In this document: positions 1 through 21,107 of the stretch, piece by piece
Layout of the letters: each line of letters opens with the position of its first letter
How positions within the stretch are numbered: position 1 is the stretch's first letter
From: Candidatus Auribacterota bacterium
Lineage (GTDB): Bacteria > Auribacterota > Tritonobacteria > UBA1439
Length of the DNA: 21,107 nucleotides
Direction of reading: 5' to 3'
Assembly (NCBI GenBank): GCA_026392015.1
Contig: JAPLCW010000146.1
Location: 1-21,107 of the forward strand
Notes under the pieces: model-generated
Told to the model about the DNA's origin: nothing
The model's input: only the letters and a program-made list of their open reading frames with translations
Databases searched by the model: none
Translations under genes and position numbers: made by a program

Positions 1-446
1 TGCTGCAGCGGTACGGCTTGGTGCTTCCATCGACGCTTGCGACGGCGTAATGTCGCTGGGTTCAACCGCCGGATGCCGAAAACGGCACGTCCGGTGGTGT
101 GGGAGGGACTGCGGGCGAAATCCCGCAGCCCCGACCCGATCCATAATATGCTTTTCTGCAAGAGGTAACGATTGGATTCCTGCTGGAGTTTACCCTCGTG
201 AAAACGGGGACAGGAATGACTCGGAAAGCATGTAAATGTCTTTTAATTGGAAACGGGGGAAAGTCCTCCTCCCGCAACGGCGAATAATTGACTAAAACCT
301 TCACCCAGTAGGTGCGGCTGAGTTAAAAACAATAATTTTGCAGGGTCTTGATTTATCAAGCCCGCCAACGGGTCGGATAAAACCTGTCCTGAGCTTGCCG
401 AAGAATCCGACCCCTACATTATCCGCCATTCCGGGCTCCTCTTGTC

Positions 447-675
447 TATTGTACTACAGGCTAAATTCTGCTATCATCAAACAACACGAGTAGCGGGGTA
501 TATCGAGCAAATTAGTCTTCTGCATACAGATCCCGGATACGAAAAAAAACCTTAGAAAACTTAGCGGCGCAAAGCCACGGGTCTAATTCTCGAGATAGCG
601 GAACAAGATGCCCGGACTACCGAAGATCTCTAACGGAGATGAGAAGTAGTTCGGATTTTTTATTGAACGGAAGGG
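447..675 (+). promoter_or_regulatory. Conserved ~225-nt non-coding 'A' element, copy 1 (candidate cis-regulatory leader or small RNA ending in a terminator-like hairpin and T-run), directly upstream of the S8 protease gene
   Basis: About 80% identical to 11237-11458. The nested hairpin is conserved in both copies (outer CCGAAG/TTCGG, inner ATCTC-loop-GAGAT with a differing loop) and is followed by T6 (655-662). No ORF is shared between the copies. Confidence 0.4.
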
Positions 676-678
676 GCC

Positions 679-3246
679 ATGAAAGCATTAGGTGCGTGCT
701 GTTGGTTTATTGGGGTGGGGGCATTGTTTTCCGGATTGCCCATCAATGCCCATCTGGCGACCGCATCTTGTCCGATGTTCCACCGAGCTTCACGGCTCAC
801 CGACGTGAGCGCGCTGTATTCCGTGCCGTCGCAGGGAGATCTGCCCTTGAGCCACTCTATCGGGCGCGCCGCCGCATCTCTCCCGGCTGGGCCGAAGGCG
901 ATGGCGAAGCTCGCCCCCTGGGTGGTGGAGAATACAGAAGGCGGCGTAGAGGCCGAGTTTCTCGTCGTCCTCGCCGACCAGGCCGATCTCTCCGGGGCCG
1001 CTGATTTTTCGACCCGGGTCGAAAAGGGCATCTACGTGTTCGATACTCTCAGGGGAAAGGCGTATGCTACGCAGAAGGCTCTCCTCGACTGGCTCGCGGC
1101 GCGTGGGATCGAGCACCGCTCCTTTTACATCATCAATGCGGTCTGGGTGAAGGGGGATCGCGATATCGCCCTTGCCCTTGCCGGTCGCAGGGAGGTTTGG
1201 CGCATCGAGGGGAACCCCATGATCTATAACGACCTTCCCGCTCCCTCCGGGCGCAGTCAATCAAACAACCCTTCCGCCATCGAATCTAATATCACTTATG
1301 TCCGCGCCCCCGAGGTATGGGCGCTCGGACATACCGGGGAGGGGATCGTTGTGGGCGGCCAGGACACCGGATATCAATGGGATCATCCGGCACTGAAGGG
1401 TAAATATCGTGGATGGAACGGCTCATCTGCCGATCATGACTACAATTGGCATGACAGCATACACGCGGGGGGAGGGGTGTGCGGACCGAATTCGCCCGTT
1501 CCGTGCGATGATTACGGGCACGGTACGCATACAATGGGCACAGTCCTCGGCGATGACGGGGCGGGAAACCAGATCGGTATGGCGCCCGGCGCCAACTGGA
1601 TCGGGTGCAGGAACATGGACCAGGGCGCCGGGACCCCCGCCACATATATCGAGTGCTTCGAGTTCTTCCTTGCCCCGTATCCTGTGGGAGGAAGCCCTGC
1701 TCAGGGCGATCCATTGAAGGCGCCTGATGTGACGAACAACTCATGGGGCTGTCCGACGTCGGAAGGGTGCTCCTGGAACACGCTTCAGGCAGCCGTCGAA
1801 GCGCAGCGCGCCGCGGGCATCATGACGGTGGTATCGGTGGGAAATTATGGATCGTCCTGTTCCACGGTTCAGGATCCCCCCGCAATCTATGGTGCCTCCT
1901 ACTCGGTGGGCGCGCTGAACAAGGGGACGGATACGATCGCCTCTTTCAGCAGCCGGGGGCCGGTTACCGTGGACGGCAGCAATCGACGGAAACCGGATAT
2001 CTCGGCGCCCGGCACCAACATCCGTTCAAGCGTCCCTGGGGGTGGGTACGAGGGTGGATGGAGCGGCACCTCGATGGCGGGACCGCACGTTGCGGGTGCG
2101 GTGGCGCTCCTCTGGTCGGCGCGGCCGCTTGAGCTCAAGAACCAGATTGACTCGACCGAATATGTACTGGGCGAGTCGGCGACCCATATCTCATCTTCGG
2201 CTTGCTCGAGCAGCGGATGGCCGAACAATGTATTCGGCTATGGGCGCCTGGACGTAAGGGCGGCGATCGACCAGGAGACGCCGACAATGCCTCCTTCGCC
2301 CCAGATGTCTCCTACGTCGACACCTACGCCTACGGCTCCGGCGCCGACTGAGACGCCTATAGCGCCGGCAATAACGAGTATAACGCGCAATGAAGTTACA
2401 GGGGATATTATGATCTCCTGGACTGGCAGTTGCGATGTGGATATTTATTATGCAGTTGATTTGCAATCAGCATTTACGCTTGCGCAGAGCGGTGTCTTCG
2501 GAGGGTCATGGACAGATGATGGAATCCGAACCGGCGGACACCCGAATGGTGCGCGCGAGAGATATTACAAGATCGTCTGTGCCGGTACGTCACAGTACGC
2601 TTCGGATGCAGTGGGAATGTTCAGATATTCGCTCGCCTCAGGCTATAACTTGATATGTCTGCCGCTGATTCCCTACAACAGCGATATAGATGTGGTATTA
2701 GGGAGTCAACTGACGGAAGGGAGCCCTCTTACCGGAGACAAGATATACACACAGGATCCGAATTATGGGGATGAACTGCACTATGCGTATCTGTCTTCCA
2801 CATACCATGAATGGAAGGGCGCTTTAGATGAGGCGTCCGTTGTGCGGGAGAAAGGGTATCTCATGCAGATTGATGCGGGGCATACACGATTGACGCAATA
2901 TATCGTGGGGAAAGTACCTTCCGCGAGCGTGGGGATGCCTGAGTTTGCGATGGGTTATAATTTGATGGGGAACGTGTGGCCTGTCGATGTAACTTTTGAT
3001 GCGGGCAATTTGAAGGAGAGCGGGGCGAACGCGGGAAGTGCCCTGACAGGTGACCGTATCTATTCGCAGTCGAACAGCGGTTATGGCGGAAGCTTGGATT
3101 ACAGCTGGTTATCAAGCAGTGACGGATTGTGGCACGGCACGCTCACCGGGTTTGCGAGAGGCTACGGATGCTGGTATATCATCAACAGTGATAAGAGCCC
3201 ATTCAGCTGGGTGAATCTGAAGCTGTACAGCGAGCCGCCGTATTGA
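679..3246 (+). CDS. Secreted subtilisin-like serine protease (peptidase S8) with an I9-like propeptide, a Pro/Thr linker and a ~290-aa C-terminal domain of unknown family
   Basis: Catalytic-triad motifs are present: VGGQDTGY (Asp), HGTHTMGTV (His), GTSMAGPHVAGAVALL (Ser). The N-terminus has a hydrophobic signal-like segment. A PT-rich linker (PTMPPSPQMSPTSTPTPTAPAPTETP) lies at about 2281-2370. The stop is TGA. The start is uncertain (679, or an internal Met) because the spacing to a ribosome-binding site is poor. Confidence 0.88.
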   Translation: MKALGACCWFIGVGALFSGLPINAHLATASCPMFHRASRLTDVSALYSVPSQGDLPLSHSIGRAAASLPAGPKAMAKLAPWVVENTEGGVEAEFLVVLADQADLSGAADFSTRVEKGIYVFDTLRGKAYATQKALLDWLAARGIEHRSFYIINAVWVKGDRDIALALAGRREVWRIEGNPMIYNDLPAPSGRSQSNNPSAIESNITYVRAPEVWALGHTGEGIVVGGQDTGYQWDHPALKGKYRGWNGSSADHDYNWHDSIHAGGGVCGPNSPVPCDDYGHGTHTMGTVLGDDGAGNQIGMAPGANWIGCRNMDQGAGTPATYIECFEFFLAPYPVGGSPAQGDPLKAPDVTNNSWGCPTSEGCSWNTLQAAVEAQRAAGIMTVVSVGNYGSSCSTVQDPPAIYGASYSVGALNKGTDTIASFSSRGPVTVDGSNRRKPDISAPGTNIRSSVPGGGYEGGWSGTSMAGPHVAGAVALLWSARPLELKNQIDSTEYVLGESATHISSSACSSSGWPNNVFGYGRLDVRAAIDQETPTMPPSPQMSPTSTPTPTAPAPTETPIAPAITSITRNEVTGDIMISWTGSCDVDIYYAVDLQSAFTLAQSGVFGGSWTDDGIRTGGHPNGARERYYKIVCAGTSQYASDAVGMFRYSLASGYNLICLPLIPYNSDIDVVLGSQLTEGSPLTGDKIYTQDPNYGDELHYAYLSSTYHEWKGALDEASVVREKGYLMQIDAGHTRLTQYIVGKVPSASVGMPEFAMGYNLMGNVWPVDVTFDAGNLKESGANAGSALTGDRIYSQSNSGYGGSLDYSWLSSSDGLWHGTLTGFARGYGCWYIINSDKSPFSWVNLKLYSEPPY

Positions 3247-3335
3247 GCCAGTGGCATCGCACGTAACATCTTGAGATACAATCAAGTTTATAATAAGGCG
3301 CATTATAGTAAATGAATAATGGGGGAGAGTAACCG

Positions 3336-3503
3336 ATGAGAATTGAATCCATTATGCGCATATTCCGAAAGAAATGCCCGCGGTGTTCTGACGGGAGGCT
3401 GCGATCAAAAGCTTGGATTCGGGCAACTGCGCTACTGAAGAAGGTGCGCGCTATCCTGACTCATGGACCTACTATGAATGCGATCGATGCGGATCTAGGT
3501 TAA
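3336..3503 (+). CDS. Small ORF with a CPRC motif, possibly the 5' part of a frameshifted zinc-ribbon gene that continues in the +1 frame to 3573 (..YYECDRCGS..)
   Basis: GGGGGAG ribosome-binding site 7 nt upstream of the ATG. CPRC is in frame 0 and CxxC (CDRC) in the overlapping +1 frame ending TAA at 3571-3573; together they would form a classic 4-Cys ribbon. Confidence 0.3.
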   Translation: MRIESIMRIFRKKCPRCSDGRLRSKAWIRATALLKKVRAILTHGPTMNAIDADLG

Positions 3504-3689
3504 AGATAGGCAATAATGGCAGAATTGAAGACCCAAGTGAAAAGGAATGGGTACAGAATTACCAAACAGAAAGGGCCGTTTAACAAGACCTTGGAGCGTG
3601 CGCAGTACACTGTGCCCCCTGGGGCCGGTAGAAAAGACGTTTTGATCAAAAGAGTGCCAGAATAGGCAGAATCATTGAATCAGGCAGAG

Positions 3690-3946
3690 AATCAGGGAAA
3701 AACTTGGGACGCATAAACGGAATAAGGCCGGGGCGGTAGAATGATTTACCATCCACCTGATAGCATTGAGAAGGTATTAGATAAGATGCGCCAGGATTTG
3801 AGAAAGACAGAGCCGTGCTTCTGTGATAAGTGCCGTCCTTTATTCCACGGTTTTTTAAACGGTGGTTTGAGAGATAGCCGGATAAGTAGGAGCGGGAAGC
3901 CAGTTTATATTATAAGGAAACAATCAAGCCAAAGGAGGGGATAAAG
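3690..3946 (+). promoter_or_regulatory. 'U' 5' element copy 1: TATA-like CATATAAACGG, small-ORF region, GGAAGCC(G/A)GTTTATAT box and AAGGAGGG ribosome-binding site
   Basis: Shares 75-90% nucleotide identity with the other U copies listed below. Confidence 0.55.
3741..3944 (+). CDS. Small conserved ORF inside the U element (MIYHPPDSIEKVLDKM..CFCDKCRPLF..); this copy has an ATG but a 1-nt deletion changes the C-terminus
   Basis: Peptide IEK.LDK.HKEL.KAE.CFCDKCRPLF..F.KRWFK.YPDK is recoverable from 7 copies. An ATG lies about 23 nt downstream of a TATAAA-like box, consistent with a leaderless transcript. No copy is fully intact. Confidence 0.3.
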   Translation: MIYHPPDSIEKVLDKMRQDLRKTEPCFCDKCRPLFHGFLNGGLRDSRISRSGKPVYIIRKQSSQRRG

Positions 3947-4780
3947 ATGAGAGCAACATTAGTGGTAGTTGCAAACGTGATGTTGATGGCGGGTTTGTGC
4001 GGCACGATGATAGCGGGGAGTATTGATTCACCCGGCGCGCCATCAGCGGGAAGCGGGATGTATACACTCTCTCAGATATATGATTACATGAACTCGGGGA
4101 TAGACGTAACACCTATACCAAGTTTCCAAGAACCCGCCGTGGCTCCCGGACCGACGATGAAGACCACGAAGCAGATTTACGAGGACATCAAGGCGAAATT
4201 TGCCCAGTGCAACGCGACTGCCGATGTTGTGATGCCGGGCTATACGTTTTTCTGCACGCAGCCGGGGAGTTGGGGAGTACAAACGGGAAACTATGTAACC
4301 CCAACCCCAACCTCAACGCCAACCCTAACCCCGACCATAACCCCCTCACCCACCCCAACTATAACTCCAACCTGCCCAACCGGTGACCCTTGGTATGTGC
4401 AATATGGACCGTGTGGGGAGGGTAAAGTGGTTCTGATAGGGAGCATGTACGTTGCCAAGTGGACAAATAATGAGGGCACCGCAAGCAACGAGAGAAAGGG
4501 TTGGCCCGCCGCCCGCCAATGGGCCACCGGACTAGACTGGTTAGGCAAGGACTCTGGATGGAGGCTTCCGACGGATATTGAAATAGCCTCCATATGTGAG
4601 GCCAAGTCTAGCCTGGGCGCGTACGAGGCTGAGACCCGCCCATATTACTGGTCCGACACCCAGCGCGACTCCGCGTCGGCCAACTGGATCGAGGACTTCT
4701 CTAGGCCTGTGGATTGCACCGTGCAGAGCGGCAACTGGGTCGACACTAACCGCGTGCGCGCCGTGCGTAATGCAATGTGA
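3947..4780 (+). CDS. Secreted modular paralog: N-module subtype II, PT linker, DUF1566/Lcl-C-terminal-like domain
   Basis: Signal peptide MRATLVVVANVMLMAGLCGTMIAG|S. Motifs GWRLPTDIEIASI..YYWSDT..VRAVRNAM. AAGGAGGG ribosome-binding site 6 nt upstream. Stop is TGA. Confidence 0.85.
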   Translation: MRATLVVVANVMLMAGLCGTMIAGSIDSPGAPSAGSGMYTLSQIYDYMNSGIDVTPIPSFQEPAVAPGPTMKTTKQIYEDIKAKFAQCNATADVVMPGYTFFCTQPGSWGVQTGNYVTPTPTSTPTLTPTITPSPTPTITPTCPTGDPWYVQYGPCGEGKVVLIGSMYVAKWTNNEGTASNERKGWPAARQWATGLDWLGKDSGWRLPTDIEIASICEAKSSLGAYEAETRPYYWSDTQRDSASANWIEDFSRPVDCTVQSGNWVDTNRVRAVRNAM

Positions 4781-4861
4781 ACAATTTGATCCATGCTGCC
4801 CTCGCGAAGGCGGCTGCAGCGGGTCAAGTTTGATTTCTCCGTTCGGTACGGCAGGTCGGCG

Positions 4862-4946
4862 GACGCGAAGCGCATGCCATCTGCGGAGATAACTCCGAAA
4901 TTTCTCTGGAGAAGATCCGTGATTTTATCGTAAACAAATAATGAGG
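4862..4946 (+). repeat. 'D' 3' element copy 1 (first hairpin degenerate; second hairpin and the ATTTTATCGTAAACAAATAATGAGG tail intact)
   Basis: Aligns to the consensus seen after each paralog. Confidence 0.6.
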
Positions 4947-5220
4947 AAAGAATAGAGCAGAATCAGGCAAATGATAAGGGCATATAAACGGAATAAGGCC
5001 GGGGCGATAGCATAATTTGCCGTCCATCTGAAATCATTGAGAAGGTACTAGACAAGATACACAAGGAGCTACAGAAGGCAGAGGTATGCTTCTGTGATAA
5101 GTGCCGTCCTTTGTTTCAGAAGTTTATCAAACGCTGGTTTAAGAGATACCCGGACAAGTAAGAGTTGGAAAGCCGGTTTATATATAAAGGGAAACAAGCA
5201 AACCAAAGGAGGGCGGAAAG
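4947..5220 (+). promoter_or_regulatory. 'U' 5' element copy 2 (small ORF lacks an ATG: ATA)
   Basis: Conserved sequence. TTTATATATA at 5177-5186. Ribosome-binding site AAGGAGGG at 5206-5213. Confidence 0.55.
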
Positions 5221-6033
5221 ATGAGAGCAACATTAGTGGTAATTTTAAGCGTGATGTTTGCGGCGGGTTTGTGCGGTACGGTGGTTGCGGGGAGTATTGA
5301 TTCACCCGGGTTGCCCACGGCGGGGAGCGGGATGTACACGCTCCAGAACCTGTATGACTACCTTACGAGCGGCACGGCGCTCATGGTGCAGACCAGTTTC
5401 CAGGAGCCCGCCTCGGGCCCCGGCTCGACGATGAAGAGCACGAAGGAGATCGGTGACGCGATCAAAGATAAGTTCAACCTGTGCGCTGCCACAACCGATA
5501 ATGTTGAACAGGGAGTGACTTTCTTCTGCACGCAGCCGGGAAGCTGGGGAGTTCAGACAGGAACATTAGTTGCGCTGCCGAGACCGACAGCAACCCCAAC
5601 CTCAACCGCAACCCCAACCGCAACCCCAACGCCGACGTGGGGCCAGACCAGATGCGAGGCGAAGGGCGGCTTGTGGGCACCGCTAAATGGCGGGCTAGTG
5701 GGGAATGGCTGCTGGTTCAAAGCGGCATTTCAGGAAAACTGCAGCGCGGCTTGTGGAGCCCTTACCCTAGGATGTGATACGAGACAGTGGAACGACAACG
5801 GGACTGTAACTTGCAGCATTATGAGGCAATTAGGGCCCAGTACTTGCTCATTCTGTCAGTCTGGGGGTTCTTCAATGGGCGACACATCATCTCCGGCGAT
5901 TGGGACGTCGTACTGGGAAGGGACTGGATGCATCTATCGGCCGGACTCAGTCAGCCAGGCATGCGATGCTACTATAAACACGAGTGACGCTAATTGGGGC
6001 AAACGGATCTGCGTCTGCAACCCTGAGCCGTAG
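5221..6033 (+). CDS. Secreted modular paralog: N-module subtype I, PT linker, Cys-rich C-terminal domain (type A)
   Basis: Signal peptide. SGMYTLQNLYDYLTSG..FFCTQPGSWGVQTG. (TPT)n linker. About 16 Cys in the C-terminal 130 aa. Stop is TAG. Confidence 0.85.
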   Translation: MRATLVVILSVMFAAGLCGTVVAGSIDSPGLPTAGSGMYTLQNLYDYLTSGTALMVQTSFQEPASGPGSTMKSTKEIGDAIKDKFNLCAATTDNVEQGVTFFCTQPGSWGVQTGTLVALPRPTATPTSTATPTATPTPTWGQTRCEAKGGLWAPLNGGLVGNGCWFKAAFQENCSAACGALTLGCDTRQWNDNGTVTCSIMRQLGPSTCSFCQSGGSSMGDTSSPAIGTSYWEGTGCIYRPDSVSQACDATINTSDANWGKRICVCNPEP

Positions 6034-6150
6034 ACTCTATCATCTGAATCATCCGCGGGTGGGCGGGCGCTATGCGCTTTCCCACCTGCGGAGATAACTC
6101 CGGATCTTCTCTGGAGAAGATCAGTGATTTTATCGTAAGTAAATAATAAG
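6034..6150 (+). repeat. 'D' 3' element copy 2: hairpin 1 (6053-6091, CCGCGGGTGGG..CCCACCTGCGG), hairpin 2 (6103-6122, GATCTTCTC-TG-GAGAAGATC), T-rich tail
   Basis: Perfect inverted repeats read directly from the sequence. Confidence 0.7.
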
Positions 6151-6258
6151 TTGGAGTAGGGCATAGCCAGAGAAGCAGGGAGAGTAAGATCAAGGCGAGG
6201 GCATAATTTTCGATGGTGGAATCAAGAGAGTGGGCTGTTGTTTACCGTAGCCGGGACT

Positions 6259-6284
6259 GTAGCCGATACTTAAGTATCGGCTAC
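6259..6284. repeat. Perfect 26-nt palindrome GTAGCCGATACTTAAGTATCGGCTAC in the spacer between D2 and U3
   Basis: The 11-nt arms are exact reverse complements around TTAA. A partial direct copy GTAGCCGGG lies just upstream. Confidence 0.6.
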
Positions 6285-6317
6285 AATATCTATCATAAAT
6301 CTTAAAAAGCCCACACT

Positions 6318-6541
6318 TTTTCTTGCATGATCTAATTTTCTGTCCGCCTAAAAGCATTGAGAAGGTACGAGACAAGATGCACAAGGAACCAGACAAGCTA
6401 GAGGCGTGCTTCTGTGATTAGTGCCATCCATTATTCCGCAGGTTTATCAAAAGCTGGTTTAAGAGATACCCGGACAAGTAGGAACTGGAAAGCCGGTTTA
6501 TATATTATAAGGAAACAATCAAACCAAAGGAGGGAATGAAG
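6318..6541 (+). promoter_or_regulatory. 'U' 5' element copy 3 (small ORF carries an in-frame TAG at 6419-6421, where other copies have AAG)
   Basis: Conserved sequence. TTTATATATTATAAGG box. Ribosome-binding site AAGGAGGGAATGAAG. Confidence 0.5.
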
Positions 6542-7345
6542 ATGAGAACAACATTAGTGGTAATTTTAAGTGTGATGTTAATGGCGGGTGTGTGCGGCAT
6601 GGTGGTTGCGGGGAGTATTGATTCCCCCGGCGCGCCTTCTGCGGGAAGCGGGATGTACACGCTCCAGAACCTGTATGATTACCTGACGAGCGGCACTGCG
6701 CTCACGGTGCAGACCAGTTTCCAGGAGCCCACGTCAGGTCCCGGCTCAACGATGAAAACCACAAAACAGATCGGGGATGCCATCGCAACATCATTTGCCT
6801 TGTGCGATGCGACTGCCGACAAAGTAGCGAGCGGCACGAGGTTCTTCAGCACGGTGCCGGGAAGCTGGGGTGTGCAGACGGGGACATTAGTTGTAGTGCC
6901 AACCCCAACCCCGACCATAACTCCCACCATAACCCCAACCCCGACCATAACCCCAACCGCAACGCCAACAGTCCCTGCATATTGTTCCTCCGCTAACGGC
7001 TACTGGGCCCCGAAGAATGATGGCTCGGGAGAGAGCGGGTGTTGGATTAAGGGGGCTGTCGCCACCAGCTGTAACACAGCGTGCAACTCAAAAGGGTTGA
7101 AATGCGACCAAGTGAATTTTAACGACCCCGAGTGTTCAATAATACCAAATATACCTGGAGCTTTTCCGTGCAGCACTTGCGGGGGGTCGCTGACATACGG
7201 CAACGCCGTGCAAGCGATCCAGGGGTGTGGAAGCTGTGGAGGGTCGGGGGCGTGTCGCGTGAATCCCGCCGGGACCGCGCAGGACTGTTCAGCAACCTTC
7301 ACCGACACTAACTGGTATCTGCTTTGCGTCTGTATTCCCAACTGA
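6542..7345 (+). CDS. Secreted modular paralog: N-module subtype I, PT linker, Cys-rich C-terminal domain (type A')
   Basis: The N-terminal 120 aa are about 85% identical to the 5221 gene and nearly identical to the 9104(-) gene. An alternative ATG lies at 6536. Stop is TGA. Confidence 0.85.
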   Translation: MRTTLVVILSVMLMAGVCGMVVAGSIDSPGAPSAGSGMYTLQNLYDYLTSGTALTVQTSFQEPTSGPGSTMKTTKQIGDAIATSFALCDATADKVASGTRFFSTVPGSWGVQTGTLVVVPTPTPTITPTITPTPTITPTATPTVPAYCSSANGYWAPKNDGSGESGCWIKGAVATSCNTACNSKGLKCDQVNFNDPECSIIPNIPGAFPCSTCGGSLTYGNAVQAIQGCGSCGGSGACRVNPAGTAQDCSATFTDTNWYLLCVCIPN

Positions 7346-7452
7346 CCAGATGATCATCCGCGGGTGGGAGGGCGTTGCGCGCCTTCCCACCTGCGGAGAT
7401 AACTCAGGATCTTCTCTGGAGAAGATAGGTGATTTTATCGCAAGCAATAATC
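7346..7452 (+). repeat. 'D' 3' element copy 3
   Basis: Both hairpins are present. The 3' flank GGAGTAGGGCATAGCCAGAGAAGC is shared with D2, which suggests recent duplication. Confidence 0.7.
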
Positions 7453-7881
7453 AATGGAAGTAGGGCATAGCCAGAGAAGCGAAGACCCTAAGCGAAGTCG
7501 AAGAGACCTTGTCGAAGTAAGGGCAAGGGTGGGGGGGCTCTATCCCCCAAGACTGACAGTAGTGACTCAATTTGGATGCCTTTGATTTGTAGAGGTTCGA
7601 CGAACTTGTCCTGAGAGAAGCCGAAGGATCAAGCCCCTACAACATAGAATAGTTATATTCTGTATGTAATAGAGACACTGCCAGACTGACCCAGTACCGC
7701 TATTCAGGACGCAGATGAACGCAGAGCACGCAGGTACAAAAATGGTTCGAAGTGAAAATCCCAAGTCTGAAAGCTGCTGTTTTGCTAATCTTAATCTGCG
7801 TTATCCGCGGAATCCGCGTCCCAATAAATTGGGCGGGAGTGGTGATTGGGCTATTTTGCACAATGAAAGGAAGGTGGCAAG

Positions 7882-8820
7882 ATGAAAAGGTTGATGACAG
7901 TAACGTTTGGTGTGATCCTTGCGTCAGGTGTGGGCGGGATGGCAGTCGGTGGGAACATTGACTCCTCTGGCGCGCCTTCATCGGGCAGCGGAATGTATTC
8001 GCTCTCTCAAATCTATGACTATCTGAACTCGGGGACAGCGGCAACCATTCCCGGAAGCTTTCAGGAACCCGGAGCAGCACCCAGTTCGACGCTGAAGACA
8101 ACGAAGGAAATCTACGACGACATCAAGGCGAAGTTGGACCTGTGCGCAACCACCACCGCAGCGCATGTGAAAGCGGGCCAGTTATTCTTCTGCACGCAGC
8201 CGGGGAGCTGGGGTGTCCAGACGGGAACGCTCATTGTACCGCCGACACCGACACCTACGATAACACCCACAATAACGCCATTGCCAATTCTCGCATCCTG
8301 TAAAGCCATTAAAACAGCGATTCCTGGAGCAGAAAGCGGAACCTATACCATTGACCCGGATGGTTCGGGAGGGAATGCCCCCTTCCAGGCTTACTGCGAC
8401 ATGACCTCTGATGGTGGAGGATGGACTCTGGTAGTCCGGGTGGTGAACGATAGAATCCACTGCAACTCATCTGCGGCCGGCACACTCACCTCGCAGACGC
8501 AGGCCAACTCTGCCAAATTATCGGATGCGGTCATTAACGAAATTTCGACCGACTACTACAGGTTTACATGCGGATCCGTTACCAACTGGTTCGATGCTAT
8601 TGAAAAGACATTCCAGGCCGATGGGACCGGCGATACGACTATCACAAAGGCAAAAGCGACCGGGATCGAGGGTACGTGGTGCTACGGCCCCACCGTAGCG
8701 AGCGAAGGGGGACTCCGCAACGCCGCATGTTCGCCGACAAGCGTTTATGGGCACGTATCACTCGGCGGATGCTATGATTCGACGATCTGGGGGGCATCGG
8801 GATATATGTTCGCGCGTTGA
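7882..8820 (+). CDS. Secreted modular paralog: N-module subtype II, PT linker, fibrinogen-related-domain (FReD)-like C-terminal domain
   Basis: SCKAIKTAIPGAESGTYTIDPDGSGGNAPFQAYCDMTSDGGGWTLVVR matches the signature of the N-terminal half of fibrinogen C-terminal domains. It has a different upstream region (no U element) with a GGAAGGTGG ribosome-binding site. Stop is TGA. Confidence 0.8.
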   Translation: MKRLMTVTFGVILASGVGGMAVGGNIDSSGAPSSGSGMYSLSQIYDYLNSGTAATIPGSFQEPGAAPSSTLKTTKEIYDDIKAKLDLCATTTAAHVKAGQLFFCTQPGSWGVQTGTLIVPPTPTPTITPTITPLPILASCKAIKTAIPGAESGTYTIDPDGSGGNAPFQAYCDMTSDGGGWTLVVRVVNDRIHCNSSAAGTLTSQTQANSAKLSDAVINEISTDYYRFTCGSVTNWFDAIEKTFQADGTGDTTITKAKATGIEGTWCYGPTVASEGGLRNAACSPTSVYGHVSLGGCYDSTIWGASGYMFAR

Positions 8821-8984
8821 AGCGGCGCGAGAGTTTGCCGTGTTTTCCCGGGTGAAGCGGGGGCGATAGCCGCGCGTCGGATAGAGGTGGCGAAAGGGCT
8901 ATTATCATGAAGGCGATCCCGCGATGCAGGATTGGCCTGCTATGCTAGCCGTCGCGGGTCAGGGCATGCGGTATCCTCATCGCT

Positions 8985-9093
8985 CCCTGCCATCGGCGGA
9001 TTTAACCTCGGATCTTCTTACGCGAAGACTCGGAGTTATCTCCACCGGTGGGAAAGCGCAGAGCGCCCGCCCACCTGCGGATAGTAGTCATAT
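8985..9093 (-). repeat. 'D' 3' element copy 4 in reverse orientation, downstream of the minus-strand paralog
   Basis: The reverse complement matches the D consensus, including both hairpins. Confidence 0.65.
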
Positions 9094-9103
9094 TGTGTTT
9101 CCT

Positions 9104-10048
9104 CTACCTCGTGTAAAGGTACCCATCCTGGTCACCCGCAATACCCGGTAATATGCATCCGAAATAATCATCATATGCCCCATATATAGTCTTTGCCCCG
9201 GTGCCCGGTTGCCCATTACTCGTGACAAGAGCGGTACAATTTGATGGGTGGCAGTTGGATTCCGTTACGAATTCCCCAGTATAGGTCGTTTTATATTTCA
9301 TGATACCTGCTGTGCAGATACTTGTCGCATTAAAATCTTTGCCCGCTGCATCGAAGTAACACGACTTTATAGTGGTGTTGCCGCACGATAAACGATAGAT
9401 TTCGCTAGATATAGCATTTATTGACGCGTCAGACAGTTTCGCCGTGTCCGCCTGATCTGGCGCAGTTAGAGTGCCCACCGATGCTGTATCTATGTGCAGC
9501 CTGTTAGTTCCCTTCATCCTGACGACCAATGTCCACCCGCCGCCGTCATTGGTCATGTCGCAGTAGGCCGAGAAGGGAGCATTCCCACCGGAACCATCGG
9601 GGTCAATGGTGTAGGTGCCGTTGCCTGCAGAAGGAGTGGCCGTAAGAATTGCTTTACAGGATGCGTAAATACCATATGGGGTTGGAGTTGGCGGTACAAC
9701 TAATGTTCCCGTCTGCACCCCCCATCTTCCCGGCACCGTGCTGAAGAACTTCGTGCCACTCGCTACTTTGTCGGCAGTCGCGTCGCACATGGCAAATGAC
9801 GTCGCGACGGCATCACCGATCTGTTTTGTGGTTCTCATCGTTGATCCGGGCCCTGACGTGGGCTCCTGGAAACTGGTCTGCACCGTGAGCGCGGTGCCGC
9901 TCGTCAGGAAATCGTACAGGTTCTGGAGCGTATACATCCCGCTCCCCGCCGAAGGGGCCCCCGGAGAGTCAAGGCTCCCGGCAACAGCCACGCATGACAG
10001 GCCAACCATAAAAATCAAACTCAGAGCTACTGTGATTAACTTTTTCAT
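9104..10048 (-). CDS. Secreted modular paralog (inverted orientation): N-module subtype I, PT linker, FReD-like C-terminal domain; mosaic of the 6542-type N-terminus and 7882-type C-terminus
   Basis: Start chosen at MKKLITVALSLIFMVGLSCVAVAG (AAAGGA ribosome-binding site). YTIDPDGSGGNAPFSAYCDMTNDGGGWTLVVRM. Stop is TAG. Confidence 0.8.
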   Translation of the reverse strand: MKKLITVALSLIFMVGLSCVAVAGSLDSPGAPSAGSGMYTLQNLYDFLTSGTALTVQTSFQEPTSGPGSTMRTTKQIGDAVATSFAMCDATADKVASGTKFFSTVPGRWGVQTGTLVVPPTPTPYGIYASCKAILTATPSAGNGTYTIDPDGSGGNAPFSAYCDMTNDGGGWTLVVRMKGTNRLHIDTASVGTLTAPDQADTAKLSDASINAISSEIYRLSCGNTTIKSCYFDAAGKDFNATSICTAGIMKYKTTYTGEFVTESNCHPSNCTALVTSNGQPGTGAKTIYGAYDDYFGCILPGIAGDQDGYLYTR

Positions 10049-10104
10049 TTTGGTACCAATCCTTTCTTGATTCATTTTGAATTTGATAAAAGCGCGATTG
10101 CCAC

Positions 10105-10121
10105 GTCCCGCTCAGCGGGAC
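10105..10121 (-). terminator. Hairpin GTCCCGC-TCA-GCGGGAC downstream of the 10146-10967(-) gene; on the minus strand it is followed by a ..GCGCTTTTATC T-run or TATA-like box
   Basis: 7-bp perfect stem. T-rich tract 13 nt downstream on the minus strand. Confidence 0.4.
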
Positions 10122-10145
10122 TACAGCACTCGCGATGCAAAAGGA

Positions 10146-10967
10146 TCAGATACCTACCGGCGGGGCGCGGATGGGAGAAAGTTTGGCAAGACTGCTTCTA
10201 TAAACCGGCATATCGCAACACCGGATACGTGCACAGGAATCATCTTTTCCAATCCTTGGCAAAAAGACTGTCCAGGCATCATTGTCATATCTCTCGTGGC
10301 TGTTGCTCATCCCTGTTACGGAAACACAGCCGCCGGATATTTCAGAATCATCCGCGCCGCCCGAAAGCCTGCTCCTTGATTCATCCCCGATCTCTTTCCA
10401 AGGACCGGGATCTGTTTTCGCGAGATACTGCACGGTCCGGCCGGGCCCGAAATGCATCCATCCTGCGTTCTCTCCCCACGCATAGCCGTCAAACTGGCCG
10501 GTCTCATCCAGGTATACTCGCGAATGACTTGTGCGGAAGCTGACCCAGCCCGTAACTTCGGACCAGGCAAATCCTGACAGCTTGCCATGTCCATCGTTGT
10601 TGACTCCCCAGTCAGAGGAGCCCCGGTTGGAGTAGTGTTCCCCGTTCAGAGGATGGCCTTCGCCGAGACTCACCCAGCCGCAGTTCTCAAGCCATATCCA
10701 CCCCACCAATATATTCGAGCCGATCTTTAAGTCTGCATGTGTCGTCCTGAGATTTACCCACCCTGCGTTCTCCCCCCAGATCACGTCATAACCCGCTACG
10801 ATTCTGCCAGTCTTCGGTATGGCAACACCCGATTGCGGAATGCTGTCACTTCTTTCCGAGTTGGGGAAGAATGGAAAATCATAGCACTGAGGAAAGGGAG
10901 GATGTGCGGGTATGGCATTGGCAGTGGAGGCTGCGAAGAGGGCTAAGGCAAAGATAATTAGAGTCAT
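10146..10967 (-). CDS. Secreted repeat protein with tandem ~25-30-aa repeats carrying a G-W-[VIM]-x-[LF] motif (GENAGWVNL, ENCGWVSLG, AWSEVTGWVSF, AWGENAGWMHFG); family not assigned
   Basis: N-terminal signal peptide MTLIIFALALFAASTANA. Internal repeats are visible in the translation. The overlapping plus-strand ORFs lack features. Confidence 0.65.
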   Translation of the reverse strand: MTLIIFALALFAASTANAIPAHPPFPQCYDFPFFPNSERSDSIPQSGVAIPKTGRIVAGYDVIWGENAGWVNLRTTHADLKIGSNILVGWIWLENCGWVSLGEGHPLNGEHYSNRGSSDWGVNNDGHGKLSGFAWSEVTGWVSFRTSHSRVYLDETGQFDGYAWGENAGWMHFGPGRTVQYLAKTDPGPWKEIGDESRSRLSGGADDSEISGGCVSVTGMSNSHERYDNDAWTVFLPRIGKDDSCARIRCCDMPVYRSSLAKLSPIRAPPVGI

Positions 10968-11236
10968 AATATTTCCCGCAGGGGTGATAAAATCAACACG
11001 ACTACAATAACCCTTGATACATATACCTGCATATTCTGTGCCAACTTTACAATTTTTCCTTCATTAGTGAAAAATAGTTGTAATTGCTACGAGGCGAAGT
11101 AGTTGCAACTATATGCGCAAAGATACAGATTTTAAATGCATCCTAAAAAGCCCAATCTGCATACTTAGTTTATACCTCCGAGAGCCAAAAGTGTAAACTT
11201 ACTTTATGTCCGCGCTTGTACATGTCCGCGCTTGTA

Positions 11237-11458
11237 TATTGTAATACCAGCTAAATTCTGCTATCATCGAGAAACGAGTAGCGGGTTATATCGAGGAGAG
11301 TGATCGCTTACATACAGATCCGAAAAAGCAAACCTTAGAAAACTTAGGGGCACAAAGCCACGGGTCTAAATCCCGCCGTAGCGGGACAAGATGGCCGGAC
11401 TGCCGAAGATCTCTAATGAGATAAGAGGTAGTTCGGCTTTTTTATAGTTGGGGAAGGA
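11237..11458 (+). promoter_or_regulatory. Conserved 'A' element copy 2 (see 447-675)
   Basis: About 80% identical to copy 1. Hairpin GCCGAAG..ATCTC-TAAT-GAGAT..TTCGGC followed by T6. Lies about 340 nt upstream of the 11798 gene. Confidence 0.4.
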
Positions 11459-11797
11459 TATACTCCTGTAGTGCGTTTCCGGGGTCAAATCTTTATCCTT
11501 GAATTTTAGAAGGCAGGACAGCTTTCCGGCAGTTTGATGTAAATTGATTCTGGCGCAAAGTGCTGGGTCAGCGTGAGAAAGAGTGTAGCTTAAGTTTGTG
11601 CTTCATACTATTCAAGCCGCGGAGGTACGGAAAGGGCGGGGATGCAACGTGACATTGTTATTGCATTCTTTGCGCTTGATTCTGGCTACCCCCTGCTTCT
11701 CGGGAGGCAGGTCGGGCAGGCCCAAAGGGCATGGTTTCTGCGGTGGAATATATCATTCACCACTATTGCGGCCAAAAGAGAAAGGAGAGTTGAAAAG

Positions 11798-12598
11798 ATG
11801 AAAAAGTTGATGACGTTAGTGTTAGCTTTGATGTTTGCGGTCGGCCTGGCCGGTATGGCCATAGCCGGCAGTCTTGATTCACCCGGCGCCCCATCAGGCG
11901 GAAGCGGTATGTATACGCTCTCGCAAGTATATGATTACTTGAACTCGGGAATAAAGGCAACACCTGTCTCCGGTTTTCAGGAACCCGGCGCAGCCCCTGG
12001 TCCGACGATGAAGAGCACAAGGGAGATCTACGAGAGCATCGAGGCCAAATTTGACCAGTGCCCCGCCACTACTGCTAATGTGGAGTCAGGAGTGAAGTTC
12101 TTCTGCCATGTATCGGGAAGATGGGGAGTGCAGACAGGAACCGGGTTAATGCAGCCAACCCCAACCATAACCCCAACCATAACCCAAACCCCAACCATAA
12201 CCCCAACACCAGCCCCAACCATGACCTCAACCCCATGGGGATATCCTGATGTAGTCGTGATAGGTGGTATGTATGTTGCGAGCGATAAGGATGGTCTTGG
12301 ATGTGCGGGAGGTGGATCGAAAAATTGGACTGAGGCCGCATCCTGGGCAGAGGGCTTGGAGTGGTTAGGGGCGACGGACTGGAGAATGCCTACTGGGGGT
12401 GCGGGAGGAGAGCTGTCGACGATATGTGAGTACAGAAGTAGTTTAGGATCTTATTATACAAACTATTATTGGTCTGCCACTGAACTTTCCACATCGCTTG
12501 CGTGGGCAGTTTATACCTCTGAGGATCAATGGATGTGTGTTGTCTTCAATAACGATAAAAACGGACCATACCATGTACGTGCGGTTCGTACCAGATAA
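11798..12598 (+). CDS. Secreted modular paralog: N-module subtype II, PT linker, DUF1566/Lcl-C-terminal-like domain
   Basis: The real start is at MKKLMTLVLALMFAVGLAGMAIAG (ribosome-binding site GAAAGGAGAG); the track ORF from 11642 is an upstream extension. DWRMPT..ELSTICE..YYWSATE..VRAVRTR. Stop is TAA. Confidence 0.85.
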   Translation: MKKLMTLVLALMFAVGLAGMAIAGSLDSPGAPSGGSGMYTLSQVYDYLNSGIKATPVSGFQEPGAAPGPTMKSTREIYESIEAKFDQCPATTANVESGVKFFCHVSGRWGVQTGTGLMQPTPTITPTITQTPTITPTPAPTMTSTPWGYPDVVVIGGMYVASDKDGLGCAGGGSKNWTEAASWAEGLEWLGATDWRMPTGGAGGELSTICEYRSSLGSYYTNYYWSATELSTSLAWAVYTSEDQWMCVVFNNDKNGPYHVRAVRTR

Positions 12599-12721
12599 TA
12601 GATCATGCGGATCAAATTCGCAGTCCTTCCCCAATGGGGATTCAGAATTTGTGCAAGTCATAACAATCATTCATTTTCAATTTATTTTTTGGGTTATGGT
12701 TATATTGCATGACAACATGAT

Positions 12722-12836
12722 TTGACTATCCGCAGTTGGGCGGGCGTTGCGCGCTTTCCCATCTGCGGAGATAACTCCGGATCTTCTCTGGAGAAGATCA
12801 GTGATTTTATGTAAGCAAATAATGAGTGGGAGTAAG
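12722..12836 (+). repeat. 'D' 3' element copy 5
   Basis: Both hairpins are present (CCGCAGTTGGG..CCCATCTGCGG shows G-T and T-G changes that keep pairing with wobbles). Confidence 0.7.
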
Positions 12837-12884
12837 GCGGTCTTGTGGTGAAAGTTGAGCTGAGTATCCGGGCGGCGGCGATTC

Positions 12885-13040
12885 CCGGCGATACGGAAAA
12901 GTCCGGGCTCACCCAATACAAGGTACCCCCCCGACCAAGTGGGGTATATGTAATATGACAACGGTGATATACACATACTCTCTTACTCAAACACCGGGGG
13001 CAAGGACAAAAGGTATGGGAAAAGGAAGTGATGCGATGAG
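12885..13040 (+). repeat. 'E' element copy 1 (~150-nt conserved non-coding repeat: ACGGAAAAG.CCGGGCTCACCCAATACAAGGTACCCCCCCGACCAAG.GGGGTATATGTAATATG.CAACGGTGATATACAC...CAGACACCGGGGG..GATGGACAAAAGGTA.TGGGAAAGGAAG)
   Basis: Three copies: here, 18005-18165 and 19245-19380. Confidence 0.5.
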
Positions 13041-13058
13041 CTATCCATTTCGCTCTGT

Positions 13059-13099
13059 CTCAGGATGGCCCCGCCATTCGGCGGGCCAAGGATCCTGAG
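13059..13099 (+). promoter_or_regulatory. Long imperfect hairpin (CTCAGGAT-GGCCCCGCC-ATTC-GGCGGGCC-AAGG-ATCCTGAG) abutting a TTTATATA box, upstream of the 13208 gene
   Basis: Reverse-complement arms read from the sequence. TTTATATA at 13100-13107. Confidence 0.4.
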
Positions 13100-13207
13100 T
13101 TTATATACACATGGGCACTCGTGTCCAATTAGTAATAAAGGATCACCGATAATTTGGACGGGAGTGGGAAACAGGCCGGATGCGCACAATGAGAGGAAGG
13201 TGGAAAG

Positions 13208-14236
13208 ATGAAAAGGTTGATGACGTTAGTGTTAGGTTTGCTGTTCGCGATTGGGTTGGGCGGAATGGCCGTTGCCGGGAGTATTGATTCAACGGGTGCT
13301 CCCTCATCAGGGAGCGGGATGTACACGCTCCAGAATCTGTATGACTATCTGACGAGCGGCGCGGCGCTGACGGTGCAGACAAGTTTCCAGGAGCCCACGT
13401 CAGGGCCCGGATCAACGATGAATAGCACGAAGGAGATCGGTGACACGATCGCGGGTAAGTTCAGCCAGTGCAATGTAACCGCTGCCCATGTTGAGTCAGG
13501 CTGGACGTTCTTCTGCACGCAGTCGGGAAGCTGGGGAGTGCAGACGGGTACCGGGTTAATGCAGCCAACCATAACCCCAACCCCAACCATAACCCCAACC
13601 CCAACCATAAATATCGCATCCTGTAAAACCATTAAAACTGCAATTCCTGCTTCAGTCGACGGCGTCTACACCATTGACCCCGATGGTCAGGGGGTCGGGA
13701 GTGATCCCTTCTCGGCCTACTGCGACATGACCACCGGCGGCGGCGGCTGGACCCTTGCCGCGTTTAGAGGTTCTGGCGTAACTAATGGTGACACTTTCTC
13801 TAAACATGGGGCAGTCGTGACTAATTTCGGGGAATCTCAGTCATCCGGAGATTGGTCACTCGATATATGCAACAACAAAATCAACGAAGGTGCCGACTAC
13901 AGCGAAATGGTAATAACTTCAGGTATAACAGAAAGCCATATTATAAATGGATTTACGTACGCATGGTTTTTCTCTTTTAATGGGACATACAAGATTAGCG
14001 TGGACTGGGGCACCATCAATGAAGTTGGGACTTACGGTTGGAAATGTAGCGCTGGCGAAGGGTATACATCATCGAGCGCATGGCATAGTGCGGCGAATAC
14101 CTGGAGAACCGATGCAGGGGGGGGGCAGTGGATTACGGGGATGGAGACTGGTACAGGAGGTATTCTGTATTGGACAGTTTGTAGTGGTGCGGCTCCTCAG
14201 GGTTGGGAGCATCCGGGATATTTCTGGGTTCGCTGA
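13208..14236 (+). CDS. Secreted modular paralog: N-module subtype I, PT linker, FReD-like C-terminal domain (longer C-terminal extension)
   Basis: SCKTIKTAIPASVDGVYTIDPDGQGVGSDPFSAYCDMTTGGGGWTLAAFR. GGAAGGTGG ribosome-binding site. Stop is TGA. Confidence 0.82.
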   Translation: MKRLMTLVLGLLFAIGLGGMAVAGSIDSTGAPSSGSGMYTLQNLYDYLTSGAALTVQTSFQEPTSGPGSTMNSTKEIGDTIAGKFSQCNVTAAHVESGWTFFCTQSGSWGVQTGTGLMQPTITPTPTITPTPTINIASCKTIKTAIPASVDGVYTIDPDGQGVGSDPFSAYCDMTTGGGGWTLAAFRGSGVTNGDTFSKHGAVVTNFGESQSSGDWSLDICNNKINEGADYSEMVITSGITESHIINGFTYAWFFSFNGTYKISVDWGTINEVGTYGWKCSAGEGYTSSSAWHSAANTWRTDAGGGQWITGMETGTGGILYWTVCSGAAPQGWEHPGYFWVR

Positions 14237-14237
14237 T

Positions 14238-14382
14238 ATGGCCGCAGATTTGATCCGTTTTAGCCGTTGCCGGCAAGGGAGTGCAGTTTTCGAATTGCTC
14301 CCTGTCGGCGTCGGAGATAACTCCGGATCTTCTCTGGAGAAGATCAGTGATTTTATCGTAAACAAATAATGAGGGAAGGATA
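14238..14382 (+). repeat. 'D' 3' element copy 6 (hairpin 1 diverged, hairpin 2 and tail intact)
   Basis: Alignment to the consensus. Confidence 0.6.
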
Positions 14383-14626
14383 GAGCAGGATCACGGAATA
14401 GTACAGGGGCGATAGCATAATTTGCCGTCCACCTGAAAACATTGAGAAGGCACTAGACAAGATGCACAAGGAGCTAGAGAATGCAGAGGTATGCTTCGGT
14501 GATAAGTGCCGTCCTTTGTTTCATAGGTTTATCAAACGCTGGTTTAAGAGATACCCGGACAAGTAGGAGTTGGAGAGCCGGTTTATATATTACAAGGAAA
14601 TAATCAAACCAAAGGGGGGAGTACAG
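14383..14626 (+). promoter_or_regulatory. 'U' 5' element copy 4 (small-ORF peptide NIEKALDKMHKELENAEVCFGDKCRPLFHRFIKRWFKRYPDK; no ATG)
   Basis: Conserved sequence. TTTATATATTACAAGG. Ribosome-binding site AAGGGGGG. Confidence 0.55.
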
Positions 14627-15625
14627 ATGAGAACAACATTAGTGGTGGTTGTAAGCGTGATGTTTGCGGTCGGCCTGAGCGGAATGGCAGTTGCCGGGAG
14701 CATGGATTCCCCCGGCGCCCCATCATTGGGAAGCGGGATGTACACGCTCCAGAACCTGTACGACTACCTGACGAGCGGCGACGCGCTCAGCGTTGCCGGA
14801 GATTTCCAGGAGCCGAGCGCAGCTCCGGGCTCAACGATGAAGAGCACAAAGGAGATCGGCGACGCGATCAAAGCGTTATTCGAGCAGTGCCCCGTCATGG
14901 CTGACAACGTTGAGTCGGGCGTAAAATTTTTCTGCACCCAGCCGGGAAGCTGGGGAGTGCGGACGGGGACATTGGTTGCGCTGCCGAGGCCGACAGCAAC
15001 ACCAACGGTAACGCCGACAGCAACGTGGGCCTGCGGATCAACATTTACGGATTCAAGGGACGGCAAAGTATACAGCACCGTCCTGATCGGATCCCAATGC
15101 TGGATGAAGCAGAACCTGAATGTGGGAACAAGAATTGACACGGCGACCGATCAAGGTACCAGTTGTTCTTCAATACAGAAGTACTGCCGTGATAACCTCG
15201 AATCCGGGTGCGAAACATATGGAGGTCATTACCAGATGCCACAGGCTATGTGTGGATCAACAGAACCAGGCACCCAGGGCATATGCTTCGATGGATGGCA
15301 TGTTGCTACAGAAGCTGAGTGGTGTACATTACTCCACAGTTTAGATTCCACAGTGGTGTGTGGTTCGTGGGAAGGTCGCATCGGTACTAATGTAGGTACT
15401 AAATTGATGTTGTCTGGCCCAAATGATTTCTCAGAGATACTAGCGGGGTTACGGATAGCGGGGGGCTCGTTCGTCAACCTGGGTTCGGGTTATTTTCCAA
15501 GTTCGAATTTAAGGGGGGACGGCATGCATCGGCACATCGAAAACGATCCCCCAACGGGAGCTAATGTAGGAATACAAACCTGCCCACTGTCATTTGGCGA
15601 ATCCATCAGATGCCTCAGGGACTGA
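14627..15625 (+). CDS. Secreted modular paralog: N-module subtype I, PT linker, Fibrobacter-succinogenes-major-paralogous (FISUMP)-like C-terminal domain
   Basis: CGSTFTDSRDGKVYSTVLIGSQCWMKQNLNVGT matches the characteristic FISUMP opening motif. Stop is TGA. Confidence 0.82.
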   Translation: MRTTLVVVVSVMFAVGLSGMAVAGSMDSPGAPSLGSGMYTLQNLYDYLTSGDALSVAGDFQEPSAAPGSTMKSTKEIGDAIKALFEQCPVMADNVESGVKFFCTQPGSWGVRTGTLVALPRPTATPTVTPTATWACGSTFTDSRDGKVYSTVLIGSQCWMKQNLNVGTRIDTATDQGTSCSSIQKYCRDNLESGCETYGGHYQMPQAMCGSTEPGTQGICFDGWHVATEAEWCTLLHSLDSTVVCGSWEGRIGTNVGTKLMLSGPNDFSEILAGLRIAGGSFVNLGSGYFPSSNLRGDGMHRHIENDPPTGANVGIQTCPLSFGESIRCLRD

Positions 15626-15636
15626 GATTCGACAAT

Positions 15637-15742
15637 TTGACTATCTGCGGGTGGGCGGGCGCTGTGCGCTTTCCCACCTGCGGCGATAACTCCGGATCTT
15701 CTCTGGAGAAGATCAGTGATTTTATCGTAAACAAATAATGAG
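15637..15742 (+). repeat. 'D' 3' element copy 7
   Basis: Both hairpins perfect. Confidence 0.7.
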
Positions 15743-16018
15743 CGGAGGCTAGGCGCAGAATCAGGAAAGAAATAGGAGCATATAAACGGAATAAGGCAGG
15801 CGCTACAGCATGATAACCGACCACCTGACGACATTGAGAAGGCACTGGACAAGCTCCACAAGGAACTACAGAAGGCAGAGGTATGCTTCTGTGACAAGTG
15901 CCGTTCTTTGTTTCATAGGTTTGTTAAACGCTGGTTTAAGAAGTACCCGGACAAGTAGGAGCTGGAAAGCCGGTTTATGTATAATAAGGAAACAATCAAA
16001 CCAAAGGAGGGAGTAAAG
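15743..16018 (+). promoter_or_regulatory. 'U' 5' element copy 5 (small ORF out of frame relative to its ATG)
   Basis: Conserved sequence, TATA-like boxes, ribosome-binding site AAGGAGGG. Confidence 0.55.
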
Positions 16019-16807
16019 ATGAGAACAACATTAGTGGTGGTTGTAAGCGTGATGTTTTCGGTCGGGATGGCCGGAATGGCCGTTGCCGGGAGTATTGATT
16101 CACCCGGTGCGCCATCAGCGGGAAGCGGGATGTACTCACTCACGCAGGTCTATGACTACCTGAATTCGGGGATAGAGGTAACGCCTGTCCCAAGTTTTCA
16201 GGAACCAAGCTCAGCCCCTGGCTCGACGATGAAGACGCTGAAGGATATCTACGATGACCTCAGGGCGAAGTATATCCAATGCACTGTGACAGCTGACAAG
16301 GTTAAGTCAGGGGAGAAGTTCTTTTGCACGCAGCCGGGAAGATGGGGAGTGCAGACAGGGACGGCGTATATACCCCCAACCCCAACCCCAACCTCAATCC
16401 CAACTCCAACCCCAACAAAAACCTTTTACGAGCAATACGGCCCGCCACCTGGGGAGGATAAAGTGGTGCACATAGGGAGCATGTATGTTGCCAAGTGGAC
16501 GGATAATGAAGGCACCGCTATGAACGATGGAAAAATCTGGACCGTTGCCTGTTCCTGGGGTACCGATCTAGTATGGTTGGGTAAGGATGACTGGAGGCTG
16601 CCGACGAAAGATGAGCTAATCAGTATATGTACGAATAGGGGGAGCTTAGGCGCATATCACGATGTGGTTAGATATTGGTCCTCCACTGCATATGATGAAA
16701 GTTTCGCGTGGTCAACGTGGTTTTCCGTTGCTGATGGTTGTGCAACCGATCATGATGCCGATAAACCATCCGGGCGGTTTATCCGAGCAGTCCGGAATGC
16801 CGATTAA
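16019..16807 (+). CDS. Secreted modular paralog: N-module subtype II, PT linker, DUF1566/Lcl-C-terminal-like domain
   Basis: DWRLPTKDELISICTNRGSLGAY..RYWSSTAYD..IRAVRNAD. Stop is TAA. Confidence 0.85.
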   Translation: MRTTLVVVVSVMFSVGMAGMAVAGSIDSPGAPSAGSGMYSLTQVYDYLNSGIEVTPVPSFQEPSSAPGSTMKTLKDIYDDLRAKYIQCTVTADKVKSGEKFFCTQPGRWGVQTGTAYIPPTPTPTSIPTPTPTKTFYEQYGPPPGEDKVVHIGSMYVAKWTDNEGTAMNDGKIWTVACSWGTDLVWLGKDDWRLPTKDELISICTNRGSLGAYHDVVRYWSSTAYDESFAWSTWFSVADGCATDHDADKPSGRFIRAVRNAD

Positions 16808-16817
16808 CTGGCGTTTG

Positions 16818-16928
16818 ACATTTTGACTATTCGCAGGTGGGCGGGCGCTGCGCGATTTCCCACCTGCGGAGGTAACTCTTGATCTTCTCTGGAGAAGATC
16901 AGTGATTTTATCGTAAACAAATAATGAG
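16818..16928 (+). repeat. 'D' 3' element copy 8
   Basis: Both hairpins present. Confidence 0.7.
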
Positions 16929-17181
16929 GGAAAGATAGAGCAGGACCACGGAATAGTACCGGGGCGATACCATGATTTACCGCCCATCTGATACCATTGA
17001 GAAGGCACTAGCCAAGATGCACAATGAGATAGAGAAAGCAGAGGCGTGCTTCTGTGACAAGTGCCGTCCGTTGTTTTAGAGGTTTATCAAACGCTGGTTT
17101 GAGAAGTACCCGGACAAGCAGGAGTTGGAAAGCCAGTCTATATATTATAGGGAAACAATTAAACCAAAGAAGGAGGGAAGG
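16929..17181 (+). promoter_or_regulatory. 'U' 5' element copy 6 (small ORF with ATG at 16972, in-frame TAG at 17077-17079, terminal TAG replaced by CAG so the frame runs into the next gene)
   Basis: Conserved sequence. TCTATATATTATAGGG. Ribosome-binding site AAGAAGGAGGGAAGG. Confidence 0.5.
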
Positions 17182-17931
17182 ATGAGAGCAAAATTAGTGG
17201 TAGTTGTAAGCGTGATGTTGATGGCGGGCCTGTGCAGCATGGTGGTTGCGGGGAGTCTTGACTCACCGGGAGCTCCGTCGGCGGGGAGCGGGATGTACAC
17301 GCTTCAGCAGGTGTATGACTATTTGTATGCGGGGACGGTGCCGACAATTCCCGAGAGTTTCTAGGAGCCGATCGCGGGTCCTGTTTCTACGATGAAGACT
17401 ACAAAACAGATAGTGGAGGCCGTTGCAACGCCGTTCGCCCAGTGCTCCGCTACGGCTGCTGATGTTAAATCAGGCGTGAATTTTTTCTCCACGGTGTCGG
17501 GGAGCTGGGGAGTGGCGACGGGAACCATGGCACTCACAGGAAATGCCGTAGCTGCTGATGTGATAAGCGGTAAGAATTTCTACTCCAATTCCTGGACACA
17601 GCAGACTGGGACGTTAACCCAGTATCCCGCAACTCCAAGCGGCTGGAGCGGTGCCTGCGTCTGGAAAGAAGGAAATTTTACGCAACAGGATTGTATAGAC
17701 CTTGGATATCCAAATAGGCATACAAGGGAGGTGTGCACGTCCTACGGTATTTCGGGAGGTGGAGCAAGTATATGGGCGTATGGCGGTTGTTCAAACTCAT
17801 GCACGGGTCCGGGTTGTTCTTCTTCCGTAACGTATGTATCCGGGAACTGTTGTGGGGTGTTTACATGCTCCAACTCAGCAGGCGTTGGAGTTTGTGTGGC
17901 CTCCAGTATATACACATACTGCTGCAAATAA
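17182..17931 (+). pseudogene. Modular paralog interrupted by a single in-frame TAG at 17362-17364 (within the conserved SFQEP motif, where all paralogs have CAG); Cys-rich C-terminal domain type B
   Basis: ORFs 17125-17364 and 17392-17931 are in the same frame. ..PESF*EPIAGPVSTMKTTKQI..FFSTVSGSWGVATG continues the family alignment. The PT linker is replaced by a different segment. Confidence 0.7.
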
Positions 17932-18004
17932 GCGCGATTATAGAGATCAGAGGGTACGTTATTTTCAGGGTCGGGGTCGGCCCAGCCCCCATCCTCGGTA
18001 GCCC

Positions 18005-18165
18005 CCCGGCGAGACGGAAAAGACCGGGCTCACCCAATACAAGGTACCCCCCCGACCAAGCGGGGTATATGTAATATGGCAACGGTGATATACACTCTCG
18101 CAGTCAGACACCGGGGGTGGATGGACAAAAGGTACTGGGAAAGGAAGCAGATATGCAGAGGATCG
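18005..18165 (+). repeat. 'E' element copy 2
   Basis: About 85% identical to 12885-13040. Confidence 0.5.
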
Positions 18166-18431
18166 TATATGTATGTATCGCAATCTTTGTAATGGTTGTG
18201 GCAATACGGAAGTGGGCTAGGAAAAGATAACATAAAAGCAGTTTGGATAGGGAGAGACTAAAAAAGGAATATGCGCAAAAATCCCAATGATAATCTCAGG
18301 AGCAATAGAGAACTCTTGCTATAGGTTAAATGGTAAAGCCGTTTATAGTGCAATAGGCTCAAACCCCTTGATTTCACTGGTAATGCAGAGGATTCAAGAA
18401 AAAGATCGAAGCCTATAGAGACGATAATAAC

Positions 18432-18668
18432 ATGGACTTGCAGGAACTGAGGGACTGGCTAATAGAGAGAGCAACACTGTTTGATGCGCTCACCTATGAA
18501 CAGAAGTACCAGGTGATAACTGCAACCTATAAGATGTATCATAAAGCTCTAGATGTCGGGGATCGTGACGAAGCAATCAAGCAAGACCTACTCATTGACA
18601 TCATAACAGGCAGGGTGGATCTGGATAAATATATCGAGGAGAATATCTCGCGGACATACGACGCGTAG
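18432..18668 (+). CDS. Hypothetical small protein (78 aa) in an AT-richer segment
   Basis: ORF only. Weak ribosome-binding site. Followed by a gene with a strong ribosome-binding site. Confidence 0.4.
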   Translation: MDLQELRDWLIERATLFDALTYEQKYQVITATYKMYHKALDVGDRDEAIKQDLLIDIITGRVDLDKYIEENISRTYDA

Positions 18669-18717
18669 ATGAACGAGGGGGGCCGTCCGGGAGTGCAAAA
18701 GAAGGAGGGATACTGGT

Positions 18718-18999
18718 ATGAGCAATCACATTACAAGACGTGCTTACGAGGCGTTCATAGAGTTTACGGTCTCGGAGGGGCATCCGACTGAGCGTGAAGA
18801 ATTGCAAAAGAAGTCAAAAGAGGAGATGATGAAGATAGTGCACGAGGTGAACGAAGTCATGGAGTGCCGCGTCAAGGAGAGATCGCTGAAACGAGAAAAT
18901 ATGAAAAAGCTCCACATCGAGGAACTAGATTCAGAATGGATACTATACCGTTACCCCGAGAGACACGGTGGGGGGGAGAATTCACCCTTTGTTTGCTAA
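18718..18999 (+). CDS. Hypothetical small charged protein (93 aa)
   Basis: AAGAAGGAGGGATACTGGT ribosome-binding site 5 nt before the ATG. The stop lies within a REP-like hairpin TTTGTTT..AAACAAA. Confidence 0.5.
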   Translation: MSNHITRRAYEAFIEFTVSEGHPTEREELQKKSKEEMMKIVHEVNEVMECRVKERSLKRENMKKLHIEELDSEWILYRYPERHGGGENSPFVC

Positions 19000-19225
19000 G
19001 GCGCATTATCGTAAACAAATAATGAGGGAAGGAGAGAGTAGGATCAGGGCGTAGTACCAGGGTAATACCATGATTGAACGTACAGACGATAACATTGAGA
19101 AGGCACTGGACAAGCTCCACAAGGAATTATAGAAGGTAGAGGGGTGTTTCTGTGATAAGTGCCGACCTTTGTTTCACAAGTTTGTTAAGCGGTGGTTTAA
19201 GAAGTATCCGGGCAAGTAGAGGCGG
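18975..19225 (+). repeat. REP-like hairpin (TTTGTTTGCTAAGGCGCATTATCGTAAACAAATAATGAGG) plus a truncated 'U' element remnant (small ORF with ATG at about 19069 and in-frame TAG at 19130-19132; no TATA box or paralog follows)
   Basis: Alignment to the D tail and the U consensus; similarity stops before the GCCGGTTTATATAT box. Confidence 0.5.
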
Positions 19226-19244
19226 GAAGCCGTAAGCATCCAGC

Positions 19245-19380
19245 TAACCCAGCCCACCGACACCCCTACAAGGGGGCAGAGTAATATACGGCATGGTGTT
19301 ACATACTCTCTTAGTCAGACACCAGGGGGTTGATGGACAAAAGGTACTGGGATAGGAAGTGATAGTGTATTACGTTAATA
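19245..19380 (+). repeat. 'E' element copy 3 (5' part diverged)
   Basis: Core ATACTCTCTTAGTCAGACACCAGGGGGTTGATGGACAAAAGGTACTGGGATAGGAAGTGAT is conserved. Confidence 0.45.
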
Positions 19381-19559
19381 AAGCTGAGAGAAGGTGGACC
19401 GATAGGCGTTAAGGCGGGGAGGGAGCTACAACCATGGAGGTGGAACGACAGACCATTAGCTTATTCTATTGCCGGAACTGTTCAACCGATAGGGGGAAGC
19501 TCCGGAGCAGCCTACAAAATGGCCCCTATTTATGAACTTAAATAATGGAGGTAATTGAA

Positions 19560-20483
19560 ATGAGAAGAGGCAGCCCTTTTGCAGTATTGATCTTCTTTGT
19601 AATCCTTGGCATTGGCGGAGGGTTAGCATATGCCATGTATGGAGTTATGGGTAACGTGGGAAGCATAGTGATTGGAGTCATTGCCTTTGTTATCGCCCTC
19701 GTTGTTTCTTTCGCAATTAAGGTTGCGGATCAGTGGGAAAAGGCGGTGGTATTGCGGCTAGGTCATTTCCTCTCACTTAAGGGACCGGGGCTATTTTTAA
19801 TTATCCCGGTCGTCGACACCATCCCTTACTGGATTGACACCCGCGTGATCACGGCTTCTTTCAAGGCGGAAAAGACCCTTACCAAAGATACGGTGCCGGT
19901 GAATGTAGATGCAGTGCTATTTTGGAAAGTTCTGGATCCCAAGAAGGCAGCGCTGGATGTAGCCGACTATAGAAGCGCTATAAGTTGGGCCTCCCAAACG
20001 GCTCTGCGTGATGTCATCGGCAAGACCATGCTTTCGGACATGCTGGAAGGCAGGGAACGGATTAGTAACGAGCTGCAGAAGATCATTGATGAACGCACCG
20101 AGCCATGGGGCATTAATGTTATTTCGGTGGAGATCAAGGATGTGCTGATTCCCCCGGCCTTGGAGGATGCGATGTCGATGCAAGCCCAAGCGGAGAGAGA
20201 ACGTCAGGCCCGGGTGATTCTGGGAGATTCGGAGCGACAGGTGGCGGAGAAGTTTGGGGAAGCGGCCAAGACCTATGCCAACAATCCCACGGCTTTTCAT
20301 TTGAGGGCTATGAACATGCTTTATGAGGGTTTGAAGCGGAATGCCACGATTGTAATTGTACCCAGCACAGCCGTGGAAACTATGCAACTAGGCGCTATAG
20401 CCGGGGTAACAGCGCTGACCATGGGATTGGGCCAAGAACACGCAAACAAAGAGAAGGAAGCCGAGCGCGAAAAACAACAATGA
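19560..20483 (+). CDS. Stomatin/SPFH (band 7) family membrane protein (prokaryotic stomatin-like)
   Basis: N-terminal transmembrane segment. Then KAEKTLTKDTVPVNVDAVLFWKVLDPKKA..SQTALRDVIG..ERTEPWGINVISVEIKDV..AMSMQAQAERERQARVIL, typical of p-stomatin. The GGAGG ribosome-binding site favours the start at 19560 (an alternative is 19545). Stop is TGA. Confidence 0.9.
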   Translation: MRRGSPFAVLIFFVILGIGGGLAYAMYGVMGNVGSIVIGVIAFVIALVVSFAIKVADQWEKAVVLRLGHFLSLKGPGLFLIIPVVDTIPYWIDTRVITASFKAEKTLTKDTVPVNVDAVLFWKVLDPKKAALDVADYRSAISWASQTALRDVIGKTMLSDMLEGRERISNELQKIIDERTEPWGINVISVEIKDVLIPPALEDAMSMQAQAERERQARVILGDSERQVAEKFGEAAKTYANNPTAFHLRAMNMLYEGLKRNATIVIVPSTAVETMQLGAIAGVTALTMGLGQEHANKEKEAEREKQQ

Positions 20484-20595
20484 CTTCAATGAGCGATTGC
20501 CGCTGTTGAGACTAACTCCTATGTGATTATGATGGATAAGAAGAGGGTGATGGTAGAGCAATAGGATGTAAATGGGGAGAAGATGATTATAGCGG

Positions 20596-20650
20596 TAGCG
20601 TTAGGGCTATAGTTTGTTTAACAATATCAACATTATCGGAAGTAAATAAA
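20596..20650 (+). repeat. REP-like element (degenerate copy): GGGCTATAGTTTGTTTAAC..CATTATCGGAAGTAAATAAAAA
   Basis: Similar to 20862-20915 and to the D-element tail. Confidence 0.4.
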
Positions 20651-20674
20651 AAGGGGGCAGGGAGGCCCATTCAC

Positions 20675-20833
20675 ATGGCGAAATATGACAAGGTGAGCGG
20701 ATACTGCAGAAAGCCGCAGCCGGACACGGCCGACATTACTATCGAGCGGAAATGTCTCGTGTGCGGGGAAATGATGGCGAGCACTCCGTCGCACAGGATT
20801 CACGAGCGATGTCGGCAGCGGGTGGGCAAGTGA
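20675..20833 (+). CDS. Small zinc-finger-like protein (52 aa; C-x15-CxxC-x15-C)
   Basis: GGGGGCAGGGAGG ribosome-binding site. MAKYDKVSGYCRKPQPDTADITIERKCLVCGEMMASTPSHRIHERCRQRVGK. Flanked by REP-like repeats. Below the 60-aa track threshold. Confidence 0.4.
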   Translation: MAKYDKVSGYCRKPQPDTADITIERKCLVCGEMMASTPSHRIHERCRQRVGK

Positions 20834-20861
20834 GCAGGGGCACCACGGCGATGGCATCAGG

Positions 20862-20915
20862 GCTGTAGTTTGTTTAAGGAAAGCCACATTATCGTAAACA
20901 AATAATGAACGAATC
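20862..20915 (+). repeat. REP-like element: GTAG followed by hairpin TTTGTTTA-N20-TAAACAAA and tail TAATGA
   Basis: The 8-bp arms are exact reverse complements. The GTAG tetranucleotide lies 5' of the hairpin, as in REPs recognised by RayT transposases. Confidence 0.5.
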
Positions 20916-20968
20916 AGGGTCAGACCTCTACTATTGACTAAGGAGAGGCAGCGTGATACCGTTCGGAC

Positions 20969-21107
20969 ATGGCAAGACCGCTGAGGATTGAATATCCAGG
21001 GGCATGGTACCATGTTACAAGCCGCGGGAGCGAGCGAGGGGAGATATTCCGGGACGACAGAGACAGGAAGCGATTTCTTGAAGCATTAAAAGAGAGCATA
21101 GAGAGAT
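20969..21107 (+). CDS. N-terminal fragment of a RayT / IS200-like (Y1, HUH) tyrosine transposase; truncated by the window end
   Basis: MARPLRIEYPGAWYHVTSRGSERGEIFRDDRDRKRFLEALKE matches the conserved N-terminus (RIEY.GA.YHV..RGN.R..IF.DD.DR..FL) of REP-associated tyrosine transposases. Confidence 0.7.
   Translation, partial: MARPLRIEYPGAWYHVTSRGSERGEIFRDDRDRKRFLEALKESIER

Follow-up and report, generated by a model that had tools for sequence, protein, structure and literature searches.

The window, a 21,107-nt stretch of DNA from Candidatus Auribacterota bacterium (GCA_026392015.1 JAPLCW010000146.1:1-21107), carries one non-coding unit in two places, once at the start of a gene for an S8 serine protease and once within an array of paralogous genes for secreted proteins. 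The locus raises the question of what this unit is, whether its two copies are in the same condition, and how it came to stand before two different genes. Candidatus Aureabacteria is the phylum Candidatus Auribacterota, which belongs to the PVC group.

Extent and layout of the repeated unit

Exactly two copies of the unit were found in the window, at 441-668 (copy 1) and 11231-11450 (copy 2), both on the + strand. Using blastn, the segment 430-690 matched 11231-11445 at 80.9% over 225 nt (E 1e-55), with no third copy above noise in the window, and the MAFFT alignment gave a column identity of 83%; the figure of about 80% identity between 447-675 and 11237-11458 given by the first-pass annotation was therefore sound. 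The left edge of the similarity is abrupt (441/11231) and the right edge lies near 668/11450, just past the T-run, beyond which the identity falls to the background level of 48%. Each copy, as delimited by alignment and blastn, comprises a whole cassette of promoter, leader, aptamer and terminator (81-83% identical overall), the identity being 84% in the promoter, 74% in the leader, 81% in the aptamer and 80% in the 3' platform. A 16-nt tandem duplication (ATGTCCGCGCTTGTAC / ATGTCCGCGCTTGTAT) occupies 11206-11237, right at the 5' boundary of copy 2, where it overlaps the beginning of the conserved region.

Mechanically called TTG ORFs open at equivalent positions of the two copies (442-555, 37 aa; 11232-11303, 23 aa), their starts falling within the -35 box. 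Past residue 12 the two ORFs part by a frameshift, on which ground a shared small ORF was rejected as the function of the element; the first-pass annotation had likewise noted that the copies share no ORF.

A sigma-70-like promoter is predicted at the 5' edge of each cassette. The copy 2 site (11239-11267, + strand) consists of TTGTAA (11239-11244), a 17-nt spacer and TATCAT (11262-11267) with TG upstream of the -10 box, and scored 9/12 in the consensus scan. Its homolog in copy 1 (449-477, + strand), read from the sequence, consists of TTGTAC (449-454), 17 nt and TGc-TATCAT, the -10 hexamer occupying 472-477; it was missing from the scan list because its -35 hexamer is weaker than that of copy 2. 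Predicted transcription starts are near 484 for copy 1 and near 11274 for copy 2. Since the scan returned 18 hits against 18.7 in shuffled sequence, i.e. no enrichment, the promoter call rests on conservation and position. The copies become similar 8 nt ahead of the -35 box and, as the gene upstream of copy 2 is divergent and starts at 10967, a promoter must lie somewhere in 10968-11316. The promoter regions (448-477 and 11238-11267) also appear promoter-like on the - strand (ATGATA, 18 nt, TACAAT); in copy 2 this second site faces the divergent gene starting at 10967, and the cassette might be bidirectional.

The 5' leader is about 45 nt long (copy 1, 485-526, + strand, containing the block ACGAGUAGCGGGGUAUAUCGAG) and includes the conserved block ACGAGUAGCGGGKUAUAUCGAG. 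Folding of both copies gave no hairpin and no leader-aptamer pairing common to the two, the pairings found being copy-specific (GUAGCGGG of the copy 2 leader with the distal hairpin; UAUAUCGAG of the copy 1 leader with CUCGAGAUA). A metagenome scan with the conserved leader block GAGTAGCGGGNTATATCGAG returned only two chance coding matches (L120, L121). A role of its own for the 45-nt leader was rejected, its pairings differing by copy with none in common, and it is treated here as a plain 5' UTR.

Aptamer, terminator and predicted switching

In an Rfam scan, 11317-11407 (+ strand) of copy 2 scored 57.6 bits (E 4e-9) as a c-di-GMP-I riboswitch aptamer (RF01051), the match spanning the entire model (positions 1-87). 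At a permissive threshold, 537-624 of copy 1 matched the same family at 31.0 bits (E 0.012). The gathering score of RF01051 is 35 bits, so that copy 2 passes by 22 bits and copy 1 falls short of it, though 81% identical to copy 2. The riboswitch-like leader ending in a terminator or attenuator proposed by the first-pass annotation could thus be given a family, c-di-GMP-I (GEMM-I). Of the sequence blocks quoted there, CCTTAGAAAACTTAG is the tetraloop hairpin and CAAAGCCACGGGTCTAA the junction core of the aptamer. This 17-nt core was found as an exact match in at least 119 riboswitch loci of a species-representative genome collection, in Bacillota, Thermodesulfobacteriota, Chloroflexota, Synergistota and others; these loci have nothing but the aptamer in common with the window.

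Pocket positions were mapped via the junction descriptions of Gs1761 and Vc2 (PMC6274999, PMC6140456), and a set of 122 comparators was taken from the core scan of the genome collection. In the Gs1761 structure, J1/2 is formed by A9-A14, the helix by C15-G40, J2/3 by A41 and J1/3 by G74-C75 (PMC6274999); the equivalent of Vc2 G20 is Gs1761 A14 (PMC6140456). In copy 2 the P1 strands lie at 11316-11320 (AGAUC) and 11408-11412 (GAUCU). A20 is A11327, the pair G21:C46 is 11328:11353, C22·A45 is a mismatch at 11329·11352, A47 is A11354 and C92 is c11403. A11327 lies directly 5' of G11328:C11353 and 27 nt ahead of the junction A11354, which is the spacing from A14 to A41 in Gs1761. In the copy 1 aptamer (537-624, + strand), G21 and C22 are absent, with a run of eight A at 542-549 instead; G45, C46 and A47 are found at 569, 570 and 571, and C92 is c620. 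The specificity position (Vc2 G20) is A in both copies, in copy 1 by aligned position, and the equivalents of A47 and C92 are kept, giving an 'AAC' pocket. Canonical model pairs number 19 in copy 2 and 16 in copy 1.

At position 20, 93 of the comparators have G, 24 have A, four have C and one has U, and the 22:45 pair is canonical in all 122 (C-G 119, U-A 2, U-G 1). Both copies have the tetraloop AAAA, not GNRA, with a receptor region CUAA...AAGAU, variants which a minority of the comparators share (AAAA in L023, L065, L075 and L086; AAGAU in L003, L007, L043 and L114); the CCGGAC strand of copy 2 is also present in some of them. Judged by these alignments, copy 2 is, C22·A45 aside, within the natural variation of the comparators, and it is a c-di-GMP-I (GEMM-I) member with the A20 signature of GEMM-Ib. 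It resembles Vc2 and the RF01051 family in its three-helix junction with the core GCAAA...CAAAGCCACGGGUCUAA...GCCGG..CC, in the intercalating A47 and the ligand-pairing C92, in its position in a 5' UTR and, as regards the family, in downstream genes of environment, membrane and adhesion type. It differs from Vc2 and the family in having A in place of G at position 20, and from the family in the C·A at 22:45 and the AAAA loop of copy 2, in the sub-threshold copy 1 without the 21:46 and 22:45 pairs, and in its host, an uncultivated Auribacterota (PVC group) metagenome-assembled genome.

Both copies end in an intrinsic terminator of the form CCGGACU(R)CC-GAAG-AUCUC-loop-GAGAU-RAGA-GGUAGUUCGG-U6. 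That of copy 1 (612-661, + strand; stem 612-654, U6 656-661; -19.8 kcal/mol) is present in the minimum-free-energy fold, and that of copy 2 (11393-11443, + strand; stem 11393-11438, T-run 11438-11443; -28.0 kcal/mol) dominates it, the copy 2 fold having a z-score of -4.3. A nested hairpin followed by T6 had already been recognized in both copies, as had the retention of its inner stem in spite of differing loops (UAACG versus UAAU); both observations stood, the hairpin proving larger than first described.

In both copies one RNA segment serves as the 3' half of the aptamer and as the 5' half of the terminator. The terminator 5' strand (CCGGACU-R-CC-GAAG-AUCUC) takes in three aptamer parts: from the distal helix its 3' strand (CCGGACU), from the junction the G-C with the C92-equivalent C that pairs with the ligand, and from P1 its 3' strand. 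In the predicted terminator fold of copy 2 c11403 is paired with g11428. According to the folding model, aptamer and terminator are mutually exclusive. A comparable arrangement is known from the pilM cGAMP riboswitch of G. metallireducens, an ON switch whose terminator sequesters the ligand-pairing C75 via G102 (PMC9262584); there, as here, the aptamer loses its 3' strand to the terminator, and with it the C that pairs with the ligand (C75-G102 in pilM, c11403-g11428 in copy 2). The GSU1761 riboswitch has also been interpreted as acting by ligand-stabilised antitermination (PMC6456294), and class I c-di-GMP riboswitches can be either ON or OFF (PMC6366702).

With a promoter-like site upstream, a strand-sharing terminator and co-directional genes downstream, the layout is cis-regulatory. 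We consider it likely that each copy heads a transcription unit, being made up of a sigma-70-like promoter, a leader, a GEMM-I aptamer and a terminator and working as a ligand-ON switch, with copy 2 live and copy 1 diverged. Each unit would begin with its promoter and short leader, followed by the cyclic-dinucleotide aptamer and the intrinsic terminator. Ligand bound to the nascent aptamer would hold the shared strand, and RNA polymerase would read through into the gene (ON); without ligand the far more stable terminator would form and transcription would stop at the U6 tract (OFF). Because the strand is shared and a ligand-held aptamer would keep it, ligand should block termination, and we infer ON polarity by analogy with the Geobacter switches. 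The counterpoint to this polarity is that the terminator is favoured by 31 kcal/mol (-54.9 kcal/mol for the copy 2 terminator fold, -23.5 kcal/mol with the aptamer enforced), which makes the ON reading dependent on co-transcriptional kinetics. As the terminator fold is so much the more stable, the aptamer could win only during transcription and only with ligand; the switch would be kinetic.

Candidate ligands and the condition of each copy

The nucleotide at position 20 is a known determinant of specificity, G going with c-di-GMP and A with cGAMP or dual binding (PMC6140456, PMC9481103, PMC6456294). The Geobacter A20G mutant switches to c-di-GMP (PMC6140456, PMC6456294, PMC9481103). Since A occupies this position in both copies, the pocket could accept 3',3'-cGAMP besides c-di-GMP. 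Of the two, c-di-GMP is the somewhat favoured candidate for the cellular ligand and cGAMP a less likely but serious one. No cyclase genes were found among the large ORFs of the window.

A switch of GEMM-Ib type, selective for 3',3'-cGAMP in vivo as in Geobacter, is the alternative that survives best, and we regard it as possible but tentative. It would be in keeping with A20 (11327 in copy 2, the aligned A in copy 1) as the known determinant, with the retained equivalents of A47 and C92 in the 'AAC' pocket, and with a terminator layout of the ON type as in pilM and pgcA. Set against this, A20 by itself confers only dual binding in the Vc2 G20A mutant (c-di-GMP 53 nM, cGAMP 120 nM; PMC6140456), several natural A20 aptamers are bispecific (PMC6140456), and the 24 comparators with A20 are mostly from Bacillota without a known cGAMP link. 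From the comparator counts, A20 is a common natural variant and no proof of cGAMP sensing. The likeness to the Geobacter GEMM-Ib switches (Gs1761/pgcA, pilM) is one of sequence at the specificity position, cGAMP selectivity being putative here. The present host, moreover, is not Geobacter or a deltaproteobacterium, and the genes concerned encode a protease and lectin-like proteins in place of the cytochromes and pili of the Geobacter regulons. Were the switch selective for cGAMP, cGAMP signalling would be placed in Auribacterota, a phylum of the PVC group.

An unlikely extension of this alternative is that A20 and C22·A45 together mark a functional variant sensing 3',3'-cGAMP or another cyclic dinucleotide in Auribacterota. 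In that event cGAMP-riboswitch signalling would reach the PVC group and be tied there to a secreted protease and very large lectin-like surface families.

Our preferred reading remains that of a ligand-ON switch, probably working in copy 2 and probably impaired in copy 1. Copy 1 has lost both closing pairs of the pocket-adjacent helix (21:46 and 22:45), the 3' partners G569 and C570 being still in place; the loss of both pairs was found in 0 of the 122 comparators. In addition, the base pair at the foot of its tetraloop hairpin is broken (C·C), and seven additional nucleotides lie between the original P1 5' strand and the core. At its tip the distal hairpin is altered, with pairing still possible through a register shift, and the junction core nucleotides and the lower distal helix are identical in both copies. 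Copy 1 would thus respond to ligand poorly or not at all, leaving a promoter and a leaky, weaker terminator, and the best explanation for it is a diverged duplicate recruited ahead of the S8 protease. The suggestion of the first-pass annotation that the element co-regulates the protease and the array is therefore plausible, but it is weakened by the sub-threshold score of copy 1 and the loss of its two pocket-adjacent pairs.

Copy 2 might also be impaired, given C·A at 22:45 and the AAAA tetraloop. Carried further, this would make both copies decaying pseudo-riboswitches, each a promoter with a leaky terminator and no ligand response, which we judge to be improbable. The two copies do bear separate lesions in the same pocket-adjacent helix (C22·A45 in copy 2; loss of G21/C22 in copy 1), neither of which occurs in the 122 comparators. 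The cassette is missing from related contigs, of which one has a truncated GEMM-I relic (L132, 1831-1888), and of the 16 c-di-GMP riboswitches predicted in C. difficile only 11 are functional (PMC6366702). Against such decay in copy 2 stand its score, 22 bits over the family threshold with the full model, the identity of the junction, the lower distal helix and the aptamer-terminator overlap between copies otherwise diverged by about 19%, and the fact that a C·A pair is tolerable as a wobble.

Origin of the cassette and its downstream genes

The closest ortholog of the protease (P0001, on the JGI contigs L122 and L123) is 87% identical in amino acids and 90% in nucleotides. The L122 ortholog is homologous only from window position 767 onward, its signal peptide and upstream region being different, and no riboswitch was found upstream of the ortholog on L122 or L123. 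The cassette and the new 5' end of the gene are therefore lineage-specific at the protease locus. Comparison of window 679-766 with L122 1378-1460 gave no relationship for the first ~30 protease codons (signal peptide), and by this alignment the 5' end of the protease gene has been replaced together with its upstream region. The evidence of conservation covers one genome; approximately 85 kb of related contigs (L122-L135), gathered via proteins homologous to the protease and to both paralog families, contained no full copy. The relic at L132 1831-1888 (- strand) lacks the distal helix, has G at position 20 and scored 39 bits on RF03167 (threshold 59), and it suggests turnover of such switches in the lineage. 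A convergent Lcl_C gene has its 3' end facing this relic; on the relic's strand, some 250 nt farther upstream (L132 ~2120-2165, -), a segment resembles the 5' half of a tRNA (GGAGGGGTGGCTGAGCGGTCGAAAGCGCCGGTCTTGAAAACC).

The simplest origin of the cassette would be segmental duplication within a region rich in tandem repeats. Its spread as a mobile promoter cassette, MITE- or insertion-sequence-like, is very improbable. The idea of a mobile promoter module, also raised by the first-pass annotation, holds in so far as the promoter was copied with the riboswitch and terminator as one cassette; in its favour, the orthologous protease locus lacks the cassette, and the 16-nt tandem duplication adjoins copy 2 on its 5' side. 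A mobile element was nevertheless rejected, terminal inverted repeats and target-site duplication both being absent at the cassette flanks. The cassette occurs just twice in 21 kb and has no full copy in the ~85 kb of related contigs, and tandem or segmental gene duplication in the region is a simpler source of the second copy.

Copy 1 ends 18 nt before the ATG at 679 of the S8 serine protease gene (679-3246, + strand; Peptidase_S8, E 5e-37), which it had been said to abut; a ribosome-binding site read from the sequence (GGAAGGGG, 669-676; site and start codon 669-681, + strand) directly follows. Past the copy 2 terminator there is a similar purine-rich stretch without a start codon. The first gene past copy 2 encodes the DUF1566/Lcl_C protein NTZ78_09350 (11798-12598, + strand; 100% protein match), and the start of this gene at 11798 agrees with the distance of about 340 nt given earlier. 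The spacer (11459-11797) has no similarity elsewhere in the window by blastn and is unique there; it was rejected as a remnant of the protease 5' end or as another intergenic repeat. The consensus scan found no other promoter-like hit on the + strand of the spacer.

Two blocks of co-directional + strand genes follow the two copies. In the copy 1 block the S8 protease is succeeded by four paralog genes (3947-8820), and the copy 2 block runs from 11798 to ~17931 with paralogs for secreted lectin-like proteins (DUF1566/Lcl_C, fibrinogen-like); between the blocks two paralogs lie on the - strand (9104-10967). Altogether some eleven paralogous genes for small secreted proteins occupy 3947-8820, 9104-10967 (-) and 11798-17931. 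Their products share an N-terminal part of ~115 aa and linkers rich in Asn, Pro, His and Thr (AACCCCAACC-type repeats), and vary in their C-terminal domains (Lcl_C/DUF1566, fibrinogen-like/COLFI or none known). With the proteins of 11798-12598 and 10146-10967 as queries, over 40 NTZ78 paralogs were found in either search, spread over many contigs of this genome, and relatives of the paralog proteins were also found with LamG and Fib_succ_major C-termini.

The small-RNA option of the first-pass annotation, with the short terminated transcript of ~170 nt as the product, acting in trans from two loci, is very improbable: each copy has its own promoter and strong terminator and copy 2 is 340 nt from the next gene, but copy 1 adjoins a ribosome-binding site and start codon, the family matched by the element is one of cis-acting riboswitches, no complementarity to a candidate target was found, and the leader is without conservation elsewhere.

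As a cis-acting switch before a protease and adhesin-like genes, the cassette fits the context of known c-di-GMP riboswitch regulons, of which zmpI, CD2831 and Bc2-cap are examples (PMC6366702). Bc2 of B. thuringiensis is a class I ON switch ahead of a collagen-adhesion gene; in C. difficile, a class I switch goes with the zmpI protease and class II switches go with the adhesins that are its substrates (PMC6366702). The present cassette resembles Bc2 and the C. difficile zmpI and CD2831/CD3246 systems in that termination-type switches stand before secreted proteases and adhesin-like surface proteins, and C. difficile in that some predicted copies are non-functional. In C. difficile, however, the polarities are opposed, class I turning the protease OFF and class II the adhesins ON, whereas here there is one class with one predicted ON polarity.

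Earlier descriptions exist for the riboswitch class, which is long known, for A20 as a variant and for a terminator design of the ON type. What is new is modest: the phylum of the host, the copying of the cassette as a whole, the lesions next to the pocket, which are unusual, and the gene families downstream. It offers a first lead to function in a candidate phylum about which little is known, suggesting that in this Auribacterota genome cyclic-dinucleotide signalling would turn on a secreted S8 protease and members of two hugely expanded families of secreted lectin-like proteins. It is also a clean natural case of a promoter-riboswitch-terminator cassette duplicated whole to a new gene, where the copy is apparently decaying. 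Such duplication and decay are relevant to the growth and shrinkage of riboswitch regulons.

Further repeated or structured elements were seen in the window. A two-copy intergenic element of ~150 nt (12884-13035 and 18005-18155) has a 91-nt core that is 96% identical, against 60-88% in the surrounding repeats, and gave no Rfam match at E up to 1. After each paralog gene there is a conserved element of ~80-130 nt (4877-4928, 6052-6133, 7357-7438 and 8990-9090, with further sites at 12729-12810, 14305-14356, 15644-15725 and 16830-16911). It is composed of three hairpins, a long GC-rich one (CCGCGGGTGGG...CCCACCTGCGG), CGGAGATAACTCCG, and GATCTTCTCTGGAGAAGATC followed by GATTTTAT. This element could be a terminator, or it may simply have been duplicated along with the genes; should it end transcription, each riboswitch would control only the first gene of its block. 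At 64-140 (+ strand) the window matched domains V-VI of a group II intron (RF00029, 43.7 bits, gathering score 40). The contig appears to start within this intron, the 3' end of which lies ~300 nt upstream of copy 1.

Follow-up and report, generated by a model that had tools for sequence, protein, structure and literature searches.

A tandem array of secreted proteins pairing one undescribed module with exchangeable heads: a putative family of stalked surface lectins

Ten paralogous genes (3947-17931), each encoding a signal peptide and a ~92-aa module, lie in the 21,107-nt stretch of DNA analyzed here ("the window"). Recombination has moved parts of these genes from one paralogue to another; its breakpoints fall within the module, at the start of the linker and in the 3' hairpin flank. 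Overall, we favor, with a probability only somewhat above even (about 0.55), the reading that these genes form one tandem cluster within a large family, expanded in this lineage, of stalked surface lectins, similar in layout to the Legionella pneumophila protein Lcl and diversified by recombination between paralogues. If this is true, the organism presents a range of binding specificities, all on the same kind of mount.

Results

Anatomy of the array

All ten genes were present at the starts given in a first-pass annotation of this DNA, and the anatomy it described, i.e., one module, a linker and interchangeable binding-type C-terminal domains (hereafter heads), was borne out by gene and domain calls. 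All genes lie on the forward strand except g5, on the reverse strand. DUF1566/Lcl_C-type heads were found in g1 (3947-4780; module 4016-4291, SQIYDY subtype), g6 (11798-12598; module 11867-12142, SQVYDY) and g9 (16019-16807; module 16088-16363, TQVYDY), and fibrinogen-like GGGWT heads in g4 (7882-8820; module 7951-8229, SQIYDY), g5 (9104-10048; module 9704-9979, QNLYDY) and g7 (13208-14236; module 13277-13552, QNLYDY). A FISUMP head is carried by g8 (14627-15625; module 14696-14971), one Cys-rich head (type A) by g2 (5221-6033; module 5290-5565, QNLYDY) and g3 (6542-7345; module 6611-6886), and another (type B) by g10 (17182-17931; module 17251-17526), which also includes a duplicated hairpin motif. 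In g1-g10, a Sec-type signal peptide directly precedes the module; from these sequences, cleavage and a surface location would be expected for the array proteins. The g10 module is broken by an in-frame TAG (17362-17364) where its paralogues have CAG or CAA. Since g2 and g5 terminate with TAG, this codon is a real stop in the organism, so that g10 is either a pseudogene, which is probable, or a 60-aa stub.

Profile searches confirmed the family names first proposed for g1, g6 and g9 (DUF1566), for g4, g5 and g7 (FReD) and for g8 (FISUMP), with g1 below the cut-off. Against Lcl_C/PF07603 (cut-off 34.9 bits), g6 scored 36.4 and g9 35.4 bits; g1 reached 29.6 bits, and its head shares 76% DNA identity with that of g9. 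Scores for g4, g5 and g7 were 25-30 bits against Fibrinogen_C (cut-off 22) and 81.5, 84.9 and 72.2 bits, respectively, against NCBIfam GGGWT_bact (NF040941, cut-off 30); these heads align to the first 40-80 residues of the fibrinogen domain only (about the first quarter), and in PDB the g5 head matched intelectin, tenascin and FGL1 over its first ~55 aa only. The g8 head matched FISUMP/TIGR02145 at full length (positions 1-176 of 176; 82 bits, cut-off 41.65) and scored 48.7 bits against PF09603. No Pfam family matched the g2 head, which is homologous to that of g3 (E 1e-15) and to nine family representatives. Because the two Cys-rich heads, one in g2 and g3 and the other in g10, are unrelated, there are five head types rather than the four, with a single Cys-rich class, that had been listed. 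By sequence, DUF1566/Lcl_C, fibrinogen/intelectin-like and FISUMP heads, three of the five types, are assigned to families of glycan-binding or adhesin type. A binding role is putative for three head types in five of the ten genes, namely the fibrinogen-like heads, with their partial match, and the two Cys-rich ones. The PT linker, ascribed at first to all ten genes, is present in g1-g9 (short in g5), where it is encoded by 6-, 12- or 18-nt DNA repeats, and absent from g10. The DNA identity noticed at the linker start of g6 and g7 amounts to 21 identical nt encoding GTGLMQPT.

A module dispersed beyond the array

The first-pass annotation could name no family for the module and proposed structure prediction; we found no match to any Pfam or NCBIfam family, PDB sequence or, for the model, PDB fold, and the module is a previously undescribed domain. 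Its AF2 model, two helices and a beta-hairpin (pLDDT 77.5), is of medium confidence, with one of five models above pLDDT 60 and an alignment of 19 sequences only, in which 21 columns are invariant. The module is an autonomous domain, also found at the C-terminus of relatives, behind a PT linker (P0114, P0116, P0131, P0132, P0108 and P0117), and the hairpin motif A.DV..G..F......G.TGT recurs in long fibre-like relatives (L010, L014 and P0125).

In public data, the module family comprised 1129 cluster representatives at E<=1e-3 and 127 at E<=1e-30. Pfam searches of the top 145 relatives returned Lcl_C (37), Fibrinogen_C (17), Laminin_G_3 (12) and Fib_succ_major (6), along with DUF2341, Gly_rich_2 and others, and the C-terminal regions of the family formed 19 similarity clusters (10 with at least two members and 9 single sequences). 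Overall, the module joins at least ten recurrent head families and is placed at either terminus. The array, whose presence in related genomes had been suggested as a test, represents one local group within a family whose members are spread over the genome and across phyla.

Exchange of parts among paralogues

Shuffling by recombination, as initially suspected, was upheld by the PHI test (0.663 observed vs 0.732±0.008 in permutations, p<0.0005), by mutually incongruent groupings of signal peptides, module subtypes and head types within the array, and by sharp identity breakpoints at the module, linker and downstream (D) flank. Across module positions +100 to +340 (starts of the comparison windows), g3 and g5 are 83-100% identical, vs 33-66% over the 5' flank and signal-peptide start, and their modules form a 353-nt inverted repeat (86% complementary). 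The g8 and g9 genes are 83-96% identical in flank and signal peptide (91-97% for the signal peptides), and their heads are unrelated. The longest exact shared stretches measure 41 nt in the module and 58 nt in D. Subtypes and heads were said to be combined in all directions: within the window this holds for FReD, the only head there with both module subtypes, and not for the others (DUF1566 occurs with the SQIYDY subtype only), while in the wider family CysA, DUF1566, FISUMP, FReD and LamG heads each occur with both.

The dedicated cassette system that had also been proposed found no support. Window ORFs include no recombinase, invertase or reverse transcriptase, and none of the array genes is a silent cassette, cut short or lacking a promoter: each retains a start codon, a signal peptide, a Shine-Dalgarno sequence and terminator hairpins of its own. 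The shuffling is consistent with homologous recombination or gene conversion of the ordinary kind, acting between paralogues over evolutionary time.

The near-identical flanks claimed for all genes were found downstream of g1-g9 (D), whereas the upstream (U) flank occurs at only six genes. D (reference copy 15644-15725, forward strand) consists of an ~18-bp GC-rich hairpin followed by an 8-10-bp hairpin and a T tract (folding z -3.3 to -5.8 for the hairpins), and is therefore a probable terminator. The other copies lie at 4877-4928, 6052-6133, 7357-7438, 8990-9090 (common to the convergent g4 and g5), 12729-12810, 14305-14356 and 16830-16911; none follows g10. Downstream of module genes on other metagenome contigs, D is 85-94% conserved. 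U copies precede g1 (3688-3946, forward strand), g2 (4959-5220), g3 (~6290-6541), g8 (14364-14626), g9 (15756-16018) and g10 (16919-17181), with g4 among the genes that have none, and one orphan copy lies at ~19017-19264. Each contains a relic ~49-codon small ORF (MIYRP..CFCDKCRPLF..YPDK*), damaged in all copies, and, after it, the module gene's Shine-Dalgarno sequence.

Neighboring GW-repeat gene and riboswitches

The g5 gene lies 97 nt downstream, on the same strand, of a gene (10146-10967, reverse strand) for a GW-repeat protein with a signal peptide, 4-5 WGENxGW beta-hairpin repeats and a C-terminal IRAPP motif; the spacer is 90% identical in locus L018. No Pfam or NCBIfam family or PDB sequence matched the GW domain, and the protein model was unusable (pLDDT 44.6). 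Module genes usually adjoin a GW-repeat gene (L001, L004, L009, L010, L015, L017-L019, L033, L036, L039, L043, L047 and L048), in loci that span two phyla, including Auribacterota and Desulfobacterota. Within the same MAG, which holds at least 46 GW paralogues, consecutive locus tags read GW 07000, module 07005, GW 07010; GW 07775, module 07780; and GW 15190, module 15195. The GW domain also occurs 2-4 times within giant proteins. Synteny, the one basis for this proposal, suggests that the module proteins probably have the GW-repeat protein as their functional partner. The two need not pair 1:1, since the window has one GW gene for ten module genes and some long-flanked module loci (L008, L011, L014 and L016) have no GW gene.

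The g6 leader contains a c-di-GMP-I riboswitch aptamer (11317-11407, forward strand; 57.6 bits, cut-off 35), followed by a terminator-like hairpin (GCCGAA...TTCGGCTTTTTT, ~11400-11445). A weaker c-di-GMP-I candidate (537-624, forward strand; 31 bits, below the cut-off of 35) lies in the leader of an S8 subtilase gene (679-3246), which is 82% identical to the g6 leader. At the same end of the window, a group II intron fragment occupies 64-140. By its leader sequence, g6 is predicted to be one member under c-di-GMP riboswitch control, and c-di-GMP would switch it on via antitermination, which, if true, ties the family to a surface-attached lifestyle. Riboswitches were absent from the ten related loci searched, so this control is not general to the family.

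Discussion

In the reading that we favor, the common module would fix each protein to the cell surface or assemble it there. Docking to the GW-repeat partner, as synteny alone suggests, would be the most likely means, and the PT stalk would keep the ligand-binding head off the cell. New module-head pairs would arise from ordinary homologous recombination or gene conversion, without dedicated machinery, and one exchange route could be inversion at the g3 and g5 modules, which lie in opposite orientation.

Alternatively, the proteins could be soluble multivalent lectins like collectins, ficolins and intelectins that agglutinate or coat particles or other cells, with the module as an oligomerization domain instead of an anchor. 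FReD/intelectin-like and C-type-lectin-like head families, the small, helical, hairpin-bearing module predicted by the model, the repetition of its hairpin motif in fibre-like relatives, and the trimeric state of Lcl itself are all consistent with this, but the conserved adjacency of the GW-repeat gene is then left unexplained, and we consider this reading unlikely. It is less probable again that the module is a secretion or sorting tag without an attachment role and the GW-repeat protein its cognate chaperone or export component. Such a tag would suit the adjacency of GW and module genes, the T2SS/type IV pilus genes (MshEN, T2SSE and T2SSF) adjoining L018, and the secretion of Lcl as a T2SS substrate. 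However, T2SS adjacency was seen in one locus only, and the module occurs at either protein end, in each case preceded by a standard Sec signal peptide. The GW protein, too, bears a signal peptide, and giant extracellular-type proteins contain repeated GW domains, so that a scaffold fits better than an export component.

Two further alternatives concern the origin of the diversity. A dedicated mechanism could shuffle heads onto the module at high frequency within a population, i.e., programmed combinatorial cassettes or antigenic variation. Conserved flanks and sharp breakpoints point in this direction, inversion at the 353-nt repeat of g3 and g5 would exchange Cys-rich and FReD heads, and, among related metagenome contigs, the gene downstream of GW bears a FReD head in L019 and a CysA head in L018. 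Yet these two loci may be paralogous rather than orthologous, given the many GW paralogues, and the array's copies are complete, separately terminated genes in a window without the enzymes expected of such a mechanism. Identity between paralogues mostly lies at 55-90% and is not near-complete, which makes the exchanges look old, and we regard a programmed system as improbable. Phage fibres typically combine a constant N-terminus with variable C-termini, as does the array. An origin of the array genes as phage-derived receptor-binding proteins, or as targets of a diversity-generating retroelement (DGR), would also draw on the group II intron fragment (64-140) and on DUF1566 and Fib_succ_major, recurrent DGR target domains in C-type-lectin-type variable proteins (PMC4159848, PMC5758913). 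This origin is nonetheless scarcely credible: the window has no reverse transcriptase ORF or template/variable repeat pair, no adenine bias is seen where the g1 and g9 heads differ, the module matches no PHROG family and has no relative in IMG/VR, and the array proteins carry Sec signal peptides.

Relation to known systems

The favored reading, stalked surface lectins recombined among paralogues, can be compared with several described systems. The head domains and multi-copy paralogy are those of FISUMP (TIGR02145)/DUF1566 paralogous families and of DGR targets, but no DGR is present in the window, and array diversity reflects whole-head exchange instead of binding-site mutagenesis. Polymorphic toxin/CDI/Rhs systems and pilS/vls cassettes share with the array a constant N-terminal region, variable C-termini, tandem arrangement and recombination at the constant/variable junction. 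Unlike the former, the array heads are not toxins and immunity genes are absent; unlike the latter, the array has neither truncated or promoterless copies nor a single expression site.

In the cellulosome, many enzymes with a shared dockerin bind repeated cohesins on scaffoldins. The array family similarly has one small module, at either terminus, connected by PT-type linkers to many unrelated functional domains, and a candidate partner (GW) encoded nearby that also occurs in 2-4 copies in giant proteins, the interaction being hypothetical. Module and GW have no sequence similarity to dockerin or cohesin, however, and the cargo consists of binding domains instead of enzymes. Animal collectins, ficolins and intelectins have an oligomerizing N-region, a stalk and a C-type-lectin or fibrinogen-related head. 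The array shares this design logic and two head superfamilies, with g4, g5 and g7 matching intelectin, tenascin and ficolin FReDs over the YCDM..GGGWT region, but its N-region and stalk are non-homologous and its FReD is recognizable over the first ~55 residues only.

L. pneumophila Lcl, a T2SS-secreted trimer, has an N-terminal anchor/trimer helix, a collagen stalk and a DUF1566 head (PMC11162425). The array differs in that its stalk is Pro/Thr-rich rather than collagen-like, its 92-aa folded module is unrelated to the 30-residue Lcl-N helix, its mount bears four further head types, and genes of this type number in the dozens and are linked to a GW-repeat gene. As in Lcl, the array proteins g1, g6 and g9 are secreted and carry a DUF1566/Lcl_C head at the C-terminus, set apart from a short N-terminal element by an extended stalk of low complexity, the same "lollipop" layout for ligand display.

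Ten paralogues with one module and five head types

The source assembly, a MAG labelled "Candidatus Aureabacteria bacterium", belongs to the phylum Auribacterota in the PVC group, and the contig, 21,107 bp long, carries locus tags of the form NTZ78_093xx. Between 3947 and 17931 lie ten paralogous genes (g1–g10), as the first-pass annotation had claimed, nine of them on the + strand and g5 alone on the − strand. By sequence-based prediction, each opens with a Sec-type signal peptide (e.g., MRTTLVVILSVMLMAGVCGMVVAG followed by S), and this leads directly into a module of ~92 residues with the consensus GS[IL]DSPGAPSxGSGMYTL..[IL]YDYL.SG...FQEP..PG.TMK..K.I......F..C.AT...V..G..FF....G.WGVQTG, in which 21 columns are invariant across nine window copies and ten database copies. 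In g1–g9, the module is followed by a Pro/Thr (PT) linker, encoded by 6-, 12- or 18-nt repeat DNA, and then by the C-terminal head; g10 has no PT linker and carries a duplicate of the module's last hairpin motif in its place. It also contains an in-frame TAG where every paralogue reads CAG or CAA (SF*EP vs SFQEP). This codon, together with the conserved TAG that follows YPDK in the U flank (a repeated sequence 5′ of some array genes), prompted us to consider TAG as a glutamine codon, a reading ruled out by the TAG codons that end g2 and g5 and by the TAA found at the same place in the U copy of g2. Because TAG is a genuine stop in this organism, g10 is probably a pseudogene.

The head families named earlier for seven of the genes were borne out by Pfam and NCBIfam. 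Lcl_C/DUF1566 (PF07603) scored 36.4 bits in g6 and 35.4 bits in g9, both just over the gathering cut-off of 34.9, and 29.6 bits, under that cut-off, in g1, whose head is clearly paralogous to that of g9 (76% DNA identity). The sole match of the DUF1566 heads among PDB sequences was HbP1 (8q4e, E = 0.0013). For g4, g5, and g7, the fibrinogen-related domain PF00147 scored 29.7, 25.2, and 25.5 bits (cut-off 22), and NCBIfam GGGWT_bact (NF040941) 81.5, 84.9, and 72.2 bits (cut-off 30). The PF00147 alignments span profile positions 14–52, or up to 90 in g7, i.e., the first 40–80 residues of the domain; the whole ~220-residue fibrinogen domain, with subdomains A, B, and P and the ligand site, was not matched in these three genes, and their best PDB relatives (intelectins, tenascin, FGL1, and ficolins) align to query residues 4–60 only (~55 residues). 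Judged by these profiles, the three heads are best termed fibrinogen-like/GGGWT, following NCBI's usage. The g8 head is a FISUMP domain, matched over its full length by TIGR02145 (positions 1–176 of 176; 82 bits vs 41.65) and also by Fib_succ_major (PF09603; 48.7 bits vs 33.9). Among the Cys-rich heads, those of g2 and g3 are homologous (E = 1e-15) and that of g10 is unrelated to them, with each type having its own relatives elsewhere in the module family. An earlier count of four head types was therefore right about its three named families and wrong in treating the Cys-rich heads as one, and the window holds five. A word-indexed homologue search with the g2/g3 type (CysA) returned no relatives, which were recovered only within the module-family representatives.

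Recombination among paralogues

Signal-peptide DNA divides the genes into {g1, g2, g3, g10}, {g8, g9}, {g4, g6, g7}, and g5, while the first half of the module separates {g1, g4, g6, g9} from {g2, g3, g5, g7, g8}. The heads group unlike both, so that the suspected incongruence of module and head extends to all three parts. Pairwise profiles of the array genes show sharp identity steps: g3 and g5 are 83–100% identical in the module (+100 to +340, as profile window starts) and elsewhere fall to 33–66% in the 5′ flank and the start of the signal peptide, and mostly to 46–70% in the heads. Similarly, g8 and g9 are 83–96% identical over the U flank and signal peptide and 80–93% over the D flank (a repeated hairpin sequence 3′ of array genes), with different module subtypes and unrelated heads. 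Linker starts are common to g2/g8 and, as had been noticed, to g6/g7, the latter pair sharing 21 identical nucleotides. For the 351-nt alignment of signal peptide and module, the PHI statistic was 0.663 vs 0.732 ± 0.008 in permuted data, and none of 2000 permutations was as low.

Array genes agree without a mismatch over as much as 41 nt in the module and 58 nt in the D flank, lengths that suffice for homologous recombination. The modules of g3 and g5 form 353-nt inverted repeats of 86% identity, and an inversion between them would exchange the CysA head for a fibrinogen-like one. The proposal of a combinatorial cassette system thus survives as far as recombination-made mosaics are concerned and loses its dedicated mechanism: the window contains no recombinase, no reverse transcriptase, and no silent cassettes, and the mosaicism neither needs nor shows such a mechanism. 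New combinations in the family come from whole-head swaps, making it a clear natural case of domain shuffling with visible breakpoints, even if the docking proposed below fails.

Flanks and transcription units

The D flank consists of a ~18-bp GC hairpin, an 8–10-bp hairpin, and a T tract, in that order. It lies 3′ of g1–g9, with a single copy between the convergent g4 and g5 common to both strands; other metagenome contigs have it 3′ of their module genes as well, 85–94% identical. Compared with shuffled sequence, its predicted fold is far more stable (z −3.3 to −5.8), and it resembles a terminator. The U flank was found 5′ of g1, g2, g3, g8, g9, and g10 only, plus one orphan copy; near-identical flanks had been ascribed to the whole array, which applies to D at nine genes and to U at six and not to all ten. 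Start codon, signal peptide, and Shine-Dalgarno sequence are present in 10/10 copies, and with terminator hairpins of their own in g1–g9, each array gene looks like a separate transcription unit.

Within the U flank, a small ORF of ~49 codons (MIYRP..IEKALDKMHKEL..CFCDKCRPLFHRFIKRWFKRYPDK*) is recognisable in seven copies and damaged in every one, by a lost ATG, a frameshift, or an internal stop. It had no match in Pfam, NCBIfam, PHROG, or viral contigs and was not found in related loci, on which grounds we discarded the ideas that the U flank is a functional small gene or extends the gene products at the N-terminus, and treated the ORF as a putative relic or leader sequence. The orphan copy (~19017–19264), whose relic has an internal stop and which no module gene follows, may mark a deleted array member; its neighbours are an ORF at 18718–18999 (93 aa, no family) and an SPFH/Band-7 gene at 19545–20483.

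Other repeats and small features surround the array. A 91-nt repeat (96% identical) at 12884–12974, between g6 and g7, and 18005–18095, just after g10, includes a minus-strand terminator-like hairpin, and the end of g10 is without the usual D flank. Downstream of the SPFH gene lies a 58-nt direct repeat (20592–20649 and 20848–20905, 78% identical). Just 5′ of the first U flank, a 56-aa ORF (3413–3583, + strand) encodes two CxxC pairs and weakly matches the DUF7129 zinc ribbon (E = 3.9e-4, under the cut-off).

The wider module family and a proposed GW-repeat partner

The module had no match in Pfam and matched no PHROG family. Word-indexed searches yielded short fragments only, and the family became visible only by exhaustive profile search, which gave 1129 cluster representatives with an E-value of 1e-3 or lower, 127 of them at 1e-30 or lower. 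Across the top 145 representatives, Pfam recognised Lcl_C (37), Fibrinogen_C (17), Laminin_G_3 (12), and Fib_succ_major (6), as well as DUF2341, Gly_rich_2, RCC1, EGF, and others. The C-terminal regions of the family form 19 similarity clusters, 10 of them with at least two members, and most head types pair with both module subtypes. In several proteins, e.g., a LamG protein of the same MAG, the module is C-terminal, behind head and PT linker, which makes it an autonomous domain rather than a leader.

Genome matches came from Auribacterota (Ca. Tritonobacter lacicola) and Desulfobacterota (Desulfobacteraceae, Desulfatiglandales), where the head is nearly always DUF1566, sometimes behind long hairpin-motif runs. 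Tandem arrays occur elsewhere too, one related locus having seven module-plus-DUF1566 genes (L008) and another a GW-repeat gene with four module genes (L009). Diversity of heads is, as judged from these matches, a trait of the window's lineage. In Desulfobacterota relatives (loci L010, L014, L016, and L017 and protein P0125), the module's last hairpin motif (A.DVL.GK.F.....G...GTMP) is repeated many times between module and DUF1566 head, in proteins as long as 1666 aa. The fibre-like repeat thus has the module's C-terminal hairpin as its first unit.

A GW-repeat gene at 10146–10967 precedes g5 on the − strand, with 97 nt between the two, and encodes a predicted secreted protein of 273 aa with 4–5 "WGENxGW..F" repeats and, towards the C-terminus, a conserved ..PIRAPP.. 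motif. It belongs to no Pfam or NCBIfam family and has no PDB match by sequence; its structural model (pLDDT 44.6) was too poor for a fold search. Together, the module and the GW repeat are two protein domains outside all curated families and solved structures. The GW family's C-terminal end is nearly invariant (..P.Y(I)..L..L.PIRAPP.., 2–4 residues from the terminus) and the mature part opens with PFPQC, ends that may represent a sorting or processing signal; the C-terminal 100 residues are wholly predicted disordered.

In profile searches of 50 retrieved loci, the GW domain adjoins a module gene in most of those with enough flank, in both phyla, and giant proteins nearby carry it 2–4 times. 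The same MAG encodes at least 46 GW paralogues (60–78% identity; MAG-wide counts rest on locus tags and names), with GW and module locus tags that adjoin or alternate (07000/07005/07010, 07775/07780, 15190/15195). We regard this linkage between neighbouring genes as the strongest clue to function, and because of its conservation we propose that the module docks to GW domains. Module and GW domain would then each be one half of a bacterial "dock-and-display" system not yet described, the equivalent of a cellulosome for lectins, a tentative reading to which we give a probability of about 0.3. Dozens of lectin-like heads, carried on PT stalks at one or other end of the module, would dock at GW sites offered singly by small secreted proteins and 2–4 at a time by giant surface proteins, giving a reconfigurable multivalent binding surface. 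By this reading, a single Auribacterota genome would have at least 46 loci of the expanded system, Desulfobacterota would share it, and head exchange by recombination would provide new specificities. If docking is true, the pair would constitute a new surface-display principle and a possible engineering scaffold.

At one related locus (L018, 4327–7822), MshEN/T2SSE/T2SSF genes of a type II secretion or type IV pilus system directly follow a GW and module pair, along with genes for a PAS histidine kinase and for a sigma-54 activator. The MshEN domain acts as a c-di-GMP receptor.

Candidate c-di-GMP leaders of g6 and a subtilase gene

The g6 leader contains a c-di-GMP-I riboswitch (RF01051) at 11317–11407 (57.6 bits vs a gathering cut-off of 35). 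A second aptamer copy at 537–624, 82–87% identical to the first, scored 31 bits, under that cut-off, in the leader of an S8 subtilase gene (679–3246, + strand). Both leaders end with a terminator hairpin competing for the 3′ strand of the aptamer, and this competition suggests ligand-dependent antitermination in both. A riboswitch search of ten related loci found none.

The leaders are 82% identical and represent a duplicated promoter-plus-riboswitch unit (441–633 and 11231–11416, in blocks of 79–87% identity). On the g6 side, the subtilase start codon is lost (ATG to ATA), with ~350 nt of other sequence before g6, and a 16-nt perfect tandem duplication (ATGTCCGCGCTTGTAC twice) is found at 11206–11236. 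The subtilase itself has a Pro/Thr/Ser linker around residues 560–590 and a ~270-residue C-terminal region without a Pfam match. A protease and a PT-stalked adhesin-like protein thus both stand behind a c-di-GMP-type leader, and the ZmpI/adhesin pair of C. difficile may offer a parallel for protease and adhesin under one signal. At the very start of the contig, a group II intron domain V/VI match (RF00029; 64–140, + strand) scored 43.7 bits vs 40; any intron ORF would be upstream of the window.

Comparison with known systems

Within the window, the array fits none of four known systems. As a diversity-generating retroelement target, it would be accompanied by elements of which the window has none, i.e., a reverse transcriptase ORF and a template/variable repeat pair, and the positions at which g1 and g9 differ are not biased towards A. 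Silent-cassette antigenic variation of the pilE/pilS or vlsE type was rejected, as all copies are complete and there is no expression site with promoterless or truncated donors. A polymorphic toxin or CDI-type array is contradicted by heads that are lectin-type or Cys-rich rather than toxins, and by spacers in which, where immunity genes would be sought, there is nothing beyond the D hairpins and the decayed relic of the U small ORF, alike in each. Finally, the module had no PHROG match and no IMG/VR relative, and the proteins' Sec signal peptides likewise argue against phage receptor-binding proteins or tail fibres. Our assessment is that the genes form a modular multigene family of the surface lectin/adhesin kind, which recombination among paralogues has diversified and which is built with two undescribed domains. 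Our literature search turned up no paper on the array or on either domain, and the chance that the family is a new display system is a real one.

To our knowledge, nothing is known experimentally of how Auribacterota, which are uncultured, interact with their surroundings. Here, one of their genomes makes a heavy investment in a family of secreted proteins whose architecture resembles that of innate-immune lectins of animals or of the Legionella adhesin Lcl. With two domains defined, one of them represented by 1129 clusters in public data, the hypothesis of their partnership is now concrete. Its parallel would be the dockerin–cohesin pair, in a functional and hypothetical sense only: Pfam recognised neither a dockerin (a duplicated Ca-binding loop-helix) nor a cohesin in the module or the GW protein. 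In design, the array proteins parallel collectins, ficolins, and intelectins. Among characterised proteins, Legionella Lcl comes closest: it is secreted and found on the surface, and its stalk joins an N-terminal anchor/trimer element to a DUF1566 head (PMC11162425). The Lcl head has a C-type-lectin-like fold and, as a trimer, binds sulphated glycans, properties that the DUF1566 heads of g1, g6, and g9 may share.

Follow-up and report, generated by a model that had tools for sequence, protein, structure and literature searches.

A repeated 5' element in a secreted-protein gene array of a Candidatus Auribacterota bacterium: probable pseudogene copies of a rare small-protein gene

Short open reading frames that lie upstream of a regulated gene are well known from leader and arrest peptides of the trpL, tnaC and secM types, and pseudogenes that are co-amplified in tandem gene arrays evolving in concert are a general phenomenon. 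Both can be compared with a repeated element, here called U, that occurs in the 5' regions of secreted-protein genes on contig JAPLCW010000146.1 of a Candidatus Auribacterota bacterium (assembly GCA_026392015.1); the whole stretch of 21,107 nt that was analysed is referred to as the window. Like trpL, tnaC and secM, U contains a short co-oriented ORF upstream of another gene, with a hairpin and a T/A-rich run after the stop codon in some copies; unlike these, its copies are untranslatable, have no runs of regulatory codons and no supported alternative pairing, and its intact relatives conserve the whole peptide and precede unrelated genes. Like co-amplified pseudogenes, U is a relic inside a duplication unit, with independent lesions in each copy, an identity equal to that of the neighbouring non-coding DNA and a tree that is discordant with that of the adjacent domain; it differs from the usual case in that the relic lies in a 5' control region, and some of its DNA may serve cassette expression. 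The c-di-GMP-I riboswitch leaders (RF01051) offer a further comparison, as one of them occupies the equivalent 5' position before a sister cassette, but U neither matches Rfam nor shows covariation, and its folding is no more stable than that of shuffled sequences.

A conserved repeat whose reading frame is broken everywhere looks like a candidate for an RNA or regulatory element, and a sequence-only reading of this locus had preferred a structured RNA, a regulatory DNA module or a decaying leader peptide over a protein gene. Our analysis serves as a corrective: we consider it probable that U represents seven pseudogenised copies of a genuine small-protein gene of ~49 aa that were co-amplified with the cassettes, so that ordinary processes (co-amplification, concerted evolution and pseudogene decay) would explain the element.

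The window contains eleven paralogous secreted-protein genes, which we call cassettes. They are built from a signal peptide, a conserved N-domain of ~115 aa (GSIDSPGAPSAGSGMYTLQNLYDY...FFCTQPGSWGVQTGT), a Thr/Pro linker and a variable C-domain, the latter including Lcl_C/DUF1566, fibrinogen-like, Fib_succ_major and Cys-rich types; an example of the 'type A' genes, with a signal peptide starting MRATLVV, is found at 5221..6033 (+). In a species-level genome collection the N-domain was found elsewhere only in a metagenome-assembled genome (MAG) of Candidatus Tritonobacter lacicola (Auribacterota, PVC group) and in one uncultured MAG, at ~55% identity. U itself is absent from both of these, the nearest genomes with the cassette N-domain, by nhmmer as well as tblastn, and it goes unmentioned among the titles or abstracts listed by a literature search on Auribacterota and Tritonobacter.

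The element had been placed immediately 5' of each cassette promoter. This is correct for six of the eleven cassettes, namely the type A genes starting at 3947, 5221, 6542, 14627, 16019 and 17182, which form a subfamily with the signal peptide MR[AT]TLVV (MRAKLVV in c10); the other five have no U, and the promoter is itself putative. A different leader is common to cassettes c4 and c7, and c6 is preceded by a c-di-GMP-I riboswitch. As U is confined to one subfamily while its sisters have other leaders, a single founder unit seems to account for its distribution, rather than repeated recruitment. The 5' control regions of this hypervariable secreted-protein family thus appear to be built from interchangeable leaders, which in the window comprise U, the c-di-GMP-I riboswitch, an element called 'V' (described below) and the fourth leader common to c4 and c7. 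The riboswitch (RF01051) lies at 11317-11407 (+), upstream of the cassette starting at 11795, and scores 57.6 bits; a weaker copy at 537-624 (+), with 31 bits below the gathering score of 35, lies upstream of an 855-aa subtilase gene. The two are 87% identical (repeat D12), and their positions suggest that part of the secreted-protein repertoire is under c-di-GMP control.

A search of the window with a profile of the element (nhmmer) returned exactly seven copies, the number that had been counted before, at E-values from 1e-57 to 1e-73 and with spans of 3720-3933, 4990-5207, 6323-6529, 14395-14613, 15788-16005, 16950-17168 and 19049-19252. The core TGCTTCTGTGATAAGTGCCGTCC (CFCDKC) occurs seven times in the window at up to two mismatches, against zero expected. 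The single conserved frame that had been described is likewise seen in all seven copies; it has 49 codons and reads ..IEK.LDK.HKEL..E.CFCDKCRPLF..F.K.WFK.YPDK*. In none of the seven is the ORF intact from ATG to stop, and each copy has at least one lesion.

The lesions, all described on the forward strand, are of several kinds. Copy c1 (3741..3889) retains its ATG at 3741 and has a 1-nt deletion after 3848 and a TAG at 3875 (codon 46), the original stop being at 3887-3889. Copy c2 (5012..5161) starts with ATA and is otherwise open over 49 codons to its TAA stop at 5159; c8 (14417..14566) has the same ATA start, and its conserved Cys28 is changed to Gly (GGT). In c3 (6332..6481) the start position reads CTA and Lys30 has become TAG at 6419. 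In c9 (15810..15958) the 47 codons that follow a 1-nt deletion in codon 2 are no longer in frame with the ATG, while c10 (16972..17121) has a TAG at 17077 (codon 36) and CAG in place of its stop at 17119-17121. Finally, the stand-alone copy c11 (19070..19219) has a TAG at 19130 (codon 21); no cassette gene follows it, and the promoter-like 'V' repeat is found there instead, as after an intact homologue in the metagenomic contig L020. A defect in every copy had been reported earlier, and the ATA starts of c2 and c8, the 1-nt deletions of c1 and c9 and the TAG codons bear this out; the exception is an in-frame TAA ascribed to the copy at 6318, which lies outside the conserved frame and follows a chance ATG in a foreign segment. 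This segment takes the place of the c3 5' flank at about 6160-6331, and contains a perfect 26-nt palindrome, GTAGCCGATACTTAAGTATCGGCTAC, at about 6259-6284.

The c1 sequence, lesions included, is 100% identical in an independent Logan assembly (L021), and c1 is the only copy so confirmed; for the lesions of c9 and c10, and for the c2 cassette, there is nothing on record in other assemblies. On the reverse strand no frame is open with a start codon across all copies, and a reverse-strand gene was rejected; the -2 frame is partly open, as expected for the strand opposite a Lys/Glu-rich ORF.

The closest relatives of U are small proteins encoded in metagenomes. Back-translated peptide motifs located an intact ORF of 49-50 aa in two JGI metagenome contigs, with 59% identity over residues 1-49, and the protein databases contained three intact homologues, P0001, P0002 and P0003. 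An exhaustive HMMER search of 1.84 billion representative proteins added only P0004 and P0005, along with the window's own c1 ORF (P0007), which argues for a family that is real but very small; its other matches were long repetitive proteins aligned over many short stretches, and we take these as spurious. A word-index protein search with the consensus peptide gave nothing, a negative that is unreliable because the exhaustive search later found relatives sharing long exact words with the query. P0001-P0005 are hypothetical proteins of 45-49 aa and thus define a rare, unannotated family. They have the same length as the U peptide and share with it the pattern IEK..D..HKEL...E..FC.KCRPLF..F.K.WF. 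In tblastn searches of the window with P0001, P0004 and P0005 all seven copies were matched, at E 7e-19 to 3e-11 (P0001 alone matched all seven at E 1e-11 to 7e-19), and the amino-acid identity to the window copies is 53-63% over up to all 49 residues for P0001 and up to 77% over 39 residues for P0005.

The intact proteins have the appearance of folded proteins, with the whole peptide conserved. The AlphaFold model is a helical hairpin in which an FCxKC loop joins two helices (residues 7-24 and 32-45), at a mean pLDDT of 80. A Foldseek search of this model against the PDB gave nothing at E < 5, and searches of Pfam and PHROGs gave only sub-threshold noise for the small protein. A phage origin was also considered and rejected, as there is no relative in IMG/VR.

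When the seven window copies are reduced to a majority consensus, the 49-codon ORF is intact, and every lesion is private to one copy except the ATA start common to c2 and c8; we therefore believe that their ancestor was intact. Together with the homology to intact genes, the intact consensus leads us to regard the U copies as pseudogenes of a real protein gene, and since every copy has a lesion they are filed as family pseudogenes, not as functional members. The earlier proposal of a decaying leader peptide rather than a protein gene was thus right about the decay, while the intact homologues, their low dN/dS and the intact consensus point to a protein gene as the source.

P0001-P0005 are encoded by intact single-copy genes, whereas the window copies are sevenfold and disrupted, and the selection acting on the two appears to differ. 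For three of the intact genes (in L005, L011 and L019) the pairwise dN/dS values are 0.05-0.12, with differences mostly at third codon positions; these genes are under strong purifying selection. Among the window copies, changes relative to the consensus amount to 43 synonymous, 75 non-synonymous and 4 stop (omega about 0.39). When each derived state is counted once, there are 28 synonymous and 54 non-synonymous events and 4 stops, from which omega is about 0.6 overall, about 0.75 for singleton (terminal) changes and about 0.44 for shared ones; pairwise dN/dS ranges from 0.06 to 0.42, although these pairs are not independent. The comparison of dN/dS with covariation that had been proposed as a check thus yields an omega of about 0.4-0.6 in the copies and no covariation. 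Selection on the peptide appears to be relaxed in the window copies, weaker by a factor of 5 to 10 than in the case of the intact relatives. It had been stated that differences between copies are not biased to third codon positions; the unique substitution events, 28/21/37 at positions 1/2/3, agree with this only roughly (chi-square p = 0.11), but there is a synonymous excess of 28 out of 86 against 20 expected (p = 0.03, kappa 2.65). A point against the pseudogene reading is that all seven copies are disrupted although the ancestor was presumably intact and this residual excess persists; the peptide would have to have become dispensable in the lineage, or an intact copy would have to lie elsewhere, beyond the 21-kb window.

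We find it very unlikely that the peptide is still made, whether through initiation at the ATA/ATT codons of c2 and c8, frameshifting or read-through of TAG, and that U is thus a functional small gene or upstream ORF. To some extent the weak synonymous excess would fit such a role, and so would c2, whose 49 codons are open and whose sole defect is the non-canonical start, which could still permit weak translation. In addition, all four internal stops are TAG, and the TAG of c1 falls at the exact codon where P0003, a natural homologue of 45 aa, ends. However, TAG-only nonsense is to be expected here, because 15 of the 23 single-base routes from this ORF to a stop codon (65%) give TAG, and the calculated probability of four out of four is about 0.18. 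TAG is also a true stop in this organism: it ends the cassette genes c2 and c5, in c2 at the position where the paralogue c3 ends in TGA. On these two grounds recoding or read-through of TAG was rejected. The four different kinds of lesion at different sites, the loss of the conserved Cys28 in c8 and an omega 5 to 10 times that of the intact homologues speak against production of the peptide as well. As a separate observation, the cassette gene of c10 (17182-17931, +) is open apart from a single in-frame TAG at 17362-17364, which replaces the invariant Gln of an FQEP motif, and c10 therefore has both its mini-ORF and its cassette disrupted.

For an element in the 5' region of cassettes whose paralogues have a riboswitch there, a structured RNA leader of the riboswitch or attenuator kind, or a leader peptide controlling a terminator before the cassette gene, has to be considered. 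The mini-ORF stop is directly followed by a small hairpin, (C/T)TGGAAAGCCGG, and a T/A-rich run, TTTATATAT, which together are terminator-like and pass a terminator scan in c3 only, and the C/T change in the hairpin stem keeps a G-U pair (pair 176-187). All tests of RNA structure were nonetheless negative. The covariation term of RNAalifold, +0.78 kcal/mol, is a penalty (with limited power for seven closely related sequences); no more than 4 of the 43 pairs have a double change, which is always limited to one sequence, and RNAalifold gave no alternative (antiterminator) pairing. Folding energies were no better than those of shuffled sequences, with z = +0.44 for c8 and -0.81 for c2, and in Rfam 15 no U copy had a match, either at the gathering threshold or at E <= 1. 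A stem ACAGAAG/CTTCTGT, which had been thought to be maintained by changes on both sides that give G-U pairs, cannot be distinguished from shuffles: 81.6% of cells are paired against 81.9% in the shuffles, no pair is changed on both sides, one pair is broken in four of the seven copies, and the two G-U changes are confined to c11. A structured RNA was thus rejected. As to a leader peptide, the ORF is untranslatable in every copy, a canonical start and an open frame never being found together, and the intact homologues conserve the whole peptide as a predicted helical hairpin, have no hairpin after the stop codon and precede unrelated genes. We thus consider both the RNA leader and the leader peptide to be most improbable.

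The strong conservation of U that is apparent from the copies is not particular to its ORF. The ORF has a mean pairwise identity of 0.81, and both the spacer that follows it and the signal-peptide codons have 0.82; the values are lower for the upstream 3' element (0.79), the mature N-domain (0.69) and the region 5' of the ATG (0.42), in which there are many deletions and one replacement. The ORF is therefore not specially conserved when compared with the rest of the 5' module. U is more conserved than the synonymous sites or third positions of the adjacent N-domain; between c2 and c8, for example, 6% of sites in U are different, against 38% of third positions in the N-domain. By N-domain, it is c2 and c3, not c2 and c8, that form the closest pair. 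The history of the 5' module is thus younger than that of the gene body and discordant with it, and from this discordance we infer gene conversion or unequal exchange within the module; constraint at the nucleotide level could explain the conservation of U relative to the N-domain as well as gene conversion.

The sequence between the mini-ORF and the cassette is where some function may persist. In c2 this post-ORF spacer lies at 5162..5220 (+), and it measures 60-63 nt in the array copies; the hairpin is followed by TTTATATAT(TAT)AAGG, the ribosome-binding-site ribbon AAAGGAGGG and the cassette ATG. Equivalent spacers on the same strand are found at 3890-3946, 6482-6541, 14567-14626, 15959-16018 and 17122-17181. 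The GGAAAGCCGGTTTATATAT box reported downstream of the mini-ORF is present in five copies at up to three mismatches, diverged in c1 and absent from c11. A scan for sigma-70 consensus sites (-35/-10 hexamers, 16-18 nt spacing) found none in this box in any copy, and the best promoter candidate there by eye is TTGGAA-15 nt-TATAAG. A leaderless transcript, which had been suggested on the grounds that the ATG follows a CATATAAAC box, finds no support in the copies: the box is present in only three of the seven (as a variant in c1, and in c2 and c9), c8, c10 and c11 having lost it by deletion and c3 by replacement, and G-rich, Shine-Dalgarno-like bases precede the mini-ORF ATG. In the units of c1, c3, c8, c9 and c10, five of the six that are cassette-linked, no stop interrupts the mini-ORF frame across the 60-63 nt spacer as far as the cassette ORF, and in c10, where the mini-ORF stop is now CAG, the two frames are fused; this open frame probably reflects shared ancestry rather than function.

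On its 5' side U is bounded by the 3' end of the preceding cassette. The junction motif TTATCGTAAACAAATAATGAGG marks the 5' edge of U at 4925..4946 (+), and recurs at 14353-14374, 15722-15743, 16908-16929, 19006-19027 and 20889-20910. Directly before U, within the 3' element of the upstream cassette, lies a terminator-like hairpin, GATCTTCTCTGGAGAAGATC followed by TGATTTTAT, at 6103..6122 (+), which is also found at 14326-14345, 15695-15714 and 16879-16902, with an imperfect copy near 4898-4920. The 3' elements that follow the cassette genes (4877-4946, 6029-6160, 7334-7465, 12706-12837, 14252-14383, 15621-15752 and 16807-16938) consist of a GC-rich hairpin GCGGGTGGG...CCCACCTGC, an GGAGATAACTCC hairpin and the terminator-like GATCTTCTCTGGAGAAGATC with its T-tract, and resemble a repeat of the REP/BIME type.

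Since U directly follows a terminator-like hairpin that belongs to the upstream gene, the promoter of the cassette should be within U or the spacer, and it could be argued that the former gene and the region downstream of it have been exapted as a promoter, operator or 5'-UTR module of the type A cassettes, under selection at the nucleotide level. The position of U and the spacer between this hairpin and the cassette RBS is in line with such a role, as are the conservation of U above that of N-domain third codon positions, the other leaders (including the c-di-GMP-I riboswitch) that sister cassettes have in the equivalent place, and the promoter-like leader found, in four of five external contexts, between the intact small gene and the gene directly downstream. 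On the other hand, conservation of the ORF does not exceed that of the spacer or the signal-peptide codons, the invariant blocks are those that are conserved as codons in the intact genes, the region 5' of the ATG is eroded by its deletions and replacement, and the sigma-70 scan found nothing consistent in U; the discordance of the trees already points to gene conversion. We thus regard exapted regulatory DNA as an unlikely explanation for the element. The 60-63 nt after the ORF, with the hairpin, the TA-rich box and the RBS, would be the only part that still matters for cassette expression, and a residual cis role of this spacer is plausible but unproven.

Decay of a co-amplified gene, the explanation that we prefer, may have proceeded as follows. 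One copy of the small gene would have come to sit directly upstream of a secreted-protein cassette gene, and tandem duplication of a unit made up of the terminator element, the small gene, the spacer with its ribosome-binding site, the signal peptide and the cassette would have given rise to the six cassette-linked copies, while the seventh, stand-alone c11 would retain the arrangement seen beside an intact homologue elsewhere. The ancestral gene was presumably intact; selection on the peptide would then have been relaxed, with separate lesions (loss of the start, a frameshift or a TAG) arising in the individual copies. What looks like strong conservation would be that of the whole 5' module, which is either younger than the downstream domain or was homogenised by gene conversion.

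Each intact member that was examined lies directly upstream of, and on the same strand as, another gene, an arrangement shared with U. The neighbours are mutually unrelated and include an MmeI-type restriction enzyme, a 292-aa membrane protein and a 76-aa membrane protein. We considered whether a conserved gene neighbour might hint at function, and found none: the neighbouring proteins in L005, L011/L013 and L019 are unrelated, and have no remnant in the window. A promoter-like sequence is found downstream of the small gene in four of the five external contexts and after window copy c11. Between L005 (10001-10256) and both L019 (1296-1555) and L022 (1421-1681) there is a discrete homology block of about 260 bp that reaches to the next start codon, the ORF being 72-81% and the leader 71-91% identical, while the flanks are unrelated. 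The leader in this block contains TTGTGATATCCT, an extended -10-like motif. For L019 and L022 the leader (~110 nt) is 91% identical, but the proteins only about 69%.

A different downstream sequence is common to L020, which contains the gene for P0005, and c11: the 'V' repeat with GGTGATATA(G/C). Copies of 'V' are found at 12884-13030, 18005-18150 and 19265-19360 of the window and at 1250-1320 of L020; in this repeat an extended -10-like GGTGATATACAC stands before the first codons of a small ORF (MDKRYW..). In L020 the 'V' sequence lies after the intact P0005 gene and before a gene for a 76-aa membrane protein (MDKYLWRILL..), and this arrangement is kept at c11. We speculate, as a rather improbable extension, that the small gene and its ~110-nt leader form a portable module of ~260 bp, in which a tiny regulator and its target promoter are recombined before unrelated genes, such as the three named above in other metagenomes and the secreted lectin-like cassettes in the window; the array copies would then have lost the peptide, while their DNA would still provide the promoter and RBS together with a homology tract for shuffling or homogenising the cassettes. 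The contexts of 'V' and of the leader support a portable small-gene-plus-promoter module, but do not prove it.

A few further features were found towards the edges of the window. At 20675-20833 (+) there is a 52-aa Cys-containing ORF (MAKYDKVSGYCRKPQ...CLVCGEMM...), which is preceded by a variant of the junction motif, ATTATCGGAAGTAAATAA, and has no match in Pfam. The junction motif at 20889-20910 (+), TTATCGTAAACAAATAATGA, precedes an ORF at 20969-21107 (MARPLRIEYPGAWYHVTSRG...) that is cut off by the end of the window. It resembles the N-terminus of IS200/RayT-type Y1 transposases, but its 46-aa fragment had no match in sequence searches of Pfam and the PDB. At the left edge, positions 64-140 (+) match the catalytic domain of a group II intron in Rfam (43.7 bits, E 9e-06).

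Follow-up and report, generated by a model that had tools for sequence, protein, structure and literature searches.

Introduction

Reverse transcriptases (RTs) of the UG4 class (UG/Abi class 2, an orphan group) are small proteins, for which a size of 278–347 aa is given in the relevant part of PMC2602772. According to the passages on this class in PMC8934634 and PMC9226505, UG4 RTs are found together with fimbrial genes in 66% of cases and show no association with defence; the literature passages on UG4 mention no cis element or hairpin module. In diversity-generating retroelements (DGRs), the 3′ ends of ligand-binding surface-protein genes are associated with an RT, and a G+C-rich hairpin is found just past the stop codon. 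The C-terminal domains Lcl_C/DUF1566 and Fib_succ_major are of the kinds found in DGR targets. Structured elements at the 3′ ends of genes also include integron attC sites, imperfect palindromes that mark the 3′ end of a gene unit and can fold as single strands, as well as terminators and REP-type 3′ stabilisers, which form stable stem-loops right after stop codons in the orientation of the gene. In LINE/SINE families, many short copies have the 3′ end of an RT gene in common and show nested 5′ truncations.

Each of these likenesses is met in a conserved two-hairpin element, here called D, which lies 3′ of paralogous genes in a 21,107-nt stretch of DNA from a Candidatus Auribacterota bacterium (contig JAPLCW010000146.1, positions 1 to 21,107; below, the window). 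As judged from the nucleotide and protein comparisons given below, D can be identified as the inverted 3′ end of a UG4-class RT gene, comprising its last ~23 codons, the stop codon and ~10–20 nt beyond. The source RT matches the UG4 profile almost end to end and adjoins surface-protein genes, not defence contexts, just as described for this class in the respective passages of PMC9226505 and PMC8934634. It differs in that it is paired with a lectin-like family of secreted proteins from an uncultured phylum of the PVC group, and in that the tail of the RT gene survives alone behind many genes.

Results

The ten paralogs of the array have a common architecture, in which a Pro/Thr linker connects a conserved N-terminal domain to a variable C-terminal domain of the Lcl_C/DUF1566, fibrinogen-like, Fib_succ_major or Cys-rich kind. 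The window holds 13 ORFs of at least 170 aa. Ten of them were scanned with Pfam: seven are paralogs, while the rest comprise an S8 protease, an SPFH protein and an ORF with no match. The three further ORFs are paralogs by sequence. No integrase is encoded among the 13 ORFs, just as the original prediction had stated, and no IS200-like ORF is present in the window.

A covariance model was built from the window copies and used to scan the window exhaustively with filters off. The scan revealed nine copies of D in the sense orientation, eight strong (58–109 bits) and one degenerate (Table 1). The strong matches agree in their coordinates with the eight copies described originally, to which the degenerate copy at 8939–9039 is now added. 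All copies are in the orientation of their gene and lie 2–121 nt 3′ of a paralog stop codon. The statement that D follows every paralog proved nearly correct, the exceptions being gene 7882–8820, which has only the degenerate copy fused to the copy of the convergent gene, and the truncated paralog 17392–17931, which has none. In the fused pair, hairpin 2 (9010–9031) is common to the copies 8939–9039(+) and 9003–9090(−). The pattern CCGCAGGTGGG-N17-CCCACCTGCGG with at most three mismatches was found six times in the window vs. 0.00 expected, and the hairpin-2 pattern nine times vs. 0.78 expected. The D copies are 83–92% identical in sequence (repeat family D8), and the canonical ones fold with −40 to −53 kcal/mol (z-scores from −3.3 to −5.8); the copy 4841–4925 has a weak fold, and its structure is not significant (z = −0.4).

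Table 1. Coordinates of the paralog array, the copies of element D and the parts of the focal copy in the window.
Feature	Position	Strand	Description
Array of ten paralogous secreted-protein genes	3947–17931	both	D marks the 3′ end of gene units
D copy, diverged type A	4841–4925	+	64.8 bits; 60 nt past the stop codon of paralog 3947–4780
D copy, type A (focal)	6043–6130	+	108.5 bits; 10 nt past the TAG stop codon (6031–6033) of paralog 5221–6033; z = −5.8
Hairpin 1, focal copy	6053–6091	+	outer stem CCGCGGGTGGG...CCCACCTGCGG, inner stem GGGCGC/GCGCUU, 3-nt loop
Spacer AGATAACTCC	6092–6101	+	antisense strand reads as RT codons R-S-Y-L
Hairpin 2, GATCTTCTC-TG-GAGAAGATC	6103–6122	+	antisense strand reads as RT codons S-S-P-E-K-I
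RT frame remnant, SSPEKIRSYLRRWESA (stop) RPPTRG (stop)	6049–6120	−	RT residues 298–320 and stop; now with an internal stop; tblastn 83% over 23 aa
TTATCGTAAGTAAATAATAAG	6130–6150	+	outside D; here the upstream unit of the following gene begins
D copy, type A	7348–7435	+	101.9 bits; 2 nt past the stop codon of paralog 6536–7345
D copy, degenerate type B	8939–9039	+	26.7 bits; belongs to paralog 7882–8820
D copy, type A	9003–9090	−	91.4 bits; 13 nt past the stop codon of minus-strand paralog 9104–10075
D copy, type A	12720–12807	+	108.3 bits; 121 nt past the stop codon of paralog 11642–12598
D copy, type-B hairpin 1	14254–14353	+	57.9 bits; 3′ of paralog 13208–14236
D copy, type A	15635–15722	+	109 bits; 9 nt past the stop codon of paralog 14570–15625
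D copy, type A	16821–16908	+	102.3 bits; 13 nt past the stop codon of paralog 15977–16807

Hairpin 1 had been described as an 11-bp stem around a 17-nt loop. In fact, the supposed loop pairs on for 6 bp, including two G-U pairs, so that the stem extends to ~18 bp and is closed by a 3-nt loop; in the copy 7348–7435, the 18-bp stem has zero mismatches and three G-U pairs. The spacer AGATAACTCC together with the preceding GG forms a mini-palindrome, GGAG-ATAA-CTCC, and the loop of hairpin 2 is invariant in six window copies. Two copies (14254–14353 and 8939–9039) bear another hairpin-1 sequence at the equivalent position, type B. At 14254–14353, the type-B hairpin 1 (GCCGGCAAGGGAGTGCA...TGCTCCCTGTCGGC) is combined with the usual spacer and hairpin 2, and the same type is found in L016 (the labels L001–L027 denote related metagenome contigs). 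The hairpins 1 of types A and B are both fused to an identical junction of hairpin 2 with the upstream unit. The T-rich tail (TTATCGTAAAC...) had been taken as a part of D and has to be removed from it: the last ~20–25 nt of the earlier consensus (TTATCGTAAACAAATAATGAG) belong to the upstream unit of the next gene, and the tail motif also occurs without hairpins at 3294–3326, 18997–19029 and 20880–20912 (repeat family D12). The upstream units next to D are also alike between units, up to 88% (repeat family D3). The promoter scan lists no sigma-70 promoter inside any D copy, and, as judged by eye, a −35 partner is lacking 17 nt upstream of the AATAAT in the tail.

The searches with Rfam 15 gave only c-di-GMP-I and a group II intron as gathering-score matches in the window, both outside D, and at E ≤ 1 D gave only chance hairpin matches to mir-338. 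The first search pattern (GRTAACTC...AGAAGATNNGNG) had 0 matches in the genome and metagenome contig collections, being too strict for the variants found later in L001–L003. A second pattern found D in two metagenome contigs, L004 and L005, with 0 matches in 185,579 species genomes and 0 in viral contigs.

The antisense strand of D points to its origin. The reverse complement of D encodes ...G followed by SSPEKIRSYLRRWESAQRPPTCG and a stop codon, i.e., the C-terminal tail of a UG4-class RT. With the intact 320-aa RT of L005 as a query, tblastn matched residues 298–320 to the antisense strand of seven window copies at 63–83% identity. A frame search recovered the antisense RT frame in 7/9 copies, including both type-B copies (in 8939–9039 it reads ...IRRWQGAMRIPHALTRDG and a stop); it found nothing for 7348–7435 and 15635–15722, both of which were matched by tblastn. 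Only residues 298–320 of the RT, the last 23 codons, are kept in the window. The motif YEQG(S/A)..(I/L)R(S/T)Y(L/V)RRW is kept in RT homologs down to 31% identity, thus indicating that the RT coding sequence is ancestral and that D has been derived from it.

The L005 RT matched the PADLOC profile RT_UG4 at 4.4e-70, the next class being UG17 at 1.4e-41; its residues 19–312 span positions 11–299 of the 307 positions of the RT_UG4 profile, and Pfam RVT_1 was also matched. The RTs have 313–332 aa with RVT_1 as the sole domain, and the genes next to them encode secreted or surface proteins. This agrees with UG4 membership, for which a small RT (~280–350 aa) without extra domains is expected that is located beside fimbrial/adhesin genes and outside defence islands. 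No viral relatives of the RT are present in the RT alignment. Assignment to a DGR-clade RT was considered and rejected: among the 81 PADLOC matches, the best 25 belong to UG/DRT, Cas-linked and generic RT profiles, in a defence library that may itself hold no DGR model. There is no DGR model among the eight NCBIfam matches of the RT, and the genes called beside the RTs include no Avd-like one. The paralogs were likewise rejected as DGR targets, as neither the window nor the RT loci L006, L022, L027 and L019 yielded a template/variable repeat pair differing at adenines.

In the related contigs, an intact RT gene is located tail-to-tail with a gene of the paralog family (L022) or with a PEP-CTERM secreted-protein gene (L027), and in L012 the RT that faces a family gene tail-to-tail is truncated. 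In L004, L013–L015, L016–L017 and L001/L002, D is followed by antisense RT stumps of nested length; outside the window, the stumps start at residues 167, 219 and 269, and the window remnant starts at residue 298. Beyond their RT stumps, L013 and L016 have sequence in common. Many family genes in related genomes are without D, e.g., L016 8549–10231 and L013 4034–6374. In L022, the paralog stop codon is followed by a canonical bidirectional terminator, which precedes hairpin 1, so the hairpins are not needed there to terminate the paralog. On two Salmonella plasmids, a UG4 RT overlaps inverse-autotransporter adhesin genes tail-to-tail, and in Aeromonas a UG4 RT is the last gene of a fimbrial operon; no hairpin 2 was seen by eye at the equivalent codons of the Salmonella RT.

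Within the RT frame, hairpin 2 spans the G-S-S-x-E-K-I codons, and in hairpin 1 the R-R-W codons are base-paired to those of the variable C-terminal tail. Five RT lineages, down to 42–45% identity, have hairpin 2 over the same codons, with 86% pairing vs. 38–62% for slid registers and with double changes from T-A to C-G and from T-A to G-C. Its covariation across the RT lineages was 0.188 vs. 0.130 in shuffles, and 5 of 500 shuffles reached 0.188. Type A, type B and L022, whose sequences are unrelated to one another, each form a hairpin that sequesters or follows the RRW codons. The hairpins are a feature of the gene tail in this RT clade. Covariation had been proposed as a check on D, and its lack beyond what recent duplication gives as a refutation; within the array there is none beyond the level of shuffles, whereas compensatory changes appear once RT lineages are compared. 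As the type-A copies stay at the shuffle level, the pairing kept through G-U wobbles, originally advanced as an argument for selection, does not by itself show it. In the RT-less copies, the hairpin-1 stem has 18 bp vs. 11 bp plus a mismatch, with no inner stem, in the intact RT gene of L005. The fold of 6034–6150 in the paralog sense (117 nt) has −50.4 kcal/mol vs. −41.2 kcal/mol for the antisense 6043–6130 (88 nt), the two being of different length; for the same 96 nt of L005, the values are −39.9 in the paralog sense vs. −31.7 kcal/mol in antisense. The strand asymmetry derived from G-U pairs is mixed, with hairpin 1 favouring the paralog-sense and hairpin 2 the RT-sense strand.

The canonical D copies diverge by ~16%, and the synonymous sites of the paralog N-terminal domains by 54–57%; the two measures are uncorrelated. 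When paralog 5221–6033 is compared to its relative in L003, the identity is 88–100% from the linker to the stop codon and ~95% over the 5′ arm of hairpin 1; it is 57–85% in the N-terminal domain, the upstream sequences are unrelated, and the hairpin-2 variants are different.

The terminator scan flags hairpin 2 plus GAUUUUAU in five copies, with the total of scan matches not above that in shuffles. Hairpin 1 is followed by AGAUAACUCC and has no U-tract; hairpin 2 is A+U-rich, and its U4 begins 5 nt past the stem. The canonical terminators of the contig, which follow both c-di-GMP riboswitches, are of a different kind, with a long stem and directly thereafter U6. The role of a terminator, one of those proposed originally for D, is weakened by these features.

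Discussion

In this work, we relate a conserved element behind surface-protein genes to the tail of an RT gene. At a probability of roughly 0.55, we favour the reading that the RT-derived two-hairpin module has been kept as the 3′ boundary of each paralog unit, the deletion of RT and the function in cis being what we infer for its history and role. The paralog family would have expanded as units carrying the tail-to-tail junction of RT and paralog; the redundant RT bodies would then have been deleted from the 5′ side, in this contig exactly to the base of hairpin 2. The module may have been kept for a function in cis where each paralog transcription unit ends 3′: as a stable block of 3′ stem-loops, it would probably insulate units in tandem or convergent arrangement, or else shield the 3′ end. 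It may also represent the conserved 3′ flank where units recombine, such that hairpin 1 would move with the upstream C-terminal cassette and hairpin 2 with the next downstream unit. A 3′UTR structure and a boundary for cassette recombination, two roles already proposed for D, are both compatible with the data.

Several observations speak against this favoured reading. The canonical terminators of the contig differ from the module, L022 has a separate terminator, many family genes elsewhere are without D, the array lacks covariation beyond shuffles, and the strand asymmetry is mixed; the conservation of D could stem from gene conversion or recent spread, not from selection. D resembles terminators and REP-type stabilisers also in being common to both genes of the convergent pair at 8939–9090, but differs from them in the conserved sequence of its spacer and loops and in having two hairpins in a fixed arrangement of coding origin. 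Its origin from an RT tail makes identity with REP/RAYT elements unlikely.

If D were a functionless relic, i.e., a hitch-hiking gene fragment whose copies are alike only through recent unit duplication and gene conversion, this would agree with the shuffle-level covariation in the array, the similarity of the neighbouring upstream units (up to 88%), the decay of 4841–4925 and 8939–9039, and the family genes that do without D. However, every RT stump retains exactly the D piece, the deletion in the window ends at the base of hairpin 2, the RT-less stems pair better than the stem of the L005 RT gene (18 vs. 11 bp), and the ~16% divergence of D vs. ~55% at synonymous sites does not correlate with N-terminal relatedness, so we consider a relic unlikely. 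The conservation of the hairpins within the RT frame across lineages of 42–78% identity, with compensatory changes, suggests a role bound up with the RT, not with the neighbour gene. D might then be a cis site for the UG4-like RT, which, acting in cis in the related contigs and in trans in this genome, would bind the module in the 3′ end of the surface-protein mRNA or in its own mRNA and reverse-transcribe into the C-terminal cassette, thereby feeding cassette exchange, gene conversion or retro-duplication. The tail-to-tail arrangement of RT with surface/secreted-protein genes in four independent contexts, the adhesin overlaps on Salmonella plasmids and the Aeromonas fimbrial operon are consistent with such a site, as are the huge expansion of the family with its shuffled C-terminal domains, the invariant loop of hairpin 2 in six window copies and the link of UG4 to fimbrial genes, not defence, reported in the passages of PMC8934634 and PMC9226505. 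Nevertheless, the window is without RT and no RT could be traced to this genome, the RT loci contain no template/target repeat pair, many family genes elsewhere lack D, and, D in paralog transcripts being the complement of the RT mRNA tail, the two RNAs present different loops; a cis site is thus possible, though unlikely. Rather unlikely, too, is that the UG4 RT and its tail hairpins constitute an unrecognised retroelement system acting on the 3′ ends of adjacent surface-protein genes. Here, after binding to the hairpins, the RT would copy the C-terminal, ligand-binding cassette into cDNA, which would serve to exchange or duplicate cassettes between the Pro/Thr-linker repeat and D, and the RT-less copies of the array would be target or donor sites for RT in trans. 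Unlike in DGRs, the conserved element D is itself RT coding sequence.

The nested RT stumps, which all keep the 3′ end (starts at 167, 219, 269 and 298), are always antisense and downstream of a gene and represent at least two RT-tail lineages (types A and B) in one array, could also have been left by a mobile retroelement, with the RT gene inserting behind genes by priming on the 3′ end of its own mRNA at a target nick and the window copies being the shortest class of abortive, LINE-like insertions. We find this improbable: all window copies of both types have one identical truncation junction (...GAGAAGATC/AGTGATT/TTATCG), and this common junction, together with the flanks in common beyond the L013 and L016 stumps, indicates duplication of already truncated units and not independent insertions. 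Moreover, D lies anywhere from 2 to 121 nt past the stop codon, neither a target motif nor a target-site duplication can be recognised, the 320-aa RT has no endonuclease domain, and the same stump series is explained by deletion and selection for the tail. In contrast to LINEs and SINEs, the D copies have junctions and flanks in common, as expected for duplicated units, without target-site duplications, endonuclease or poly-A, and the host is bacterial. The resemblance to attC sites, noted originally, would make D a site-specific recombination site delimiting mobile cassettes, in line with its position at the 3′ end of each gene unit, its imperfect palindrome and the fusion of two convergent copies exactly at the palindromic hairpin 2. 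This is highly improbable. No integrase or recombinase is found among the ORFs of at least 170 aa; the aligned copies contain no R′′/R′ core sites (RYYYAAC/GTTRRRY), and their primary sequence is conserved, not only the structure. Unlike attC, D derives from a gene tail, and as a retained RT gene tail it is not an integron-like site. The fusion at hairpin 2 is explained by deletion between two palindrome copies acting as direct repeats. An inversion at hairpin 2 was also considered for the minus-strand gene and rejected, since the far junction of the putative inversion has no lone hairpin 2 and the palindrome-copy deletion is simpler.

The orphan UG4 class of RTs, so far marked only by its link to fimbrial and adhesin genes, gains a candidate cis element in the form of two structurally conserved hairpins in the gene tail. 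The dozens of lectin-like surface-protein genes of an uncultured PVC-group bacterium, which keep the RT tail without the RT body, provide a natural experiment, and the effect of the RT on its neighbour gene becomes testable. For annotation, the lesson is that a conserved "non-coding 3′ element" can be a fossil of the last codons of a convergent gene, and that reading in the gene sense alone hides its origin. If the UG4 RT and its hairpins did form a retroelement system, this would represent a second, non-mutagenic kind of RT-driven adhesin diversification, distinct from DGRs, and would account for the association of UG4 with fimbriae.

Distribution and structure of the two-hairpin element

The complete 21,107-bp contig belongs to a MAG labelled Candidatus Aureabacteria bacterium (locus tags beginning NTZ78_) from the PVC-group phylum Auribacterota, and carries ten paralogous secreted-protein genes. 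The paralogs consist of a signal peptide, a conserved N-terminal domain of ~90 aa (GSxDSPGAPSAGSGMYTLQNLYDYL...WGVQTG), a Pro/Thr linker for which repeats of the ACCCCAACC type code, and a C-terminal domain that varies among them (Lcl_C/DUF1566, fibrinogen-like, Fib_succ_major or Cys-rich). The family is much enlarged in the source genome, where dozens of its NTZ78 members are spread over many contigs.

In the window, the hairpin-1 pattern was matched 6 times vs. 0.00 expected, and the hairpin-2 pattern 9 times vs. 0.78. A covariance model built from twelve copies was used to scan the whole window with filters off. The eight strong sense-strand matches (58–109 bits) confirm the conserved element proposed in the original prediction; a ninth copy is weak, and the other matches are antisense echoes of the palindromes. 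All copies are oriented like the preceding gene, 2–121 nt past its stop codon, and the canonical ones fold with −40 to −53 kcal/mol (z-scores −3.3 to −5.8). Two opposed copies (type B on the plus strand, type A on the minus) are fused between the convergent genes 7882–8820 and 9104–10075(−), with a single hairpin 2 common to both, and form a 148-nt near-palindrome of −63 kcal/mol.

Several details had to be revised. The supposed 17-nt loop of hairpin 1 pairs too, so that the stem has about 18 bp instead of 11 and the loop only 3 nt, and the T-rich tail does not belong to the element, as the final TTATCGTAAACAAATAATGAG is part of the next gene's upstream unit and also occurs without hairpins. 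Most copies are of type A; two have another hairpin-1 sequence (type B). The presence of the element after every paralog holds for nearly all, with no copy behind the truncated paralog 17392–17931. This last paralog (17143–17931), the only one without the element, is apparently truncated or frameshifted: DNA similarity to the N-terminal domain begins at ~17143–17201, the ORF only at 17392, and a signal peptide is missing.

Coordinates of the element copies and other features (window positions unless a plasmid is named)
Feature	Positions	Strand	Remark
Strong copy	4841-4925	+	covariance model
Strong copy	6043-6130	+	covariance model
Strong copy	7348-7435	+	covariance model
Strong copy	12720-12807	+	covariance model
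Strong copy	14254-14353	+	covariance model; type B
Strong copy	15635-15722	+	covariance model
Strong copy	16821-16908	+	covariance model
Strong copy	9003-9090	-	covariance model
Ninth, weak copy	8939-9039	+	covariance model, 26.7 bits; type B
Shared hairpin 2 of fused pair 8939-9090	9010-9031		
TTATCGTAAACAAATAATGAG motif without hairpins	3294-3326, 18997-19029, 20880-20912		
c-di-GMP-I aptamer	11317-11407		57.6 bits, above gathering; upstream of paralog 11642-12598
c-di-GMP-I aptamer	537-624		31 bits, just under gathering; upstream of 855-aa S8 protease gene 679-3246
Group II intron domain V/VI (Rfam)	64-140	+	43.7 bits
'Type a' upstream unit	~14400-14566		equivalents ahead of genes at 3947, 5221, 6536, 15977, ~17140, 19545
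91-nt repeat	12884-12974, 18005-18095		96% identical
RT/adhesin genes, Salmonella plasmid CP147853.1 (L019)	4935-6041 / 6023-10927		overlap 19 nt
RT/adhesin genes, Salmonella plasmid NZ_CP019190.1 (L026)	3935-5053 / 4955-8864		overlap 99 nt

Relation of the element to a UG4-class reverse transcriptase gene

Homologs were collected from JGI and ENA metagenome contigs. In L005 (identical to L006–L011; 24 contigs), the element overlaps the 3′ end of an opposite-strand 320-aa ORF encoding a reverse transcriptase (RT; Pfam RVT_1, E = 2e-23), which matches PADLOC RT_UG4 with E = 4.4e-70, the profile being covered up to position 299 of 307 (next class, UG17, 1e-41). In tblastn, residues 298–320 of this RT matched the antisense of seven window copies with 63–83% identity. 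A frame search found the RT frame antisense in 7/9 copies, both type-B copies included; the two that it missed, 7348–7435 and 15635–15722, were matched by tblastn. In this frame the window consensus reads SSPEKIRSYLRRWESAQRPPTCG, then a stop codon, and the intact RT ends in ...LYEQGSSSEKIRSYLRRWESAQMPPTHG and its stop. Hairpin 2 thereby corresponds to RT codons G-S-S-x-E-K-I, the spacer GGAGATAACTCC to R-S-Y-L, and hairpin 1 to R-R-W in its 3′ arm and to the last tail codons in its 5′ arm, while the conserved GACTAT directly ahead of hairpin 1 holds the RT stop codon. Since the motif YEQG(S/A)..(I/L)R(S/T)Y(L/V)RRW is kept in RT homologs as distant as 31% identity, some not adjoining family genes, the RT coding sequence is ancestral and the element derived, not the reverse. 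The alignments thus show that the element originates from the RT gene tail.

The RT loci of relatives show a tail-to-tail RT/surface-protein arrangement and a nested series of decay. The intact RT of L005–L011 faces an unrelated 507-aa secreted protein; that of contig L022 (78% identical) faces a family gene (N-terminus MYTLDDIYYYL..., C-terminus DUF1566-like), behind which lies another family gene. Likewise tail-to-tail, contig L027 has a 45% identical RT with a PEP-CTERM secreted-protein gene, and contig L012 an RT truncated at residue 167 with a family gene. Related elements follow family genes in contigs L001–L004 and L013–L017, where antisense RT stumps extend past the element from residue 219 (L004) or 269 (L013–15, L016–17, L002/L001); the window retains only residues 298–320. 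In the standard-junction copies (all but the convergent pair 8939–9090), RT homology stops at the base of hairpin 2, where the Gly codon is mostly now TGA (...NH*SSPEKIRSY).

The L022 locus (2292–4404) was the only one seen with an intact RT beside intact family genes; ~800 nt of non-coding DNA upstream of its RT include T-rich tandem repeats (2247–2323).

Conservation of the hairpins and cassette exchange

Pairing-preserving variants had been taken as a sign of structural selection, but the array alone gave no covariation signal: type-A copies are 87.7% paired, equal to the shuffle mean, with just two double changes. The comparison was extended to five RT lineages, L005, L022, L012, L020 (42% identity) and L027 (45% identity), in all of which hairpin 2 falls on identical nucleotide positions when the codons are aligned. 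It is 86.3% paired vs. 38–62% in slid registers, with double changes T-A to C-G (L012, L020) and T-A to G-C (L020, L027) plus wobble-compatible single changes. The covariation score, 0.188 vs. 0.130 in shuffles (reached by 5/500), gives modest support because the lineages are few. At or just past the RRW codons, a hairpin is formed by three unrelated sequences: type A (CGCAGGTGGG / CCCACCTGCG), type B (GGCAGGGAGCA / TGCACTCCCTTGCC, encoding ...RRWQGA..., like the RT homolog P0128) and L022 (GAGAAGGTGG / CCTCCTTCTC). Since hairpin 2 is kept across lineages and the RRW hairpin recurs with unrelated sequences, the two-hairpin arrangement characterises the gene tail of this RT clade; structural conservation across the lineages is thus shown, if with modest support. 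By their G-U pairs, hairpin 1 favours the paralog-sense strand and hairpin 2 the RT-sense strand; MFE values point to the paralog-sense strand for L005 and for the window, and to the RT-sense strand for L020.

Window copies differ by ~16% vs. 54–57% at synonymous sites of the paired N-terminal domains (dS about 1), and the two divergences are uncorrelated. Genes 6536 and 9104, closest in their N-terminal domains, have elements merely 72% identical, whereas genes 11642 and 14570, distant in these domains, have elements 92% identical. The element is therefore either constrained or homogenised, and these values show its excess conservation in the array.

The nearest relative of paralog 5221–6033 is in contig L003, where 1240–1660 matches 5644–6063 as a C-terminal cassette. 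Identity is 88–100% from the Pro/Thr-linker end to the stop codon, about 95% over the stretch that spans the stop codon and the 5′ arm of hairpin 1, and 57–85% in the N-terminal domain; the upstream units are unrelated, and hairpin 2 is of different variants (TCTGGA vs. GTGTAA loop side). The breakpoints thus lie in the linker repeats and inside the element. Together with the hairpin-2 junction shared behind both hairpin-1 types, this mosaic shows at least one exchange between the hairpins. The element and the linker repeats bracket an exchangeable C-terminal cassette. Ordinary homologous recombination alone is enough to explain this; nothing in the window ORFs and Pfam matches pointed to a dedicated recombinase.

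Other features of the contig

The two c-di-GMP-I aptamers are 87% identical in DNA, and their positions ahead of a paralog and the S8 protease gene suggest that secreted or surface proteins are under c-di-GMP control. With the group II intron match at its very start, the contig begins inside or just past such an intron, whose RT is of another class than the source of the element. The 'type a' upstream unit, situated between the element and the following gene, contains a small ORF (e.g., MHKELENAEVCFGDKCRPLFHRFIKRWFKRYPDK; longer consensus MIYRPSENIEKALDKMHKELEKAEVCFCDKCRPLFHRFIKRWFKRYPDK and stop) conserved at the codon level over 6–7 units, and also precedes the unrelated SPFH gene 19545–20483. 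The 91-nt repeat (CCCGGCGA.ACGGAAAAG.CCGGGCTCACCCAATACAAGGTACCCCCCCGACCAAG.GGGGTATATG...) belongs to another kind of upstream unit, 'type b', also present in contigs L002 and L003.

Possible functions of the element

Among the roles originally proposed, a 3′-end module or cassette flank is favoured over a terminator. Canonical terminators of the contig, found behind both c-di-GMP riboswitches, are long stems with U6 immediately after them, whereas in the element hairpin 1 lacks a U-tract and the U4 of hairpin 2 is spaced from its stem. L022 has a canonical bidirectional terminator, placed after the stop codon of the paralog and ahead of hairpin 1. The element matches no Rfam family. We consider it somewhat probable (about 0.55) that the module is kept for cis action at the 3′ limit of the individual paralog units, where a very stable stem-loop block could provide insulation or 3′-end protection in the dense tandem and convergent array, and could double as a 3′ homology flank for cassette exchange.

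The hairpins might instead be a cis site for the RT. This is unlikely, yet it stays alive because they differ from the organism's canonical terminators and are conserved inside RT reading frames. A functionless relic of the RT gene is still less probable; with 18 bp, hairpin 1 of the RT-less window copies is better paired than its counterpart in the intact gene of L005 (11 bp, one mismatch, no inner stem). Retromobility with 5′ truncation seems improbable, the RT truncation junction being the same in type-A and type-B copies. The suggested resemblance to attC did not hold, the element not being an attC site, and an attC-like site is the most doubtful of these explanations. A diversity-generating retroelement was rejected for the RT loci, which have the wrong RT class, no template/variable repeats and no Avd; L019 likewise yielded no repeat of the template/variable type.

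UG4 RTs are described as small (278–347 aa; PMC2602772), as co-occurring in 66% of cases with genes for fimbriae (PMC8934634), and, in the account of PMC9226505, as having unknown function and no enrichment in defence islands. In the plasmid collection, two Salmonella plasmids carry a UG4-like RT overlapping tail-to-tail with very large inverse-autotransporter adhesin genes, and in Aeromonas a chaperone-usher fimbrial operon ends with the RT gene. The L022 locus is a good candidate for experimental reconstitution. The RT/adhesin association is now extended to a PVC-group lineage, and the UG4 RTs gain a candidate cis element.

Follow-up and report, generated by a model that had tools for sequence, protein, structure and literature searches.

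Segmental gene conversion diversifies Neisseria pilE/pilS, Borrelia vlsE, Treponema tprK, Mycoplasma MgPar, and M. tuberculosis PE/PPE. In polymorphic toxin loci, i.e., Rhs and the CdiA orphan arrays, it is the C-terminal domain that is displaced. Shufflons and the invertible switches of tail fibres or pilus tips are known from R64 (Rci/sfx), Mu (Gin), and P1 (Cin). Dockerin-bearing cellulosomal proteins associate a small conserved module, a Pro/Thr-rich linker, and a variable functional domain. Here, we compare these systems with a gene family of the Auribacterota, starting from one of its members, the 9104 gene.

We analysed a stretch of DNA of 21,107 nt, hereafter the window, which is the whole contig of a Candidatus Aureabacteria MAG and carries 10 paralogs of this family (the N-handle family, or N-family). 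Each paralog is made of a signal peptide, a conserved N-domain of 91 aa (the handle), a PT linker, and a variable C-domain, which in the window is fibrinogen-related (FReD-like), DUF1566, FISUMP, or Cys-rich. The 9104 gene is organized as follows:

9104-10048, minus strand: coding sequence of the studied paralog (an ORF of 314 aa plus stop), with signal peptide, N-domain, short PT linker, and FReD-like C-domain
9980-10048, minus strand: signal-peptide codons 1-23 (MKKLITVALSLIFMVGLSCVAVA), of the common "MKKLIT" type, unlike the 6536 gene
9707-9979, minus strand: N-domain, residues 24-114 (GSLDSPGAPS...WGVQTG), with the invariant columns of the family
9677-9706, minus strand: linker TLVVPPTPTP, the shortest in the window, in which the tract common to this gene and the 6536 gene has its 3′ end
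9104-9676, minus strand: FReD-like C-terminal domain, residues 125-314 plus stop, recognized with NF040941, AlphaFold2, and Foldseek

This gene is intact and belongs to a very large family of modular proteins. An RBS-like AAAGGA lies 11-16 nt 5′ of its ATG at 10048, and a longer ORF, up to 10075, spans the conserved leader, which is also found in a related metagenome locus, L024. Its product is identical to the database protein P0001, named by NCBI [quoted passage not shown], and its position between tagged neighbours indicates that its locus tag should be NTZ78_09340. After the signal peptide, it displays the invariants of the N-domain (G..DS.G.P..GSGMY...Y.D...SG...FQEP..P..T...I...C...V..G..FF...G.WGV.TG), then a Pro/Thr linker and a co-oriented D element (see below). 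Tandem Repeats Finder detected PT-coding repeats (periods 6, 12, 18, and 30) in seven other paralogs of the window and none in the 9104 linker, which is too short for this tool.

A profile search with the N-domain, the most constrained part of the family, recovered 1038 cluster representatives, with E-values down to 1e-63, in Auribacterota MAGs and unclassified metagenome contigs; a GTDB genome scan gave two distant loci only. The N-domain has no match in Pfam, NCBIfam, PHROGs, or PDB sequences, and its stand-alone AlphaFold2 model, of moderate to low confidence (pLDDT ~65), gave zero Foldseek matches. More than 100 paralogs are present in the MAG, in which a second family, that of the GW-repeat proteins, is hugely amplified as well; the two families represent at least ~115 genes of this ~3,000-gene MAG, i.e., at least ~3.7% of the annotated genes. 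We found no description of either family in the literature searched. The N-handle proteins, which have a Sec-type signal peptide, are probably secreted; the N-domain may have a docking role, possibly onto a GW partner, and the C-domains are candidate lectins or adhesins. Two other ideas were set aside. Riboswitch control of the family was rejected, as a c-di-GMP-I aptamer precedes only 11642 and, as a weak match, the protease gene, and was absent from 16/16 related loci scanned. A DGR-type mechanism was not retained either, since the window has no reverse transcriptase or template repeat and the variation of N2 (the second N-domain segment) consists of discrete types.

The N-family resembles families of the pilE/pilS and vlsE type by its short non-reciprocal tracts, its mosaic genes, and its conserved flanks around variable segments. 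It differs from them in having no single expression site with silent cassettes. Indeed, 9 of the 10 window copies are complete ORFs with an RBS-like sequence, an ATG, and a signal peptide, the tenth carrying a single in-frame stop. The Auribacterota organism also differs in having no known host. With the Rhs and CdiA loci, the family has in common a conserved N-part, a junction motif (WGVQTG plus PT repeat), unrelated C-modules, and tandem alternatives. However, its C-domains are lectin-like or binding-type (among them FReD, Lcl_C, Laminin_G_3, and FISUMP, and also Cys-rich), not toxins, and its genes are followed by a D element and a leader, with no small conserved immunity ORF. The analogy with dockerin proteins is functional only: the module-linker-domain build, the many copies per genome, and a candidate partner (GW-repeat) encoded alongside are alike, whereas no similarity of sequence or fold links the family to dockerin or cohesin, its handle lies at the N-terminus, and the GW interaction is putative.

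The main observation concerns a tract common to the 9104 gene and a paralog encoded on the opposite strand:

6542-7345, plus strand: partner paralog (the "6536/6542 gene", hereafter the 6536 gene), with a Cys-rich C-domain, the tract at 6635-6913, and a 5221-like backbone
9677-9955, minus strand: tract in common with the 6536 gene, in which its counterpart lies at 6635-6913 (plus strand), with 24 differences over 279 nt

Read from 9955 to 9677, this tract is 91% identical to its counterpart, while the other window paralogs reach 62-76%. In the mature N-domain (residues 24-114), the two genes share 84/91 aa and 90.1% nt identity; the next-best window paralog is at 78.6% nt, and all other window pairs stay at or below 80.6% nt. 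The 6536 N-domain is the closest to that of 9104 even when the matches listed from a search of 5.8 billion proteins are included, the N-domain-only matches listed being at or below 82% in the table and 80/91 in the best direct comparison. The sequence-only reading, which saw in 9104 almost the N-terminus of the 6542 gene, holds for the shared tract and not for the part 5′ of it: leader, signal peptide, and the first ~31 codons differ from those of 6536 (62% nt), the signal peptides sharing 8/23 aa (59% nt). On the contrary, the 9104 signal peptide shares 20/23 aa with those of P0083, P0042, and P0002, a commoner type than that of 6536.

The tract is therefore bounded at both ends. A maximum chi-square breakpoint falls at nt 93 of the CDS, with 35/93 differences upstream and 24/279 downstream, and the contrast between nt 1-108 and 109-372 is significant (Fisher test, P=3.8e-9). 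At the other end, sliding identity to 6536 stays at 0.90-0.95 from ~9955 to 9686 and falls to 0.4-0.55 past the linker, while identity to the 7882 gene goes from ~0.55 to 0.70-0.88 over 9700-9510, the behaviour that the sequence-only reading had predicted for its identity plot. The last bases common to 9104 and 6536 are the PTPTP codons (9677-9691), so that its placing of the 3′ end in the PT linker held, as did its description of 9104 as a mosaic. In a GENECONV-style permutation, the 6536/9104 fragment (251 alignment columns, 18 mismatches among 166 polymorphic sites) gave P<=0.0005; such tests treat sites as exchangeable and are inflated by site-to-site variation in constraint, but the pair-specific pattern argues against this variation as the source of the signal. 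In codons 37-124, dS is 0.25 and dN 0.04, so the exchange is not recent, and nothing here signals a process that is still active. Just upstream, codons 24-36 show a single replacement in 13 codons, yet their synonymous sites are saturated.

These two ends (~9955 and ~9677), together with the foreign leader and signal peptide, fit a gene-conversion patch and not a single crossover. We consider it probable that the likeness of the two genes reflects a gene-conversion tract of ~280 nt within a modular family, 9104 itself residing in a GW cassette. The exchange would have been a non-reciprocal homologous recombination, possibly RecA-type, between two inverted paralogs 2.7 kb apart. The tract begins in the block coding for the invariant PGAPSAGSGMY and stops in the PT linker, where alignable homology ends; with a dS of about 0.25, the event is old. 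The real donor could be another paralog, outside those sampled. Repeated across more than 100 paralogs per genome, such exchanges have probably uncoupled the histories of signal peptide, N-domain halves, linker entry, and C-domain.

Past the linker, the C-domain of 9104 is of the FReD type. NF040941 (GGGWT_bact) matches residues 130-175 (9524-9661) over its full model (1-46), with 84.9 bits for a cut-off of 30, and Pfam Fibrinogen_C (PF00147) reaches 25.1 bits for a gathering score of 22, aligned only at model positions 15-52 of 221. The AlphaFold2 model has a pLDDT above 90 over most of residues 130-260, and among the 131 PDB matches that Foldseek gave at E<=1e-3, each of the 50 listed is a lectin of the FReD or intelectin type (probability 1.00, TM 0.23-0.47), the best being the Xenopus lectin XEEL, L- and M-ficolin, FGL1, FIBCD1, and intelectin-1. 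The predicted structure thus has the FReD fold. The C-domain is like the bacterial fibrinogen-like "YCDxxxxGGGW" proteins in its NF040941 score and like FReD lectins such as the ficolins, FIBCD1, and intelectins in its modelled fold; it differs in that only its first ~46 residues are conserved in sequence and the TM-scores are modest. The family as a whole differs in that FReD is only one among many tips that can be exchanged on the common handle.

The origin of this C-domain had been attributed to another paralog of the window:

7882-8820, plus strand: FReD paralog proposed as C-terminal parent by the sequence-only reading; not the closest C-domain relative of 9104

The switch to this gene stands for the FReD head, where 52/66 residues match, but this 46-aa head (the NF040941 motif) is common to all three FReD paralogs of the window. 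The third one, 13208, is as close to 9104 as 7882 is at the nucleotide level, with 37/66 residues in protein, and other FReD proteins equal or beat 7882. Identity to 7882 declines beyond the head, and no alignment is obtained for the last ~60 residues. In the tail, 7882 shares 33/134 residues with 9104, against 69/134 for P0003 and 61/134 for P0002, both encoded on other contigs than the 9104 gene. Overall, 7882 ranks 8th among the relatives of 9104 for the head and 18th for the tail, and the attribution of a 7882-type C-terminus does not hold.

Either 9104 or 6536 may be the recombinant. Over its leader, its signal peptide, the first N-domain half, and its D element, 6536 is 82-96% identical to its tandem neighbour 5221; it resembles 9104 only from ~6730 to 6913 and is itself a patchwork on a 5221-like backbone. 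In the window, 12 paralog pairs, including 6536/9104, have significant fragments whose limits differ (PHI test, P<=0.001), and along the 9104 gene, the nearest relative changes from segment to segment. The same reassortment is seen across the family, in segment comparisons made at the protein level. Among 57 FReD-class proteins, relatedness of the signal peptide and of N1 is correlated (r=0.60, P=0.001), while N1-N2, N2-linker entry, N2-C, and linker entry-C are uncorrelated (r between -0.06 and 0.10). Proteins with the N2 motif CDATADKVASG..FFSTVPG have C-domains of three classes, FReD, Cys-rich, and DUF1566; this N2 type was found in 8 FReD, 3 Cys-rich, and 2 DUF1566 proteins, in a sample biased towards FReD matches. 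The C-domains of 5221 and P0098 are 88% identical (116/132) from the 3′ end of the linker on and much more different upstream. Relatedness of signal peptide, N-domain, linker, and C-domain is uncoupled family-wide. This makes the linker region a frequent junction, other junctions lying inside the N-domain.

The sequence-only reading took the 9104 gene as direct evidence of the PT-linker microsatellite acting as a recombination junction. This goes too far. The C-domains of 6536 and 9104 are non-homologous, so the tract must stop at or before the linker anyway, and this pair alone cannot show an active role of the repeat.

On both sides of the 9104 gene, we found further elements of its cassette and of the neighbouring array:

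8999-9090, minus strand: D element of the 9104 gene (nhmmer, 83.6 bits), with a long P1 hairpin, the GGAGATAACTCC hairpin, and a near-palindromic P3 hairpin
8947-9031, plus strand: D element of the 7882 gene, with a different P1 version, an 81-nt alignment to the D copy of L004, and a fold in hairpins
10049-10145, minus strand: spacer and leader between the GW gene and the 9104 gene (97 nt), with the hairpin GTCCCGCTGAGCGGGAC at ~10105-10121
10146-10967, minus strand: gene of a GW-repeat secreted protein (273 aa, NTZ78_09345), upstream partner of the 9104 gene
10968-11200, minus strand: conserved stretch preceding the cassette, probably a promoter region, aligned to L024 and L025

The minus-strand D element that had been noticed after the 9104 gene is real. 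It is co-oriented with the gene, lies within ~100 nt of its stop codon, and folds at -39.8 kcal/mol (z = -4.1); the window has 8 D copies and the related metagenome loci 15 co-oriented ones at 30 bits or more. The 7882 D element gives a weak plus-strand nhmmer match (8982-9038), and the plus- and minus-strand elements are joined tail-to-tail at a common P3 hairpin (9010-9031). These fused elements form the left-hand boundary, at which the plus-strand array meets the minus-strand cassette. A second P3 palindrome, predicted by a D-D inversion, was not found at the right end of the minus-strand block. D has no Rfam match. As the P1 versions are not alignable with MAFFT, RNAalifold on 21 D copies gave only two short conserved hairpins, with no covariation; in single-sequence folds, P1 is a long hairpin in at least 4 unrelated sequence versions. 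Terminator-like matches cover P3 in 5 D copies, the scan total not being above the shuffled expectation. We dropped a reading of D as an integron attC site, since every gene comes with a leader and a ribosome-binding site of its own and inspection by eye showed no R′/R″ boxes.

The GW protein has 267 homologues, including at least 46 NTZ78_* paralogs whose tags are interleaved with those of the N-family. A GW gene lies directly upstream of an N-family gene, on the same strand, in eight of the related loci fetched (L002, L005, L007, L018, L019, L023, L024, and L025), and the conserved cassette consists of the GW gene, 97 nt, the N-family gene, and the D element. The gap between the two genes is 97 nt in the window and in L024 and 93 nt in L025; the spacer is nearly identical in L024, and its 3′ half is kept in L025. 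Window positions 9705-11199 are 77.8% identical to L024 over 1502 nt and 75.6% to L025 over 1509 nt, the homology ending at 11200, near the right end of the minus-strand block, and at 9705, the end of the N-domain. Hence, the same 1.5-kb 5′ cassette, from promoter region to N-domain, is joined to a FReD domain in the window and to a Cys-rich one in L024 and L025. L024 starts with an N-family ORF that has the same leader and a concanavalin-like C-domain. The 9104 gene is the sole inverted copy among 46 N-domain matches (window plus L001-L023), and we attribute its orientation to its membership of the GW cassette. This corrects the view that units move as gene+D blocks, the minus-strand unit being a conserved cassette (GW gene, N-family gene, and D) with its own leader and not an inverted unit of the array. 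By blastx, neither the U1 leader nor the relic ORF showed significant sense-strand similarity to the GW gene.

We also weighed other readings. As a tentative extension, Auribacterota may carry a dedicated combinatorial repertoire in which conserved recombination substrates, the handle plus PT repeat 5′ of the C-domain and the palindromic D element 3′ of it, actively promote the exchange of C-domain cassettes, possibly including inversion between opposed copies such as 6536 and 9104. Ever-changing lectin-like tips would then be carried on a common GW-anchored handle.

A shufflon-like inversion, programmed or recurrent, is improbable. A 2.8-kb flip between the N-domain repeats at 6560-6912 and 9678-10030 would swap the Cys-rich and FReD C-domains between expression contexts. 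As in shufflons, alternative C-terminal segments lie in the window between inverted copies of a conserved stretch of 5′ coding sequence: this 353-nt, 86% inverted repeat encloses both C-domains together with the 7882 gene and the fused D elements, and its high-identity core stops exactly at both linkers. That 9104 is the only inverted copy would also suit a switch, but the cassette accounts for this orientation. Unlike shufflons, the 21-kb contig has no site-specific recombinase gene (its ORFs above 150 aa are an S8 protease, the paralogs, GW, SPFH, and antisense shadows) and no short crossover sites, the repeats being long, diverged coding homology. Their ~91% identity and dS of 0.25 indicate no recent homogenisation, and the alternative arrangement was not found in the databases searched.

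We give slightly less credit to the single crossover of the sequence-only reading, in which the PT-linker microsatellite fused the N-half of 6542 to a 7882-type FReD and the product was moved or inverted as a gene+D unit. The end of 6536 identity in the PTPTP codons, the rise of 7882 identity right after, and the D element adjoining the 3′ end of the gene all speak for it. However, a crossover would bring along the leader, signal peptide, and first ~31 codons of 6542, and those of 9104 are of another type; the FReD tail is far closer to P0003 than to 7882, 13208 matches the head equally at the nucleotide level, though less well in protein, and the gene belongs to a conserved GW cassette that has a leader of its own.

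A chimera made by a short-read assembler jumping between paralogs in a shared repeat is very unlikely. The family is certainly hard to assemble, with more than 100 paralogs in the MAG and many database contigs of 1-5 kb. But the longest exact match of the 9104 gene to any other paralog or part of the window is 41 nt, the tract contains 24 evenly spread differences and not identity, GW gene, spacer, signal peptide, and N-domain are collinear with independent metagenome contigs, and the same overall FReD architecture occurs in proteins from other samples. Finally, recent duplication without recombination, with the N-core held by purifying selection while signal peptide and C-domain diverged fast, can practically be dismissed: the N-domain is indeed the family's most constrained part, but the C-domains are of different fold or class (Cys-rich versus FReD) and not divergent copies of one domain, codons 24-36 are synonymously saturated next to a tract with a dS of 0.25, 6536 is 5221-like on both sides of the tract, and the PHI test is significant.

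In conclusion, gene conversion involving a cassette-borne paralog is the reading that we retain as probable. Taken alone, the 9104 mosaic is an ordinary outcome of ectopic recombination in a multigene family, in which mosaic paralogs with tracts ending at homology limits are expected; modules are shuffled in this way throughout a very large family of lectin-like proteins, hitherto undescribed, of which this gene is a common example. What deserves attention is the setting, an uncultivated phylum with two interleaved families and a 91-aa handle of no known fold placed on many lectin-like domains. Docking of the handle onto the GW partner, if it occurs, would make this a modular surface display with a logic comparable to that of dockerin and cohesin. 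The arrays would also offer a natural and tractable case of domains being shuffled at linkers, and docking or shuffling would help to assign an ecological role to Auribacterota, e.g., attachment to particles, prey, or hosts.

The window is a complete contig (21,107 nt) of a 'Candidatus Aureabacteria bacterium' MAG (locus tags NTZ78_*), and its ORFs encode ten paralogs of a single family, along with an S8 protease, a GW-repeat protein and an SPFH protein. All ten paralogs have a signal peptide, a 91-aa N-domain or handle (GSxDSPGAPS...WGVQTG) and a Pro/Thr linker, past which the C-domains are unrelated between paralog classes.

Starts and C-domains of the ten paralogs, and positions of the U1 leaders
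3947: Lcl_C/DUF1566
5221: Cys-rich
6542 (the 6536 gene): Cys-rich
7882: FReD-like
10048, minus strand (the 9104 gene): FReD-like
11798 (ORF 11642): Lcl_C/DUF1566
13208: FReD-like
14627 (ORF 14570): FISUMP
16019 (ORF 15977): Lcl_C/DUF1566
17182: Cys-rich
3726-3944, 4997-5161, 6299-6421, 14402-14566, 15776-15958, 16957-17120: U1 leaders

Among 120 representatives of the handle family, Pfam identified Lcl_C (34), Laminin_G_3 (12), FISUMP (5) and DUF2341 (3). Judging from these sequences, the proteins are probably secreted, their C-domains would serve binding functions, and the handle may be a docking module, possibly onto the GW-repeat partner. In six cluster representatives (P0188, P0190, P0194, P0196, P0207, P0208), the handle lies at the extreme C-terminus, ending in WGVQTG; this could be another architecture, or reflect gene models cut short or joined at the ends of contigs. 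The tenth paralog (17182-17931, plus strand) carries one in-frame TAG (17365-17367) in place of the near-invariant Q of SFQEP, which is why the ORF finder gave its 3' part alone (17392-17931); the stop marks either a pseudogene or a variant within the population. A conserved reading frame (...EKALDKMHKEL.KAEVCFCDKCRPLFHRFIKRWFKRYPDK, then a stop) is present in the U1 leaders of five to six paralogs; it has no conserved start codon, is broken by stops or frameshifts in three copies, and resembles the 3' remnant of a gene that was duplicated together with the unit.

The N-domains of the 9104 and 6536 genes agree at 84/91 aa and 90.1% nt, well above the second-best match of 9104 in the window (78.6% nt) and every other pair (at most 80.6%). 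The sequence-only reading had recognized this likeness, and rightly expected a switch at the linker: identity to 6536, computed in 60-nt sliding windows, stays at 0.90-0.95 over about 9955-9686 and collapses beyond, and that to 7882 and 13208 climbs to 0.70-0.90 over 9700-9510. In the codon alignment, the PTPTP codons (9677-9691) are the final shared bases. Of all fragments in the family, a GENECONV-style permutation ranks this one strongest (251 columns, 18 mismatches for 166 polymorphic sites, P<=0.0005).

The tract also has an upstream end. Indeed, the maximum chi-square breakpoint falls at CDS nt 93 (window 9955), with 35/93 differences upstream versus 24/279 downstream (Fisher, CDS nt 1-108 versus 109-372, P = 3.8e-9), and the 9104 signal peptide is identical to that of 6536 at 8/23 positions versus 20/23 for the database proteins P0083, P0042 and P0002. 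Codons 24-36 show one replacement in 13 codons with saturated synonymous sites, and codons 37-124 a dS of 0.25 and a dN of 0.04. The shared tract thus bears the signature of an old, two-ended gene-conversion patch. The two genes also form a 353-nt inverted repeat, which could in principle mediate an inversion swapping their C-domains. A crossover carrying the whole N-terminus, the fusion proposed from sequence alone, does not accord with the two ends and the synonymous contrast. An assembly chimera is unlikely, since exact matches of the 9104 gene to other paralogs reach at most 41 nt and the tract's 24 differences are evenly spread. The two N-cores match each other at 84/91 residues versus at most 80/91 for any match returned from a search of 5.8 billion proteins, as would suit a local exchange between genes lying 2.7 kb from each other.

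Which gene received the patch is less obvious than the naming of 9104 as the recombinant implied. The 6536 gene matches 5221, next to it in tandem, at 82-96% across its 210-nt leader, its signal peptide, the first N-domain half and its D element (the hairpin element 3' of family genes), and falls to 56-70% at about 6730-6913, precisely where it is 87-96% identical to 9104. It is therefore at least as good a recipient candidate. In a biased sample, the N-domain second half of this type (CDATADKVASG..FFSTVPG) occurs in 8 FReD, 3 Cys-rich and 2 DUF1566 proteins.

The 7882 gene had been taken as the C-terminal parent, and this we reject. The stretch that suggested it is the 46-aa NF040941 head (84.9 bits) common to FReD paralogs. 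For linker and head, 7882 is the 8th-best match (52/66); over the other 134 residues it comes 18th (33/134), below P0003 (69/134) and P0002 (61/134), both encoded on other contigs, and the final ~60 residues do not align. By sequence and AlphaFold2 model (pLDDT above 90 across most of the domain; best PDB matches XEEL, ficolins, FGL1, FIBCD1 and intelectin), the 9104 C-domain is FReD-like and belongs to NF040941/FReD.

Mosaic structure is the rule in the N-handle family. In the window, 12 paralog pairs share significant fragments with differing limits (PHI test, P<=0.001). Among 57 FReD-class proteins, relatedness of the signal peptide and of the first N-domain half (N1) is correlated (Mantel r=0.60, P=0.001), and N1-N2, N2-linker entry, N2-C and linker entry-C are uncorrelated (r -0.06 to 0.10). 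The C-domains of 5221 and P0098 are 88% identical (116/132), a similarity starting at the linker's 3' end with much more different sequence upstream. Moreover, the 1.5-kb block 9705-11200 (GW upstream region, GW gene, spacer, signal peptide, N-domain) is 76-78% identical to two metagenome contigs that, where the homology ends with the N-domain, run on into Cys-rich domains; a family ORF with the same leader at the start of contig L024 has a concanavalin-like C-domain. Because modules are uncoupled and homology breaks there, the linker region is a frequent junction family-wide, as are points inside the N-domain. The active role of the PT repeat claimed earlier cannot be read from the 6536/9104 pair, where the linker is simply the place where homology ends. 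In seven paralogs, Tandem Repeats Finder detects PT-coding repeats with periods of 6 to 30, and the 9104 linker is the shortest (30 nt).

The variable C-domain has conserved flanks, handle and linker 5' and D 3'. With the two-ended tract and the family-wide reassortment of modules, this is consistent with RecA-type ectopic gene conversion between paralogs, whose tracts would begin and end where the coding sequence is best conserved (PGAPSAGSGMY, and WGVQTG plus the PT repeat).

The D element always lies 3' of a family gene in the same orientation. It comprises a long P1 hairpin, whose sequence comes in four or more unrelated versions, then two conserved hairpins, and looks terminator-like in five copies. 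Two D elements meet downstream of 9104:

8947-9031, plus strand: D of 7882
8999-9090, minus strand: D of 9104

The minus-strand element is real, as had been noticed, and the two are convergent, fused tail-to-tail at a shared near-palindromic P3 hairpin (9010-9031), which places the junction of plus-strand array and minus-strand cassette exactly within the palindrome. No matching palindrome was found at the other end of the minus-strand block, near 11200. A perfect 16-nt tandem duplication, ATGTCCGCGCTTGTAC (11206-11236, 1.9 copies), starts 6 nt past 11200, where cassette homology to contigs L024 and L025 ends.

Other elements lie elsewhere in the window. A c-di-GMP-I riboswitch aptamer (11317-11407, plus; 57.6 bits, above gathering score) is predicted ~390 nt before the DUF1566-type paralog that starts at 11798, and a weaker match (537-624, plus; 31 bits, below gathering) precedes the S8 protease; a scan of 16 related loci gave no such aptamer. 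Two copies of a 91-nt direct repeat, which match at 96% and are unrelated to D, lie upstream of 13208 (12884-12974, plus) and downstream of the 17182 paralog (18005-18095, plus), and the very start of the contig matches group II intron domains V/VI (64-140, plus; 43.7 bits, gathering score 40).

The 9104 gene is the sole inverted copy among 46 N-domain matches (window and loci L001-L023). The proposal that it is an array unit flipped and moved as a gene-plus-D block does not hold, since it forms with the GW-repeat gene a recurrent pair that has its own leader, a conserved cassette in which 9104 comes second. The succession of GW gene, 93-97 nt and family gene on one strand recurs in L024, whose spacer is nearly identical, and in L025; the two genes are adjacent on the same strand, with other spacer lengths, in L002 (Ca. 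Tritonobacter lacicola), L005, L007, L018, L019 and L023. In L024 (4327-9607), the pair lies directly upstream of MshEN, T2SSE, T2SSF, a PAS histidine kinase and a sigma-54 response regulator, a gene order suggesting a possible link to type IV pilus or type II secretion machinery. Of the 267 homologues of the GW-repeat gene (10146-10967, minus; 273 aa), at least 46 carry NTZ78 tags, which are interleaved with those of the N-handle family. The gene represents a second hugely amplified family, predicted to be secreted, with no match in Pfam, NCBIfam, PHROG or PDB.

The mosaicism of the N-handle family works like that of the pilS, vls and PE/PPE gene-conversion families, but without the silent cassettes of pilS and vls type, and like C-terminal displacement arrays, but without their toxin-immunity pairs; unlike shufflons, it has no recombinase gene among the ORFs over 150 aa of the contig. 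We found no description of the N-handle family in the literature searched. Hence, the mosaic 9104 gene is a further case of a known type of event, and the two-family system of GW-repeat and N-handle proteins around it is the more interesting part.
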